From the NCBI RefSeq assembly GCF_030684315.1, contig NC_081370.1, positions 34,304,728-34,368,727 on the forward strand: DNA of 64,000 bases, given 5' to 3'. A program made the position numbers and the translations under genes. The number at the start of each line of letters is the position of its first letter. The first letter of the stretch is position 1. Of this stretch, positions 1 to 64,000 are shown one piece after another. The notes under the pieces were generated by a model. It saw nothing but the letters and a program-made list of their open reading frames with translations, ran no database searches and had not been told where the DNA came from. This stretch comes from Stegostoma tigrinum. Its lineage: Eukaryota.

Positions 1-260
1 TTACCAATCAGGCACACAGAACCTTTTTTTTTGGTTAGAGGAGGAGGATGGGTGGGAGACACTACCTGGGTAGTGTTTCGGGTAACGCAACCACGCAAAT
101 ATATTACCTCACTCACTCACCAGTCCCGTGTCGGCTCCTGCTCAGCGTACCTCCGCCTATTCACGAGGTAAGCTTTTTAAAGATTCAAAAACCGTGACTC
201 ACCGGCTTCCCGACAGGCTCCTGCTCCAAGCTCCTGCTTGCACTGCTTCTCAGGGGAACA
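1..260 (-). mobile_element. 5' UTR end of a CR1-type LINE continuing off the window
   Basis: 168-240 (ggtaagctttttaaagattcaaaa...actcaccggcttcccgacaggc...ccaagctcc) closely matches the 5' UTR monomers of the CR1 at 6918-7135. Confidence 0.7.
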
Positions 261-487
261 GGAGAATAATTACGGTCCACATGCAGTTCCTTGCGCCTGG
301 AAAAAGAACTGGTTGTCGAAGGTAAAAATGGTCGAGGATGACGCAGATGAGCTGGAGGATTACGTCTGGAAATTGGCAGGTGTTGATATTGAGTATAGAG
401 GCTGTTGCATTGAGGCCGTCATTGTTGGGGGTGCTGGTGTGTTATTCGACACTCCACTAAGGCTATTTGTATGATCTTTTGATCTCA

Positions 488-613
488 CTGCCTATAAATT
501 CTATGTCTGTATATTTCACCCACACTTCACCTGACAAAGGGGCTATTCTCTGAAAGCTTGTGATTTCAAATAAACCTGTTAGACCATAACCTGGTGACTT
601 GTGACTTCTGACT
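488..613 (+). mobile_element. decayed Penelope-like terminal fragment
   Basis: cctgacaaagg...ctctgaaagcttgtgatttcaaataaacctgtt resembles a mutated CTGANGA..GAAA terminal motif followed by AATAAA. Confidence 0.4.
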
Positions 614-804
614 TAAGTAAATTTGAGCATAACTTGTGCACAGTGTAGAGAAGGTGAGATTGCACCTATTGAGAACAAATAATCTCTTTTAAATGATGCA
701 ATTAATGGTGCTTTCAGTTCATAATTTGTGTCTAAACAAGAATGCACAGCAGAGAGTTGGGACAAATGTTTATATTGCATTTATGTTTTATTTTTATATC
801 ATAG

Positions 805-1227
805 TTCCATGTATAATTAGTGATATCAAGACACCGTTTGAAATCAGAGATGGTGTGGAAAGCCGTCTGAATTGGAAAGTTGCTGTAGTCAGCCCAGGAG
901 TGGTGACTATTGTTACATCGATCAAAAGGAAGCACGAAAAGGATGAAAAGAAATTATTTCACTGGCAATCTAAAGCGCCACAGTCAGGACCAAGGAGAGT
1001 AACTTTTCCCCTCAAAAGTCTATCAGGCTCATGTGAGAAAGATGATTCCTTCTGTGCAGAAGAGCCAGAATTACACCGCAGTTCTGACGGGACGTTCTTC
1101 ATTCCCTGCACAATTACAATGCATCCCAATGTATCCAAGGATGATGGTGCTGTGGTAACGATCAAAGTTGAACAGGATTCTATAGAGGAAACCTTGACTA
1201 AAAGCACGGTACTAAAAGTCACAGCAG
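805..1227 (+). CDS. internal exon, degenerate C1-set-like Ig domain, copy 1
   Basis: Pyrimidine-rich acceptor tttatatcatag|TT at 804/805 and donor CAG|GTAATT at 1227/1228; 423 nt, phase 1-1, open frame. DGTFFIPCTITMHPNVSKDDGAVVTIKVEQDSI matches the C1 pattern DGTF...F-strand-V-x-H-x-S-L, but the canonical Cys/Trp are replaced. Confidence 0.8.
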
Positions 1228-1452
1228 GTAATTTTGTACATTCCAAAAATATTTGTACACATGATGGTAAAAATGTGCTGCTAGATACTCTTGATACCAG
1301 CATAAAATGCTCTTAGAAGATGTTGTTTTCTATACCTACTGTGGGTAAATATGTTGACTCTTGTATGGATTTGAGGCATGGACTTGCACTGGATACAGGG
1401 TTTAAGTGAGAATGATTTGTGTTTTTAATCAGAACCATTCCATTTAACTGAA

Positions 1453-2405
1453 GAGAGATAATGGGAACTGCAGATGCTGGAGATCCAAGATAACAAAGTG
1501 TGAAGCTGGATGAACACAGCAGGCCAAGCAGCATCTCAGGAGCACAAAAGCTGACGTTTCGGGCCTAGACCCTTCATCAGAGAGGGTTCTGGAATAAATA
1601 GGGAGAGAGAGGGAGGCAGACCGAAGATGGAGAGAAAAGAAGATAGGTGGAGAGAGTATAGGTGGGGAGGTAGGGAGGGGATAGGTCAGTCCAGGGAGAT
1701 CGGACAGGTCAAGGAGGCGGGATGAGGTTAGTAGGTGGGAAATGGAGGTGTGGCTTGAGGTGGGTGGAGGGGATAGGTGAGAGGAAGAACAGGTTAGGGA
1801 GGTGGGAATAGCTGGGCTGGTTTTGAGATGCATTGGGGGGAAGGGACGAGCTGGGCTGGTTTTGGGATGCAGTGGGGGAAGGGGAGATTTTGAAGCTTGT
1901 GAAGTCCACATTGATACCATTGGGCTGCAGGGTTCCCAAGCGGAATATGAGTTGCTGTTCCTGTAACCTTCGGGTGGCATCATTGTGGCACTGCAGGAGG
2001 CCTATGATAGACATGTCGTCTAAGGAATGGGAGGGGGAGTTAAAATGGCTCACGACTGGGGCGTGCAGTTGTTTATTGCGAACCAAGCGGAGGTGTTCTG
2101 CAAAGTGGTCCCCAAGCCTCCACTTGGTTTCCCCAATGTAGAGGAAGCCACACTGGGTACAGTGGATACAGTATACCACATTGGCACATTTGCAGGTGAA
2201 CATCTGCTTAATATGGAAAGTCATCTTGGGGCCTGGGACGAGGGTGAGGGAGGAGGTGTGGGGGAAAGTGTAGCACTTCCTGCGGTTGCAGGGGAAGGTG
2301 CTGGGTGTGGTGGGGTTGGAGGGGAGTGTGGAGCGAACAAGGGAGTCACGGAGAGAGTGGTCTCTCCGGAAGGCAGACAAGGGTGGGGATGGAAAAATGT
2401 CTTGG
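1453..2405 (-). mobile_element. 5'-truncated Penelope-like retroelement (Neptune-type; GIY-YIG endonuclease + terminal repeat)
   Basis: ORF 1709-2470 has CNRRKCY and VVYCIHC..CGFLYIGETK..LGD.F.EH (GIY-YIG with CCHH). It is absent from the paralogous intron (about 20055-20075 reads through as gaactgaaagcactttttg). Confidence 0.9.
1553..1580 (-). ncRNA. minimal hammerhead ribozyme core in PLE terminal repeat
   Basis: Minus strand reads CTGATGA-A-GGGT(CTAG)GCCC-GAAAC-GTC: conserved core, helix II, palindromic ACGT in place of helix III, GUC cleavage triplet. Confidence 0.7.
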
Positions 2406-3046
2406 ACACTTTTTGTAGCCCTTTTGCAAGTACAGGAGGCAATTAGGAGAGCACAGAGATGGGAGAACAAGAATAAGAATTTTCTGAAGTGGAGTCCCGA
2501 CCCGAAACGTCAACAGTCCTGCTCCTCTGATGCAGCTTAGCCTGCTATCTTCCTCCAGCTCCACACTGTGTTATTTCTGACTCTAGCATCTGTAGTTCTT
2601 GCTGTGTCTAAGAAAATTCTTCTCTAGTTGTGCAGATCTTTTGAATCCTCTCAAAGAAAAGTAGAACTTGCAAGAAAAACCCAGCAGATCTGACATCATC
2701 TGTGGAGATAAATCAGAGTTAATGTTTTGAGTCCAGTGACCCCTCTTCAGAATGGAATTCTCTTTTAGAACATAGAACATAGAGCATTGAACATAGAACA
2801 TAGAAAAGTACAGCACAATACAGGCCCTTCGGCCCACGATGTTGTGCCGTGGAATAATCCTTATCCAAAAATAAAGTAACCTAATCTACATTCCCCTCAA
2901 TTCACTGCTGTCCATGTGCATGTCCAGCAGTCGCTTAAATGTCACTAATGACTCCGCTTCCACGACTACCACTGGTAAACTATTCCATGCGCTCACAACT
3001 CTCTGGGTGAAGAACCTCCCTCTGACATCTCCTGTATACCTTCCTC

Positions 3047-5738
3047 CTAACACCTTAAAAGTATGACCCCTCTGGCAGTCAATCTTGCCCTGGGGAAAAG
3101 TCTCTGGCTATCAACTCTATCCATGCCTCTCATTACCTTGTACACCTTGATCAGGTCACCTCTCTTCCTCCTTCTCTCCAGAGAGAAAAGTCCGAGCTCA
3201 GTCAACCTCTCCTCATAAGACAAGCCCTCTAGCCCAGGCAGCATCCTGGTAAACCTCCTTTGCACCCTCTCCAAAGCCTCCACATCTTTCCTATAATAGG
3301 GCGACCAGATCTGGACACAATATTCCAAGTGTGGTCTCACCAGGGTTTTGTAGAGCTGCAGCATAACCTCACGGCTCTTAAACTCGATCCCCCGTTAATG
3401 AAAGCCAAAACACCATATGCTTTCTTAACAACCTTATCCACCTGGGTGGCAACTTTGAGGGAGCTACTTGAACACCAAGATCCTGCTGTTCCTCCACACT
3501 GCCGAGAATCCTGCCTTTAATCCTGTATTCAGCATTTAAGTTTGACCTTCCAAAATGCATCACTTCGCATTTATCCAGGGTGAACTCCATCTGCCATTTC
3601 TCAGCCCAGCTCTGCATTCTGTCAATGTCTCGCTGAAGCCTACAATAGCCCTCGATACTATCAACGGCACCTCCAACCTTTGTGTCATCAGCAAACATAC
3701 TAACCCACCCCTCAACCTCCTCATCCAAGTCATTTATAAAAACTACAAAGAGCAGAGGCCCAAGAACAGAGCCCTGCGGGACACCACTCAGCACTGACTT
3801 CCAGGCAGAATACTTACCATCTACAAGCATTCTCTGCCTCCTGTCAGCCAAGCAATTCTGAATCCAGACAGCCAAATCACCCTGTATCCCATACCTCCTG
3901 ACTTTATGAATGACCCTACCATGGGGAACATTATCAAATGCTTTGCTGAAGTCCATATACACCACATCCACTGCTCGACCGTTGTCAACCTGTCTCATGA
4001 CTTCCTCAAAGAACTCAACAAGATTTTTAAGGCATGACCTGCCCCTCACAAAGCCATGCTGACTCCCTTTAATCACGCTATGCTTTTCCAAATAGTCATA
4101 AATCCTATCCCTCAGAATTCTTTCCAAAACCTTGCTGACCACAGACGTAAGACTGACTGGTCTGTACTTTCCAGGGATTTCCCTATTCCCTTTCTTGAAA
4201 AGAGGAACAACATTTCTCTCCCTCGAATCTTCCGGTATGACTCCCGTGGAGAGTGAGGAAGCAAAGATCTTCACCAGCGGCTTAGCAACCTCCTTTCTCA
4301 CTTCCTGGAGCAACCTAGGATAAATCTGGTCTGGCCCTGGGGACTTATCAATCTTAATGTTTGCAAAATTTCCAGCACATCAACTTCCTCAGTCTTTATC
4401 TGTTCAAGCCTGTTTTCCTGCTCCTCAAAGTTCTCATTCACAACAAGGTCCCTTTCCTTAGTGAAAACTGAAGCAAAAAACTCATTTAGGGCTTCCCCTA
4501 TCTGCTCAGACTCCACACACAAGTTCCCTACGCTATCCCTGATCAGCCCTACCTTCTCCCTGATCATTCTCTTATTCCTCACGTGTGAGTCAAATGCCTT
4601 CGGGTTCTCCCTAATCCTTCCTTTTTTTGTGCCCCCTCCTGGCCGCCCTCAATCCACTTTTGAGCTCCTTCCAAGAAAGCCTGTAATCCTCGAAAGCTGT
4701 GGTTGACCCTTGCTTCCTCCACCTTACGTACGCTGCCTTTTTCTTTTTGACAAGAAGCACCTCTGTACCCATCGTCCAAGGTTCCTTAATCTTACCCCTT
4801 CTTACCTGTCTCAGAGGAACAAATTTATATATCACTCGCAACAACTGCTCCTTAAACAGCCTCCACATGTCTGCCGTACCCTTTCTGTGGAACAATTGCT
4901 CCCAATCTGTACTTCCCAACTCCTGTCTGATAGCGTCATAGTTTCCTTTACCCCAATTAAATATCTTTCCCTGGTAACTGCTCCTATCCCTTTCTATGGC
5001 TATGGTAAATGTGAGGCTGTTGTGGTCACTGTCGCCAAAGTGTTCTCCCACCACGAGATCTGACACCTGTCCTGGCTCATTGCCGAGCACCAAATCCAAA
5101 ATGGCCTCTCCCCTCATCGGCCTGTCCACATACTGAGTAAGGAAACCCTCCTGAACACACCTGACAAAAACGGCTCCAACCAAACCATCTGCACTAAGGA
5201 GGTTCCAATCTATATTGGGAAAGTTGAAGTCACCCATATCAACAACCCTGCTACGTTTGCACTTTCCAACAATCTGCCAGCCTATGAGTCCTTCGATCTC
5301 CCTAATGCTATTTGGGGGTCTGTAGAAAACCCCCAGTAAGGTGACTGCTCCCTTGCTGTTCCTAACTTCCACCCATACTGACTTAGTCGACAAACCTTCC
5401 TCGGCAACCTCAGCCCATACCACCTCTGAAGACGAGTCCTCATCAAAAGTTCTTTCAGCCACCATTATACTGTCCTTGACCAACAAAGCCACACCTCCCC
5501 CTCTTTTACCACCTTCCCTGACCTTAATGAAAGATCTAAACCCTGGAACCTGCAACATCCATTCCTGACCCTGCTCTATCCATGTCTTCGAAATGGCCAC
5601 AACATCGAAGTCCAAGGTACCTATCCAAGCTGTAAGCTCACCTACCTTATTCCGGATACTCCTGGCATTAAAGTAGACACACTTCAATCCAGCTTGCTGT
5701 CTGCCAGCACACTCCTGTGACAGTGAGGTCCTGACCAT
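3047..5738 (-). pseudogene. CR1 ORF2 (APE endonuclease + reverse transcriptase), frameshifted
   Basis: YFNARSI, GGGVA, YRPP, GDFN, LDLV, SDH (APE); YRPVSLTS, QHGF, DFSKAFD, GVPQGSVLGP, FADD (RT); split over several ORFs. Confidence 0.9.
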
Positions 5739-5803
5739 GTCCTCCCTACACTCATCCTCCTGTGTACTAGGACTACATCTCAGTTTCCCATCCCCCTTCT
5801 GAG

Positions 5804-6718
5804 CTAGTTTAAATCCACCCGAATAGCACTAGCAAATTTCCCACCCAGGATATTAGTGCCCCTCTGGTTCAAGTGGAGACCGTCCTGTTTGTAGAGGTCC
5901 CACCTTCCCCAAAATGAGCCCCAATTGTCCATGTACCTGAAGCCCTCCCTCCTGCACCATCCCTGCAGCCATGCGTTCAGCTGAAATCTCTCCCTGTTCT
6001 TTGCCTCACTATCACGTGGCACGGGTAACAAACCAGAGATAACCACTCTGTTTGTTCTAGCTCTCAGCTTCCACCCTAGCTCCCTGAATTCCTGCCTGAC
6101 ATCCCTATCCCTCTTTCTACCTGTGTCATTGGTGTCTATGTGGACCACGACTTGGGGCTGGTCACCCTCTCCCTTCAGGACCCCAAAGACACGATCTGAG
6201 ACATCACGGACCCTGGCACCTGGGAGGCAACACACCAACCATGAGTCTCTTTTGTTCCCGGCAAACCTTCTATCAGTCCCTCTTACTATTGAGTCCCCAA
6301 TGACTATCACTCTCTTCCTATCCCCCCTTCCCTTCTGTGCAAGAGGGACAGACTCTGTGCCAGAGACCTTCACCCTACTGCATGCCCCTGGTAAGTCCCC
6401 CCCCCCAACAGTATCCAAAATGGTATACTTGTTTTTCAGGGGAACGACCACAGGGGATCCCTGCTTTTTCCTCCTTCTAACAGTTACCCAGCTTTCTTCA
6501 CGCTTAGGAATAACTACTTCCCTGAAACTCTTGTCTATCACTGACTCTGCCTCCCGAATGATCCGAAGTTCATTCAGCTCCCACTCCAGTTCCCTAACGC
6601 GGTCTCGGAGGAGCAAGAGTTGGGTGCACTTCCTGCAGATGTATTTGGATGGGACACTTATGGCGTCCCTCACCTCATACATCATGCAGGAGGAACATTC
6701 CTCCACCCGCACTGCCAT
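5804..6718 (-). CDS. CR1 ORF1p: zinc finger/leucine zipper + SGNH esterase domain
   Basis: 304-aa ATG-initiated ORF with CxxC...CxxC, a heptad Leu stretch, VIGDSIVRG, CCLPGA and DGLHLN. Confidence 0.85.
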   Translation of the reverse strand: MAVRVEECSSCMMYEVRDAISVPSKYICRKCTQLLLLRDRVRELEWELNELRIIREAESVIDKSFREVVIPKREESWVTVRRRKKQGSPVVVPLKNKYTILDTVGGGDLPGACSRVKVSGTESVPLAQKGRGDRKRVIVIGDSIVRGTDRRFAGNKRDSWLVCCLPGARVRDVSDRVFGVLKGEGDQPQVVVHIDTNDTGRKRDRDVRQEFRELGWKLRARTNRVVISGLLPVPRDSEAKNRERFQLNAWLQGWCRREGFRYMDNWGSFWGRWDLYKQDGLHLNQRGTNILGGKFASAIRVDLN

Positions 6719-6917
6719 CCCTGCTAATCCCTAAACAGAAAGTAAAAAAACAAGAGAAGCTTACCTTGATTTGTCCCTCGTGTGTAAGGTTAGAGGAGGT
6801 GGATGGGTGGGAGGCCCTACGAGGGCTCGGGTTTACACAATGATCACTTATAGCTGAGGGATGAAATAAAAGGTCACTCCCTTCCCAGAAACCTCTGCTC
6901 CAAGGTGCTGCTGATCA

Positions 6918-7135
6918 AGGTAAGCTTTTTAAAGATTTAAAATCTCTGACTCACCGGATTCCTGACAGGCCCCTGTTCCAAGCTCCCGCTCGCGCTGCTG
7001 CTGCTGCAACCAGAAATGGAAGGCTCCGACGCTCGAGGTAGGCTTTTTAAAGATTCAAAATCTCTGACTCACCGGCTTCCCGACAGGCCCCTGGTCCAAG
7101 CTCCCTCTTGCGCCGCTGCTGCAACTAGAAATCCA
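6918..7135 (-). repeat. tandem ~118-bp monomers in the CR1 5' UTR
   Basis: 6918-7035 and 7036-7135 are near-identical direct repeats. Confidence 0.8.
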
Positions 7136-7480
7136 TGTGCAGAGGTGCAGAGATGCAGAGATATGGCAAAATTTGTTAGATGCATCTGTGAGGGCTTCTT
7201 GAGAAACAGAATGTGGAACCAGGGAAGGAGCCGTACTAGAACTTGCATTGGGGAGTGAGTCCGGCCAGGTGACTGAAGCTTCAGTGGGAGAGCATTTTGG
7301 GAACAGTGATCATATAATACCACAATTTTTCATATGGTTATGGATAAGGACAAGGCCACTCAATATTCTGTAAATTTCAATCAGATCCCATCATTCTTTT
7401 GAACTTCAAGTACAGACCCAGAATCCTCAACCACTTCTCATGACAAGCCCTTCATCCCTGAGATCATTCTTGTAAATCTA

Positions 7481-8345
7481 CTTTCTCTGAACTCTATCTA
7501 CAAGTTTACTGACAACGGCAGAATTGTGGGCCAGATATCAAATAATGACAAAGTCAGAATACAGGAAAGAGATAGAATGCTTGGTGGCAAGATGCAGAGA
7601 GAACAACTTTTCCCTCACTGTCAGCAAAACTAAAGAGCTGATCATTGGCTTAAGGAAGCAGGATGGAGGAGGGCATCTACATGAAAGGAGCTGAAGTGGA
7701 AATGGTCAAGAGCATCAAGTTCCTATGGGTGACAGTTGCCAATAATCTACCCTGGATCACCCACATCGATGCACTGGTCAAGAAGGCACAACAATGCCTC
7801 TTCTTCCTCAGGAGGCTAAGGAAATTTGATATATCCATAAGGACTCTCACCAATTTTTATAGACGCACCATAGAGAGCTTTCTATCTGAATGTATCACGG
7901 CCTGCTACGGCAACTACACAGGACTGTAGGAAACTACAAAGAGTTGTGAACACAGCCCAGTCCATCATGCAAGTGAGCCTTCCATCCATTGACTCCATCT
8001 ACACTTCTTGCTGACTCAGAAAGGCTGCCAACATCATCAAAGACCCCTCGCCCGTTGGTTATAAACTTGTCGAACCTCTTCCATCAGGCAGAAGATACAA
8101 AAGCTTAAATAAACATACCAACAGGTTCCCTGCTGTTGTTAGACTTCTGAATGGACCTCTCAAATTTCAAGACAAATGTTGATCTTACTTTTGTGCACCT
8201 TCTTTGCAGCTGTAACTTTGTATTACTCATTCTGCTCTATCGCCCTATGATCTTTGTACGGTACGGTCTGCCCGCACTGCACACAAAGCCAAAACTTTTC
8301 ACTGTCGCCACATACATGTGAGAATAATAAAATCAAATCAAATCA
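7481..8345 (+). mobile_element. 5'-truncated Rex1/Babar-like LINE
   Basis: ORF 7663-7929 IKFL.VT..NNL.W..HID..VKKAQQ.LFFLRRLRKF...TL.NFYR.TIES is typical of the Rex1 RT C-terminus; 3' tail aataaaatcaaatcaaatcaa. Confidence 0.75.
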
Positions 8346-8917
8346 ATTTCTCTGGACCCCGTCCAACATTAGCACATGATCTGAGGCTTAAACTTCTCAC
8401 AATATTACAAATACAGTCTGACCTGGGTCTAATACAGCGTCAGCAGTACGTCTCTGCTCTTGTATTCTGGCCATCTTGAAATGAGTGCCAGCATGAAATT
8501 TACCTTTCAAACTAACAGCACAACTTGCACACTCATGTCAAGATAATCCTGAAGTAGGACTCCCAAGTCCCATCGTGCTTTCTGAAGCTTTTCACCATTT
8601 AGAAAATTACATCCTGCCTCTATCCTTTGAACCAAAGCACATGAACTTCACCCTTTGTGTTCAATCTGCCACCACTTTGCTCATTATCCAAGCCTGTCCA
8701 AGTCCTTCTGCAGCCTCCCTGCCTCCTTAAAATTACCTGCACCTCCACCTATCTTTGTATCATCTGCAAACTTAGCAACAATGCCCTCAATTCTTTCATC
8801 TAGATTGTTAATGTATAACATGAATAGTTGTGTTCGCAACACTAACACTGCAGAACTCGACTAGTGACTGGCTGCTATCCTGATTCGGATCACTTTATCC
8901 TCACTGCCGGTATTCTG
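8346..8917 (-). mobile_element. degraded CR1 RT fragment
   Basis: Minus strand carries FADDTKIGG (tttgtatcatctgcaaactt) and other CR1 RT C-terminal motifs. Confidence 0.7.
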
Positions 8918-9199
8918 TTAACCTTTTGGTGTCTTTATACATATGCAGTGGATGTTATTCTCTCCATCCCTCTTCAAGACACAGGGACAGGTTAACTGAC
9001 TTTGCACTGACTTCACTACTTGAAGCTGCAAAAGTAGCTTAAAATTTCTTTCCCACTCTGATGGTATGAACATATTTTGCAGAAAAAAAAGAAGTCTGTT
9101 CTGCTGGAATGGATCTTTTCTTGTGGCCTCAACCTGCTTGTGGCCCCTGATCATCTGTCTTGCTGTAGTTCATAAAAATTCAGGACAGCAAGAAGAAGA

Positions 9200-10141
9200 A
9201 TTTAGCTTACAAGTCTAATTGTTGAGTCTCATGATTTCTTGGAAAGGCTGTCATTTTTCCAAATGGAATTACAACTATTACTTTCAAAAGCAGGTCAGAC
9301 TTCCTCATAACTTTGAAAACTTAAATCCAATTTACATTCATGATTCATACTTTTCACTTTCAAACACTGCATTGAACCTGATCATGTTATGCTCACTATT
9401 TAATAAATGTTCACACACAATTACGGTACTAATTACAGCCAGCTCATTACTTGTCACTAAATCTAATATTCCATCCAGGGCACGTCGCTGTAGGAAGCTA
9501 TCCCAGTCAATTTCCAGAAATTTACCACCATTCTGACAGGTCCTTTTCTGACTTTCCCAATCCCCCATTAAAATTGCTGTGCTTTGCTACACATGTGACT
9601 AATCTCAGCATTTATACAATCTAGCACTTCAGAGCTACCGAAGAAGGTCTGAACACAATATCTGTAAGGTTCAGATTCTTTACTCTTTCTCAGTTCCACC
9701 GTACAATATCCACTGAATGCTCCTCCCTCAATATTCCTCTCTCCCCACTTGAAGTAATTTTGCTTCTAATCTGTAAGGGTCCTCTACATCTCTGCCATTT
9801 TCCCATCTGTCGTATAAAACTTATGACCTGGTATATTTAGTTCCTATTCCCCACCATCGTACAGCCGTGTTTTAGTTCTCTCCATTACATCAGAATCTGT
9901 ATTTCTGAACTGTGCTTGCAGCTCGGTTAATTTATTCCTTATCCGCTGTCCATTCATGTAATAAATTCTGATTTGGATGGTGCACTGTCACCTGTCCCTC
10001 AGTACTGATACTTAATTCACCTGTATATTATTTCATTCTTCCAGTTTAAGCAACAGACTTCTTGTTGTTTTGCCATTAGCTACCATTCATGAAGTAGGAT
10101 TCCTGACTGTTTCTTTACTCTCTGTCATGTTACTTGAAAGT

Positions 10142-10225
<84 letters not shown>

Positions 10226-10750
10226 ACCCCCTACTGTCATGTGCTATAATGCCGGATAAGACATTGATCCTAGGCTGGTTCACATGCAGCCCATCCCACC
10301 AGTACAGTTCATTCCCACCCCAATACTGAGGCCCATGCCCCATGCAATGAAATCCCTGTTTCCTGTCTTGCTCTTTCAGCCATACGTTTACTTCCATAAT
10401 TATTTTATCTCTATACCATTTTATACGTAGCTCAACTAATGATCCAGAGGTTATATCCCTTGACAACTGGATCCTCCCTGTCTCACTCCAGTATCCTTTC
10501 AATATCATGCTTTGGGTAGTCTCTTACTTTGGCACCAAGCAGGCCACACACCATGTGTGATACTGTATCTTGCCTACAACGGATGTTATCTGTACCCCTT
10601 GTTATAGAATACACTGCCACTACCACTTCTTGCTCTTGTTTGAATAGCCTCTTGTACCATGGTGCAGTCATCAGGTTGGCCATCCTCCTGACATTCCTTT
10701 ACCTTATCTGTACAGGGAGCAAGTACCTCGTACCTGTTGAACAAGATAGT
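9200..10750 (-). mobile_element. old CR1 remnant (APE and ORF1 esterase parts)
   Basis: ILDLV..NE...EHL.NSEHN.I.F (APE) and WDGLHVN / CGLLGAKVRD (esterase) motifs in minus-strand ORFs. Confidence 0.65.
10143..10224. repeat. (CA)n microsatellite, about 41 units
   Basis: perfect AC dinucleotide run. Confidence 0.97.
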
Positions 10751-11204
10751 CACCATACGAGTGATTTAGATAGTTAACAGATGAGTTTGGTAAGATGCAG
10801 CAAGAAGACAGGCTTGGCCACATAGCGAGAACCCCACCTTGAAACTGAAAGTGACAATAAACCAAAAAAACTTACGGTTCAGCCAACATGTTTTGACCAA
10901 CCCATGTTGACCCGGGTATTTGTCAATTTCATGCTCAGTGCGTAATAAACCAGATATAATTTAGACAAAAGAGACCCAAGGTAATCCTGAAACACAGACA
11001 TAGAATGCTGGAGAAAACTAACACTCATCCATGTTTTTGTCATCGATACGTTTGACTGTTCTAGTGTATTTTTATCCAGCTTCCAATCTTACACCTCCTT
11101 GAAATGTAAACTCAGCAAAATTGCTCCGTTCTTAACTCTCACCAGTATCCGTTTGCTCAATGCCCCAGTGCTTATGTTTGGCTACAAGCCCGGTAATTTT
11201 AAAC

Positions 11205-12220
11205 TCAAAACAAAGATGCTGGAGATTACAGCAGGTCAAGCAGCATCCACAGAAAGAAAGCAACCTATCATTTCAAGTCTAGATAACGCTTCATCAGAGC
11301 TGAAGTGAAGTGTGGAGGCATTTCAGACATTCCCTCATTCACCATGTCTGCACTTTGCAGGGATTATCCCCTCTGGGACACCCAGGTCCCATTCATCGCC
11401 CACGAACACCGATCCCTTCCCACAGCATCTTCTCATGTAACCACAGAAGGTGCAACACCTGCCCCTTCATCTTCTCCCTGCTCACTATCCAAAGGCTCAA
11501 ACAGACTTTCCAGGTGATGTAGTATTTCCCTTGTACCTCCTCCAATCTTGTGTATTGTATTTGCTGCACTCAATGTGGCCCACTCCACAGTGGAGAAGCC
11601 AAACGCAGACTGTGTGATTGCATGATCACTTTGCAGAACACCTTCAGTCTGTATACAAGCATGAGCCCAATATTGCCAAAGCAGGGCATTTTAACACAGT
11701 GTCCTGCTAGCATACCCACTTGTCTGTTCTCAGCATGTTGCAGTGTTCCAGAAAATTACCGACCAAACTGAAGGAACTTCATGTCATCTTCACACTAGAC
11801 AGTTTACAACCTCTGGGCTCAAGATTGATGTCAACACCTTCAAATTGTGAAGGTATTCCTTGCCTCTTATTTAATTTTGCTTGTTACATTCTCTGTCATC
11901 ATCTCTCCCTTCCATCACACCCCAGTGGGACTGTCTGTTATTTTCAATCTGGCAATTATTTAGACCTTTGGTCAGCCATTCTCACATTCTGATCACTTAT
12001 TCTGATTCATCAACATCCTGTTTCCCCTAGACCTCCAAACCTACCCCCTCGCACGCTTGCATGAATTCTATCCTGTCCACACTTCACTCCACTTCTGATC
12101 AAGAGTTACCTAGACTCGAAAAGTTAGTTTGCTTTCACTCCATGCATGCTGCCTGGTGTGCTGTGATCTCCACCGATTTTTTTGTTTTCATTTCAGATTC
12201 CGGCATCTGCAGTAATTGGC
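11205..12220 (+). mobile_element. degraded Penelope-like element with inverted terminal segment
   Basis: CNHRRCNTCP and YCICCTQCG.LHSGE.KRRL motifs; 11205-11300 is an inverted copy of about 12095-12190. Confidence 0.7.
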
Positions 12221-12302
12221 TCCTGCACTGGTAATGTTAAAATTTGTATCAAAATCTTGTTTCCAAATTCTTCAGAGTGTCTCTCCTCCCTATGTTATTT
12301 TG

Positions 12303-12476
12303 CCTGCAACAGTAGTAGATTCGCCAACTTTAGGTGCATTTAAGTCGTCACTGGACAAGCATATGGACGTACATGGAATAGTGTAGGTTAGATGGGCTTG
12401 AGATCGGTATGACAGGTTGGCACAACATCGAGGGCCGAAGGGCCTGTACTGTGCGTAATGTTCTATGTTCTATGTT
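12303..12476 (+). mobile_element. CR1 3' end fragment
   Basis: cacaacatcgagggccgaagggcctgtactgtg followed by a (TTCTATG)n tail, same 3' end as the CR1 at 2766. Confidence 0.75.
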
Positions 12477-12736
12477 GTTCCTGTCCATTTAAGATCGTTA
12501 CTCTCCTCCAATCTTGGAATCTTAGAAAAACCTATCAAATTGCTCTCCCATTAATGGTTGCGCCTTCAACTTCCTCAGCCCTAAGGTCCAAAATTTTCCA
12601 CATATTTCTCTCTGCCTCTACCTCTCACTCTTAAGATGCTTCCTAACTGCCTTATTTAGCAAACCTGTGTATGATGGATCCTCTGGCAGGAGGTAACAAT
12701 GGTGTTGGAGAGCACTGAACAAGGGAGCAGAAGGAG

Positions 12737-12960
12737 ATAATGGGAACTGCAGATGCTGGAGAATTCCAAGATAATAAAATGTGAGGCTGGATGAACACAG
12801 CAGGCCAAGCAGCATCTCAGGAGCACAAAAGCTGACGTTTCGGGCCTAGACCCTTCATCAGAGAGTACTTCAGGGAAGGGTCTAGGCCCGAAACGTCAGC
12901 TTTTGTGCACCTGAGATGCTGCTTGGCCTGCTGTGTTCATGCAGCCTCACATTTTATTAT
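12737..12960. mobile_element. fold-back mini-element made of inverted PLE termini, 17-bp TSD
   Basis: Inverted arms about 12767-12856 / 12876-12961; TSD caagggagcagaaggag at 12720-12736 and 12961-12977; empty site in the paralogue at about 22224-22245. Confidence 0.85.
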
Positions 12961-13535
12961 CAAGGGAGCAGAAGGAGTTTGTTGGGAGCATCCTCCACCA
13001 GTAGGTCATGATAGTGAGGGACATCACCTGGAGCAGTTAAATGGAATCTCTCTGGGAAAAGTAAGGTGTAAAAAGTTCAGCAGACCGACAAAGGAATTCC
13101 TCAGTCCAGAATTAACCCCCAGGCTTCTTTGATGAAGAATGCTGCCAAAAGTTTCTTGTATACCCTCAATTTCTTCTCATGTCTGTAATAGCTTGATACC
13201 AATCACATAAAGAACCCTGCTCCTTCATCCTTGGGTCATCTGTACGTTCAAATTTCATATCGGTCTGCCTTACTAACGTCACATGCTACTTGGTCTAAAA
13301 TGATGATTACCATTTCCCCTTGTACGCAATGTGGCTCATTTTATCTCTTTAAAGTTGTGTGTAAATGTACATTATTGCAATTGATTGACAAAGTTGTATT
13401 TTGGCCTGTTGTCTATGTGTTATCTGTAAACATTAGCCAACAGCACTATTCCAATTCTTTTTACTCCATACTGAGGCTGATATTGTTTGCAGCGTAATTT
13501 GCTCAGCATTCATATAGAATCTCTAATCTGTAAAG

Positions 13536-13643
13536 GTAAAGAACACCATATGGATGCAAATATGCCAGGCACTGATCACCAAAAACAAGATCAGTTGCAA
13601 GATGAAAATAAACAGGAAGCTGAAGTTGGAATTGATCAAGAAG
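13536..13643 (+). pseudogene. acidic-repeat exon type A, splice donor lost
   Basis: 108-nt open frame GKEHHMDANMPGTDHQKQDQLQDENKQEAEVGIDQE homologous to the other repeat exons; acceptor aag, donor position reads TTAAC rather than GTAAC. Confidence 0.55.
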
Positions 13644-14172
13644 TTAACAATTAAAAATAATTTGTTCCATATAATTGGGGGATACAGAAAAGGAGTTCAG
13701 TAACATAACTCTTTTATAACCTAAAAGGAAAGACAGTCTGGTGGAGATACATTAGATTCAAACGTATACAGAAAAAGACTCTCAAATCTAGTTGTGCATG
13801 GTATTTAAGATGGTCAAGATCTTCAAGGTTCCATGAATATCTGCGAGGATTGCAACCTGAAACGCAATGGTATTTTCACTTTGTATTTCCAATGCTGATT
13901 CCAAGGCTCTCCCAACTTTCATTCCCAGCATGCCTCGTGGGGTAAATGCTGCCAATCTAATTCCCCTCCCACTTCCAGCACTGACACTTTCCAGCCTGTC
14001 AGCGGATTGGTGACAATTGGGTAAAGTTGTATTTCAGCCGACTGAGCACGTGCTATCCGTGAACATTAGTTCACAGCACCGTTATTGTTCCTTCTTCTCC
14101 ATACTCAGCTTTATGTTGTTGATTTTGTTATTGGCTTTGCATTAATGTGGAAATTTTTAGAAATCTTCTCAG

Positions 14173-14280
14173 GTGAAGAAAGCCAGACGGAGCAGGCAAA
14201 GCAAATCATTGGTCATCTCAACCAAGACCACTTGCAAAATGAAAACAAGCAGGTAGCTGAAGTTGGAATGAGTCAAAAAG
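14173..14280 (+). CDS. acidic 36-aa repeat exon type B
   Basis: tcttctcag|GT...AAAG|gtaac; 108 nt, phase 1-1; GEESQTEQAKQIIGHLNQDHLQNENKQVAEVGMSQK. Confidence 0.65.
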
Positions 14281-15708
14281 GTAACAGTTTCAGGAAAGTT
14301 AAAATATTTTGTAGAATACAATTCAGAGATGCAGAAAAGGTGCAAATAACATGATTCGATTTATAACTCAGAGGGAAGGACAATCTGCGAGGAGCACTTT
14401 AAATTCAAATTGTTTTGAATCATTTCGAAAAAGTCTCAAGTGGAGCAAGTAGAACAGAAGAGAAAGCCAGCAGAGGAATATAGGGCAAGATCCAAGGTCA
14501 CAAATGTCATAGAATAGATCCAGCGTCGACATTAATAGGTGAACATGGAATAGTTCTGCTGGAAGTAAATCAGACACATTTACGGGTGTGGGAGGTGGCG
14601 GTGAGTGACGTGAAGATGGGAAATTGCTGGGTGCGAAGCTGAGGAGACAGAACAGAGAATAAGAGTTCATGGTCAGAATAAAGCTGAAAGAATTACGGAT
14701 GCTGGAACTCACAAGCAAAAACAGAAATTAATGAAAGAACACAACAGGTCAAGCAGCATTTGTCAAGAGAAATCAGCATTCATGTTTCGGGCCCAATGAG
14801 CCGTTCTCGGGACAAGTGGTAACCATGAAAGATTTGTTTTTTATTCAGTATCTCAGATGGGGAAAGGGTGTAAGGAGCAAACTGAGGGTAGAGACAGAGC
14901 CCAAAAACCGAGAAGATAGTTGGAAAGACAAAGGACTGGATAACCATCAGCCTGGGAGGAAGACTAGCTGCTGACGGGGACTATTAGTGACTAACCAAGA
15001 GTTGTATATTAAAGCAGACCGTGTGATAAAATAGCCTGGTGTGTGGAGGTTGGTGTAAGGACCTGGGATAAGGAGCCTCAAGCCCTAAAATTATTGAGCT
15101 TGACATTGAGTTGAAAAAGTTGCAGTGTTCCCATGTAGTAAACGTAGTACTCTTCTTCCAGCCTGCACTGAGCTCCACTGGAGTACTACAGCAAGCCTGA
15201 CATAGAGAAAATGGCCAGGAGCAGGGCGATGTGAGGAAGTGGCAAGCAACTGGAACCACAGGGTGTCGTTTTTTTAGCAGACAGAATGTAGATAGTCTGC
15301 AAAGTAGTGTGACGCAGAAGAGGAGATCAAAGTTTACATGCCTCTCTTCTGCTGATCTATCTGTCAGGAATGTTTTCTCTGTGAGGTTGCCTGTGAGGAC
15401 TTATAGCTAGAAGTGCTGTGGTACCTTTTATGGGCAGATAGTGCATTCTTTTGAGAGCTTAGCAATTTCTTGTGACAGCTAGATGCAAATTTCTCAGATG
15501 GTGGTTTGCTCTCACACTGATTTTCAAAAACTCTCTCTTTATACACCTTGGATGACGTATCAATTTTCTTACAATAGCATTGGACCAATAGCACTGTGAA
15601 CATGACCAACAGCACTATTGTTGTTCTTTCTCCTCCATAGCAAGGTTGATATTGTTTACAGTGTTATTTGCTTTGCATTAATGTAGAAATTCTGAAATGT
15701 CTACACAG

Positions 15709-15816
15709 GTGAAGAAAGCCAGACAGATCAGGGAGAGCAAGTCACTGATCACCTCAACCAAGAACACTTGCAAAATGAAAATCAGCAGGAAGCTGAAGTT
15801 GGAAATAGTCAAAAAG
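15709..15816 (+). CDS. acidic 36-aa repeat exon type C
   Basis: ctacacag|GT...AAAG|gtaat; 108 nt, phase 1-1; GEESQTDQGEQVTDHLNQEHLQNENQQEAEVGNSQK. Confidence 0.65.
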
Positions 15817-17569
15817 GTAATAATGTCAGGAAAGTTTTAGTATTTTGTGTAATATAATTCAGAGATGCAGAAAAGGTGCACAATAACATGATTCAATTTA
15901 TAACGTAGAGTAAAGGACAGTCTGAGTGAAGCACTTGAAGTTCAAATTGATTCAAATAAAATTGAAAAGTAACAAGTGGAGCAAGTGGAACAGAAGAGAA
16001 AGCCAGGAGTGGATTAAAGGGCAAGATCCAAGGTTACCAATGTCACAGAATAGTTCCAGAATATCCGTTAATAGTAGAATATGGATAAGTTCTTTTGTAA
16101 GTTAATTAGACACATTTACGGGGGTGGGAGGTGGCGGTGAGTGACATGGAGATGGAAAGTGGGTGGGTGCGAAGCTGAGGAGACAGAACAGAGAATAGAG
16201 TTCATAGTCAAAATAAAAACTGAAATAATTACAGATGCTGGATATCACAAGCAAAAACAGAAATTAATGGAAGAACTCAACAGGTCCAGCAGTGTCTGTC
16301 AAGAGAAATCAGAATTCATGTTTCTGATCCAGTGACCCTTCCTTGGAACTAATGGTAGCCAGGAAAGGGTTGTTTTTTTTTATTGCAGAAGATAGAATGG
16401 GGAAAGGGTGTAAGGAGCAAACGAAAGGTGGAGTCACATCCCAAAGACAGAGAAGAACAGTTGGAAAGACAAAGGACTGGATAGCGATCAGCCTGGGAGA
16501 AAGACTAGCTGCCGATGGGGACTATTAGTGGCGAACGAAGAGTTGTTTATTAAAGCAGACCATGTGATACAATGGCCTGGTGTGTGGAGGTTGGTGTAAG
16601 GGCATGGGATAAGGTGCCTGAAATCCTATAATTATTGAACAGGTGTTACACTTCCTGCTGCTGCCGGGGTTTGGGGTGTGTGTTGTCAATGAAGGAGAAG
16701 TCGACATGGTGTCTCGAAGGGAATGGTCCTCGATGAACACTTATAGAGGAGGGGAGGGGTACATGCGCGGGGTCGAGGCATCCTACTCGAGGTGGCGGAC
16801 GTGGCAGCCTATGGGTGTAGATCCTGCTGGGATGGTAGTTGAGGACAAGGGGAAGCCTATCACTGTTGTAGGAGGGAAGAGCGGGAGTGAGAACTGAGAT
16901 GTGGGAGATGGATCAGATCCTGACAGTGTGGCCTGTTGGTTATGTTGCTGGGGACTCCTTGGCTGACAAAGAAGGTGGACATTTTGAAGTCCTCCTTGTC
17001 AAAGTTGGAATCATCAGAACAGGTGCAGTGGAGACAGAAAAACTGGGAAAATGGAATAGTGTCTTTCCAGGAAGCGCGCTGTGAGGATTATAGTCAAGGT
17101 AACTGTGGCATTCTGCTCATTTCCACTTGATATTGGTGGCCAATTTATCCGCAGAAATGGAAACGGAGCTGCCGAGTCAGAGATGGACGAGGTAAAAGTG
17201 AGAGTGGGTGGAAATTGAAAGAGAAATTGAGCAATCTTTCCATTTACAGAAGAGAAAGGGAGGCAGCACCAATACCCAATGACTTCATGGTTTGAACTTG
17301 TTTCATTCAATGTTGAATCCAAAAGGCTGTAAAGTGCTTAAAACGAAAATGAGGTGCTATTCCTTCGGCTTGCGTTGGGCTTCACGTGAACATCACTGCA
17401 GACCAAGATCAGAAATGAGCAGAAAGGCAAGAGGCAGATTGAGCAGAGGGAATCCAGAAACATAGCAGACAGTCATTGGGCAAGGAGACATGGCTTTGAA
17501 AGTGAATTTTGGTTACTACGTGATTAGATACCAGATGGGAAATGGAAAGCAATGAAGGTGAACAGGATG

Positions 17570-18530
17570 GAAGAGACAAAGTGTTGTCACGGGAGCCTTG
17601 GGAAGTTCTTGAAGTACATCTTGTACATGGTGCAACCTGCTTTCACTCTTGGTTGAGGGAGTTTAAGGTTAAGCTCATGGATAAGGCGACGATTGAGTGG
17701 CTGCTTTGTCCTGGATGTTGTCATGGTTCCTGAGTGCTGTTAGAATTACACTCATTCAGGAAATTGGAGACTATCCTATCATACTCCTGACCTCTGCCTT
17801 GATAATGGTGAACCAGCTCTGGGGAGTCAGGAGAGGAATTAATCTATTTCAGATAATCCGATTCTCAGCCTGTGACTAAGTCTTGGTTCAGTCCAATTTC
17901 TGGCCACAGGTTAGCCTGACAATTTTGACAGTGGAGGATTCAGCTGATGTCATTAGATGTCGAGATAAGAAGGTTACATCGCCCGTTATTGGAGGTGGAA
18001 GTTGATATTTGTGAGGTGCCAATCTTGCTGCTATGTACAGGCGTAGTCTGCTTCAGTATCACAGAGTCCTGAATGGAACAGAACATTGAGCAAACATCAA
18101 CAAACGTTCTCACTTCTGACTTTATTATGGGGCCAGGTCATTGGTGAGGCAACTGAAGGTGGTCACATGTAGGACACTACCTTGACAACAGCCTGCAGTG
18201 ATGTCCTAAAGCTGAAATGATTCACCTCCAAGAAGCACCTAGTCTCCTTTGTGCTGGGTATGACTCCAACCAGTGGAGGTTTGCTCTCCAATTCACCATG
18301 AGTCCATACTTGGTAGGGGTCCTTCATACCAGCCTTGGTTAAATGCTGCCATGTTGTCAACACAGTCTCTCTCACATTACCTCTTGAGTTGACTTGCTTT
18401 CTCCATGCTTGATGAAGGTCGTATTGAGGTCAGAAGCTGAATGGCCTTAGCAAAAACAGAATATCAATGAGCTAGTTATTGAGCGGTAGAGTATTGGTCA
18501 TTACCTCCATCACTTTGCAGATGATAGATG
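17570..18530 (-). mobile_element. degraded L2/CR1-group LINE RT fragment (duplicate at about 29180-30140)
   Basis: Minus-strand remnants of ALD..AAFD.VW and AGV.QGSVL motifs. Confidence 0.55.
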
Positions 18531-19422
18531 ATGCAATTCTGAATGGACACAACAGCAATAATAGTAAGCAATCAAGTTAAATAGCAGTTCAGTGAGTCAA
18601 ACTCTGCTCACTTACCTGTTCCTCTTCAGCAGGAATCTGTTGTTCACATCTGTGGAAGAGCAATGATTTCTCAATGAGGAATTAATGTTTGGATTGATTT
18701 TAATTCTTCGCTCATTTTGACTGTCATCTGGCCTCATTATGATTAATATGCTGGCGAGCATCAGGGTCTCCCATTATAAAACTGTAATAGCACACCTTAT
18801 GTTCTTACGGTTCACAGCAATGATCAAAGTGGCTGTCAGGACCTTGACATTTCAGAGTATGCAGCTGACCAATGAGAAAAGGGGACATGATATGCCTTCC
18901 TGTGACAGTCCTGTTTTGAGGAGAACTGCCAGCATGGAAATATGGCTCTACATTTTGAGGGGCTTCGAGTGGAATCACACCTCAGAAATGTGGAGCTTCT
19001 TTCTTATATAAAAGCAAAGGAGCCAGACTTATTGTACTTGCTAATGCTCAGAATATCCTGCCCATTAAAACACGGCACTTGGTGCGTATCTACACAGTGA
19101 TTTCCATGGGGTTGACATTCAATGAACTTGCAGTTCACTAAACCTTCCAGGACAAAGTGCCTTTGCTTCTAAACTTCCCACAAGTGGGTCGTGTTAAAGT
19201 ATTCACTCAAAGTGCCCAGAACAGTGGTTGCTCAGCTTACCAGTGGAAGTTCAGTAGATTTAGGCATAACATTAAATTGTACAAACTGAGAATCAAACAA
19301 TCTTGTTCAAATTATACAATAAATGGTGCGTTCAGTTCATAATTTGTGTCTAAACAAGAAAGCAAAGCAGAGAGCTTGGACAAATGTTTATATCACATTT
19401 ATGTTTTATTTTTATATCATAG

Positions 19423-19845
19423 TTCTGCATATAATTAGTGATATCAAGACACCGTTTGAAATCAGAGATGGTGTGGAAAGCCGTCTGAATTGGAAAGTTG
19501 CTGTAGTCAGCCCAGGAGTGGTGACTATTGTTACATCGATCAAAAGGAAGCACGAAAAGGATGAAAAGAAATTATTTCACTGGCAATCTGAAGCGCCACA
19601 GTCAGGACCAAGGAGAGTAACTTCTCCCCTCAAAAGTCTATCAGGCTCATGTGAGAAAGATGATTCCTTCTGTGCAGAAGAGCCAGAATTACACCGCAGT
19701 TCTGACGGGACGTTCTTCATTCCCTGCACAATTACAATGCATCCCAATGTATCCAAGGATGATGGTGCTGTGGTAACGATCAAAGTTGAACAGGATTCCA
19801 TTGGCAAAGTCCTCACTAAACAAATAGAACTAAAAGTCACAGCAG
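19423..19845 (+). CDS. internal exon, degenerate C1-set-like Ig domain, copy 2
   Basis: atcatag|TT acceptor, CAG|GTAATT donor, 423 nt phase 1-1, open frame, near-identical to copy 1. Confidence 0.8.
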
Positions 19846-20789
19846 GTAATTTTGTCCATCCAGAAATAATTGTACACATGATGGTAAAAATGTGCTGCTA
19901 TATATTCTTGTTGCCAGCATAAGCTTATCTGAAAATGTTATTTCCCATACGTACTGTGATTAGATACAATGAACCGTGCACCAGTTTGAGGTGTGGAACC
20001 ATAGATGTGGGATTTAGGTCAGAGATCATTTGCTTTTTTACTCAGAACTATGTCATTGAACTGAAAGCACTTTTTGCAGCCGTTTTGCAAGTGCAGGAAG
20101 TGATTGGGAAAGCAGGGAGATTGGAGAGCAAGAATAAAACAAGTTCTCCAGTAGTGCAGATCTTTGGAATCCTCTCGAACAAAAATGTAAATAACTGAAA
20201 AATCTCAGCAGATGTGACAGCGTCTATGCAGAGAAATCAGAGATAACAATTCAGGTCCTGTGACCCTTCTTCAGAATGGAGCCCTCTAATGAGGGCTGAG
20301 ATGGGGCAGAATTTGTTAGGTGCATCCATGAGGGTTTCTTGAGAAACAAGATCTAAATAGTCCAACGAGGGAAGGAGCTGCACTAGATCTTGTTTTGGAG
20401 ATTGATTCTGGCCTGGTGTTCGAAGTTTTAGTGGGAGAACATTTTGGGAACAGTGATCATAATTCCATAATATTTTTCAGATAGTTATGGATAAGGATAA
20501 GACTGATTCTTAGCTCATAGTGCGATATTGGAGAAGACCATAAGTCGATATTCCACTTGATGAATTGACATGCTCAGAAACATCAGTAGTCTTCATTGAG
20601 GATGAATTATCTTTACTGTATGGAATCCTCTCTCCATTTCTGCTAGGTTCTGAGGGAACGCTCTCTATCTTTACTCCGATACAGTTTTACTACACATTTC
20701 TGAAGATTCCTTTTGTTGTCCCATTACTGCCATAGATCCCCCGTTTCATTTCAAGCAATTAGATTTAGTACATCTTTTGCATCGTTTTC

Positions 20790-21660
20790 TTATAAGACTG
20801 TAAGATGTATGAGCACTTGTAGGCAATTCAGACCATCAAGTCTGCTCTGCCGTTTGATCTTGGCTGATGTGTTTCTCAACGTCATTATTTTGCCATTTCT
20901 CCGCAACCTTTGATCAATGAAGAATCTATGTGTTTCTGTCTTAAATCCAAAGAATGATTTGGCTTCCACAGGCCTCTGCAGCAATAAACATGCCACAAAT
21001 TAACCACCCTCAGGTTAAAGAAATTCCTCCTCATCTCATTTCTGAAGGGTTTTTTCCCTTCATTCTGAGGCTGTGCCTTCTGGCTGTCATCTCCCCTACT
21101 CTGGAAAGATCTTTTCCATATCCACTCTGTCCACACCTCTCAGAATTCTATAAGCTTCAATCACATTTCCTCTCATTCTTCTAAACCTCATTGAGTACAG
21201 ACCCCAAGCTGTGAACCACTCTTCATGTGACATGCTTTTCATCCCCAGAATCATTGTTACAAACCACCAGTGGGCCTCCTCCAATGTTAGTACATCCTTG
21301 CTTTGATGCATGGACCCAACCTGCTCTGAATATTCCCAAACCAGTCTGACCAGGGCTCTATTTCACCTCAGCAGTACATCCTTGCTGTTGTATTCTAACC
21401 CTTTGGAAATGATTTCTAACATTATATTTGCCTTCCAAATCACCAGCTCCACTTGCCGATTTATCTCAAGACAACTGCCTTTGTGCTTCAGATTTCTGAA
21501 GCCTTTCTCCATTTAGGCAATAATTTATACCTTTATTCTTACTACCAAAGTGCATAACCTCACACTTTTCCGCATTGTGTTCAATCTGCCACTGCTTCGC
21601 CCACTACCCCGGCCTGTCCAAGTCCTTCTGCAGCCTCCTTGCATCCTCCACACTGTCTGC
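20790..21660 (-). mobile_element. CR1 3' fragment (duplicate at about 32400-33355)
   Basis: RRMRGN.IE.YRIL.G.DRVD...IFP and RRNFF..RVVNLW motifs. Confidence 0.75.
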
Positions 21661-22796
21661 ATGCACAGCATGTAACAAACCAGACACGATAAAATTCGGA
21701 CAAAACAAAGCCAAGGTAATCCTGAAACACGGACACCGAAAGCTGGAGAAATCCATAAATCATCCATGCTTTTGTCACATACAGGGTTGGCTATTCTTGT
21801 GCACGTTTATCCAGCATCCAATCTTTCACGCTTTTGCAATGTAAGCTCATTCAAAATCTGAACCTATTGTAACTCTCACCAATATCTGTTTGCCCATTAC
21901 CCCAGGGCTTACATTTGGCCCCGAGCCTGGTAATTTTAAAATCTTCCTTCAAAAAGATGGTTCTAAATGCTTCCATAGTGTCACTCCTCGCTACAGTATT
22001 AACTGTTACCCCACCCTCCACCAATCTTGGAATCTTACAAAAACCTATCAAATTGCTCTGTCACTGATGGTTGCACCTTGAGCTGTCGAAGCCTAAATTT
22101 TCTACATGTTCCTCTTTACCTGCAACTCTCATTCTGAACATGTTACTTAGTGGCCTCATTTATCACAACTTAATGTGATGGTCCCCGAAGCAGCAGGTGA
22201 TGATTGTGTTGGAGAGCGCTGAGCAAGGGAGCTCAGTAGTTTGTTGGGGCATCCTCCACCAGCAGGCCATGCCAGTGAGGGACATCACCTGGAGCAGTTA
22301 AATGGAATCTCTCTGGGAAAAATAAGGTGTAAAAACATCAGCAGACAGACAAAGGAATTCCTCAGCCCAGAATTAACCCCCAGGCTTCTTTGATGGAGAA
22401 TGCTGCCAATAGTTTCTTGTATACCCTCAATTTCTTCTCATGTCTGTAATAGCTTGATACCAATCACATAAAGAACCCTGCTCCTTCATCCTTGGGTCAT
22501 CTGTACGTTCAAATTTCATATCGGTCTGCCTTACTAACGTCACATGCTACTTGGTCTCAAATGATGATTACCATTTCCCCTTGTACGCAATGTGGTTCAT
22601 TTTATCTCTTTAAAGTTGTGTGTAAATGTACATTATTGCAATTGATTGACAAAGTTGTATTTTGGCCTGTTGTCTATGTGTTATCTGTAAACATTAGCCA
22701 ACGGCACAATTCCAATTCTTTTTACTCCATACTGAGGCTGATATTGTTTGCAGCGTAATTTGCTCAGCATTCAAATAGAATCTCTAATCTGTAAAG

Positions 22797-22904
22797 GTAA
22801 AGAACACCATATGGATGCAAATATGCCAGGCACTGATCACCAAAAACAAGATCAGTTGCAAGATGAAAATAACCAGGAAGCTGGAGTTGGAATTGATCAA
22901 GAAG
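22797..22904 (+). pseudogene. acidic-repeat exon type A copy 2, donor lost
   Basis: Copy of 13536-13643 with the same TT in place of GT. Confidence 0.55.
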
Positions 22905-23433
22905 TTAACAATTAAAAATAATTTGTTCCATATAATTGGGGGATACAGAAAAGGAGTTCAGTAACATAACTCTTTTATAACCTAAAAGGAAAGACAGTCT
23001 GGTGGAGATACATTAGATTCAAACGTATACAGAAAAAGACTCTCAAATCTAGTTGTGCATGGTATTTAAGATGGTCAAGATCTTCAAGGTTCCATGAATA
23101 TCTGCGAGGATTGCAACCTGAAACGCAATGGTATTTTCACTTTGTATTTCCAATGCTGATTCCAAGGCTCTCCCAACTTTCATTCCCAGCATGCCTCGTG
23201 GGGTAAATGCTGCCAATCTAATTCCCCTCCCACTTCCAGCACTGACACTTTCCAGCCTGTCAGCGGATTGGTGACAATTGGGTAAAGTTGTATTTCAGCC
23301 GACTGAGCACGTGCTATCCGTGAACATTAGTTCACAGCACCGTTATTGTTCCTTCTTCTCCATACTCAGCTTTATGTTGTTGATTTTGTTATTGGCTTTG
23401 CATTAATGTGGAAATTTTTAGAAATCTTCTCAG

Positions 23434-23541
23434 GTGAAGAAAGCCAGACGGAGCAGGCAAAGCAAATCATTGGTCATCTCAACCAAGACCACTTGCAAAA
23501 TGAAAACAAGCAGGTAGCTGAAGTTGGAATGAGTCAAAAAG
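23434..23541 (+). CDS. acidic repeat exon type B copy 2
   Basis: cag|GT...AAAG|gtaac, 108 nt, same peptide as 14173. Confidence 0.65.
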
Positions 23542-24194
23542 GTAACAATTTCAGGAAAGTTAAAATATTTTGTAGAATACAATTCAGAGATGCAGAAAAG
23601 GTGCACAATAACATGATTCGATTGAAAACTCAAAGGGAAGGACAATCTGCGAGGAGCACTTTAAATTCAAATTGTTTCGAATCATATTGAAAAAGTCTCA
23701 AGTGGAGCAAGTGGAACGGAAGAGAAAGCCAGCAGAGGAAGATAGCGCAAGATGCAAGGTCACAAATGTCACAGAATAGATCCAGCGTCGACATTAAGAG
23801 TTGAACATGGAATAGTTCTGCTGGAAGTAAATCAGACACATTTACGGGTGTGGGAGGTGGCGGTGAGTGACGTGAAGATGGGAAATTGCTGGGTGCAAAG
23901 CTGAGGAGACAGAACAGAGAATAGAGTTCATGGTCAGAATAAAACTGCAAGAATTCCGGATGCTGGAAATCACAAGCAAAAACAGAAATTAATGGAAGAA
24001 CACAAAAGGTCAAGCAGCATTTGTCAAGAGAAATCAGCATTCATGTTTCGGGTCCAATGAGCCGTTCTCGGGACAAATGGTAACAAGGAAAGATTTGTTT
24101 TTTATGCAGAATCTCGGATGCGGAAAGGGTGTAAGGAGCAAACGGAAGGTAGAGACAGAGCCCAGAAACAGAGAAGATAGTTGGAAAGACAAAG

Positions 24195-24353
24195 TGATAA
24201 TAGGAACTGCAGATGCTGGAGAATCCAAGAGAACAAAGTGTGGAGCTGGAGCTGTGCCTCTCTGATGAAGGGTCTAGGCCTGAAACATCAGCTTTTGTGC
24301 TCCTGAGATGCTGCTTGGCCTGCTGTGTTCATCCAGCTCCACACTTTGTTATC
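24195..24353. mobile_element. short inverted PLE-terminus insertion with 14-bp TSD (copy at 26135-26293)
   Basis: TSD ttggaaagacaaag (24181-24194) / ttggaaagagaaag (24354-24367); empty site at about 14920-14935; contains CTGATGA..GAAAC core. Confidence 0.8.
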
Positions 24354-25372
24354 TTGGAAAGAGAAAGGACTGGATAACAATCAGACTGGGAGGAAGACTA
24401 GCTGCTGACGGGGACCATTACTGACTAACCAAGAGTTGTATATTAAAGCAGACCGTGTGATAAAATAGCCTGGTGTGTGGAGGTTGGTGTAAGGGCCTGG
24501 GATAAGGAGCCTCAAGCCCTAAAATTATTGAGCTTGACATTGAGTTGAAAAAGTTGCAGTGTTCCCATGTAGTAAACGTAGTACTCTTCTTCCAACTTGC
24601 ACTGAGCTCCACTGGAGTACCACAGCAGGCCTGAGATAAGGACAATGGCCAGGAGCAGGGCGTTGTGAGCAAGTGGCAAGCAACTGGAACCACAGGGTGT
24701 CGTTTTTTTTTGCAGACAGAATGTAGATAGTCTGCAAAGTAGTGTTACGCAGTAGAGAGGTTAAATGAAACAAAATCCCTGATATTCACTTTACAAGTAA
24801 TAAGTAACAGTTTATTTATTTAATTCTGACAGTGAACAAGTTAACAGAATTATGACGAAGACAAACAATTCCCCCTTAACTGCGAGCTAATCCCAAACTG
24901 AACTAAATTCTACTGGTGTGCTGTTCAAATAAACACAAATCCCACGTATATAAACCTAAGTCATAAGAAAATAAATTAAATCTTTGTCTCTCAAAGTTTA
25001 CATGCCTCTCTTCTGCTGATCTATCTGTCAGGAATGTTTTCTCTGTGAGGTTGCCTGTGAGGACTTATAGCTAGAAGTGCTGTGGTACCTTTTATGGGCA
25101 GATAGTGCATTCTTTTGAGAGCTTAGCAATTTCTTGTGACAGCTAGATGCAAATTTCTCAGATGGTGGTTTGCTCTCACACTGATTTTCAAAAACTCTCT
25201 CTTTATACACCTTGGATGACGTATCAATTTTCTTACAATAGCATTGGTCCAATAGCACTGTGAACATGACCAACAGCACTATTGTTGTTCTTCCTCCTCC
25301 ATAGCAAGGTTGATATTGTTTACAGTGTTATTTGCTTTGCATTAATGTAGAAATTCTGAAATGTCTACACAG

Positions 25373-25480
25373 GTGAAGAAAGCCAGACAGATCAGGGAGA
25401 GCAAGTCAATGATCATCTCAACCAAGAACACTTGCAAAATGAAAATCAGCAGGAAGCTGAAGTTGGAAATAGTCAAAAAG
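25373..25480 (+). CDS. acidic repeat exon type C copy 2
   Basis: cag|GT...AAAG|gtaat, 108 nt; GEESQTDQGEQVNDHLNQEHLQNENQQEAEVGNSQK. Confidence 0.65.
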
Positions 25481-27314
25481 GTAATAATCTCAGGAAAGTT
25501 AAAATATATTGTGTAATATAATTCAGAGATGCAGAAAAGGAGCACAATAACAGGATTTGATTTATAACTCAGAGGGAAGGACAATCTGCTGGGAGCACTT
25601 TAAATTCAAATTATTTCTAATCATATCGAAAAAGTAACAAGTGGAGCAAGTGGAACAGAAGAGAAAGCCAGCAGAGGAATATAGGGCAAGATCCAAGGTC
25701 ACAAATGTCACAGAATAGATCCAGCATCGACATTAATAGGTGAACATGGATAAGATCTGCTGGAAGTAAATCAGACACATTTACGGGGGTGGGAGGTGGT
25801 GGTGAGTGACGTGAAGATGGGAAATTGCTGGGTGCGAAGCTGAGGAGACAGAACAGAGAATAGAGCTCATGGTCAGAATAAAAACTGAAATAATTACAGA
25901 TGCTGGAAATCACAAGCAAAAACAGAAATTAATGGAAGAACAGAAAAGGTCAAGCAGCATTTGTCAAGAGAAATCAGCATTCATGTTTCGGGTCCAATGA
26001 GCCGTTCTCGGGACAAATGGTAACAAGGAAAGATTTGTTTTTTATGCAGAATCTCAGATGCGGAAAGGGTGTAAGGAGCAAACGGAAGGTAGAGACAGAG
26101 CCCAGAAACAGAGAAGATAGTTGGAAAGACAAAGTGATAATAGGAACTGCAGATGCTGGAGAATCCAAGAGAACAAAGTGTGGAGCTGGAGCTGTGCCTC
26201 TCTGATGAAGGGTCTAGGCCTGAAACGTCAGCTTTTGTGCTCCTGAGATGCTGCTTGGCCTGCTGTGTTCATCCAGCTCCACACTTTGTTATCTTGGAAA
26301 GAGAAAGGACTGGATAACAATCAGACTGGGAGGAAGACTAGCTGCTGACGGGGACCATTACTGACTAACCAAGAGTTGTATATTAAAGCAGACCGTGTGA
26401 TAAAATAGCCTGGTGTGTGGAGGTTGGTGTAAGGGCCTGGGATAAGGAGCCTCAAGCCCTAAAATTATTGAGCTTGACATTGAGTTGAAAAAGTTGCAGT
26501 GTTCCCATGTAGTAAACGTAGTACTCTTCTTCCAACTTGCACTGAGCTCCACTGGAGTACCACAGCAGGCCTGAGATAAGGACAATGGCCAGGAGCAGGG
26601 CGTTGTGAGGAAGTGGCAAGCAACTGGAACCACAGGGTGTCGTTTTTTTTTTTGCAGACAGAATGTAGATAGTCTGCAAAGTAGTGTTACGCAGTAGAGA
26701 GGTTAAATGAAAGAAAATCCCTGATATTCACTTTACAAGTAATAAGTAACAGTTTATTTATTTAATTCTGACAGTGAACAAGTTAACAGAATTATGAAGA
26801 AGCCAAACAATTCCCCCTTAACTGCGAGCTAATCCCAAACTGAACTAAATTCTACTGGTGTGCTGTTCAAATAAACACAAATCCCACTTATATAAACCTA
26901 AGTCATAAGAAAATAAATTAAATCTTTGTCTTTCAAAGTTTACATGCCTCTCTTCTGCTGATCTATCTGTCAGAAATGTTTTCTCTGTGAGGTTGCCTGT
27001 GAGGACTTATAGCTAGAAGTGCTGTGGTACCTTTTATGGGCAGATAGTGCATTCTTTTGAGAGCTTAGCAATTTCTTGTGACAGCTAGATGCAAATTTCT
27101 CAGATGGTGGTTTGCTCTCACACTGATTTTCAAAAACTCTCTCTTTATACACCTTGGATGACGTATCAATTTTCTTACAATAGCATTGGTCCAATAGCAC
27201 TGTGAACATGACCAACAGCACTATTGTTGTTCTTCCTCCTCCATAGCAAGGTTGATATTGTTTACAGTGTTATTTGCTTTGCATTAATGTAGAAATTCTG
27301 AAATGTCTACACAG

Positions 27315-27422
27315 GTGAAGAAAGCCAGACAGATCAGGGAGAGCAAGTCACTGATCACCTCAACCAAGAACACTTGCAAAATGAAAATCAGCAGGAAGCT
27401 GAAGTTGGAAATAGTCAAAAAG
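27315..27422 (+). CDS. acidic repeat exon type C copy 3
   Basis: cag|GT...AAAG|gtaat, 108 nt, matches 15709. Confidence 0.65.
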
Positions 27423-30400
27423 GTAATAATGTCAGGAAAGTTTTAGTATTTTGTGTAATATAATTCAGAGATGCAGAAAAGGTGCACAATAACATGATTC
27501 AATTTATAACGTAGAGTAAAGGACAGTCTGAGTGAAGCACTTGAAGTTCAAATTGATTCAAATTATATTGAAAAGTAACAAGTGGAGCAAGTGGAACAGA
27601 AGAGAAAGCCAGGAGAGGATTAAAGGGCAAGATCCAAGGTTACCAATGTCACAGAATAGTTCCAGAATATCCGTTAATAGTAGAATATGGATAAGTTCTG
27701 TTGGAAGTTAATTAGACACATTTACTGGGGTGGGAGGTGGCGGTGAGTGACATGGAGATGGAAAGTGGGTGGGTGCGAAGCTGAGGAGACAGAACAGAGA
27801 ATAGAGTTCATAGTCAAAATAAAAACTGAAATAATTACAGATGCTGGATATCACAAGCAAAAACAGAAATTAATGGAAGAACTCAACAGGTCCAGCAGTG
27901 TCTGTCAAGAGAAATCAGAATTCATGTTTCTGATCCAGTGACCCTTCCTTGGGACTAATGGTAGCCAGGAAAGGGTTGTTTTTTTTTATTGCAGAAGATA
28001 GAATGGGGAAAGGGTGTAAGGAGCAAACGAAAGGTGGAGTCACATCCCAAAGACAGAGAAGAACAGTTGGAAAGACAAAGGACTGGATAGCGATCAGCCT
28101 GGGAGAAAGACTAGCTGCTGATGGGGACTATTAGTGGCGAACAAAGAGTTGTTTATTAAAGCAGACCATGTGATACAATGGCCTGGTGTGTGGAGGTTGG
28201 TGTAAGGGCATGGGATAAGGTGCCTGAAATCCTATAATTATTGAACAGGTGTTACACTTCCTGCTGCTGCCGGGGTTTGGGGTGTGTGCTGTCAATGAAG
28301 GAGAAGTCGACATGGTGTCTCGAAGGGAATGGTCCTCGATGAACACTTATAGAGGAGGGGAGGGGTACATGCGCGGGGTCGAGGCATCCTACTCGAGGTG
28401 GCGGACGTGGCAGCCTATGGGTGTAGATCCTGCTGGGATGGTAGTTGAGGACAAGGGGAAGCCTATCACTGTTGTAGGAGGGAAGAGAGGGAGTGAGAAC
28501 TGAGATGTGGGAGATGGGTCAGATCCTGACAGTGTGGCCTGTCGGTTATGTTGCTGGGGACTCCTTGGCTGACAAAGAAGGTGGACATTTTGAAGTCCTC
28601 CTTGTCAAAGTTGGAATCATCAGAACAGGTGCAGTGGAGACAGAAAAACTGGGAAAATGGAATAGTGTCTTTCCAGGAAGCGCGCTGTGAGGATTATAGT
28701 CAAGGTAACTGTGGCATTCTGCTCATTTCCACTTGATATTGGTGGCCAATTTATCCGCAGAAATGGAAACGGAGCTGCCGAGTCAGAGATGGACGAGGTA
28801 AAAGTGAGAGTGGGTGGAAATTGAAAGAGAAATTGAGCAATCTTTCCATTTACAGGAGAGAAAGGGAGGCAGCACCAATACCCAATGACTTCATGGTTTG
28901 AACTTGTTTCATTCAATGTTGAATCCAAAAGGCTGTAAAGTGCTTAAAACGAAAATGAGGTGCTATTCCTTCGGCTTGCGTTGGGCTTCACGTGAACATC
29001 ACTGCAGACCAAGATCAGAAATGAGCAGAAAGGCAAGAGGCAGATTGAGCAGAGGGAATCCAGAAACATAGCAGACAGTCATTGGGCAAGGAGACATGGC
29101 TTTGAAAGTGAATTTTGGTTACTACGTGATTAGATACCAGATGGGAAATGGAAAGCAATGAAGGTGAACAGGATGGAAGAGACAAAGTGTTGTCACGGGA
29201 GCCTTGGGAAGTTCTTGAAGTACATCTTGTACATGGTGCAACCTGCTTTCACTCTTGGTTGAGGGAGTTTAAGGTTAAGCTCATGGATAAGGCGACGATT
29301 GAGTGGCTGCTTTGTCCTGGATGTTGTCATGGTTCCTGAGTGCTGTTAGAATTACACTCATTCAGGAAATTGGAGACTATCCTATCATACTCCTGACCTC
29401 TGCCTTGATAATGGTGAACCAGCTCTGGGGAGTCAGGAGAGGAATTAATCTATTTCAGATAATCCGATTCTCAGCCTGTGACTAAGTCTTGGTTCAGTCC
29501 AATTTCTGGCCACAGGTTAGCCTGACAATTTTGACAGTGGAGGATTCAGCTGATGTCATTAGATGTCGAGATAAGAAGGTTACATCGCCCGTTATTGGAG
29601 GTGGAAGTTGATATTTGTGAGGTGCCAATCTTGCTGCTACGTACAGGCGTAGTCTGCTTCAGTATCACAGAGTCCTGAATGGAACAGAACATTGAGCAAA
29701 CATCAACAAACGTTCTCACTTCTGACTTTATTATGGGGCCAGGTCATTGGTGAGGCAACTGAAGGTGGTCACATGTAGGACACTACCTTGACAACAGCCT
29801 GCAGTGATGTCCTAAAGCTGAAATGATTCACCTCCAAGAAGCACCTAGTCTCCTTTGTGCTGGGTATGACTCCAACCAGTGGAGGTTTGCTCTCCAATTC
29901 ACGATGAGTCCATACTTGGTAGGGGTCCTTCATACCGGCCTTGGTTAAATGCTGCCATGTTGTCAACACAGTCTCTCTCACATTACCTCTTGAGTTCACT
30001 TCCTTTCTCCATGCTTGATGAAGGTCGTATTGAGGTCAGAAGCTGAATGGCCTTAGCAAAAACAGAATATCAATGAGCTAGTTATTGAGCGGTAGAGTAT
30101 TGGTCATTACCTCCATCACTTTGCAGATGATAGATGATGCAATTCTGAATGGACACAACAGCAATAATAGTAAGCAATCAAGTTAAATAGCAGTTCAGTG
30201 AGTCAAACTCTGCTCACTTACCTGTTCCTCTTCAGCAGGAATCCGTTGTTCACATCTGTGGAAGAGCAATGATTTCTCAATGAGGAATTAATGTTTGGAT
30301 TGATTTTAATTCTTCGCTCATTTTGACTGTCATCTGGCCTCATTATGATTAATATGCTGGCGAGCATCAGGGTCTCCCATTATAAAACTGTAATAGCACA

Positions 30401-31028
30401 CCTTATGTTCTTACGGTTCACAGCAATGATCAAAGTGGCTGTCAGGACCTTGACATTTCAGAGTATGCAGCTGACCAATGAGAAAAGGGGACATGATATG
30501 CCTTCCTGTGACAGTCCTGTTTTGAGGAGAACTGCCAGCATGGAAATATGGCTCTACATTTTGAGGGGCTTCGAGTGGAATCACACCTCAGAAATGTGGA
30601 GCTTCTTTCTTATATAAAAGCAAAGGAGCCAGACCTATTGTACTTGCTAATGCTCAGAATATCCTGCCCATTAAAACACGGCACTTGGTGCGTATCTACA
30701 CAGTGATTTCCATGGGGTTGACATTCAATGAACTTGCAGTTCACTAAACCTTCCAGGACAAAGTGCCTTTGCTTCTAAACTTCCCACAAGTGGGTCGTGT
30801 TAAAGTATTCACTCAAAGTGCCCAGAACAGTGGTTGCTCAGCTTACCAGTGGAAGTTCAGTAGATTTAGGCATAACATTAAATTGTACAAACTGAGAATC
30901 AAACAATCTTGTTCAAATTATACAATAAATGGTGCGTTCAGTTCATAATTTGTGTCTAAACAAGAAAGCAAAGCAGAGAGCTTGGACAAATGTTTATATC
31001 ACATTTATGTTTTATTTTTATATCATAG

Positions 31029-31451
31029 TTCTGCATATAATTAGTGATATCAAGACACCGTTTGAAATCAGAGATGGTGTGGAAAGCCGTCTGAATTGGA
31101 AAGTTGCTGTAGTCAGCCCAGGAGTGGTGACTATTGTTACATCGATCAAAAGGAAGCACGAAAAGGATGAAAAGAAATTATTTCACTGGCAATCTGAAGC
31201 GCCACAGTCAGGACCAAGGAGAGTAACTTCTCCCCTCAAAAGTCTATCAGGCTCATGTGAGAAAGATGATTCCTTCTGTGCAGAAGAGCCAGAATTACAC
31301 CGCAGTTCTGACGGGACGTTCTTCATTCCCTGCACAATTACAATGCATCCCAATGTATCCAAGGATGATGGTGCTGTGGTAACGATCAAAGTTGAACAGG
31401 ATTCCATTGGCAAAGTCCTCACTAAACAAATACAAGTAAAAGTCACAGCAG
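31029..31451 (+). CDS. internal exon, degenerate C1-set-like Ig domain, copy 3
   Basis: Same splice sites and 423-nt open frame; differs from copy 2 near the end (IQVKVT vs IELKVT). Confidence 0.8.
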
Positions 31452-32704
31452 GTAATTTTGTACATTCCAGAAATAATTGTACACATGATGGTAAAAATGT
31501 GCTGCTATATATTCTTGTTGCCAGCATAAGCTTATCTGAAAATGTTATTTCCCGTACGTACTGTGATTAGATACAATGAACCGTGCACCAGTTTGAGGTG
31601 TGGAACCATAGATGTGGGATTTAGGTCAGAGATCATTTGCTTTTTTACTCAGAACTATGTCATTGAACTGAAAGCACTTTTTGCAGCCGTTTTGCAAGTG
31701 CAGGAAGTGATTGGGAAAGCAGGGAGATTGGAGAACAAGAATAAAACAAGTTCTCCAGTAGTGCAGATCTTTGGAATCCTCTCGAACAAAAATGTAAATA
31801 ACTGAAAAATCTCAGCAGATGTGACAGCGTCTATGCAGAGAAATCAGAGATAACAATTCAGGTCCTGTGACCCTTCTTCAGAATGGAGCCCTCTAATGAG
31901 GGCTGAGATGGGGCAGAATTTGTTAGGTGCATCCATGAGGGTTTCTTGAGAAACAAGATCTAAATAGTCCAACGAGGGAAGGAGCTGCACTAGATCTTGT
32001 TTTGGAGATTGATTCTGGCCTGGTGTTCGAAGTTTTAGTGGGAGAACATTTTGGGAACAGTGATCATAATTCCATAATATTTTTCAGATAGTTATGGATA
32101 AGGATAAGACTGATTCTTAGCTCATAGTGCGATATTGGAGAAGACCATAAGTCGATATTCCACTTGATGAATTGACATGCTCAGAAACATCAGTAGTCTT
32201 CATTGAGGATGAATTATCTTTACTGTATGGAATCCTCTCTCCATTTCTGCTAGGTTCTGAGGGAACGCTCTCTATCTTTACTCCGATACAGTTTTACTAC
32301 ACATTTCTGAAGATTCCTTTTGTTGTCCCATTACTGCCATAGATCCCCCGTTTCATTTCAAGCAATTAGATTTAGTACATCTTTTGCATCGTTTTCTTAT
32401 AAGACTGTAAGATGTATGAGCACTTGTAGGCAATTCAGACCATCAAGTCTGCTCTGCCGTTTGATCTTGGCTGATGTGTTTCTCAACGTCATTATTTTGC
32501 CATTTCTCCGCAACCTTTGATCAATGAAGAATCTATGTGTTTCTGTCTTAAATCCAAAGAATGATTTGGCTTCCACAGGCCTCTGCAGCAATAAACATGC
32601 CACAAATTAACCACCCTCAGGTTAAAGAAATTCCTCCTCATCTCATTTCTGAAGGGTTTTTTCCCTTCATTCTGAGGCTGTGCCTTCTGGCTGTCATCTC
32701 CCCT

Positions 32705-32878
32705 ACTCTGGAAAGATCTTTTCCATATCCACTCTGTCCACACCTCTCAGAATTCTATAAGCTTCAATCACATTTCCTCTCATTCTTCTAAACTCTGGAA
32801 AGATCTTTTCCATATCCACTCTGTCCACACCTCTCAGAATTCTATAAGCTTCAATCACATTTCCTCTCATTCTTCTAA
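32705..32878. repeat. 87-bp perfect tandem duplication
   Basis: 32705-32791 repeated at 32792-32878; single copy in the paralogue at about 21098-21184. Confidence 0.9.
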
Positions 32879-34484
32879 ACCTCATTGAGTACAGACCCCA
32901 AGCTGTGAACCACTCTTCATATGACATGCTTTTCATCTGCAGAATCATTGTTACAAACCACCAGTGGGCCTCCTCCAATGTTAGTACATCCTTGCTTTGA
33001 TGCATGGACCCAACCTGCTCTGAATATTCCAAAATCAGTCTGACCAGGGCTCTATTTCACCTCAGCAGTACATCCTTGCTGTTGTATTCTAACCCTTTGG
33101 AAATGATTTCTAACATTATATTTGCCTTCCAAATCACTAGCTCCACTTGCCAATTTATCTCAAGATAATTGCCTTTGTGCTTCAGATTTCTGAAGCCTTT
33201 CTCCATTTAGGCAATAATTTATACCTTTATTCTTACTACCAAAGTGCATAACCTCACACTTTTCCGCATTGTGTTCAATCTGCCACTGCTTCGCCCACTA
33301 CCCCGGCCTGTCCAAGTCCTTCTGCAGCCTCCTTGCATCCTCCACACTGTCTGCATGCACAGCATGTAACCAACCTGACACGATAAAATTCAGACAAAAC
33401 AAAGCCAAGGTAATCCTGAAACACAGACACCGAAAGCTGGAGAAATCCATAAATCATCCATTCTTTTGTCACATACAGGGTTGGCTATTCTTGTGCACGT
33501 TTATCCAGCATCCAATCTTTCACGCTTTTGCAATGTAAGCTCATTCAAAATCTGAACCTATTGTCACTCTCACCAATATCTGTTTGCCCATTACCCCACG
33601 GCTTACATTTGGCCCCATGCATGTCAATTTTAAAACCTGTTTCTAAATCCTTCCATAGTGTCACTCCCCCCTGTTCATTTCACATCCCTACCCTCCTCCA
33701 TTCTTGGAATCTTACAAAAACCTATCAAGTTGCTCTGTCACTGATGGTTGTATATTCAGCTGTCGAAGACTAAAAGTTTCAACATGTTCCTCTTTAACTC
33801 CAACCCTCATTCTGAACTGTTATTGAACTGTCTCATTTCCCACATCTGTATGTAATGGGCCACATAGCAGCAGGTGATGATGGTGCTGGAGCACTGAGCC
33901 AGGGAGCTAAGTAGTTTGCTGGGACATCCTCCACCAGCAGGTCATGACAGTGAGGGACCGCACCTGGAGCAGTTAAATGGAATCTGTCTGGGAAAAGTAA
34001 GGTGTAAAAAGATCAGCAGACAGACAAATGAATTCCTTCCTCCAGAATTTTCCCACAGGTTTCCTTTGATGTAAAATGCTACAAATAGTTCCTTGTATAC
34101 CCTTAAGTTCTTTTCATATTTGTAAAGCATGATACCAATGACATAAGGAACCACATTTCTTCATCCTTGGGTTATCTGTATGTTCAAATTTCATACCACT
34201 TACAATAGTTTGCTGTACTAATGTCATGTGCTGCTTGGTCTCAAATGATGATTACCATTTCCCCTTGTACATTAACTTGGCTCATTTCATCACTTTAAAG
34301 TTGTGTATAAATGTACATTATTGCAATTGATTGACAAATTTGTGTTTTTGCCTGCTGTGTCTGTGTTATCTACAAACATTAGCCGATGTCACTATTGCTC
34401 ATCCTTTTTCTCCATCCTGAGGTTGATATTGTTTACAGTGTTATTTGCTTTACATTGATGTAGAATCTCAAGAAATCTGTAAAG

Positions 34485-34580
34485 ACCAAGAAAGCCATAT
34501 GCCTGAGACCATGCAAGGCACTGATCACCACAACCAAGACGATTGTAACCAGGAAGCTGAAACTGGCATTAATCAAGAAG
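34485..34580 (+). CDS. acidic repeat exon type A' (96 nt)
   Basis: aag|AC...GAAG|gtaat; DQESHMPETMQGTDHHNQDDCNQEAETGINQE; 12-nt in-frame deletion relative to the others; alternative in-frame acceptor at 34464. Confidence 0.6.
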
Positions 34581-35122
34581 GTAATAAACTCAGGACAATT
34601 AAATATGTTTTGTGTAATATACTTGAGAGATACAGGAAAGGAGTACAGTAACATGACTCTTTTATAACCTAAAAGGAAGGACAGTCTAGTGGAGATACGT
34701 TACGTTCCAATTAATTTAAATTTATTTCGAAAATGTCTCTCAAATCTCGTTATGCATGGTATTTAAGATCTTCAAGATCTTCATCATTCCAAGACTGTCT
34801 GCGAGGAATGTAACCTGAAATCCCATGTAATTTTCCCTTTGATTTCCAATGCTCATTTCAAAACTCTCCCAACTTTCATTCCCAGCATACCTAGTGGGGT
34901 TTATGGCACCAATGTAATTCCCCACCCACTTCTGGCATTGAAATCTTCCAGCCTGACAGCAGATTGGCTCCAACTGGGTAAAAGTTGTATTTTGGCCGAC
35001 TGAATATGTGCTGTCTGTGAACATTAACCAATGTTGCTGTTCCTTCTTCTCCATACTGAGGTTTATGTTGTTGCAGTGTTATTTACTTTGCATTAATGTT
35101 GAAATGTGGCAAATCTGCGCAG

Positions 35123-35230
35123 ATGATGAAAACCAGCCAGAGGAGACAATGGAAGTTCCTGATCTCCTCAGTCAAGAATGGTTGCAAGGTGAAAATAAGC
35201 AGGAAGCTGAAGCTGGAATTAATCAAGCAG
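35123..35230 (+). CDS. acidic repeat exon type B'
   Basis: ctgcgcag|AT...GCAG|gtaaa; 108 nt; DDENQPEETMEVPDLLSQEWLQGENKQEAEAGINQA. Confidence 0.65.
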
Positions 35231-36969
35231 GTAAAAATCTCAGGACAATTTAAATGTTTTGTACAATATAATTCAGTGATGCAGGAAAGGAGAAGAGTAA
35301 CATGACTATTTGTAAGGACAGGTTAAATTGTTTTGAAATATATAGTAAAAGTCATTCAAAAATCTGCTTGTGTAAGTATTTGAGGAAAGAAAATTAGTCT
35401 TGTTTCTGACATGTAAACTATTCCTTCTCACTCTGACATAAGGAACGGAAGTGTTGGAGAAATATAAGAGGGCTAGCAGCACCTCGGGAGAGAGAAAGAT
35501 AGCTGTTAGTCAAGTCAGACTCTCCTTCAGAATTGAACCAAGAGGTGGAAAAGTGATGATTTTATATTGTATAAAAGGGAGAGAGGACAAGTAGAACAGA
35601 AGGGACAGCCAGGAAAAAAATTAGAGGGCAAATGAGATCAGAGGTCACAAATAACACAGAACAGATTCAGAGTAGAGGTTAATTGCAGAAAATGGCGAAT
35701 CTCTGCTGCAAGCTGATCAGACGTGGTTATGGGGGTTCATAGTGAGTGACATGGAGATGGAAAGGGGTTGATGTGATGCTGAAGAGACAACATAGAGAAC
35801 AGAGTTTGTGGTCTGAAGTTGTTTAACTCAATGTTGAATCCAGAATGCTGTAAATTGCTCAAACAAATAATGAAGTGCCTGAAATATCAGCTTTCCTGCT
35901 CCTATGATGCTGCTTGGCCTGCTGTGTTCATCCAGCTCTACTCCTTGTTATTTCTGCTATTCCTTTGGCTTGCATTGGGCTTCACTGGAACATCCTAGCA
36001 GACTGAGGACTGCAATGTGAGCATACGAGGAAGATGCAGATGGAGTCAAGGTATTCCACAAACCAAGCTGACAGTCCCTGGGGAAGGAGACATGGCTTTC
36101 AAAATGAGTTTTGATTACCATGTGATCAGATAACAGCAGGGAAATGGAAAGCAATAAAGGTGAACAGGACGGAATAGACAAGCAGAAATCCTGTCAGTGA
36201 AAAGAGGAGCATGTTTGTTCCACCAGATCATCCTCTCCATTTCTACAACCTCCAAATGCATCTTCTTCTTGAGGAGTCAATTCCCAATCCATTGTTTGGA
36301 ATTTGTACTCTCAAGTAACACATCGCTATCAATGTACGCTTTCAGAAGAGGCATTGAAACAAGGCTCTGACTAGCCTACAGGACAGATTTAAGATTCTTC
36401 AACACAGTTTGAAGTGGATTACGGAATATTCCACATCTATTTTTCTGCAGTATCAATTTTTAAAAAGTCAGTAGTTCATTCAAAGCTGTTTATAGACGCT
36501 AATTTGTTTACTCATAGCCTGTTCCAGTTCCCTACTGTACATCTCTGACTAAACATCATGAGGAGCTCTTATATGCCAAGTTTTTATTAAGGTCCTCTAT
36601 AAATTCAAGTTCTTCATGTCTCACCTCTATGTTGTTGCTGGTTAGAGAAAGGAATCACTGTTACTTAGTTTTGTGCTGATACACACTGAACAGCCATAAA
36701 TAACGCTGAACAAGGCAAAAAGTAGATCCTATAACTTTAATTAAATTTGTATTTTGAGAACAAGTTTAGTCTTGAATGCAAAAATAGCCTAAAATTTGAG
36801 ATCAGCTGAAACGTACATCCGGGCGAATGAAAATGCTTTTTGCTGAAGCAGCAAGTGAAAATTTTGTTCTCTTTCTTCCCCAACTATGCCTTCACCTCCA
36901 GTCCCTGCTCTTAAACTCTTGTGCTGACTGAATCCACTTGAATAATTCTCCAGAATAAACTGCTGAATT

Positions 36970-37112
36970 TGAAGTGGCAGACTAGTGTGAAAGACCAGTG
37001 GCAGCATGAAAGAGATTTGAAGTGGGAGACAAGTGTGAAAGACCAGTGGCAGCATGAAAGAGATCTGAAGTGGGAGACTAGTGTGAAAGACCAGTGGCAG
37101 CATGAAAGAGAT
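36970..37112 (+). repeat. 48-bp minisatellite, 3 copies
   Basis: tgaagtggsagacwagtgtgaaagaccagtggcagcatgaaagagat at 36970, 37018, 37066. Confidence 0.9.
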
Positions 37113-37982
37113 GGGGAAGTGAAAGAGGAAGGGATGAAGGCCAGCAGGGACAGCAACAATGAGATCAGGCAGTAGAGAATGGATACAGTGAGACAGAGAA
37201 CCAACAGTGGGAGGAGGAAATAAATGCCTATTGCACCTCCAACAGATTTTCAATGGAAATGTGTTAGGCCTAAAATTCTTCTGGATTCTTTGTTCGCATT
37301 ATAATGTTCCACATTTTCAAAGTTTTTTTGTGAATTGTTTAGAATGAAAACTGTTCTACGTAAGTCTCATATATCAATGATCTCCATTGATCAATGAGCA
37401 ATGGAGCAAGTAATTTGCTCCAAACCAGTCCATTTTGTGCATTATTAAATGTTAAGCCTGAACGTCACACTGGTTGTAAGGGAGATATACTTCGCACTAA
37501 TTGTGATAAGAATCTGACATGGGTTACTGGAAAGATGAAAACTGAAGAAACTTTCATTTCTGGTAAGGCGTGCATGAAAATGAGAAGTGAATGTTAAGAG
37601 GAATTCCCTTTCTGCAGCCAATGCGCAGATAGTTATAGTCAGTCATCAACTCAGATTCTCGAGAAGAAAAGAAATCTGAAAGTACTGAATTTTATAGATT
37701 GCTGAATCCCTTCACACAGTAGTTGAATTCACATTTAAGCCAGAATGGATCATAGAAATAGATTTACTTTTGATTTGCAGATGGGTTTCAACAACAATCC
37801 TGTAATTTCACAATCATTATTGTTTATTTAAAATTTTATTTCATTACTTGAATTTAAATTCACTGTCTGCCATGGTGAGATCTGAAATCTTGTCTCCAGA
37901 ACATTGATTGCGTCCTCAAGATTACCAGTCCATTAATAGTAGCATTGTGCTTCCATTCCTAGTGTACCTCTGTTCAAATTGG

Positions 37983-40360
37983 TCACAGTCACAGTCAGAG
38001 AGATATCCAGCACGGAAACGGATGCTATGTTCCAACTCATCCACGCCACCCAGATCTCCTGAATAAATCTAGTCCCGTTTGCCCGCATTTGACCCAATCC
38101 CTCTAAACACTTCCTATTCATTTACCCATCCAGATTCCTCCTTATATGTTGTTATTGTATCAGTCTGCACCACTTCCTGTGGCAGCTCATTCCATCCATG
38201 CATCACCCTCTGCATGAAAACACTGCCCCTTAGGTCCCTTTTATATCTTTCTCCTCTCACCTTAAACCTTTGCCTTCTAGTTTTGGATTCCCCCATCCTG
38301 GGGAAAAGACCTCTATTTATCCTATCCATGCCCTTCATGATTTTATAAATCTGTATAACGTCACCTCTCAGCCTCTGATGTTCTAGAGAGAATAGCCCCA
38401 GCCTATTCAGCCCCACCCTGTAACTCAAACCCTCCAACCCTGACAACATCCTTGTGTACCTTTTCTGAACCCTTTCAAATTTTACAACATCCTTCCTATT
38501 GCAGGAGGACCAGAATTGCACACAATATTCCAAAAGTGGCCTAACCAACGTCTTGTACAGTCACAACATGACCTCTCAACTCCTACACTCAATGCATAGA
38601 CCAATAAAGGCAAGCATACCAAATGCCTTCTTCACTATCCTGTCTACTTGGGACTCTTAATTTCAAGGAACTATGAACCTGCACTCCAAGGTCTCTTTCC
38701 TAACTATCTCCCTGGGACACACACAAACAGTCCCCTTCCAATTCAGGTGCAATCCTTCCTTCCTTATACAGATCATTTCTTCCCCAGAAAAGATTCCAAT
38801 GATCCAAAAATGTGAATCCTTCTCCCTTGCACCAGCTCCTCAGCCACACTTTCATCTCCTCTATCCTCCTGTTCCTACCCTCACTAGCTCATGGCACCAG
38901 GAGTAATTCAGATAGTTGAATTCCTGCCTAACTTCCTAGATTCTCTCCTCATAATTTTGTCCTTTTCTTTTGCAATGTTGTTCGTTCCAATGTGTACAGC
39001 GATCTCCCGCTGGTCCTTCTCCCCTTTGAGAATATTCTGCATCCTCTCTTAGATACCCTTGATCCTGGCACCAAGGAGGCAACATACTATTCTGATGTCT
39101 CATTGTCGGTTGCAGAATTGTTTGTCAGTTCCTCTGACTAGACAGTCCCCTATCACAATTGATCGCTCAGAACCAAACGTATCCTTTGTTACATTAGAGC
39201 CAGTCTTGGTACCAGAAACCTGGCTGTCAGTGTAACATTCTCCTGAGAGTCCATCATCCCCTACATTTTCCAAAACAGCATATTTGTTTGAGAAGAGAAT
39301 AGCTTCGGGAGACTCCTACATGACCTGCCTCCCCCTCCTACCTTTCCTGCAGGTAACCGATCTACCTGAGTGTATTTTTGGTTTATCTCCCCTCGTGCAA
39401 CAGTCATCCATCACACCTCCTAACTGCTGTAAATTCCTTATTTCTTCTAACTACCACTCCAACCAATCCATGCGATCCGATAGGATTCACAACCAAACAC
39501 ATTTCCTGCAGACATAATCATAAGTAGCATAGAAACTTTTCCTAATCTGCCACACCTGACAGGAAGAGCACATCAATCTACTAAATAACAGAGGTAACAA
39601 GGTGTAGAGCTGGATGAACACAGCAGGCCAAACAGCATCAGAAGAGCAGGAAGGTTGACATTCTGGGCCTAGACTCCTCTTCTGGGTCTTTCTGAAGAAG
39701 GGTCTAGGCCTGAAACATCAGCCTTCCTGCTCCTCCAATGCTGCTTGGCCTGCTGTGTTCACCCAACTCTACAACTTGTTATCTCAGAATCTCCAGCACC
39801 TGCAGTTCTTACTACCTCTCACTCTACTAAATGCTATTTTTGCACCTTAACAATCTGCAGACCCATAAAATAGCAGTCTTACTGCTCTAAAAAACACTGC
39901 TCCAGGCTAACTTAGTATCTGTGTTTTTGTGCTTTCAAAGGTTAAATAAGAGACAGATCTCAATAAAAATAAACAATTTTTTAAAAATCCCGATTTACTC
40001 ACTGTTGTAGATTTACAAAACAAAAGTGAGATCACACTTTAAAACTAGCCACTTTGCTGCTCCTCTGTTGTGAGCCCCCCCCCCACACACATTTCTCCAA
40101 GGTCAGCTGTGAATTTCGCTGTTTGTTTATTTTTCTTGGACGAACTTCAATGTCAAGAGTTACTTAAAATCAAACAGCAGAGGCAGTCAGCTGTACAGAT
40201 TCACTGCTGGTTCAGGCAGTAGAGCAGGTTTATTTTTCCGTTTGATTCACTTCCCATGCTGTCACTGCCTTTGTCTCTCTTCCATCTTTATTAAATTGCC
40301 GTTGTTTTGATCTTTCTTTTCCCCAAAATTCTAAAACAATGCAACAGCTTATAAAACAGT
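37983..40360 (-). mobile_element. internally deleted CR1 (RT C-terminus, ORF1 remnant, probable 5' UTR)
   Basis: ORF 38114-38548 VRPLLEYCVQFWS...[12 protein letters not shown]; esterase remnants at 38700-39300. Confidence 0.75.
39587..39822. mobile_element. fold-back PLE-terminus mini-element with TSD
   Basis: Inverted arms about 39590-39675 / 39700-39785; TSD tctactaaat at 39577-39586 and 39823-39832. Confidence 0.8.
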
Positions 40361-41407
40361 AATTACGTAAATTGCATATATTTATTTCACAAAAAATTCT
40401 TGCCCCTTGTAGAGACCTCAGGCTGAATCCCAATGCTTTCTCCAGTAGAGAATTCCACAGCTTTCCCTTGACATTCAATGGCACGCCCATTGCTGAATCA
40501 CCTAACTGTGGTGCTGCCATCATCCAGAAACTTGGGTTGTTTGAGCAGTTCAGAGGCTTAATATTTGTCATCAGGTAACTCACATCGTAACTCCCCAAAC
40601 CCCTTCCATTACCTACAAGATGGAAGACTCTGCAGGCCTGAACCAGTGCAGTCCCAACTACATTGATAATTTGACAGCACCAAGAACAAAGCAACTGCTT
40701 GGTTTTCAACTTAGCTTAGCCACCATCTTCAACATTTATATCCACCTTTGGCGTGCAGTGGTAGCACTATGTACTAACTGTAAAATGTGCTACAGTAGTT
40801 CAATTACGGTTCTTTCAGCAGCTTCTTCCAAACCCATACCCTCTGTTACTTCAAAGCATAAGAACAGCGGACCTGTGGAACAAGTTCCCCTTTAAGTTAT
40901 ACGCCATGCTGACTTGGAACCACAACTACGGTTCCTGAACTGGGTGAACATCCTGGAGCTCCCTGTGTAACAGCACTCTTGCTGTGTCTATACCAAACTG
41001 ACTTCAGCAGTTTCAAGAAGTTAGCTCACCATTATCTTGTTAAGACATGTAAAAATGTGCAATAAATACTGGCCATGCCTGTGGCAGCCACATCCCATGC
41101 GCAAACAAACAAAAACAAACTGTGGAATTTCATTCTTTTAAACGGCTCTTACATCTCTATTACTTGCTGACTTATTTTCACGGTCTCCAGTGTAACACAT
41201 ATACTGCCATGAGCGTGGAGTTTGTTAACCTGCATGGAGAGTAATGACAGCATGCCTTCCTGCTCAGACTAACTTGACAAGGATAATTGGCTAGAAACTT
41301 ACTTATAATTAAATGCCCATTCTATAACTGGAAGGTGTGTTTTTTTTTATGGATGCTAAAATTGAATTATCAGATAACAATAATTGAATTTAGTTTTCTT
41401 TCCATAG

Positions 41408-41634
41408 ACAATCCAAGTCAATAGTGAACCATCAAGTGTAAGGACACTTGCTGTGATGTTTCGACCACATTAAGATGTTCTTCTACCATAAGATCATGTT
41501 GAACTCATGGGTGTGAAGAGATCTCAAACAACACTAAATGAGTCGTATGAGCCTTCTGCTGTTATTAAAGAAACTGTGAATGGATCATCATTGCCAGATG
41601 TTACTGGCCATTTTCAACAATTTAATTCAATAAA
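41408..41634 (+). other. candidate terminal exon of the upstream Ig/acidic-repeat gene
   Basis: Strong acceptor tagttttctttccatag|; phase-1 reading gives DNPSQ-stop; AATAAA at 41629-41634; non-repetitive sequence. Confidence 0.35.
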
Positions 41635-42949
41635 TTTATAATTATCAGTTTAGTATTAATGCTGTTTCCTCTTGTGAAAAATTTTGCGTGCTTGATGAAA
41701 GTCATCACGGGCCACTCCAAGGAGCATAAATTGATTGTCAGGAGCCATGATGAGGGGAAGCAGTACCGATCTACTCCTATTCTCTAAAGGCAGAGTAATC
41801 AGGTCAGTCATGTCCCCTGGGCAGCAGCAAAATCAGTTACAGGGCAGAATTTCACAAAAATGAGAGAGGGGGCATATCATTCACCCGAGAACCCTCACTG
41901 TTCCACCAACAGAATAAATTTGATCCTGATCAGCCGTCACCTTTAAGTCAATAGCACCCCTCAATCACCAGTATAAGCCTTCCTCCAGCTGTCCTTGTGA
42001 GGTAAGGTTTGTAACACCATCTTCAGTGGGAGGAGTTTTTGTTCATGAGAGCTGCTGACCAATTTGTAAAGATTGTTGAAACAATTCTGAAATTGGAAGT
42101 GAATTATTTTAAAATTTAATGTGTTCTGAATATTGTGTGTATTAGATGGAACTATTGACTGATTGCAGCTCAGAATTCACCTATGATTTATTTGCTGGCC
42201 CTTTGAAGCAACAATTCACTACATGCCACTCCCTCTAGACTTCCAAATGTTTTCTTTAGATGATGATTGCATTCGTCTTGAAATTTTAGTTGACATTGGC
42301 CCTACCACAAGTCTCACCATGTAATCTAGGTTCTAACCACTCATTGCAGAAAAATGTTTTCCAATATCACCATTACTATACTTCTTTCGCCAATTACCAA
42401 AAGGTTTGCTGTCAGATTCATAAGGCAGAGCAGAAACCTCCACCCATGAATGTAGGTTTTAGGAAAAGCAGAGTCATTGGCCAAAATCTGAGCCAGAACA
42501 ATGTTGGTACCAGTGAGATTTGTGACAGTATCAGATGAGAAGTCTGGTGAGACTCAACTCAATGTTGAGAGCCAAATATGCTAGTCACAATAGATATAGC
42601 ATGTTTCTCACCGAGTGGTGCTGAGATGTCAATTAAGGGGACTACTGATTTTTAAACACCTAGTTGATAATCCAACTTGCCTTATTAATATTTAGATTGC
42701 TGTCTTACCAAACTCAATAAACAAGCTAGACATTGAGAAAACTTGTCATGAACACACGAGGGGTGCCTGGCAGATTTAACTCACAACTTACTCCAAATAA
42801 CCTCCATGTTGCTTACACACAAACTGCAGTTCAGGGCTTGACCCTCGCACACCTGTCACAATAGCCCCTCATCCATGGACAATGGCACCTGGCATGTGTC
42901 AAATCCTCATGACCATCATGACACCTTTACAATACACTTGTAAGCTGCT

Positions 42950-43800
42950 TACAAAGCATAAGACTCACACTGCAGGGGCACACTGGCATTAAGCATTGAT
43001 AAGCTGCGAAAGAAACACTTTGCACCCATGGCCAGACACCCAACTTATGGATTGGACCTGGCTGCATCTTGGGACCGCTCACTTATGTCTTAGCACTCAG
43101 TCAGTCCCACCCATTTGCTCATGCCATCTATGCCTTACATTGTTAGTGCATTAATGCTTCAACCAGAGCTGCTGTATTAATGTGGTCTTTAGTGCAGACA
43201 TATAGACAGTTGCTTGTCATCACCAGGTGAAGCCTGGTTTGCTTCCTATCCTTTAGGTGTGAAATACTACTGGAAAATCACAAGGTGGGCAGCATAATTG
43301 TCAGTTGAAAGTGCTTACATTGAGATTTGTCCAATTGTTTGCCAGGATGTGACTTTTCCCTACTGGACAGTGACAAATTGTCGATGTCCAGTGCCACTGG
43401 GAACAGAGTAGTGCTGATGTAGAAGGTGTTCACACAGATTGTAACAATGTGTGGTGCAGTGGTTAAACAGTGAGTAGGGTGAAAGAATGGGGTGGCATGT
43501 ATGAGGGAGGGTCAGCCATGCTGGCCATCTGCTGTGGGCATTGTGCCTTTGTGATTAACATGGCATGATATTGCTGGTGAGGAACAACACTGTATTGCCA
43601 ACAGTTTTTTGGTACACAGTGGCCTTTCAAAGATGGTGCAGGTGCATGGGATGGCTAAGAACGTAAATTCATTGGTTGTCTTTGAGCAGATATCTGTAGA
43701 GAGGTGATTTGTTGTGGAAATGGCATGTAGTAAGATGGGGCCAATATTGTTTGCTGGCAGACCTGCTGAGATAATTAGGCAGCTTTGGTAAGATGTGTTA
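42950..43800 (-). mobile_element. possible highly decayed Harbinger (HARBI1-like) transposase remnant
   Basis: AIQC...VNHKG in ORF 43512-43811 faintly resembles GAIDCTH...NRKG; weak. Confidence 0.25.
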
Positions 43801-44659
43801 AGAAATCTCACTAGGTTTCACAGCAAAATCCCTTCATAAACATGACACAGCTAAAAAAAATTAATTTTTAAAATAAATTTTTATAAATATGAAAATTTCT
43901 TTCATGCTATAAAGTTCATTCCCTAGCCACTGATCACAGCTCCTTCCCCAGCAACTGTCTGAGGCTGACTTGTGTCTTTTACAAACTTAGTTTCATTTTT
44001 AACTATACGACGAGCATCCAACCTCATCTGCATGTTCATGAAGACTTTCTATTTCTACCACAGTAACATCCTCTGACTACACCCCTAACTCAGTTGATCT
44101 GCCTCTGAAACTCTTATCAATGTCTTTATTATCTGCGGGCATTTACATTATTTGAAAATCCTCACCAGCATCCAAGATATCCAAACTCTGCTACTTGAAC
44201 CATAACGTGCTCCAAATCCTATTCACCATCTCCACCATACTCACTAAAATTGCTCGGTGTTCTAAAATCCTTATCCTTGCTTGTTAAGCGTTTCCATGGC
44301 CTTAAAACAGCTTGATCTTTGAATTTCCTCCAACTATAAAACTTCCTGTTAAATGTCAGCACCCCAAATTCTGGTCTCTTGAGCATCTTTAAATCTTTCA
44401 ACCATACAACCACGCCTTTCAGATGCTAAGGCACAGAACTGTCAACTTGTCTTCCCAAACCTCACCATCGCTCTTACATCATCTTATGAATTCTCAGTGT
44501 CAAATTTCGAGTTATAATATTCTGTGAAACATCTAAACGGTAGTATATAAATACTGCTGGTGCTGGATATCTGAAATATAAAGTTCTCAAAGCACGCAGC
44601 AAATCGGGCAGATTTTGCAGAAAATGTTAATGGTGTTTACAGGTGGAAGTTATTGCCCA

Positions 44660-45877
44660 GACAACAAAATGTGAGGCTGGATGAACACAGCAGGCCAAGC
44701 AGCATCTCAGGAGCACAAAAGCTGACGTTTTGGGCCTAGACCATTCATCAGAGAGGGGGATGGGATGAGGGTTCTGGAATAAATAGGGAGAGAGGGGCAG
44801 GCGGGCAGGAGGTGTGGGGACAAGTCTTGACTGCGTCTCCCGTATTTCCCGCAACACATCCCTCACACCCCGCCCCCGCCACAACCGCCCTAAGAGGATC
44901 CCCCTCATTCTCACACACCACCCTACCAACCTCCGGATACAACGCATCATCCTCCGACACTTCCGCCATTTACAATCCGACCCCACCACCCAAGACATTT
45001 TTCCATCCCCTCCCCTGTCTGCTTTCCGGAGAGACCACTCTCTCCATGACTCCCTTGTTCGCTCCACACTGCCCTCCAACCCCACCACACCCGGCACCTT
45101 CCCCTGCAACCGCAGGAAATGCTACACTTGTCCCCACACCTCCTCCCTCACCCCTATCCCAGGCCCCAAGATGACATTCCACATTAAGCAGAGGTTCACC
45201 TGCACATCTGCCAATGTGGTATACTGCATCCACTGTACCCGGTGCGGCTTCCTCTACATTGGGGAAACCAAGCGGAGGCTTGGGGACCGCTTTGCAGAAC
45301 ACCTCCGCTCAGTTCGCAACAAACAACTGCACCTCCCAGTCGCAAACCATTTCCACTCCCCCTCCCATTCTCTTGATGACATGTCCATCATGGGCCTCCT
45401 GCAGTGCCACAATGATGCCACCCAAAGGTTGCAGGAACAGCAACTCATATTCCGCCTGGGAACCCTGCAGCCCAATGGTATCAATGTGGACTTCACCAGT
45501 TTCAAAATCTCCCCTTCCCCAACTGCATCCCTAAACCAGCCTAGTTCGTCGCCTCCCCCCACTGCACCACACAACCAGCCCAGCTCTTCCCCCCAACCCA
45601 CTGCATCCCAAAACCAGTCCAACCTGTCTCTGCCTCCCTAACCGGTTCTTCCTCTCACCCATCCCTTCCTCCCACCCCAAGCCGCACCCCCAGCTACCGA
45701 CTAACCTCATCCCACCTCCTTGACCTGTCCGTCTTCCCTGGACTGACCTATCCCCTCCCTACCTCCCCACCTATACTCTCTCCACCTATCTTCTTTACTC
45801 TCCATCTTCGGTCCGCCTCCCCACTCTCTCCCTATTTATTCCAGTTCCCTCTCCGATGAAGGGTCTAGGCCCGAAAC
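44660..45877 (+). mobile_element. young 5'-truncated Penelope-like element with inverted 5' terminal segment
   Basis: Uninterrupted 275-aa ORF 44814-45641 with CNRRKCYTC and VVYCIHCTRCGFLYIGETKRRLGDRFAEH; 44660-44815 is an inverted terminal repeat piece; ends at ...gaagggtctaggcccgaaac. Confidence 0.9.
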
Positions 45878-46734
45878 TCTCAGTAAGTTGTAGGGTTGTT
45901 AGTGCCTCTCCACAAATGCAGAAGGCATTTGTACTGGGGGTCCAGCAATGGAGCTTGGTTGCACAGAGGGCCTGACAATGTCCTGAAACAGTTTAGGGAA
46001 GACTACCCCCACCTTAAGTGAACATCTGCCATTTGACACAAGAAGTTTGGTGAAAGGAACTTGTTGGTGACCACACGTGCCTCCCGTTCCTTGATCCGGA
46101 AGCTAACTGGTGGATCTTGCTCAAGAAGGTTGCTCTACGTGGGCCACCAAGCTAGAAATCGGGTGGTGGGCTCTCGGTGTAGTATCACCTCGCGGTATTG
46201 GTCTTTTCTGCGTAAATTTGATTCCTCTGCTGTTGCTGTCTTTACTTCCGTCTTATTTCACAAGGTTATCACTGATCATCTTCTCAGCCTTTCTTTACCA
46301 CAGTTACAAGCAGCTCCTTCACAGGAAGCCTCGCCCATGATTGCAACAGTGCAACACGCATTTTCTGACCGGATATTTTGATCCCCAATGGTTCTGAAAG
46401 CTGTAAAGAGGCCACTTTCCCTTAAAGGCGTATGTAGAAACGTACACTTAATTATCAAGACAGAAAACACGATTGATTTCAATGTTGTAAATAGCTGAAA
46501 TGGCGATGCACATTGACCCCGTCCTATTTGCTGGGCGTATCCCTCAACTAAGATCGCAAAGTCAGTTTCTGAAACATTTCTATCGAACTAAATAAACTTA
46601 AAACAATACACATATTCATCGAGGATGTGATACGGTTGTCGTGTTACAAATCAGCAACTAAATGTCCGAGCTTTAAACGCCAATACTGAAGCGCAGTAGG
46701 TTTTTTTTGGAGGGATGTGCCAATGTGATAAGGT

Positions 46735-46751
46735 GGAAATCGAAAGTGAAA
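46735..46751 (+). promoter_or_regulatory. ISRE / IRF-E element
   Basis: GGAAATCGAAAGTGAAA = three GAAA cores spaced by 2 nt; CCAAT boxes at about 46680 and 46720; CpG-enriched surroundings; immediately upstream of the signal-peptide exon. Confidence 0.7.
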
Positions 46752-46769
46752 TTATTTTTCTTCTGCGAA

Positions 46770-46869
46770 ATGGCGGTCCGAATGTTACTGCGGGGAAGGT
46801 ATCTCCAAATGAGAATTAAGGCTTCCGCGGAGGCTCTCGTGTTGTACGTTGTGTTCGTCTGTGTCGCAG
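46770..46869 (+). CDS. NCR3LG1: first coding exon (signal peptide) of the B7-H6-like gene
   Basis: gaaATGG Kozak context (alternative in-frame ATGs at 46782 and 46809); MRIKASAEALVLYVVFVCVA hydrophobic leader; donor CAG|GTAAGG phase 1, in frame with the V exon (..CVA-ETLDV..). Confidence 0.7.
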
Positions 46870-47415
46870 GTAAGGAACCATCCTGGCGCTGAATGCTCTC
46901 CCACTGGAAGCGATAATGGGGAGTAGTCGAAAATGTATTCTCAAACTGGAAAACTAACATTTATCACAGGATTCTGTCAAGCCCATTAACTGTTACGTTT
47001 TAAACAATTTTAGTATCTTTGTTTTTTTTTGTGTATAGGAGTTAGTGCCAGTAAAATATTACTGAAAATACACGTGAGCGTGTCTTTTAGTTCCTATTAA
47101 AGTAATTTCTAACGCTCGGAATATTGCCTCACCCATTGCCCGGGTGGGAAGTCATATTTCCTGTTTAAACAAAACGTGCGTGTGTTTCGTTTCTTTTTGT
47201 TTTAAGTCGGTAATTCCCGAGTTCTTTAGCCTCAATGTAAATCTAATATACACAAAAACGGAAGGAACAAAAACAGGTGTTGCTCGAAAAGCTCAGCCGG
47301 TCTGGCAGTATGTGTGAAGAAAAAGATGAAGAGTCAATGTTTCGGGTCCGATGTCTCTCCACCGTGCCGTTGAGCTCCTTTCAATGTGAAGGGTCACCGG
47401 ACCCGAAATGTTAAC

Positions 47416-47517
47416 AGAGATAATGGGAACTGCAGATGCTGGAGAATCCAAGATAACAAAGTGTGGGGCTGGACGACCACAGCAGGCCAAACAGCATCTT
47501 AGGAGCATGCTGCTTGG
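47416..47517 (-). mobile_element. short PLE terminus nested in an older PLE terminus, 14-bp TSD
   Basis: TSD cccgaaatgttaac at 47402-47415 and 47518-47531. Confidence 0.75.
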
Positions 47518-47654
47518 CCCGAAATGTTAACTCGGGTTTTCACCTTCACAGATGCTGCCACACCTGCTGAGCTTTTCCAGCAACTTCTGGTTTTGGTCTT
47601 GATTTACAACATCCGCAGTTCTGTTTGTGAAACAAGATTTGTTTTGGTCAACGT

Positions 47655-49740
47655 AGAGTCATATGGCCTGGACCGTACCGTTTAATCTGTCCATCCCTAC
47701 CTCAGTCCCACACTAAACTAGTCACATCTGTCTGCATTTGGCCCAATTCCCTCAAACACTTCTTATTTATATACTTACATAAATGCTGTAACTGTACCAG
47801 CATCCACAACTTCGTCTGAAAGTGCATTCCACACACTAAATACTCTGTAAATAAATTGCCCCTCCTGCTTTTTTAAAAATATTTTCTCACCTTAAAAAAG
47901 CCCTTCAGCTTGAAATATCCCACTATAGAGAAAAGTCACCTGCTACTCACCCTATTTATAATCCTATGATTTTATATATCTCCATAAATTCACCCCTCAA
48001 TTTCATATTTTCCAGTGAAAAAAGTCCCAATCTAGCCTCTCCCCATAACTCGAACCCTCCATTCCTGGCAACATCGTGGTAAATTTCTTCTGAACCCTCT
48101 CCAGCATAATAATATCTTTCCTGTAATAGGGTGACCAAAACTGAGCACAGTACTCCAGAAAAGGTATCACCAGCTCCCTGTATAATCTCAACATAGCATC
48201 CCGACTCCTATACTAAAAGATCTGAGCAGTGAAGGCAAGCATGCTAAATGCTTTCTTAACTACCCTATCTATATGTGATGCAAACTTCCAAGAATTATCC
48301 ACCTGAACTCATAGATCTGTGTTCTGCCACACTACACACTACCCTACTTTATTAAGTCTTCCCTTTGTTTGTTTTACCAAAATGTGATACGTTTATCCAA
48401 ATTAAACCCCATCTGTCACTTTTCAGCCCATTGATCCAATTGATCAAAATCTCTTTGTAATCTTAGATAATCTTATTGTCCATCCACTATACCACCAATC
48501 TTGGTGTCACCTCCCAAACTTACTAATCATGCCTTCCACATTATTGTCTAAATTATTTATACATGACGTACAACAATGGACCCAGCACTGATCCCAGTGC
48601 TGGTCCCAGGATTTCAATCCAAAAACAACTCCACCATGCCATTGAGCCTATTTCACATTCAATTGGCAAGCTCACCCCGAATCCCACATGATCTAACTTT
48701 ACTAATTGGCCTACTAAGCAAAACCTTGTCAAAGACTTCAAGTAAATACTTCAAGTCCAAGAAAACAATGTCTGCTGCTCTGCCATCATCAATCTTCTTG
48801 GTTACTTCCTCAAAAAACTTAATCAAGTTTGTGAGACATGTAGGGTAACACGGTGGCTCAGTGGTTAGCATTGCTGCCTTACATCACCAGGAACATGGGT
48901 TTTACTCCACCTCAGGTGACTGTCTGTGTGGAGATTGCACATTCTCCCCGTGTCTGCATGGATTTCCTCCGGGTGCTCCGGTTTCTTTCCACAGTCCAAA
49001 GATGTGCAGGTTAAGTCGATTGGCCATGCTAAGTTACCCATAGTGTTCAGGGATGTATAGATTAAGTGGGCCAGACATTGGAAATGCAGGAGTGGGGAAA
49101 TAGGCCTGTGCGGGATGCTCTTCGGCGGGATGGTGTAGACTTGTTGGGCCAAATGGCCTGTTTCCACACTATAGGGATTCTATGATTTCCCTCACAAAAC
49201 CATACTGACCATCCCTAATCATTCCTTGCCTCTCTAAATGTATATAAATCCTATCTTTCAGAATCAAATCCAACAACTTACCTGCCACCAAGGCCAGATT
49301 CATAGGCCTGTAGCTCTCAGGCTTTTCCTTGATCTCTTCATAAGCGAAGGCACACCATTAGCACTCGCCAGTCATCCAGCACCTCACCTATATTTATAGA
49401 TGATACAAATAAGTCTGCAAGGGGCCTCGTAATTTTCTCCCTAACCTCCCCCAAAGCCCTGCGATACGCTAGATCAGGTCCCGTGGATTTATCTATTTTT
49501 ATATTTTCTAAGCCTTCTAGCACTTGCTCTTCTATAATGTGAACTGGATTCAAAACATCAATATTTATTTCCCTGAGTTCTCTTGCCTCCTATTGTTTCT
49601 CTGAAGTAAAAATTGACACAAAATATTCATATATCTCTCCCATCTCCTGAGGTTCAACACAATCTTTAAGGGGCCCATCTTTTCTTTCGTTGCTCTCTTG
49701 CTCCTAATGTACTTGTCGAATCAGTTTGGATTATTCTTAG
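47655..49740 (-). mobile_element. degraded CR1 ORF2, interrupted by a SINE
   Basis: CLTNLIKFFEEVTKKIDDGRA.D and [15 protein letters not shown] motifs. Confidence 0.75.
48843..49185 (+). mobile_element. HE1/V-SINE-like tRNA-derived SINE
   Basis: A-box-like ggtggctcagtggttagc, V-domain-like tgtggag.ttgcacattctccccgtgtctgc..gg.tttcctccgggtgctccggtttc, CR1-like 3' tail. Confidence 0.85.
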
Positions 49741-49784
49741 CCTAATTTGCAAAGGATATCTCATATGTTTGAAAACAAGTTGAT

Positions 49785-50615
49785 GGGAAGGTGAACTGTG
49801 GCAGAGATCCTTCAGCATGATCTGAATGTGTTGGGTGAGTGGGCAAATCAAAGGTAGATGCAATATAATTTGGATAAATGTGAGGTTATTCACTTTGGAA
49901 GCAAAACCAAGAAGGCAGATTACTACCTGAATGGCTGTAAATTTGGAGAAGGGAGTGTGCAGTGAGACCTGGGCATCCTTGTGCACCAGCCACTGAGGGT
50001 AAGCATGCAGGTGCAGCAGGCAGTAAGGAAGGCATGTTGGTATGTTGGCCTTCATTACCAGAAGATTTGAGTACAGGAGCAGGGATGTTTTGTTGCAGTT
50101 ATATAGGGCCTTAGTGAGGCCACACTTAGAATATTGTGGGCAATTTTGGTCTCCTTTTCTCGCCCTCTAGGGAATGCAGCAAAAGTTTACCAGGCCGATT
50201 CCAGGGATGTGGGACTGATATATGAGGAGACATTGACTAGGTTAGGATTGTTTTCGTTGGAGTTCAGACGAATGGAGGTGGGATCTAGTTGAGACTTGTA
50301 AAATTCTAACCGGAATATGCAAGGTAGATGCAGAGGGGATATTCCCGATGGTGCGTGTGTCTAGAACCAGGGGTCCCAGTCTGAGGATTCTGCAAGATGG
50401 GAAGACATTTCTTCACCCAAAGAGTGATGAGCCTGTGAAAATCAGTACCACAGGCAGTAGTTGATGCCAAAACATTGTGTATTCAAGAGGCAGCTAGGTA
50501 TAGCACTCAGGGTGAATGGGATCAAAGTAGGATCCGCCATAATCATGAAGAATGGTGGTACAGGCTTGAAGGGCTGAATGGTGTCCTCCTGCTCCTATCT
50601 TCTATGTTTCTATGC
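49785..50615 (+). mobile_element. CR1 3' fragment
   Basis: KCEVIHFG and [18 protein letters not shown] motifs; ttctatgtttctatg tail. Confidence 0.75.
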
Positions 50616-50619
50616 TCTG

Positions 50620-52400
50620 TTTGCCTTCCTGATCTCTCTTTTAAGAATGCTTCTACCTGCTGCACACTGATCAAGAGATTAGTTTGAACCCAGTTGTCTG
50701 TGTCTAATATACGATTCTTTTTCACTCTTGACTATAACCTCAGTATCTTTGTTTGTCCATTGTTCTTTAATCGTACCAACCTTGCCTTCCACTCTAACAG
50801 GAACAAAATGATTTTGAACTCTCGTTATCATACTTTTGAAAGCCTTCCACTAATCAGATCAGACATCCCTTTATTTGCAAACAGTTTGCTGCAATCAATT
50901 TTTGAACATTCTTGTCTCACACCATTTAAAATTTGCCTTACTGCAGTTAAAATCTTTAATTATTATGGATGTCTTATCTTTTTCCATAACTATTTTAAAA
51001 CCAATAGAATGATCACTGGACCCAGATTGTTCCCCTACTATCGTTTCAGTCACTTGCCCTGTCTTATTACCCAAGAGAAGATCAAGTTTTGCTCCTTCTC
51101 TAGTAGGAACATTTACATATCAATAAAGAAACTTTTCTTGAATACGTTTAACAAATTTTTCACGATCCAAACCTTTAGTACTAGATCGGCCCCAGTCAAT
51201 GTTTGGAAAATTAAAATCGCCCACTATCACAACCTTATTATTCTTACGTGTATCTGAGATCACTCTGCATATTTATTCCTCAGTTTCCATCTGACTGTTG
51301 ATGGGTCTGCAGTACAATCCCAGTCATTCCTTTTTTTATTTCTAAATTCAATCCATATATTTTCACAGGATGATTTTCTGGATAGATCTTCTCCAGTTTC
51401 AGCATTAATGCTTTCCTTAATCAAAATTGTCACTTCCCATCCTCATTTGCCTCTCTTTCTATACTTTCTGTTGGACCTAAAACCCAGAAGTTCAAGCTGC
51501 CAGTCCTGTCCGTTTCTCAGCCATGTTTATGCCATACCTCTGATATCCCAATCCCATATTCCCAAATATACCCTGAGTTCATCGGTCTTACCTGTATGAC
51601 CCCTTACATTGAAATAAGTGCAGTATAAGTTTTCAGAGTTACTTCATTCTCTGACTTGCTCTTGTCTGTATTGGTTAATTAACTTATTCTTTTCAGATTC
51701 AAAACCACCCTCATCTGTCTTTCTATTTAGTCTGTTACCCAGGATCCCTCCACTCTCCCTCTCTAACAGTTTAGTCTCCCTTAATGGAATTACCAAACCT
51801 CCCTAGAATATTGGTCCATTTAATGTAGAGATGAAACCCATCCCTTTTGAACAGATGTTTTCTGCCCCAGAAGAGATCCTGATGATGCAAGAACCTGAAT
51901 CCCTGAACATTACATCATCTCTTCAGCTGTTGAATTATCTCCTTCATCCTTTTATCCTTGCCCTCGTACAAGCTTGGCACCAGGACTAAACCAGAGAATA
52001 CTACATTTGAGGGTTTGTTTTATCTTCTACCTAACCTCTTATATTTGCTGTGTAAATCCTTAATCGTTTCCCTAACTATGTATTTCCTACCAATGTGTAC
52101 AATAACTTCCGGTTTCTCATTCTCCCCTTTAGCAATAAGCTTTAAACGTTCTGAGACATCCTTAATCCTGGCACCAGGAATGCAACATACTATCCTAGAT
52201 TTGCACTCATTGCGAAAGAGTCTCTTGTCTGTGGTCTTGATAGGAGAGTACCCTATAAACAATTTTTCTTTTCAATTTTGTCAAACCCCATCTAATTCAC
52301 TTTTTGTGCCCAAGATCTGACTGTCAGTTCTATTTTCCTCAGAGACAATCCTTTTCTACAGTGCCGAAAACTGAGTATCTGTTTGAGAGAGGATGTATGT
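50620..52400 (-). mobile_element. old CR1 (APE and ORF1 esterase remnants)
   Basis: IVCCIPGARIKDVSERL...PEVIVHIG in ORF 52020-52262. Confidence 0.65.
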
Positions 52401-52913
52401 GCCATGGAACACTAGCTCATCATTAGGCTTACTTAGCTTGCATGGAACGATCAACTTCTATAGAATTGCTTGCTGTGGTCTCATTGTTGTGAGTAAGGGC
52501 AGAGAGCAGCTGCAGCCAGTGTCAGGGTGAGTTAAAGATGTGGTGAATACTGTCACGTCAATGCAAGAAGAATTTGGCATTAAATGAAGGACTTGTCAGT
52601 GGCAAACACAACCTGAGAGTGAACATTTTTAAAATCTACAACCCTTGCATAAGTTAAGTGGGTTGATTATTTAAATAGTACCGTATCTTGCATTTCCCAG
52701 AATGCCAAATCGTATGAATACTGGCTAGAGTGTGCGTTTTATATAATTACTGACATCACTCATGAGAGCGAGAACAATCTAAGGTTCCACACTTGCCTCC
52801 TTACCTCTGGCCTATCCAAGGTTCCAGACATACCTTTCAGGTGAAGCAGTGATTTGCCTGCACTTTATTCGATCTATCTTACATTATTTACTATTCATAA
52901 AGTGGTCTGCCCG

Positions 52914-53175
52914 ACATAGAATCCCTACAGTGCAGAAAGAGGCCATTCAGCCCTCCGAAAAGCATCCCACCCAGACCTAACCTTATACCTTATCACGTAA
53001 CCTGTATTTCCTGTGGCTAATTCAACTGGCCTGCACATGCTTTGTACAGTAGGAGGAAACCCTCATAGATGTAGGGAGAATGTGTAAATATAGAGATAGT
53101 TGCCCAAGGCTGGAATTGAACCTTGGCCCCTGACACTGTGGGACAGCATGCTAAGCACTGCACCACTGTGCCACC
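52914..53175 (-). mobile_element. HE1-like SINE nested in a decayed PLE
   Basis: Reverse complement of ggtggcacagtggtgcagtgcttagc...ttcaattccagcc...gggattctatg. Confidence 0.7.
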
Positions 53176-53489
53176 TAGATATTGGGGAGGATGCAGTGCA
53201 GGCTGAGTGACTGCTTTGCAGAATGTCTGCATTCCATCTGATAAAATTACCCCAAGTTTTCAGTTGCCCGTCACTTGAATATGCCACCATTTTCCCTTGC
53301 CAACATTCCTGTCTCAAGCTTAGTTGTAGCATTCCAGTGAGGTGCAGCACAAGCTGGAAGAACAGCACCTAATTTTTGGCTTGGAAGCATTCAGCGTTCT
53401 GGACTCAATACCAAGTTTGATAATTTTAGAACCCGAACACAGTTTGAGGTGTCTGGAGGAACGTGAGGTGCCATAAATTGTATCCATAT

Positions 53490-53722
53490 TGATAACAAGA
53501 GTGTGGAGCTGGTGGAGCAGAGCAGAGCAGGCCAAACAGCATCAGAGGAGCAGGAAAGTTGACATTTTGGGTCGGGACCCTTCAGCCCCGTTTCTGAAGA
53601 AGTGTCCCTCCCGACCCGAAACATCAACTTTCCTGCTCCTCTGTTGCTGCCTGACCTGTTGTGTTCCTCCAGCTCCACATTGTGTTATCACTGACTTCAG
53701 TATCAGCAGTTCTTACTATCTG
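53490..53722. mobile_element. fold-back PLE-terminus mini-element
   Basis: Inverted arms about 53491-53583 / 53605-53690. Confidence 0.7.
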
Positions 53723-55298
53723 TAAATGAATTGTACCCACCTCTGCCACTTCCTCTGACAGCTTATTCCATATACGCCTCTTGTGTGGCAAAAGTTTCCC
53801 CTGAGGTTCCTTTTAAACATTTTCCCACTTACCTTAAATCTATGCCATCTAGTTTAGGACTCCCCTACCCTGGGGAAAAGACCTTGGCTATTCATCTTAT
53901 CTATGCCTGTCATGATTTTATAAACATCTATAAGGTCACCCCTCAATTTCCTATATTCCAAAGAAACCAGTCCCAGCCTATTGAACCTTTCCTTGTAACA
54001 CAAACCTTCCAATCTGTGTAACATCCTTGTCAATCATTTTTGCATCCATCCCAGTTTAATAACATCCTGCTTTGATGGTTAAGAGCAGTCGGCCCCACCT
54101 CATGTTCAAGGGGAAACAAAGCAGTGCTGGTGGTGGTAAGGGGCTTGTTAATTCTTTCCAAAGCCAGAGGATGAATTAGGAAAACAATCAATCTTTTACT
54201 TCATACTCAATTAGAGTCATACAGTAGTTTGAAGGAAGATTATTACAAGACTCTATCTCCCCATAACCAACACACAAGATCACATTTTCATCCTTGAAGC
54301 AGTAGCTGCAGTTGAGAAGATTTCTGGGTTTGCACTCTGGGGAAAGTGGCCGCATAGTTGTGATCCTATTGCTACAGGAGCTACTACAGGAGTAATTGCG
54401 ACAATTACAACGTTTAAGAGACTTTTAAGTAGATACATAGATAGGAAAGGTTTAGGGCCAAACGTAGGCAAATGGAACTGGTTCAGTTTAGGAATCCTAG
54501 TTAGCATGGATGAGTTGGGCCAAAGTTCCTGTTTCCATGCTATATGATTCTATGACTCTATAAGGCATCGGTTAACAGAGTGTGACTTCAAGAGGCCTAG
54601 CAAAACGTGAAGTCAGTGGTAGTTGAAGAATGCTTTCCATTGGTTAGGATCATACTGAGTGCAAAGCCTGTCCACTATCTACATATCAGAAATATGATGG
54701 AATACTTTCCATTCATCTGGACAAATGCAACTGCAATACTTAAAGGAGCTCAGACCCATATTGACAAGGCAACCTAATTGAAAGGCAGCACACTGAAAGA
54801 TTCAATCCCTCCTCCACTGATGTACAGTAGCAGCCTGTGTACCATCCGCAACTTGCACTGCTCTAACCTGCTGAGGTTCCTTTTGAAAGCACCATCTGAA
54901 TCCAGCTGGAAGAAAGAAGGGAGCATACGTATTGGAATGCCACCATCTTCAAATTTCCTTCCAACTTGCATGCCATCCCCTGACAAAGAACCAGAGTGCT
55001 GTTCTTTGTCTACTGCAATATCGAATTCCTAGAACATACATCCTAACAGCATTGTAGATGTTCTGCACCACATGGAATGGAGTGGTTCAAGAAGACAACT
55101 CACCTTATCCCATTAAAGTATTTTTATTTTTAAAATCTTATAGGGAATCGAGAACGTGACTTGCTTTTAACCATTCCACAACTGTGCTTTGGAACTGAGT
55201 GTCTGAAGTGCAAGTGTTCAGCTTTAAATCCTATATTTTGAGTTTCTTCAATTTCAGGTTCTAACATTTGAATGTTGTTAATTATTCTGTTTATCTAG

Positions 55299-55631
55299 AA
55301 ACCTTGGATGTGACCATATTTTCCAACCCAACAAATGTCTTTGTGACAGAAGATGTTACCCTGGAATGCAAATTTACTGGTAATGCTGCTTTCAACCTAA
55401 CAAATGTTGGGGTCCAGTGGTTTGGGCCCTCAAGAAAGGAGATCTATACCTTTGATGGAGGGGAACATACTTCAAAAAGACCAGGAGCAAAGATCTTTGA
55501 AGCTGGATTACGGAAAGGAGATGCTTCACTTTTTCTTCCAAATATACAGATTGAAGATGAAGGGACATACACTTGTATTGTATTTGTCACACCTCTCAAA
55601 GCTGAAAAGAGTTCAGAACTACAGGTGTCAG
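55299..55631 (+). CDS. NCR3LG1: IgV exon of a B7-H6 (NCR3LG1)-like gene
   Basis: tttatctag|AA acceptor, CAG|GTAAGA donor, 333 nt phase 1-1. Canonical VTLEC..VQW..DASL.L.....DEGTYTC; RPGA, GDASL and VTPLKA motifs plus the NLT sequon match B7-H6 V domains as recalled (paralogue status unresolved). Confidence 0.85.
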
Positions 55632-55716
55632 GTAAGATTCTTAAATTGCTAATTATTGTTGTGTTAGGGAAATGCCAAGTTAGAAGTGTAAAACAAACAT
55701 GGGGAAATGCAGCTAA

Positions 55717-56246
55717 ATGGTATCAATGTGGAAGGCAACTCCTATTCTGTTTGGGAACCCTGCAGCCGAAGAGTATCAATGTGGACTTCACAAGCTTCAA
55801 AACCTCCCCTCCCCCTACCGTATCCCAAAACCAGCCCAGCTCGTCCCCGCCTCCCTAACCTGCCCTTCCTCCCACCTAATCCCTCCTCCCACCTCAAGCC
55901 CCACTCCCATATCCTACCGACTAACCTCATCCCGTCCCCTTGACCTGTCCGTCTTCCCTGGACTGACCTATCTCCTTCCTACCTCCCTACACTCACCTTT
56001 ACTGGCTCCACCCCGCCTCTTTTACTGGTCTGTCTCCTGTCCACCTATCTTCTCTATCTATCTTCTATCCGCCTCCCCCTCTCCCAATTTATTTCAGATC
56101 CTCCTTCCCCTCCCCCATTTCTGAAGAAGGCTCTAGGCCCGAAACATCAGCTTTCCTGCTCCTCTAATGCCGCTTGGCCTGTTGTGTTCAGTCAGCTCTA
56201 CACCTTGTTATCTCAGATTCTCCAGCATCTGCAGTTCCTACTGTCT
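55717..56246 (+). mobile_element. Penelope-like 3' fragment with terminal repeat
   Basis: QLLFCLGTLQP.SINVDFTSFK; CTGAAGA..GAAACATC core at 56121-56148. Confidence 0.85.
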
Positions 56247-58669
56247 CATGCTCAAGTTAATGTTTGTGCTTCTTTGGGCTACAGATCACCTCTTCAACCA
56301 TGAAGCCTGAGCTTCAGTGCATTCTAGGCTCTTGGGATGGTGTTGCACTCCAGCTCCCAGTCTTAAGTTTGGCAATTTCACCATTAAGACTAGTTAATGA
56401 ACTAGAAAATGGCATACGTAATATAATGTGAATGTGTGAAATTATTCACTTAGGTAGGAAAAAAAGGCAAAATATTTCATAACTGGAGAAAGATTGGAAA
56501 GTTCAGGTTACTGCATCCTCGCTCTTAAGTGTAATTACAGATACATTGTAGCATGCAAACAATTAGAAAGGCAAGTGACTGGTTGGCTTTTATTGCAAAG
56601 GGAATTGAATGCAGGAGTAAATATGTCTTCCTGCAATTGTATGAAGATTTGGTGAAACCTTGCTTGAAGGAGAGTTTAGGCCCAAAACGTCAGCTTCCCT
56701 GCTCCTCTGATGCTGCTTGGCCTGCTGTGTTCATCCAGCTCTACACCTTATCATCTTGGAGTATTGTGTGTAGTTTTGGTCGTCTTATTGTGAAGAAGAT
56801 TATACTTTCCATTAACTTGAGTGCAACAGAGGCCTACAAAGTTATTTGCTGGAATGATGAGATGGTTTTGTGAGGAGAGATTGTGGAAATTAGGTCTGTA
56901 TTTCTTAGAGTTCATAAGAATGAGAAGAGACCTCATTGAAACTTATAAATTTCTTTATAACGTGTGACAGAGTGAATGTATTTGAAATGTAGCTGGAGTT
57001 TTGTATGCAGTTCTGGAATCCACATTATAGGAAGGATGAGATTGCATTGGAGAGGGTGCAGAGGAGATTTGTCAGGATGTTGCCTCAGCTGGTGAGTTTT
57101 ATGGATAGACTGGGGTTGTTTCCCTTGGAGCAGAGGAGACTGAGGGGAGAATAGGATTGAGATGTGTAAAGTCATGGGGGTTATATACAGGGTAGATGGA
57201 AAGAAACTTTTCTCCTTTGTTATGGGTAAATGACCACAAGTTACGTTTTAAAATTTGCTACTCATTAAGAAATCTCATAGACAATGAAATACTGAAACAA
57301 TGATTTCAACTTTATTGCATGTAGGAACCAAAATAAGACTCCTCAAGTAAGCAAGTTAAACCTCACAACCCAGCTTGGCTATTACCCAATTAATGGTGGA
57401 ACTTGGCCACAATTCCATGTGTCTATCTCTGGAAGTGTCCAGAGTTTGATCCTTGTATCATGTTCTGCTAAAGGAAGAATTCTGGTGTTTGATTCTTGGA
57501 CAGAGTTCCATTCTTCAGGTCTATGCGTGATATTTTGAGTAATTTCTTTTTAAGTCCTTTTATCAAAATTACTGCAAGTCTGCAGCTTGCCTTCTTATCA
57601 GAAGTAACTGTGTTGTTCTTTGTTAGATTTGGTCTTAACTGTCTGTTTGAAGGCATAGCTTTCCTGCAGTTCACTCCCTAAATTCTTCCGCAGGGCAATC
57701 AGTTGTCTTTGTGGCATAAAGCAGCTGTTCATCCAGCAGATGTCAAAGTGGTTTCGTTCTTGTCGCTTCAACTCCTCCTTTTCCCAGACGTGACTAATTG
57801 TTTTTAATTCCAGTGTAAGCTTGTCCTTGTCCCTTTATATTTGTTCAAGAGATACTTATTGCTGCTGCTTTCTGTGTTTAACAGTTTGTTTTGTTGATTC
57901 ATTCAATCAATGTACACTTGTTGATGTTCTGCAGTTTGTAGTATCACAGAGCCTCCCCTTTTCGTTATTTTTAATACGATGAACAAACACTAGAAATTGG
58001 GCACATCCCACCAAATTGGTCCGTATCCAAGCTGAGTTGTTACACCATACACGGTTTTAAAATATACCATTTCATTATGCAGTGCAGATACAAGTAAACC
58101 AGTAATCAAGAAATGAATTACAAAATAATGATCAGTAAATGAATCACAAGAGAAATAAGCACAAAGAAACAAACGCACACACAACAAAAGTAGAGTAATA
58201 GAACTGCTTTCTGCATCATCCATTGCAGCTTAAGGTTATAATGTCTTCACAAGACTATAACAAGATATGAAATAATATGAACGTACACAGCTATGTGTGC
58301 AGTAATTCCTCAATTCCACATGTCCAGATTTGACAGCTTTTTATTCCGGACAGAGTTATTGCTGCTGCTTTCCGTGTGTAACAATTTATGTTTCTGTTGA
58401 TTCCTTCAATCCATGAATAGTTATCAATATTCTGAAGTTTATAATATCAGACTTTGGTAAAGGGATTAATGACCAGGAACATAGATTCAGAAGGTATATC
58501 AGGAAAAAAAATTCACCAGAGGATTGTGGAAATATTGAGCTCAATGCCTGGAAGATTCGTAGATGCACAAATGTCATACCTTTAAGAAGTATTTAGAAAT
58601 ACACTTGTGATGCAAGGTGTACAATGCTAGGGGCTAAGTGCTAGACAATGAGATTAGAATAGTTAGGTG

Positions 58670-61600
58670 AGATAACACGGCGTGAAATAGGATGAACACA
58701 GCAGGCCAAGCAGCATCAGAGGAGCAGGAAAGCTGACGTTTTGGGTCAAGACCCTTCTTCAGAAATGGGGGAGGGGAAGGGGATTCTGAAATAAATAGGC
58801 GGAGAGGGGGAGGTGGATGGAAGATGGATAAAGGAGAAGATAGGTGGCGAGGAGACAGACAGGTCAAAGAGGCGGGGTTAGAGCCAGTGAAGGTGACTAT
58901 AGGTGGGGAGTTAGGGTGGGTATTGGTCAGTCCAGGGAGGACGGACATGTCGTGGAGGTGGGATGAGGTTAGTGGGTAGGTAATGGGGATGGGGCTTGAG
59001 GTGGGAGGAATGGTTAGGGAGTGGGGGCTAGCTGGGCAGGATTTGGGATGCGTTCGGGGGAGGGGAGATTTTGAAGCTTGTGAAGTCCACATCGATACCC
59101 TTGGGCTGCAAGGTTCCCAAGCGAAATCTGAGATGCAGGTCCTGCATCTTTCAGGTGGCGTCTTTGTAGCAATGCAGGAGGCCCAGGATGGACGTGCCGT
59201 CCGACGAGTGGGGGAAGGGGGAGTTGAAGTGTTTCGCAACTGGGAGGTGTATTTGTTTGTTGCGAACCGAGCGTAGGTGTTCCACAAAGTGGTCCCCAAA
59301 CCTCCGCTTGGTTTCCCCGATGTAGAGGAGGCCACAACGGGAACAACGGATGCAGTATATCACATTAGCAGTTGTGCAAGTGAACATCTGTTTGATGTGT
59401 AAGGTCCTCTTAGGGCCTGGGATGGGGGTGAGGGGGGAGGTATAGGAGTAGGTGTAGCACTTGCTTCGGTTGCAGGGAAAATTGCTGGGGTGGTGGGGCT
59501 GGAGGGGAGAGAGTGGTCCCTCCGGAAAGCACATAAGGGTGGGGAGGGAAAAATGTCTTTGGTAGTGGGGTCAGATCGCAGATGTGGGAAATGCCAAAGG
59601 ATGATGCATTGGATTTGGAGGTTGGTGGGGTGGTACGTGAGGACGAGGGGAATTCTGCTTTAGTTATTATTGTGGGTAGGGGGTGTGAGGCATGAGTTGC
59701 GGGAGACACGGTTGAGGGCATTTTTGATAACTGTGGAGGGGAAATTGCGGTCCGTGAAAAAAGAGGACATCTGGGATGTTTGGGAGTGGAATGCCTCATC
59801 TAGGGAGCAAATGTGGTGGAGGCAAAGGAATTGGGAATAGGGGGATGGCCTTTTTACAGGAAGGTGGGTGAGAGGAGGAGTATTCTAGGTAGTTGTGGGA
59901 GTCAGTAGGCTTAAAATGGATATCGGTTTCCTTGTGGATGCCTGAGATGGAGACAGAGAGGTCCAGGAAGGAGAGAAAGGTATCAGAAATGGACCAGGTC
60001 AACTTAGGGTTGGGGTGGAAGATGTTAGTGAAGTAGATGCGTGAGGTGGCGCCAAAACAGTCATCAATGTAACGGAGGAAGAGATGGGGGATAGGGCCAG
60101 TGTGGCTACAGAAGAGGGATTGTTCCAGGTAGCCTACAAAGAGGCAGGCATAGCTTGGGCCCATGCGGGTACCCATGGCGACCCCCTTTGTCTGTACGAA
60201 GTGCGAGGAGTTGAAAGAGACGTTGTTGAGGGTGAGGACAAGTTCGGCTAGGCGGATGAGGGTGTCACTGGAGGGGGACTGGACGTGTCTGTGGGACAGG
60301 AAGAAGCGGAGGGCCTTTCGACCATCTATATGGGGAATGCAAGTGTATTGGGACTGGACGTCTCTAGTGAACATGAGCTGCCAGGGACCAGGGAATTGGA
60401 AATTCTGGAGGAGGTGGAGGGCGTGGGTGGTGTCATGGACGTAGATAGGGTGTTCCTGGACCAAGGAGGAGAAAATGGAGCTCATATAGATGGCCGAGCA
60501 GGTCCGAGGCTGAAGAGATTACAAGAGAGTTGCAGTGGGAGAGAGATTCCCTGAGGTTGGTCCGGAGGGAGGAGGGTAACTTCTTCAGGTTAGGCATCCC
60601 TGGAAGAGGCTTCACAGTGAGGTTAAAATTGTGATCAGAGATAATGGGAACTGGAGATGCTGGAGAATCCAAGATAACAAAGTGTGAAGCTGGATGAATA
60701 CAGCAGGCCAAGCAGCATCTCAGGAGCACAAAGGCTGATGTTTCGGGCCTAGACCCTTCATCTCTAGATGGCGATAAGTTTGGTGGGGCAGGAGCAGGTG
60801 GAGACAATGGGTTGACCAGGACCATCAGGTTTGTGGATTTTGGGAAAGGTATAGAAGCAGGCTGTGCGGGGTTGGGGAATGATAAGGTTAGAGCCTGTGG
60901 GTGGGCGGTCACCTGAGGTGTTGAGGTTGTAGATGGTTTGGGAGATGATGGTTTGGTGCTTGGAGGTGGAGCCATGATCAAGGGGGCGGTGAGAGGAGAT
61001 GTCGGAGAGTTGGTGCCTGGCCTCAGTAATGTAGAGGTCAGTGCGCCATACTACAACTGCGCTTCCCTTATCCACGGGTTTTATTGTGAGGTTGGGATTA
61101 GAGTGGAGGGAGCGGAGGGCTGAGCGTTCTGTGGAGGAGAAGTCGAAGTGGGAAAGAGGGGCGGAGAGTTTGAGGCTATCGATGTCTTGACGACAATTAG
61201 AGATGAAGAGGTCAAGGGAGGGTAGGTGGCCTTGGGGTGGTGTCCAGGAGGAGGGTGTGTGTTGGAGGTGGGAGAAGGGGTCAGTAGAGGGTGGGTTAGG
61301 CTCACGGTTAAAGAAATAAGTGCGGAGGCAGGGGCGGAGAAAAACTGCTCAATGTCCAAACGAGAGTTGTATTCGTCGATGTGTGGGTGGAAGGGGACAA
61401 AGGTGAGCACTTCATTGAGGACTGACCGTTCGTCCTCAGTAAGGGGGAGGTCTGGAGGGATGGTGAAGACTCGGCAGCGCTGGGTATTATTGTCTTGTCT
61501 GGAGATGCTGGCTGTGAAGGCGGTGGGCGAAGCGACGTCGGCCGGTAAATCTAGGATGTTGGCGGCAGCGGCATCCCCGATGTTTGTGTTAGTGGCAGCA

Positions 61601-62295
61601 GGGTCTTCGATTTCTGTGTTCACTCCGCTGAGTCTTCACCATCCCCCCAGACCTCCTGCTTACAGAGGACGAACGGTCAGTCCTCAATGAAGGACTCACT
61701 TTTGTCCCCCTCCACCCACACATCGACGAATACAACTCTCGTTTGGACATTGAGCAGTTTTTCTCCGCCCCTGCCTGTGCGCTTATTTCTTTAACCATGA
61801 GACTAACCCTTCCTCTACTGACCTCCTCTCCCACCTCCAACACACACCCTCCTCCTGGACACCACCTCAAGGCCTCCTACTCTTCCTTGACCTCTTGATC
61901 TCTAATTGTCATTGAGACAGTGATAGCCTCAAACTCTCCACCCCTCTCTCCCACTCCAGCTTCTCCCCCACAGAACGCTCAGCCCTCTGCTCCCTCTGCT
62001 CCAATCCCAACATCACCATAAAACCCGCGGACAAGGGAGGCGCAGTTGTAGTATTGTGCCTGACCTCTACGTTACTGAGGCCAGGCATTAACTCTCCAAC
62101 ACGTCCTCCTACTGCCCCCTTGATCATGACCCCACCCCCGAGCACCAAACCATCATCTCCCAAACCATCCACAACCTTATCACCTCAGGTGGCCTCCCTC
62201 CCACAGCCTCTAAACTCATCATTCTCCAACCCCGCACCGTTTCACACCGTGTTATCTCAGATTCTCGAGCATCGGCAGCTCCAACTATCTCCGTA
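58670..62295 (-). mobile_element. 3.6-kb rearranged Penelope-like element (RT + GIY-YIG), 14-bp TSD
   Basis: KGVAMGTRMGPSYACLFVG..FLRYIDD (PLE RT), YCIRC..CGLLYIGETKRR (GIY-YIG); TSD agaatagttaggtg at 58656-58669 and 62296-62309; frameshifted. Confidence 0.9.
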
Positions 62296-64000
62296 AGAAT
62301 AGTTAGGTGGTTGTTTTTGACTGTCACAGAGTTGATGGGCCATGGTTCCTTTTTCTGTGCTGTTTACCTGTTTGACTATGTTTCCCCTGACTGAGTCTAA
62401 AACCAGGGGAAATAATCTCAGGGTATGGTGGTGGCCATTTAAGATTGAGGTGAGGATGAATTTCTTCAATCCGAAGGAAGTGAATCTTTGAAATTCTTTC
62501 CTACTGGGGTCTGGAAAGCTCAATCATTGAGTGTGTTCACGACAGCAATCAATAGATCTCCAGAGACAAATAATTGAAATGAACATGGAGATGGAACATG
62601 GAAGTGGCGTTGAGGCAGATGATCACCTCTGACCAGAATGGAGTAGTTGAGCTGGCTTAACGAGCCGTATGGCCCGCTACTCTTATTACGTTCCACTATT
62701 CTAATGGAGAAATCTTGCCACAATTGTATGAGGCATTGGTATGGTACATCTGGAATTTTGTGTGTAGGTTTGGTCTCCATGCTTAAGTGTGGACATTTTT
62801 ACGTCAACCTGTTCAGATATGTTATGACATACATCTGGATGCTTGAACTCGTGCCTTCTGGCCCAGAGATAGGGACACTATCAGAGCACCACAAATCCCT
62901 TTTAAGGAAGGATGCACTTGCATCGGAGGCAACACACCAAAGGTTCATTAAGTTGACCACTAGGGTGAGAGGATTGTACATGGATGAGAAGATGAATTAA
63001 TTGAGACTCTGTTGTCTGGAGTTTAGAAGATCTCAAAAGAGATGATCTTAATGAAACATTCATGATTATAAAGGTTGTCAGGGTAGATACTGAGTTTGTT
63101 TTTCTGTCTGTCTCGGGAATCTAAAACTTGGGGTCAAAGTCTCACAAGTGAAAAGTTCATCATTTAGGATCGAAATGAAGAGAAATTTAGTTTGCTCAAA
63201 GGGATGTGACTTTTGGAATTCTCTGCCTCAGTTGGCATGTTGTCATTATTGAATTTATTTATAACAGACAGATTTTTGGTCTTAAGATCAGCCATGATTG
63301 TATTATATGGAGGAGATGGCTCAACAGACTACAGTTTTCCCCTAGTCCTATTTCTTACATTCTTACATTTAAAGAAATATTTATAATCCAAATAGTAATA
63401 AACTATGGTTCATTAAAATAAGTTCATTGTTTGTTTCTGGCCTGAGTATTTCGTATCTCTAAATTTTTCCAGGCCTTCAAGCCTTACCCAGAATTTTCAT
63501 TCTTCTGACCACCATATCCTAATATCCTGTGCTCCTCCATCTCACAATTCCTGAGTAATCTAAATGCTTAATTTTGGTATTTGTTCCATAAACAATTCTG
63601 TGTTAGCTCAGGTTTATTCACTCACGCCTCTGATTCAGAAGCTTGTAGCTTTAAGTTTCATTCCAGAATAGAAACAAAAAAGCTAAACAGCTCCCTCTCC
63701 AACATGCAGGGTACTGTGCTTTCAGAGGTGTGGTTTCTTGGATGAAACATTAAATGAAGATCCTACCTGTCTTCTCTGTTAAATGTGAAAGATTTCAAGG
63801 CTGTATTTCCGAGAAAGCGTTTACTCCTGGCCTCCTAGACAGTATTTATGGTTGCATCAACATCACAAAACCAGATTATCTAATCATTACCATATTGTTA
63901 ATGGGATCAGGCTATATCTAAATTAGCTGTAATGATTTCTACATTTCAATGTTTCACATTAAAATGCTTCAGTGGTTGTAAAAAGCTTTGCGATGACCTG

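Follow-up and report, generated by a model that had tools for sequence, protein, structure and literature searches.

The DNA analysed here is a 64,000-nt stretch of the zebra shark (Stegostoma tigrinum) genome (GCF_030684315.1, NC_081370.1:34,304,728-34,368,727, forward strand), hereafter the window, in which positions are counted from the first letter. Positions 805-41424 form the 3′ half of LOC125459499, a gene represented in RefSeq by isoforms X1 (900 aa) and X2 (759 aa; XP_059508048.1), both of which match exons in the window at 100% identity. In each isoform a leader is followed by a V-set domain, a C1-set domain, a single transmembrane (TM) helix and then the exons of the window. The exons for the leader, V, C1 and TM segments are located upstream of the window, and are known here through the RefSeq protein that matches it at 100%; Pfam V-set and C1-set families were matched on this protein, and its single TM-like hydrophobic segment (residues 238-256) is followed by the basic stretch YKKSK. 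X1 and X2 are Gnomon predictions; the exons were searched singly, and every spliced form cited here is a protein record of the database. An earlier note on this DNA had taken the exons for the C-terminal portion of a protein from a B7-H6 cluster, lying upstream of a B7-H6-like gene, and both parts of this proposal were borne out: the RefSeq isoforms supply the leader, V, C1 and TM segments, and the next gene of the cluster, which is B7-H6/B7-H3-like, has a V exon downstream at 55299..55631 (+ strand, phase 1-1) that matches CD276 and NCR3LG1. Four sequencing runs from one study, none recorded as RNA, contain approximately 0.9 of the words sampled from a mostly intronic 6-kb stretch; because so many words of such a stretch are present, these runs look like DNA.

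Exon peptides were searched against the window by tblastn with a check of splice sites and frame, and exactly twelve phase-1 exons were found on the + strand in the order that had been read from the letters, Ig-(A)-B-C-Ig-(A)-B-C-C-Ig-A′-B′. All twelve are open and a multiple of three in length, and none (0/12) is hydrophobic. Three are Ig-like exons of 423 nt each, bounded by AG/GT, in phase 1-1 and encoding one domain per exon. Ig1 (805..1227; 141 codons) matches residues 290-431 of X1 and X2 at 100%, Ig2 (19423..19845) is present in X1 only and is skipped by X2, and Ig3 (31029..31451) is used by both isoforms. Both also use the acidic linker exons C1 (15709..15816; 36 codons), C2 (25373..25480) and C3 (27315..27422). 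At the 3′ end of the run, acidic exon A′ extends over 34464..34580 (117 nt, 39 codons) with the RefSeq acceptor, or 96 nt with an in-frame alternative acceptor at 34485, and acidic exon B′ (35123..35230) passes the splice and frame check and matches the RefSeq protein at 100%.

The remaining four exons are found in neither annotated isoform, so that the twelve-exon run stands as a set of exons (12/12 found) and falls short as a description of the transcripts: X1 and X2 use 8 of the 12, together with a tiny last coding exon. The acidic exons A1 (13536..13643) and A2 (22797..22904) are probably dead pseudo-exons judging from their donors, which read TT in place of GT, in keeping with the brackets placed around them in the earlier note; A1 is nevertheless open. 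Exons B1 (14173..14280) and B2 (23434..23541) have intact splice sites (AG/GT in B1). Coding had been taken to end at 35230, which proved incorrect, as the RefSeq isoforms continue to an exon at 41408..41424 (+ strand) that encodes DNPSQ followed by the stop codon. Horn shark and Heptranchias share the NPSQ C-terminus, and the Mustelus model ends in NPS.

The repetition of the array is the product of nested tandem segmental duplications. The youngest unit, consisting of one C exon and one Ig exon, is present at 15327..21186 and 26933..32793 (both + strand), and its two copies are 99.5% identical; a second duplicated pair (12961-14933 and 22224-24194) shows 97% identity. The Ig1 and Ig2 exons differ at only 2 positions over their core (positions 8-376), compared with 86-90% identity in the introns on either side, which indicates preservation of the exon beyond chance. 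B1 and B2 are 100% identical, compared with 88% over the 100 nt on each side in an ungapped count. Splicing and copy number both alter the length of the array, as had been suggested: X2 omits Ig2, and between 1 and 8 domain copies are present per species.

A copy with 99.5% identity might in principle have arisen in the assembly, and the whole array might be held to consist of decaying duplicates, or of an artefact of gene model or assembly, strung together by the predictor and never made as one expressed protein. The dead donors of A1 and A2, the unused B1 and B2 and the near-identity of the 5.9-kb units would fit such an account. We consider it highly improbable, as exon cores are conserved far better than introns, every used exon is open with AG/GT sites, and the same order, TM followed by domains and linkers, is seen again in nine species of cartilaginous fish, several sharks also sharing the NPSQ end. 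Not all of these models are NCBI's: one is a UniProt entry, and another was supplied by the submitter of a GenBank record. Members of the domain family were found in Heterodontus, Scyliorhinus, Mustelus, Heptranchias, Mobula, Hemitrygon and Callorhinchus, located after the TM segment except in models that lack one, and the domain copies form a 100/100 clade within which they cluster by species.

The 141-aa unit is invisible to Pfam and to plain sequence search. No family was matched when each exon was searched against Pfam at E up to 10, and a sequence profile of the domain family found no Ig chain in the PDB, only chance matches with E above 0.04. AF2 returned an unusable model from the single sequence (pLDDT 32), and a model with pLDDT 90.8 and pTM 0.85 from a 16-row alignment restricted to copies of the family. 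Our first alignment, into which canonical C1 domains of multi-C1 relatives had been pulled in the query columns, was dropped for folding to avoid biasing the model. The predicted structure is a two-sheet Greek-key beta sandwich of Ig type. Its top structural matches by VIA are all Ig domains, aligned over 96-115 residues with Z of 10-11 (11.0 to MPZ and TCR V, 10.0-10.3 to HLA-DP beta2 and titin), and nearly all leading Foldseek matches are also Ig. Comparison with the ectodomain domains of the same family by hhalign gave 94% to C1 and 98% to V, an iterated search started from the ectodomain C1 reaches the post-TM domains, and the unit carries a D-x-G-x-Y-x-C-type turn and a DGTF E-strand motif. 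The His of the F-strand pattern C-x-V-x-H is retained in Callorhinchus and other copies of the domain.

It might be argued that the Ig call is over-read and that the unit adopts some other beta-rich fold, given the silence of Pfam and of the PDB profile search, the failure of single-sequence folding and an hhalign register that, for the second half of the domain, shifts between the C1 and the V comparison. Of the alternatives weighed here this is the least credible, since a confident model was obtained from family copies only, its top structural matches are uniformly Ig, and the iterated search and the two motifs point the same way. Structure prediction and profile comparison support the Ig fold that was first proposed for the unit, a very divergent domain. 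Its original description as C1-like seems only half right: the DGTF motif agrees with it, whereas a C1-set domain has seven strands, with no C′ or C″, and the predicted complement of nine strands is V-like. Additional strands are modelled at 48-54 and 66-68, and the aligned length is 110-115 residues for V-set chains compared with 96 for C1, although their Z scores lie within 1 of each other. A V-register reading of the second half, in which Cys101 would be the F-strand Cys and which is favoured by the stronger hhalign match to V, was dropped because residues 130-135, the last strand, serve as G in the structural alignments and the D-x-G turn (112-118) suits the E-F corner. The best-conserved motifs, LFHW and DDSF-x-AE-x-PE, are located in the extra C′-to-D part of the fold. 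Prediction of a two-copy complex gave a homodimer score of 0.00, which we regard as evidence neither way.

Related domains are also found in predicted NCR3LG1-like proteins from alligator (XP_019332669.2), coelacanth (XP_014340773.1) and frogs (Rana, Bombina and Dendropsophus), and in multi-C1 shark paralogues (e.g. Heterodontus XP_067902345.1), and on the strength of these predicted sequences the architecture extends beyond sharks. In the alligator, coelacanth, Rana and shark and ray models, the V, C1 and TM segments are followed by a first post-TM domain of the same type as in the window, approximately 120-140 aa long and lacking the disulfide. An Ig-like exon of the window matches these first domains directly, with E values from 1e-5 to 6e-8 in a search of 1.8 billion proteins; the Bombina and Dendropsophus proteins were matched over the last third of the domain only, and the Bombina model shows no TM segment. 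Beyond the first domain the two groups diverge: in the NCR3LG1-like relatives canonical C1-set domains follow and acidic linker exons are absent, whereas the subfamily of the window repeats the first-domain type only, with acidic linkers interleaved.

At the columns of the B-strand Cys, C-strand Trp and F-strand Cys, the window domains read W, T and I, whereas every ectodomain C1 domain in the same proteins has C, W and C. The domains had been described as disulfide-less; they lack both disulfide cysteines and, in addition, the C-strand Trp. Across the post-TM domains of the window's subfamily, nearly all copies read W-x-(I/V/L/F) at these columns, and the B-strand Cys is kept in two Callorhinchus copies. 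In the multi-C1 relatives one Cys is often missing from the post-TM domains, yet many keep C-W-C; losses of a single cysteine are common after the TM segment and absent before it. N-glycan sequons follow the same division: before the TM segment 63 were observed where 31 were expected, and after it 74 where 68 were expected. Retention of the disulfide before the TM segment and its frequent loss behind it, together with sequon enrichment confined to the former side, suggest a cytosolic array. The array also lies C-terminal of a stop-transfer helix that is followed by basic residues, and it shows neither a conserved disulfide nor enrichment of sequons. We infer that in the TM-containing isoforms the array is cytosolic; the 36-aa acidic linkers between its domains are probably disordered.

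Alternatively, the array could act mainly outside the cell, with the phase-1 TM cassette skipped to yield a secreted protein of V, C1 and further domains, and the membrane form a minor product or by-product. Predicted isoforms that lack exactly the TM exon exist in Heterodontus (X3, 31-aa exon) and Rana temporaria (X2, 37-aa exon), in S. torazame GCB65803.1, which stems from a different annotation, C1 runs directly into the next domain with no TM segment, and many relatives retain both cysteines and the Trp in their post-TM domains. We nevertheless judge a mainly extracellular role unlikely, although less so than the two alternatives discussed above: both zebra shark isoforms contain the TM segment, the window's subfamily lacks any canonical disulfide, and neither the two-fold enrichment of sequons before the TM segment nor the absence there of single-cysteine losses extends to the domains behind it.

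Among solved B7 proteins, the ectodomain appears nearest to human B7-H6 (NCR3LG1) by bit score per V-C unit, with 78.5 bits (E 3e-21) to NCR3LG1 over one continuous stretch compared with 56 to TAPBPR, 45.6 to the better unit of 4-Ig CD276 and 42.3 to 2-Ig CD276. Human B7-H6 (PDB 3PV6, 4ZSO and 6YJP) is likewise a type I membrane protein with a V and C1 ectodomain. Its tail of approximately 170 aa, described as gag-like with ITIM-, SH2- and SH3-type motifs, is not known to include an Ig domain; the zebra shark tail instead contains three Ig-fold domains and acidic linkers. Butyrophilins such as BTN3A1 combine a B7-related V-C ectodomain, one TM segment and small in-frame cytoplasmic exons with a folded cytosolic beta sandwich, the B30.2/SPRY domain, which senses an intracellular ligand. 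Unlike the domains behind the TM segment of the shark protein, this module is not of Ig type. The cytosolic I-set domains of titin, obscurin and MyBP-C are Ig folds that function without a disulfide, as is proposed for the shark domain, and titin Z1Z2 aligns to the 141-aa model with Z 10.3 over 97 residues; these sarcomeric proteins, however, are soluble, have no TM segment or ectodomain and show no detectable sequence relation to the shark domain. To our knowledge, folded Ig domains behind the membrane anchor have no precedent among studied B7-family ligands, and we know of no described class of type I IgSF receptors with Ig-fold domains in the cytoplasmic tail. Nurse-shark UrIg2 is an elasmobranch IgSF gene that has grown by recent duplication of adjacent, near-identical domain exons and that has acidic stretches (PMC12227049). 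Its repeated C1 domains differ from the post-TM domains of LOC125459499 in being canonical, extracellular and placed before the TM segment. In a full-text literature search, no B7-H6 homologue was described as having Ig domains behind its TM segment, although an earlier description is possible. As far as is known, a chain of divergent, disulfide-free Ig folds with acidic linkers behind a TM segment would be a new arrangement among studied B7 proteins.

The reading we favour, with a probability of roughly 0.7, is that LOC125459499 encodes a type I membrane protein with a B7-H6-like V and C1 ectodomain and a cytosolic array of Ig-fold domains and acidic linkers that serves as a docking or scaffold tail. 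The part behind the TM helix is assembled from two kinds of phase-1 cassette exon, one for the 141-aa divergent Ig-fold domain and one for the 36-aa acidic linker; recent tandem duplications of exon blocks have lengthened the array, and exon skipping shortens it. Such a tail could act as a multivalent docking site or scaffold, with LFHW and DDSF-x-AE-x-PE as a putative binding face, and may couple an NKp30-ligand-like ectodomain to cytosolic partners. If this topology is true, the protein would be a second B7-type ligand with a folded intracellular module, besides the butyrophilins with B30.2; the case would appear to be old, being shared by sharks, chimaeras, coelacanth, frogs and alligator; and it would offer a testable handle on the role of the poorly understood B7-H6 tail. 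A broader and more doubtful proposal, which we put forward tentatively, is that B7-H6/NKp30-ligand-like proteins ancestrally possessed a cytosolic Ig-fold array that predated the split between cartilaginous and bony vertebrates, was kept from sharks to crocodilians and was lost in mammals. The array might then have been an intracellular sensor or scaffold controlling display or clustering of the ligand, comparable to butyrophilin B30.2, with skipping of the TM exon directing it into the secretory pathway and disulfide loss in the shark subfamily representing an adaptation to folding in the cytosol. The 141-aa family, which has no Pfam model, is also of interest as an Ig domain still predicted to fold without its Cys pair or Trp, and the locus provides a clean example of protein length tuned by exon-block duplication and exon skipping.

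Searches of the window with three exon peptides recovered three large exons of 423 nt each (Ig1, 805-1227; Ig2, 19423-19845; Ig3, 31029-31451) and nine short acidic exons, all on the + strand and in the order set out in the earlier note. Its account of the exons as open and mutually in frame was borne out: all twelve have a length divisible by three, an open phase-1 frame and an AG in front, and no hydrophobic exon lies among them, as it had also claimed. A GT donor is present in every exon save A1 (13536-13643) and A2 (22797-22904), where we found TT. Self-comparison of the window showed that the exon pattern stems from nested tandem duplications of exon-plus-intron blocks, with 99.5% identity between 15327-21186 and 26933-32793, 97% identity between 12961-14933 and 22224-24194 (a block of approximately 2 kb) and 83-93% identity for older copies. 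Exon cores were preserved better than the adjoining sequence: the 369 core positions show 2 differences between Ig1 and Ig2 whereas the neighbouring introns are 86-90% identical, and B1 and B2 are 100% identical whereas their 100-nt flanks reach 88% by ungapped count and the whole 2-kb block 97%. Selection or conversion therefore acts on the exons.

A search of 1.84 billion proteins returned 31 matches for the first large exon. XP_059508048.1, annotated as 'uncharacterized protein LOC125459499 isoform X2' of Stegostoma tigrinum, was 97% identical, and 100% identical over the first copy, and a further protein search yielded the 900 aa isoform X1. In both isoforms the N-terminal part comprises a leader, V-set and C1-set domains recognised by Pfam, and a single hydrophobic helix with YKKSK after it; beyond the helix both match the window exons at 100% identity. 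The exons for the leader, V, C1-set and membrane helix (TM) are located 5' of the window and are known from the RefSeq proteins. Isoform X1 uses Ig1, linker exon C1, Ig2, C2, C3, Ig3, A' (spliced at acceptor 34464), B' and, on the + strand, a final coding exon (41408-41424, encoding DNPSQ and the stop), and X2 differs by lacking Ig2. Exons were searched singly, the spliced forms being database proteins as deposited, and the splice junctions rest on Gnomon models and on recurrence across species. The gene models are public, without a gene name. Neither isoform includes A1, A2, B1 or B2; B1 (14173-14280) and B2 (23434-23541) have intact AG/GT sites and may be unrecorded cassette exons. The NPSQ C-terminus also occurs in horn shark and Heptranchias proteins, a Mustelus model ends in NPS, and from these sequences NPSQ may be a conserved terminal motif.

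The large exon had no match in Pfam, a family profile searched against the PDB found no Ig chain, and a single-sequence AlphaFold model of the 141-aa unit was poor. With a 16-row alignment, whose query columns were confined to copies of the domain taken from nine cartilaginous-fish species, AlphaFold gave a model with pLDDT 90.8 and pTM 0.85 and strands at 19-27, 33-40, 48-54, 66-68, 82-91, 97-105, 116-123 and 130-135. Leading Foldseek matches were nearly all Ig domains, headed by MPZL1, MPZ and nanobodies, and an all-against-representatives structural search gave Z 11.0 to MPZ, TCR V domains and sodium-channel beta subunits over 110-115 residues, and Z 10.0-10.3 to HLA-DP beta2 (C1) and titin (I-set) over 96-97 residues. 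Profile-profile comparison with the ectodomains of the family itself gave 94% to C1 and 98% to V, the V alignment displacing the second half of the unit by one strand. We rejected this shift on two grounds: the last strand serves as G in the structural alignments, and the D-x-G turn falls at 112-118. As modelled, the unit is an Ig sandwich that combines a V-like extra C'-C'' hairpin with C1-like E-F-G motifs. Its hallmark columns carry W, T and I in place of C, W and C, and the best conserved residues (LFHW at 50-53, D79, F82, A84 and P87) all fall within the extra part of the fold. Although the canonical pair is lost, nearly all members of the domain family have Cys101 in the E strand, and Cys76 is frequent.

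The zebra-shark ectodomain has human B7-H6 as its closest solved structure (a single stretch scoring 78.5 bits; two-Ig CD276 scores 42.3), and the V exon of the next gene (55299-55631) has the same pair, NCR3LG1 and CD276, as its best matches, so that 'B7-H6-like' is a fair label as judged by best matches among solved structures. A limited literature search found no B7-H6 homologue described as having Ig domains C-terminal to its TM. The 141-aa unit occurs one to eight times, always behind the TM, in Heterodontus (seven near-identical copies), Callorhinchus (three to eight), Scyliorhinus torazame, Mustelus asterias, Heptranchias, Mobula and Hemitrygon. All elasmobranch copies form one 100/100 clade in which the zebra-shark copies fall together, and this clustering by species indicates that the arrays grew, or were homogenised, within lineages. 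Weaker, still significant matches led to the first post-TM domain of a second, multi-C1 subfamily, in which canonical C1-set domains come after that first domain. This subfamily comprises shark and ray paralogues (Heterodontus XP_067902345.1, Cetorhinus, Narcine), coelacanth LOC102345720, Rana temporaria LOC120917008 and LOC120916956 (the latter matched over part of the domain only) and alligator proteins that NCBI names NCR3LG1. Frog models from Bombina and Dendropsophus contain long arrays of C1-like domains; the match to them was limited to the final third of the domain in the window, and the Bombina model has no TM. Horn-shark and coelacanth first post-TM domains group at 96/92, which suggests from the tree that this domain is older than the split between cartilaginous and bony vertebrates.

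Three indirect lines favour a cytosolic position for the post-TM array. Basic residues come after the helix, which is the only one. C-W-C is kept in every ectodomain C1 domain, whereas the Cys pair is missing from every post-TM copy in this subfamily and one Cys is often lost in the multi-C1 subfamily (C-W-V, L-W-C, Y-W-C and so on); such single losses are not expected where a disulfide forms and thus count towards the cytosol. A count over 18 proteins gave 63 N-glycosylation sequons before the TM, twice the 31 that composition predicts, and 74 after it, in line with the 68 predicted there; as the repeats are not independent, this is a trend rather than a test. A secreted form whose post-TM domains pass through the ER nevertheless has to be taken seriously as a rival, and the two forms may coexist: predicted isoforms lack exactly the TM exon in horn shark (X3, XP_067902349.1; 31 aa) and in Rana temporaria (LOC120917008 isoform X2; 37 aa), one catshark model has no TM, and many post-TM domains of the multi-C1 relatives retain C-W-C. 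In both a shark and a frog, the membrane anchor looks like a phase-1 cassette that can be skipped.

We put at about 70% the probability that the array forms a cytoplasmic tail of modular build, with Ig-fold beads joined by acidic and probably disordered strings. The length of such a tail would be set by tandem duplication and adjusted by exon skipping. Partners of a B7-H6-like ligand in the cytosol might then meet one conserved surface in several copies, a functional proposal that we hold much less probable than the structural one. In a horn shark protein (P0001) the linkers place an acidic (D/E)-R-S-L-L motif ahead of each domain; in the zebra shark (P0040, residues about 275-289) it stands ahead of the first domain. 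The motif resembles a dileucine-type sorting signal, and such a signal would make sense only in the cytosol.

The window also carries several repeats. A LINE-like element lies on the minus strand in the intron after Ig1 (3047-6718), with ORFs that, judged by eye, resemble a reverse transcriptase (3378-4313), an endonuclease (4611-5738) and an ORF1 (5804-6718). Related repeat copies at 1709-2470 (-), 44814-45641 (+) and 59151-59534 (-) are 82-91% identical by blastn and contain a GIY-YIG-like motif (LYIGET), as in Penelope-like elements. The intron after the V exon of the next gene holds a stretch that resembles a retroelement and has a reverse-transcriptase motif, YIDD (59796-60485, minus strand); within this stretch is an inverted repeat of approximately 610 nt, 88.7% identical (60864-61475 and 61627-62237). 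A dinucleotide (CA/TG) microsatellite at approximately 10125-10200 appears as a CV run in ORF translation.
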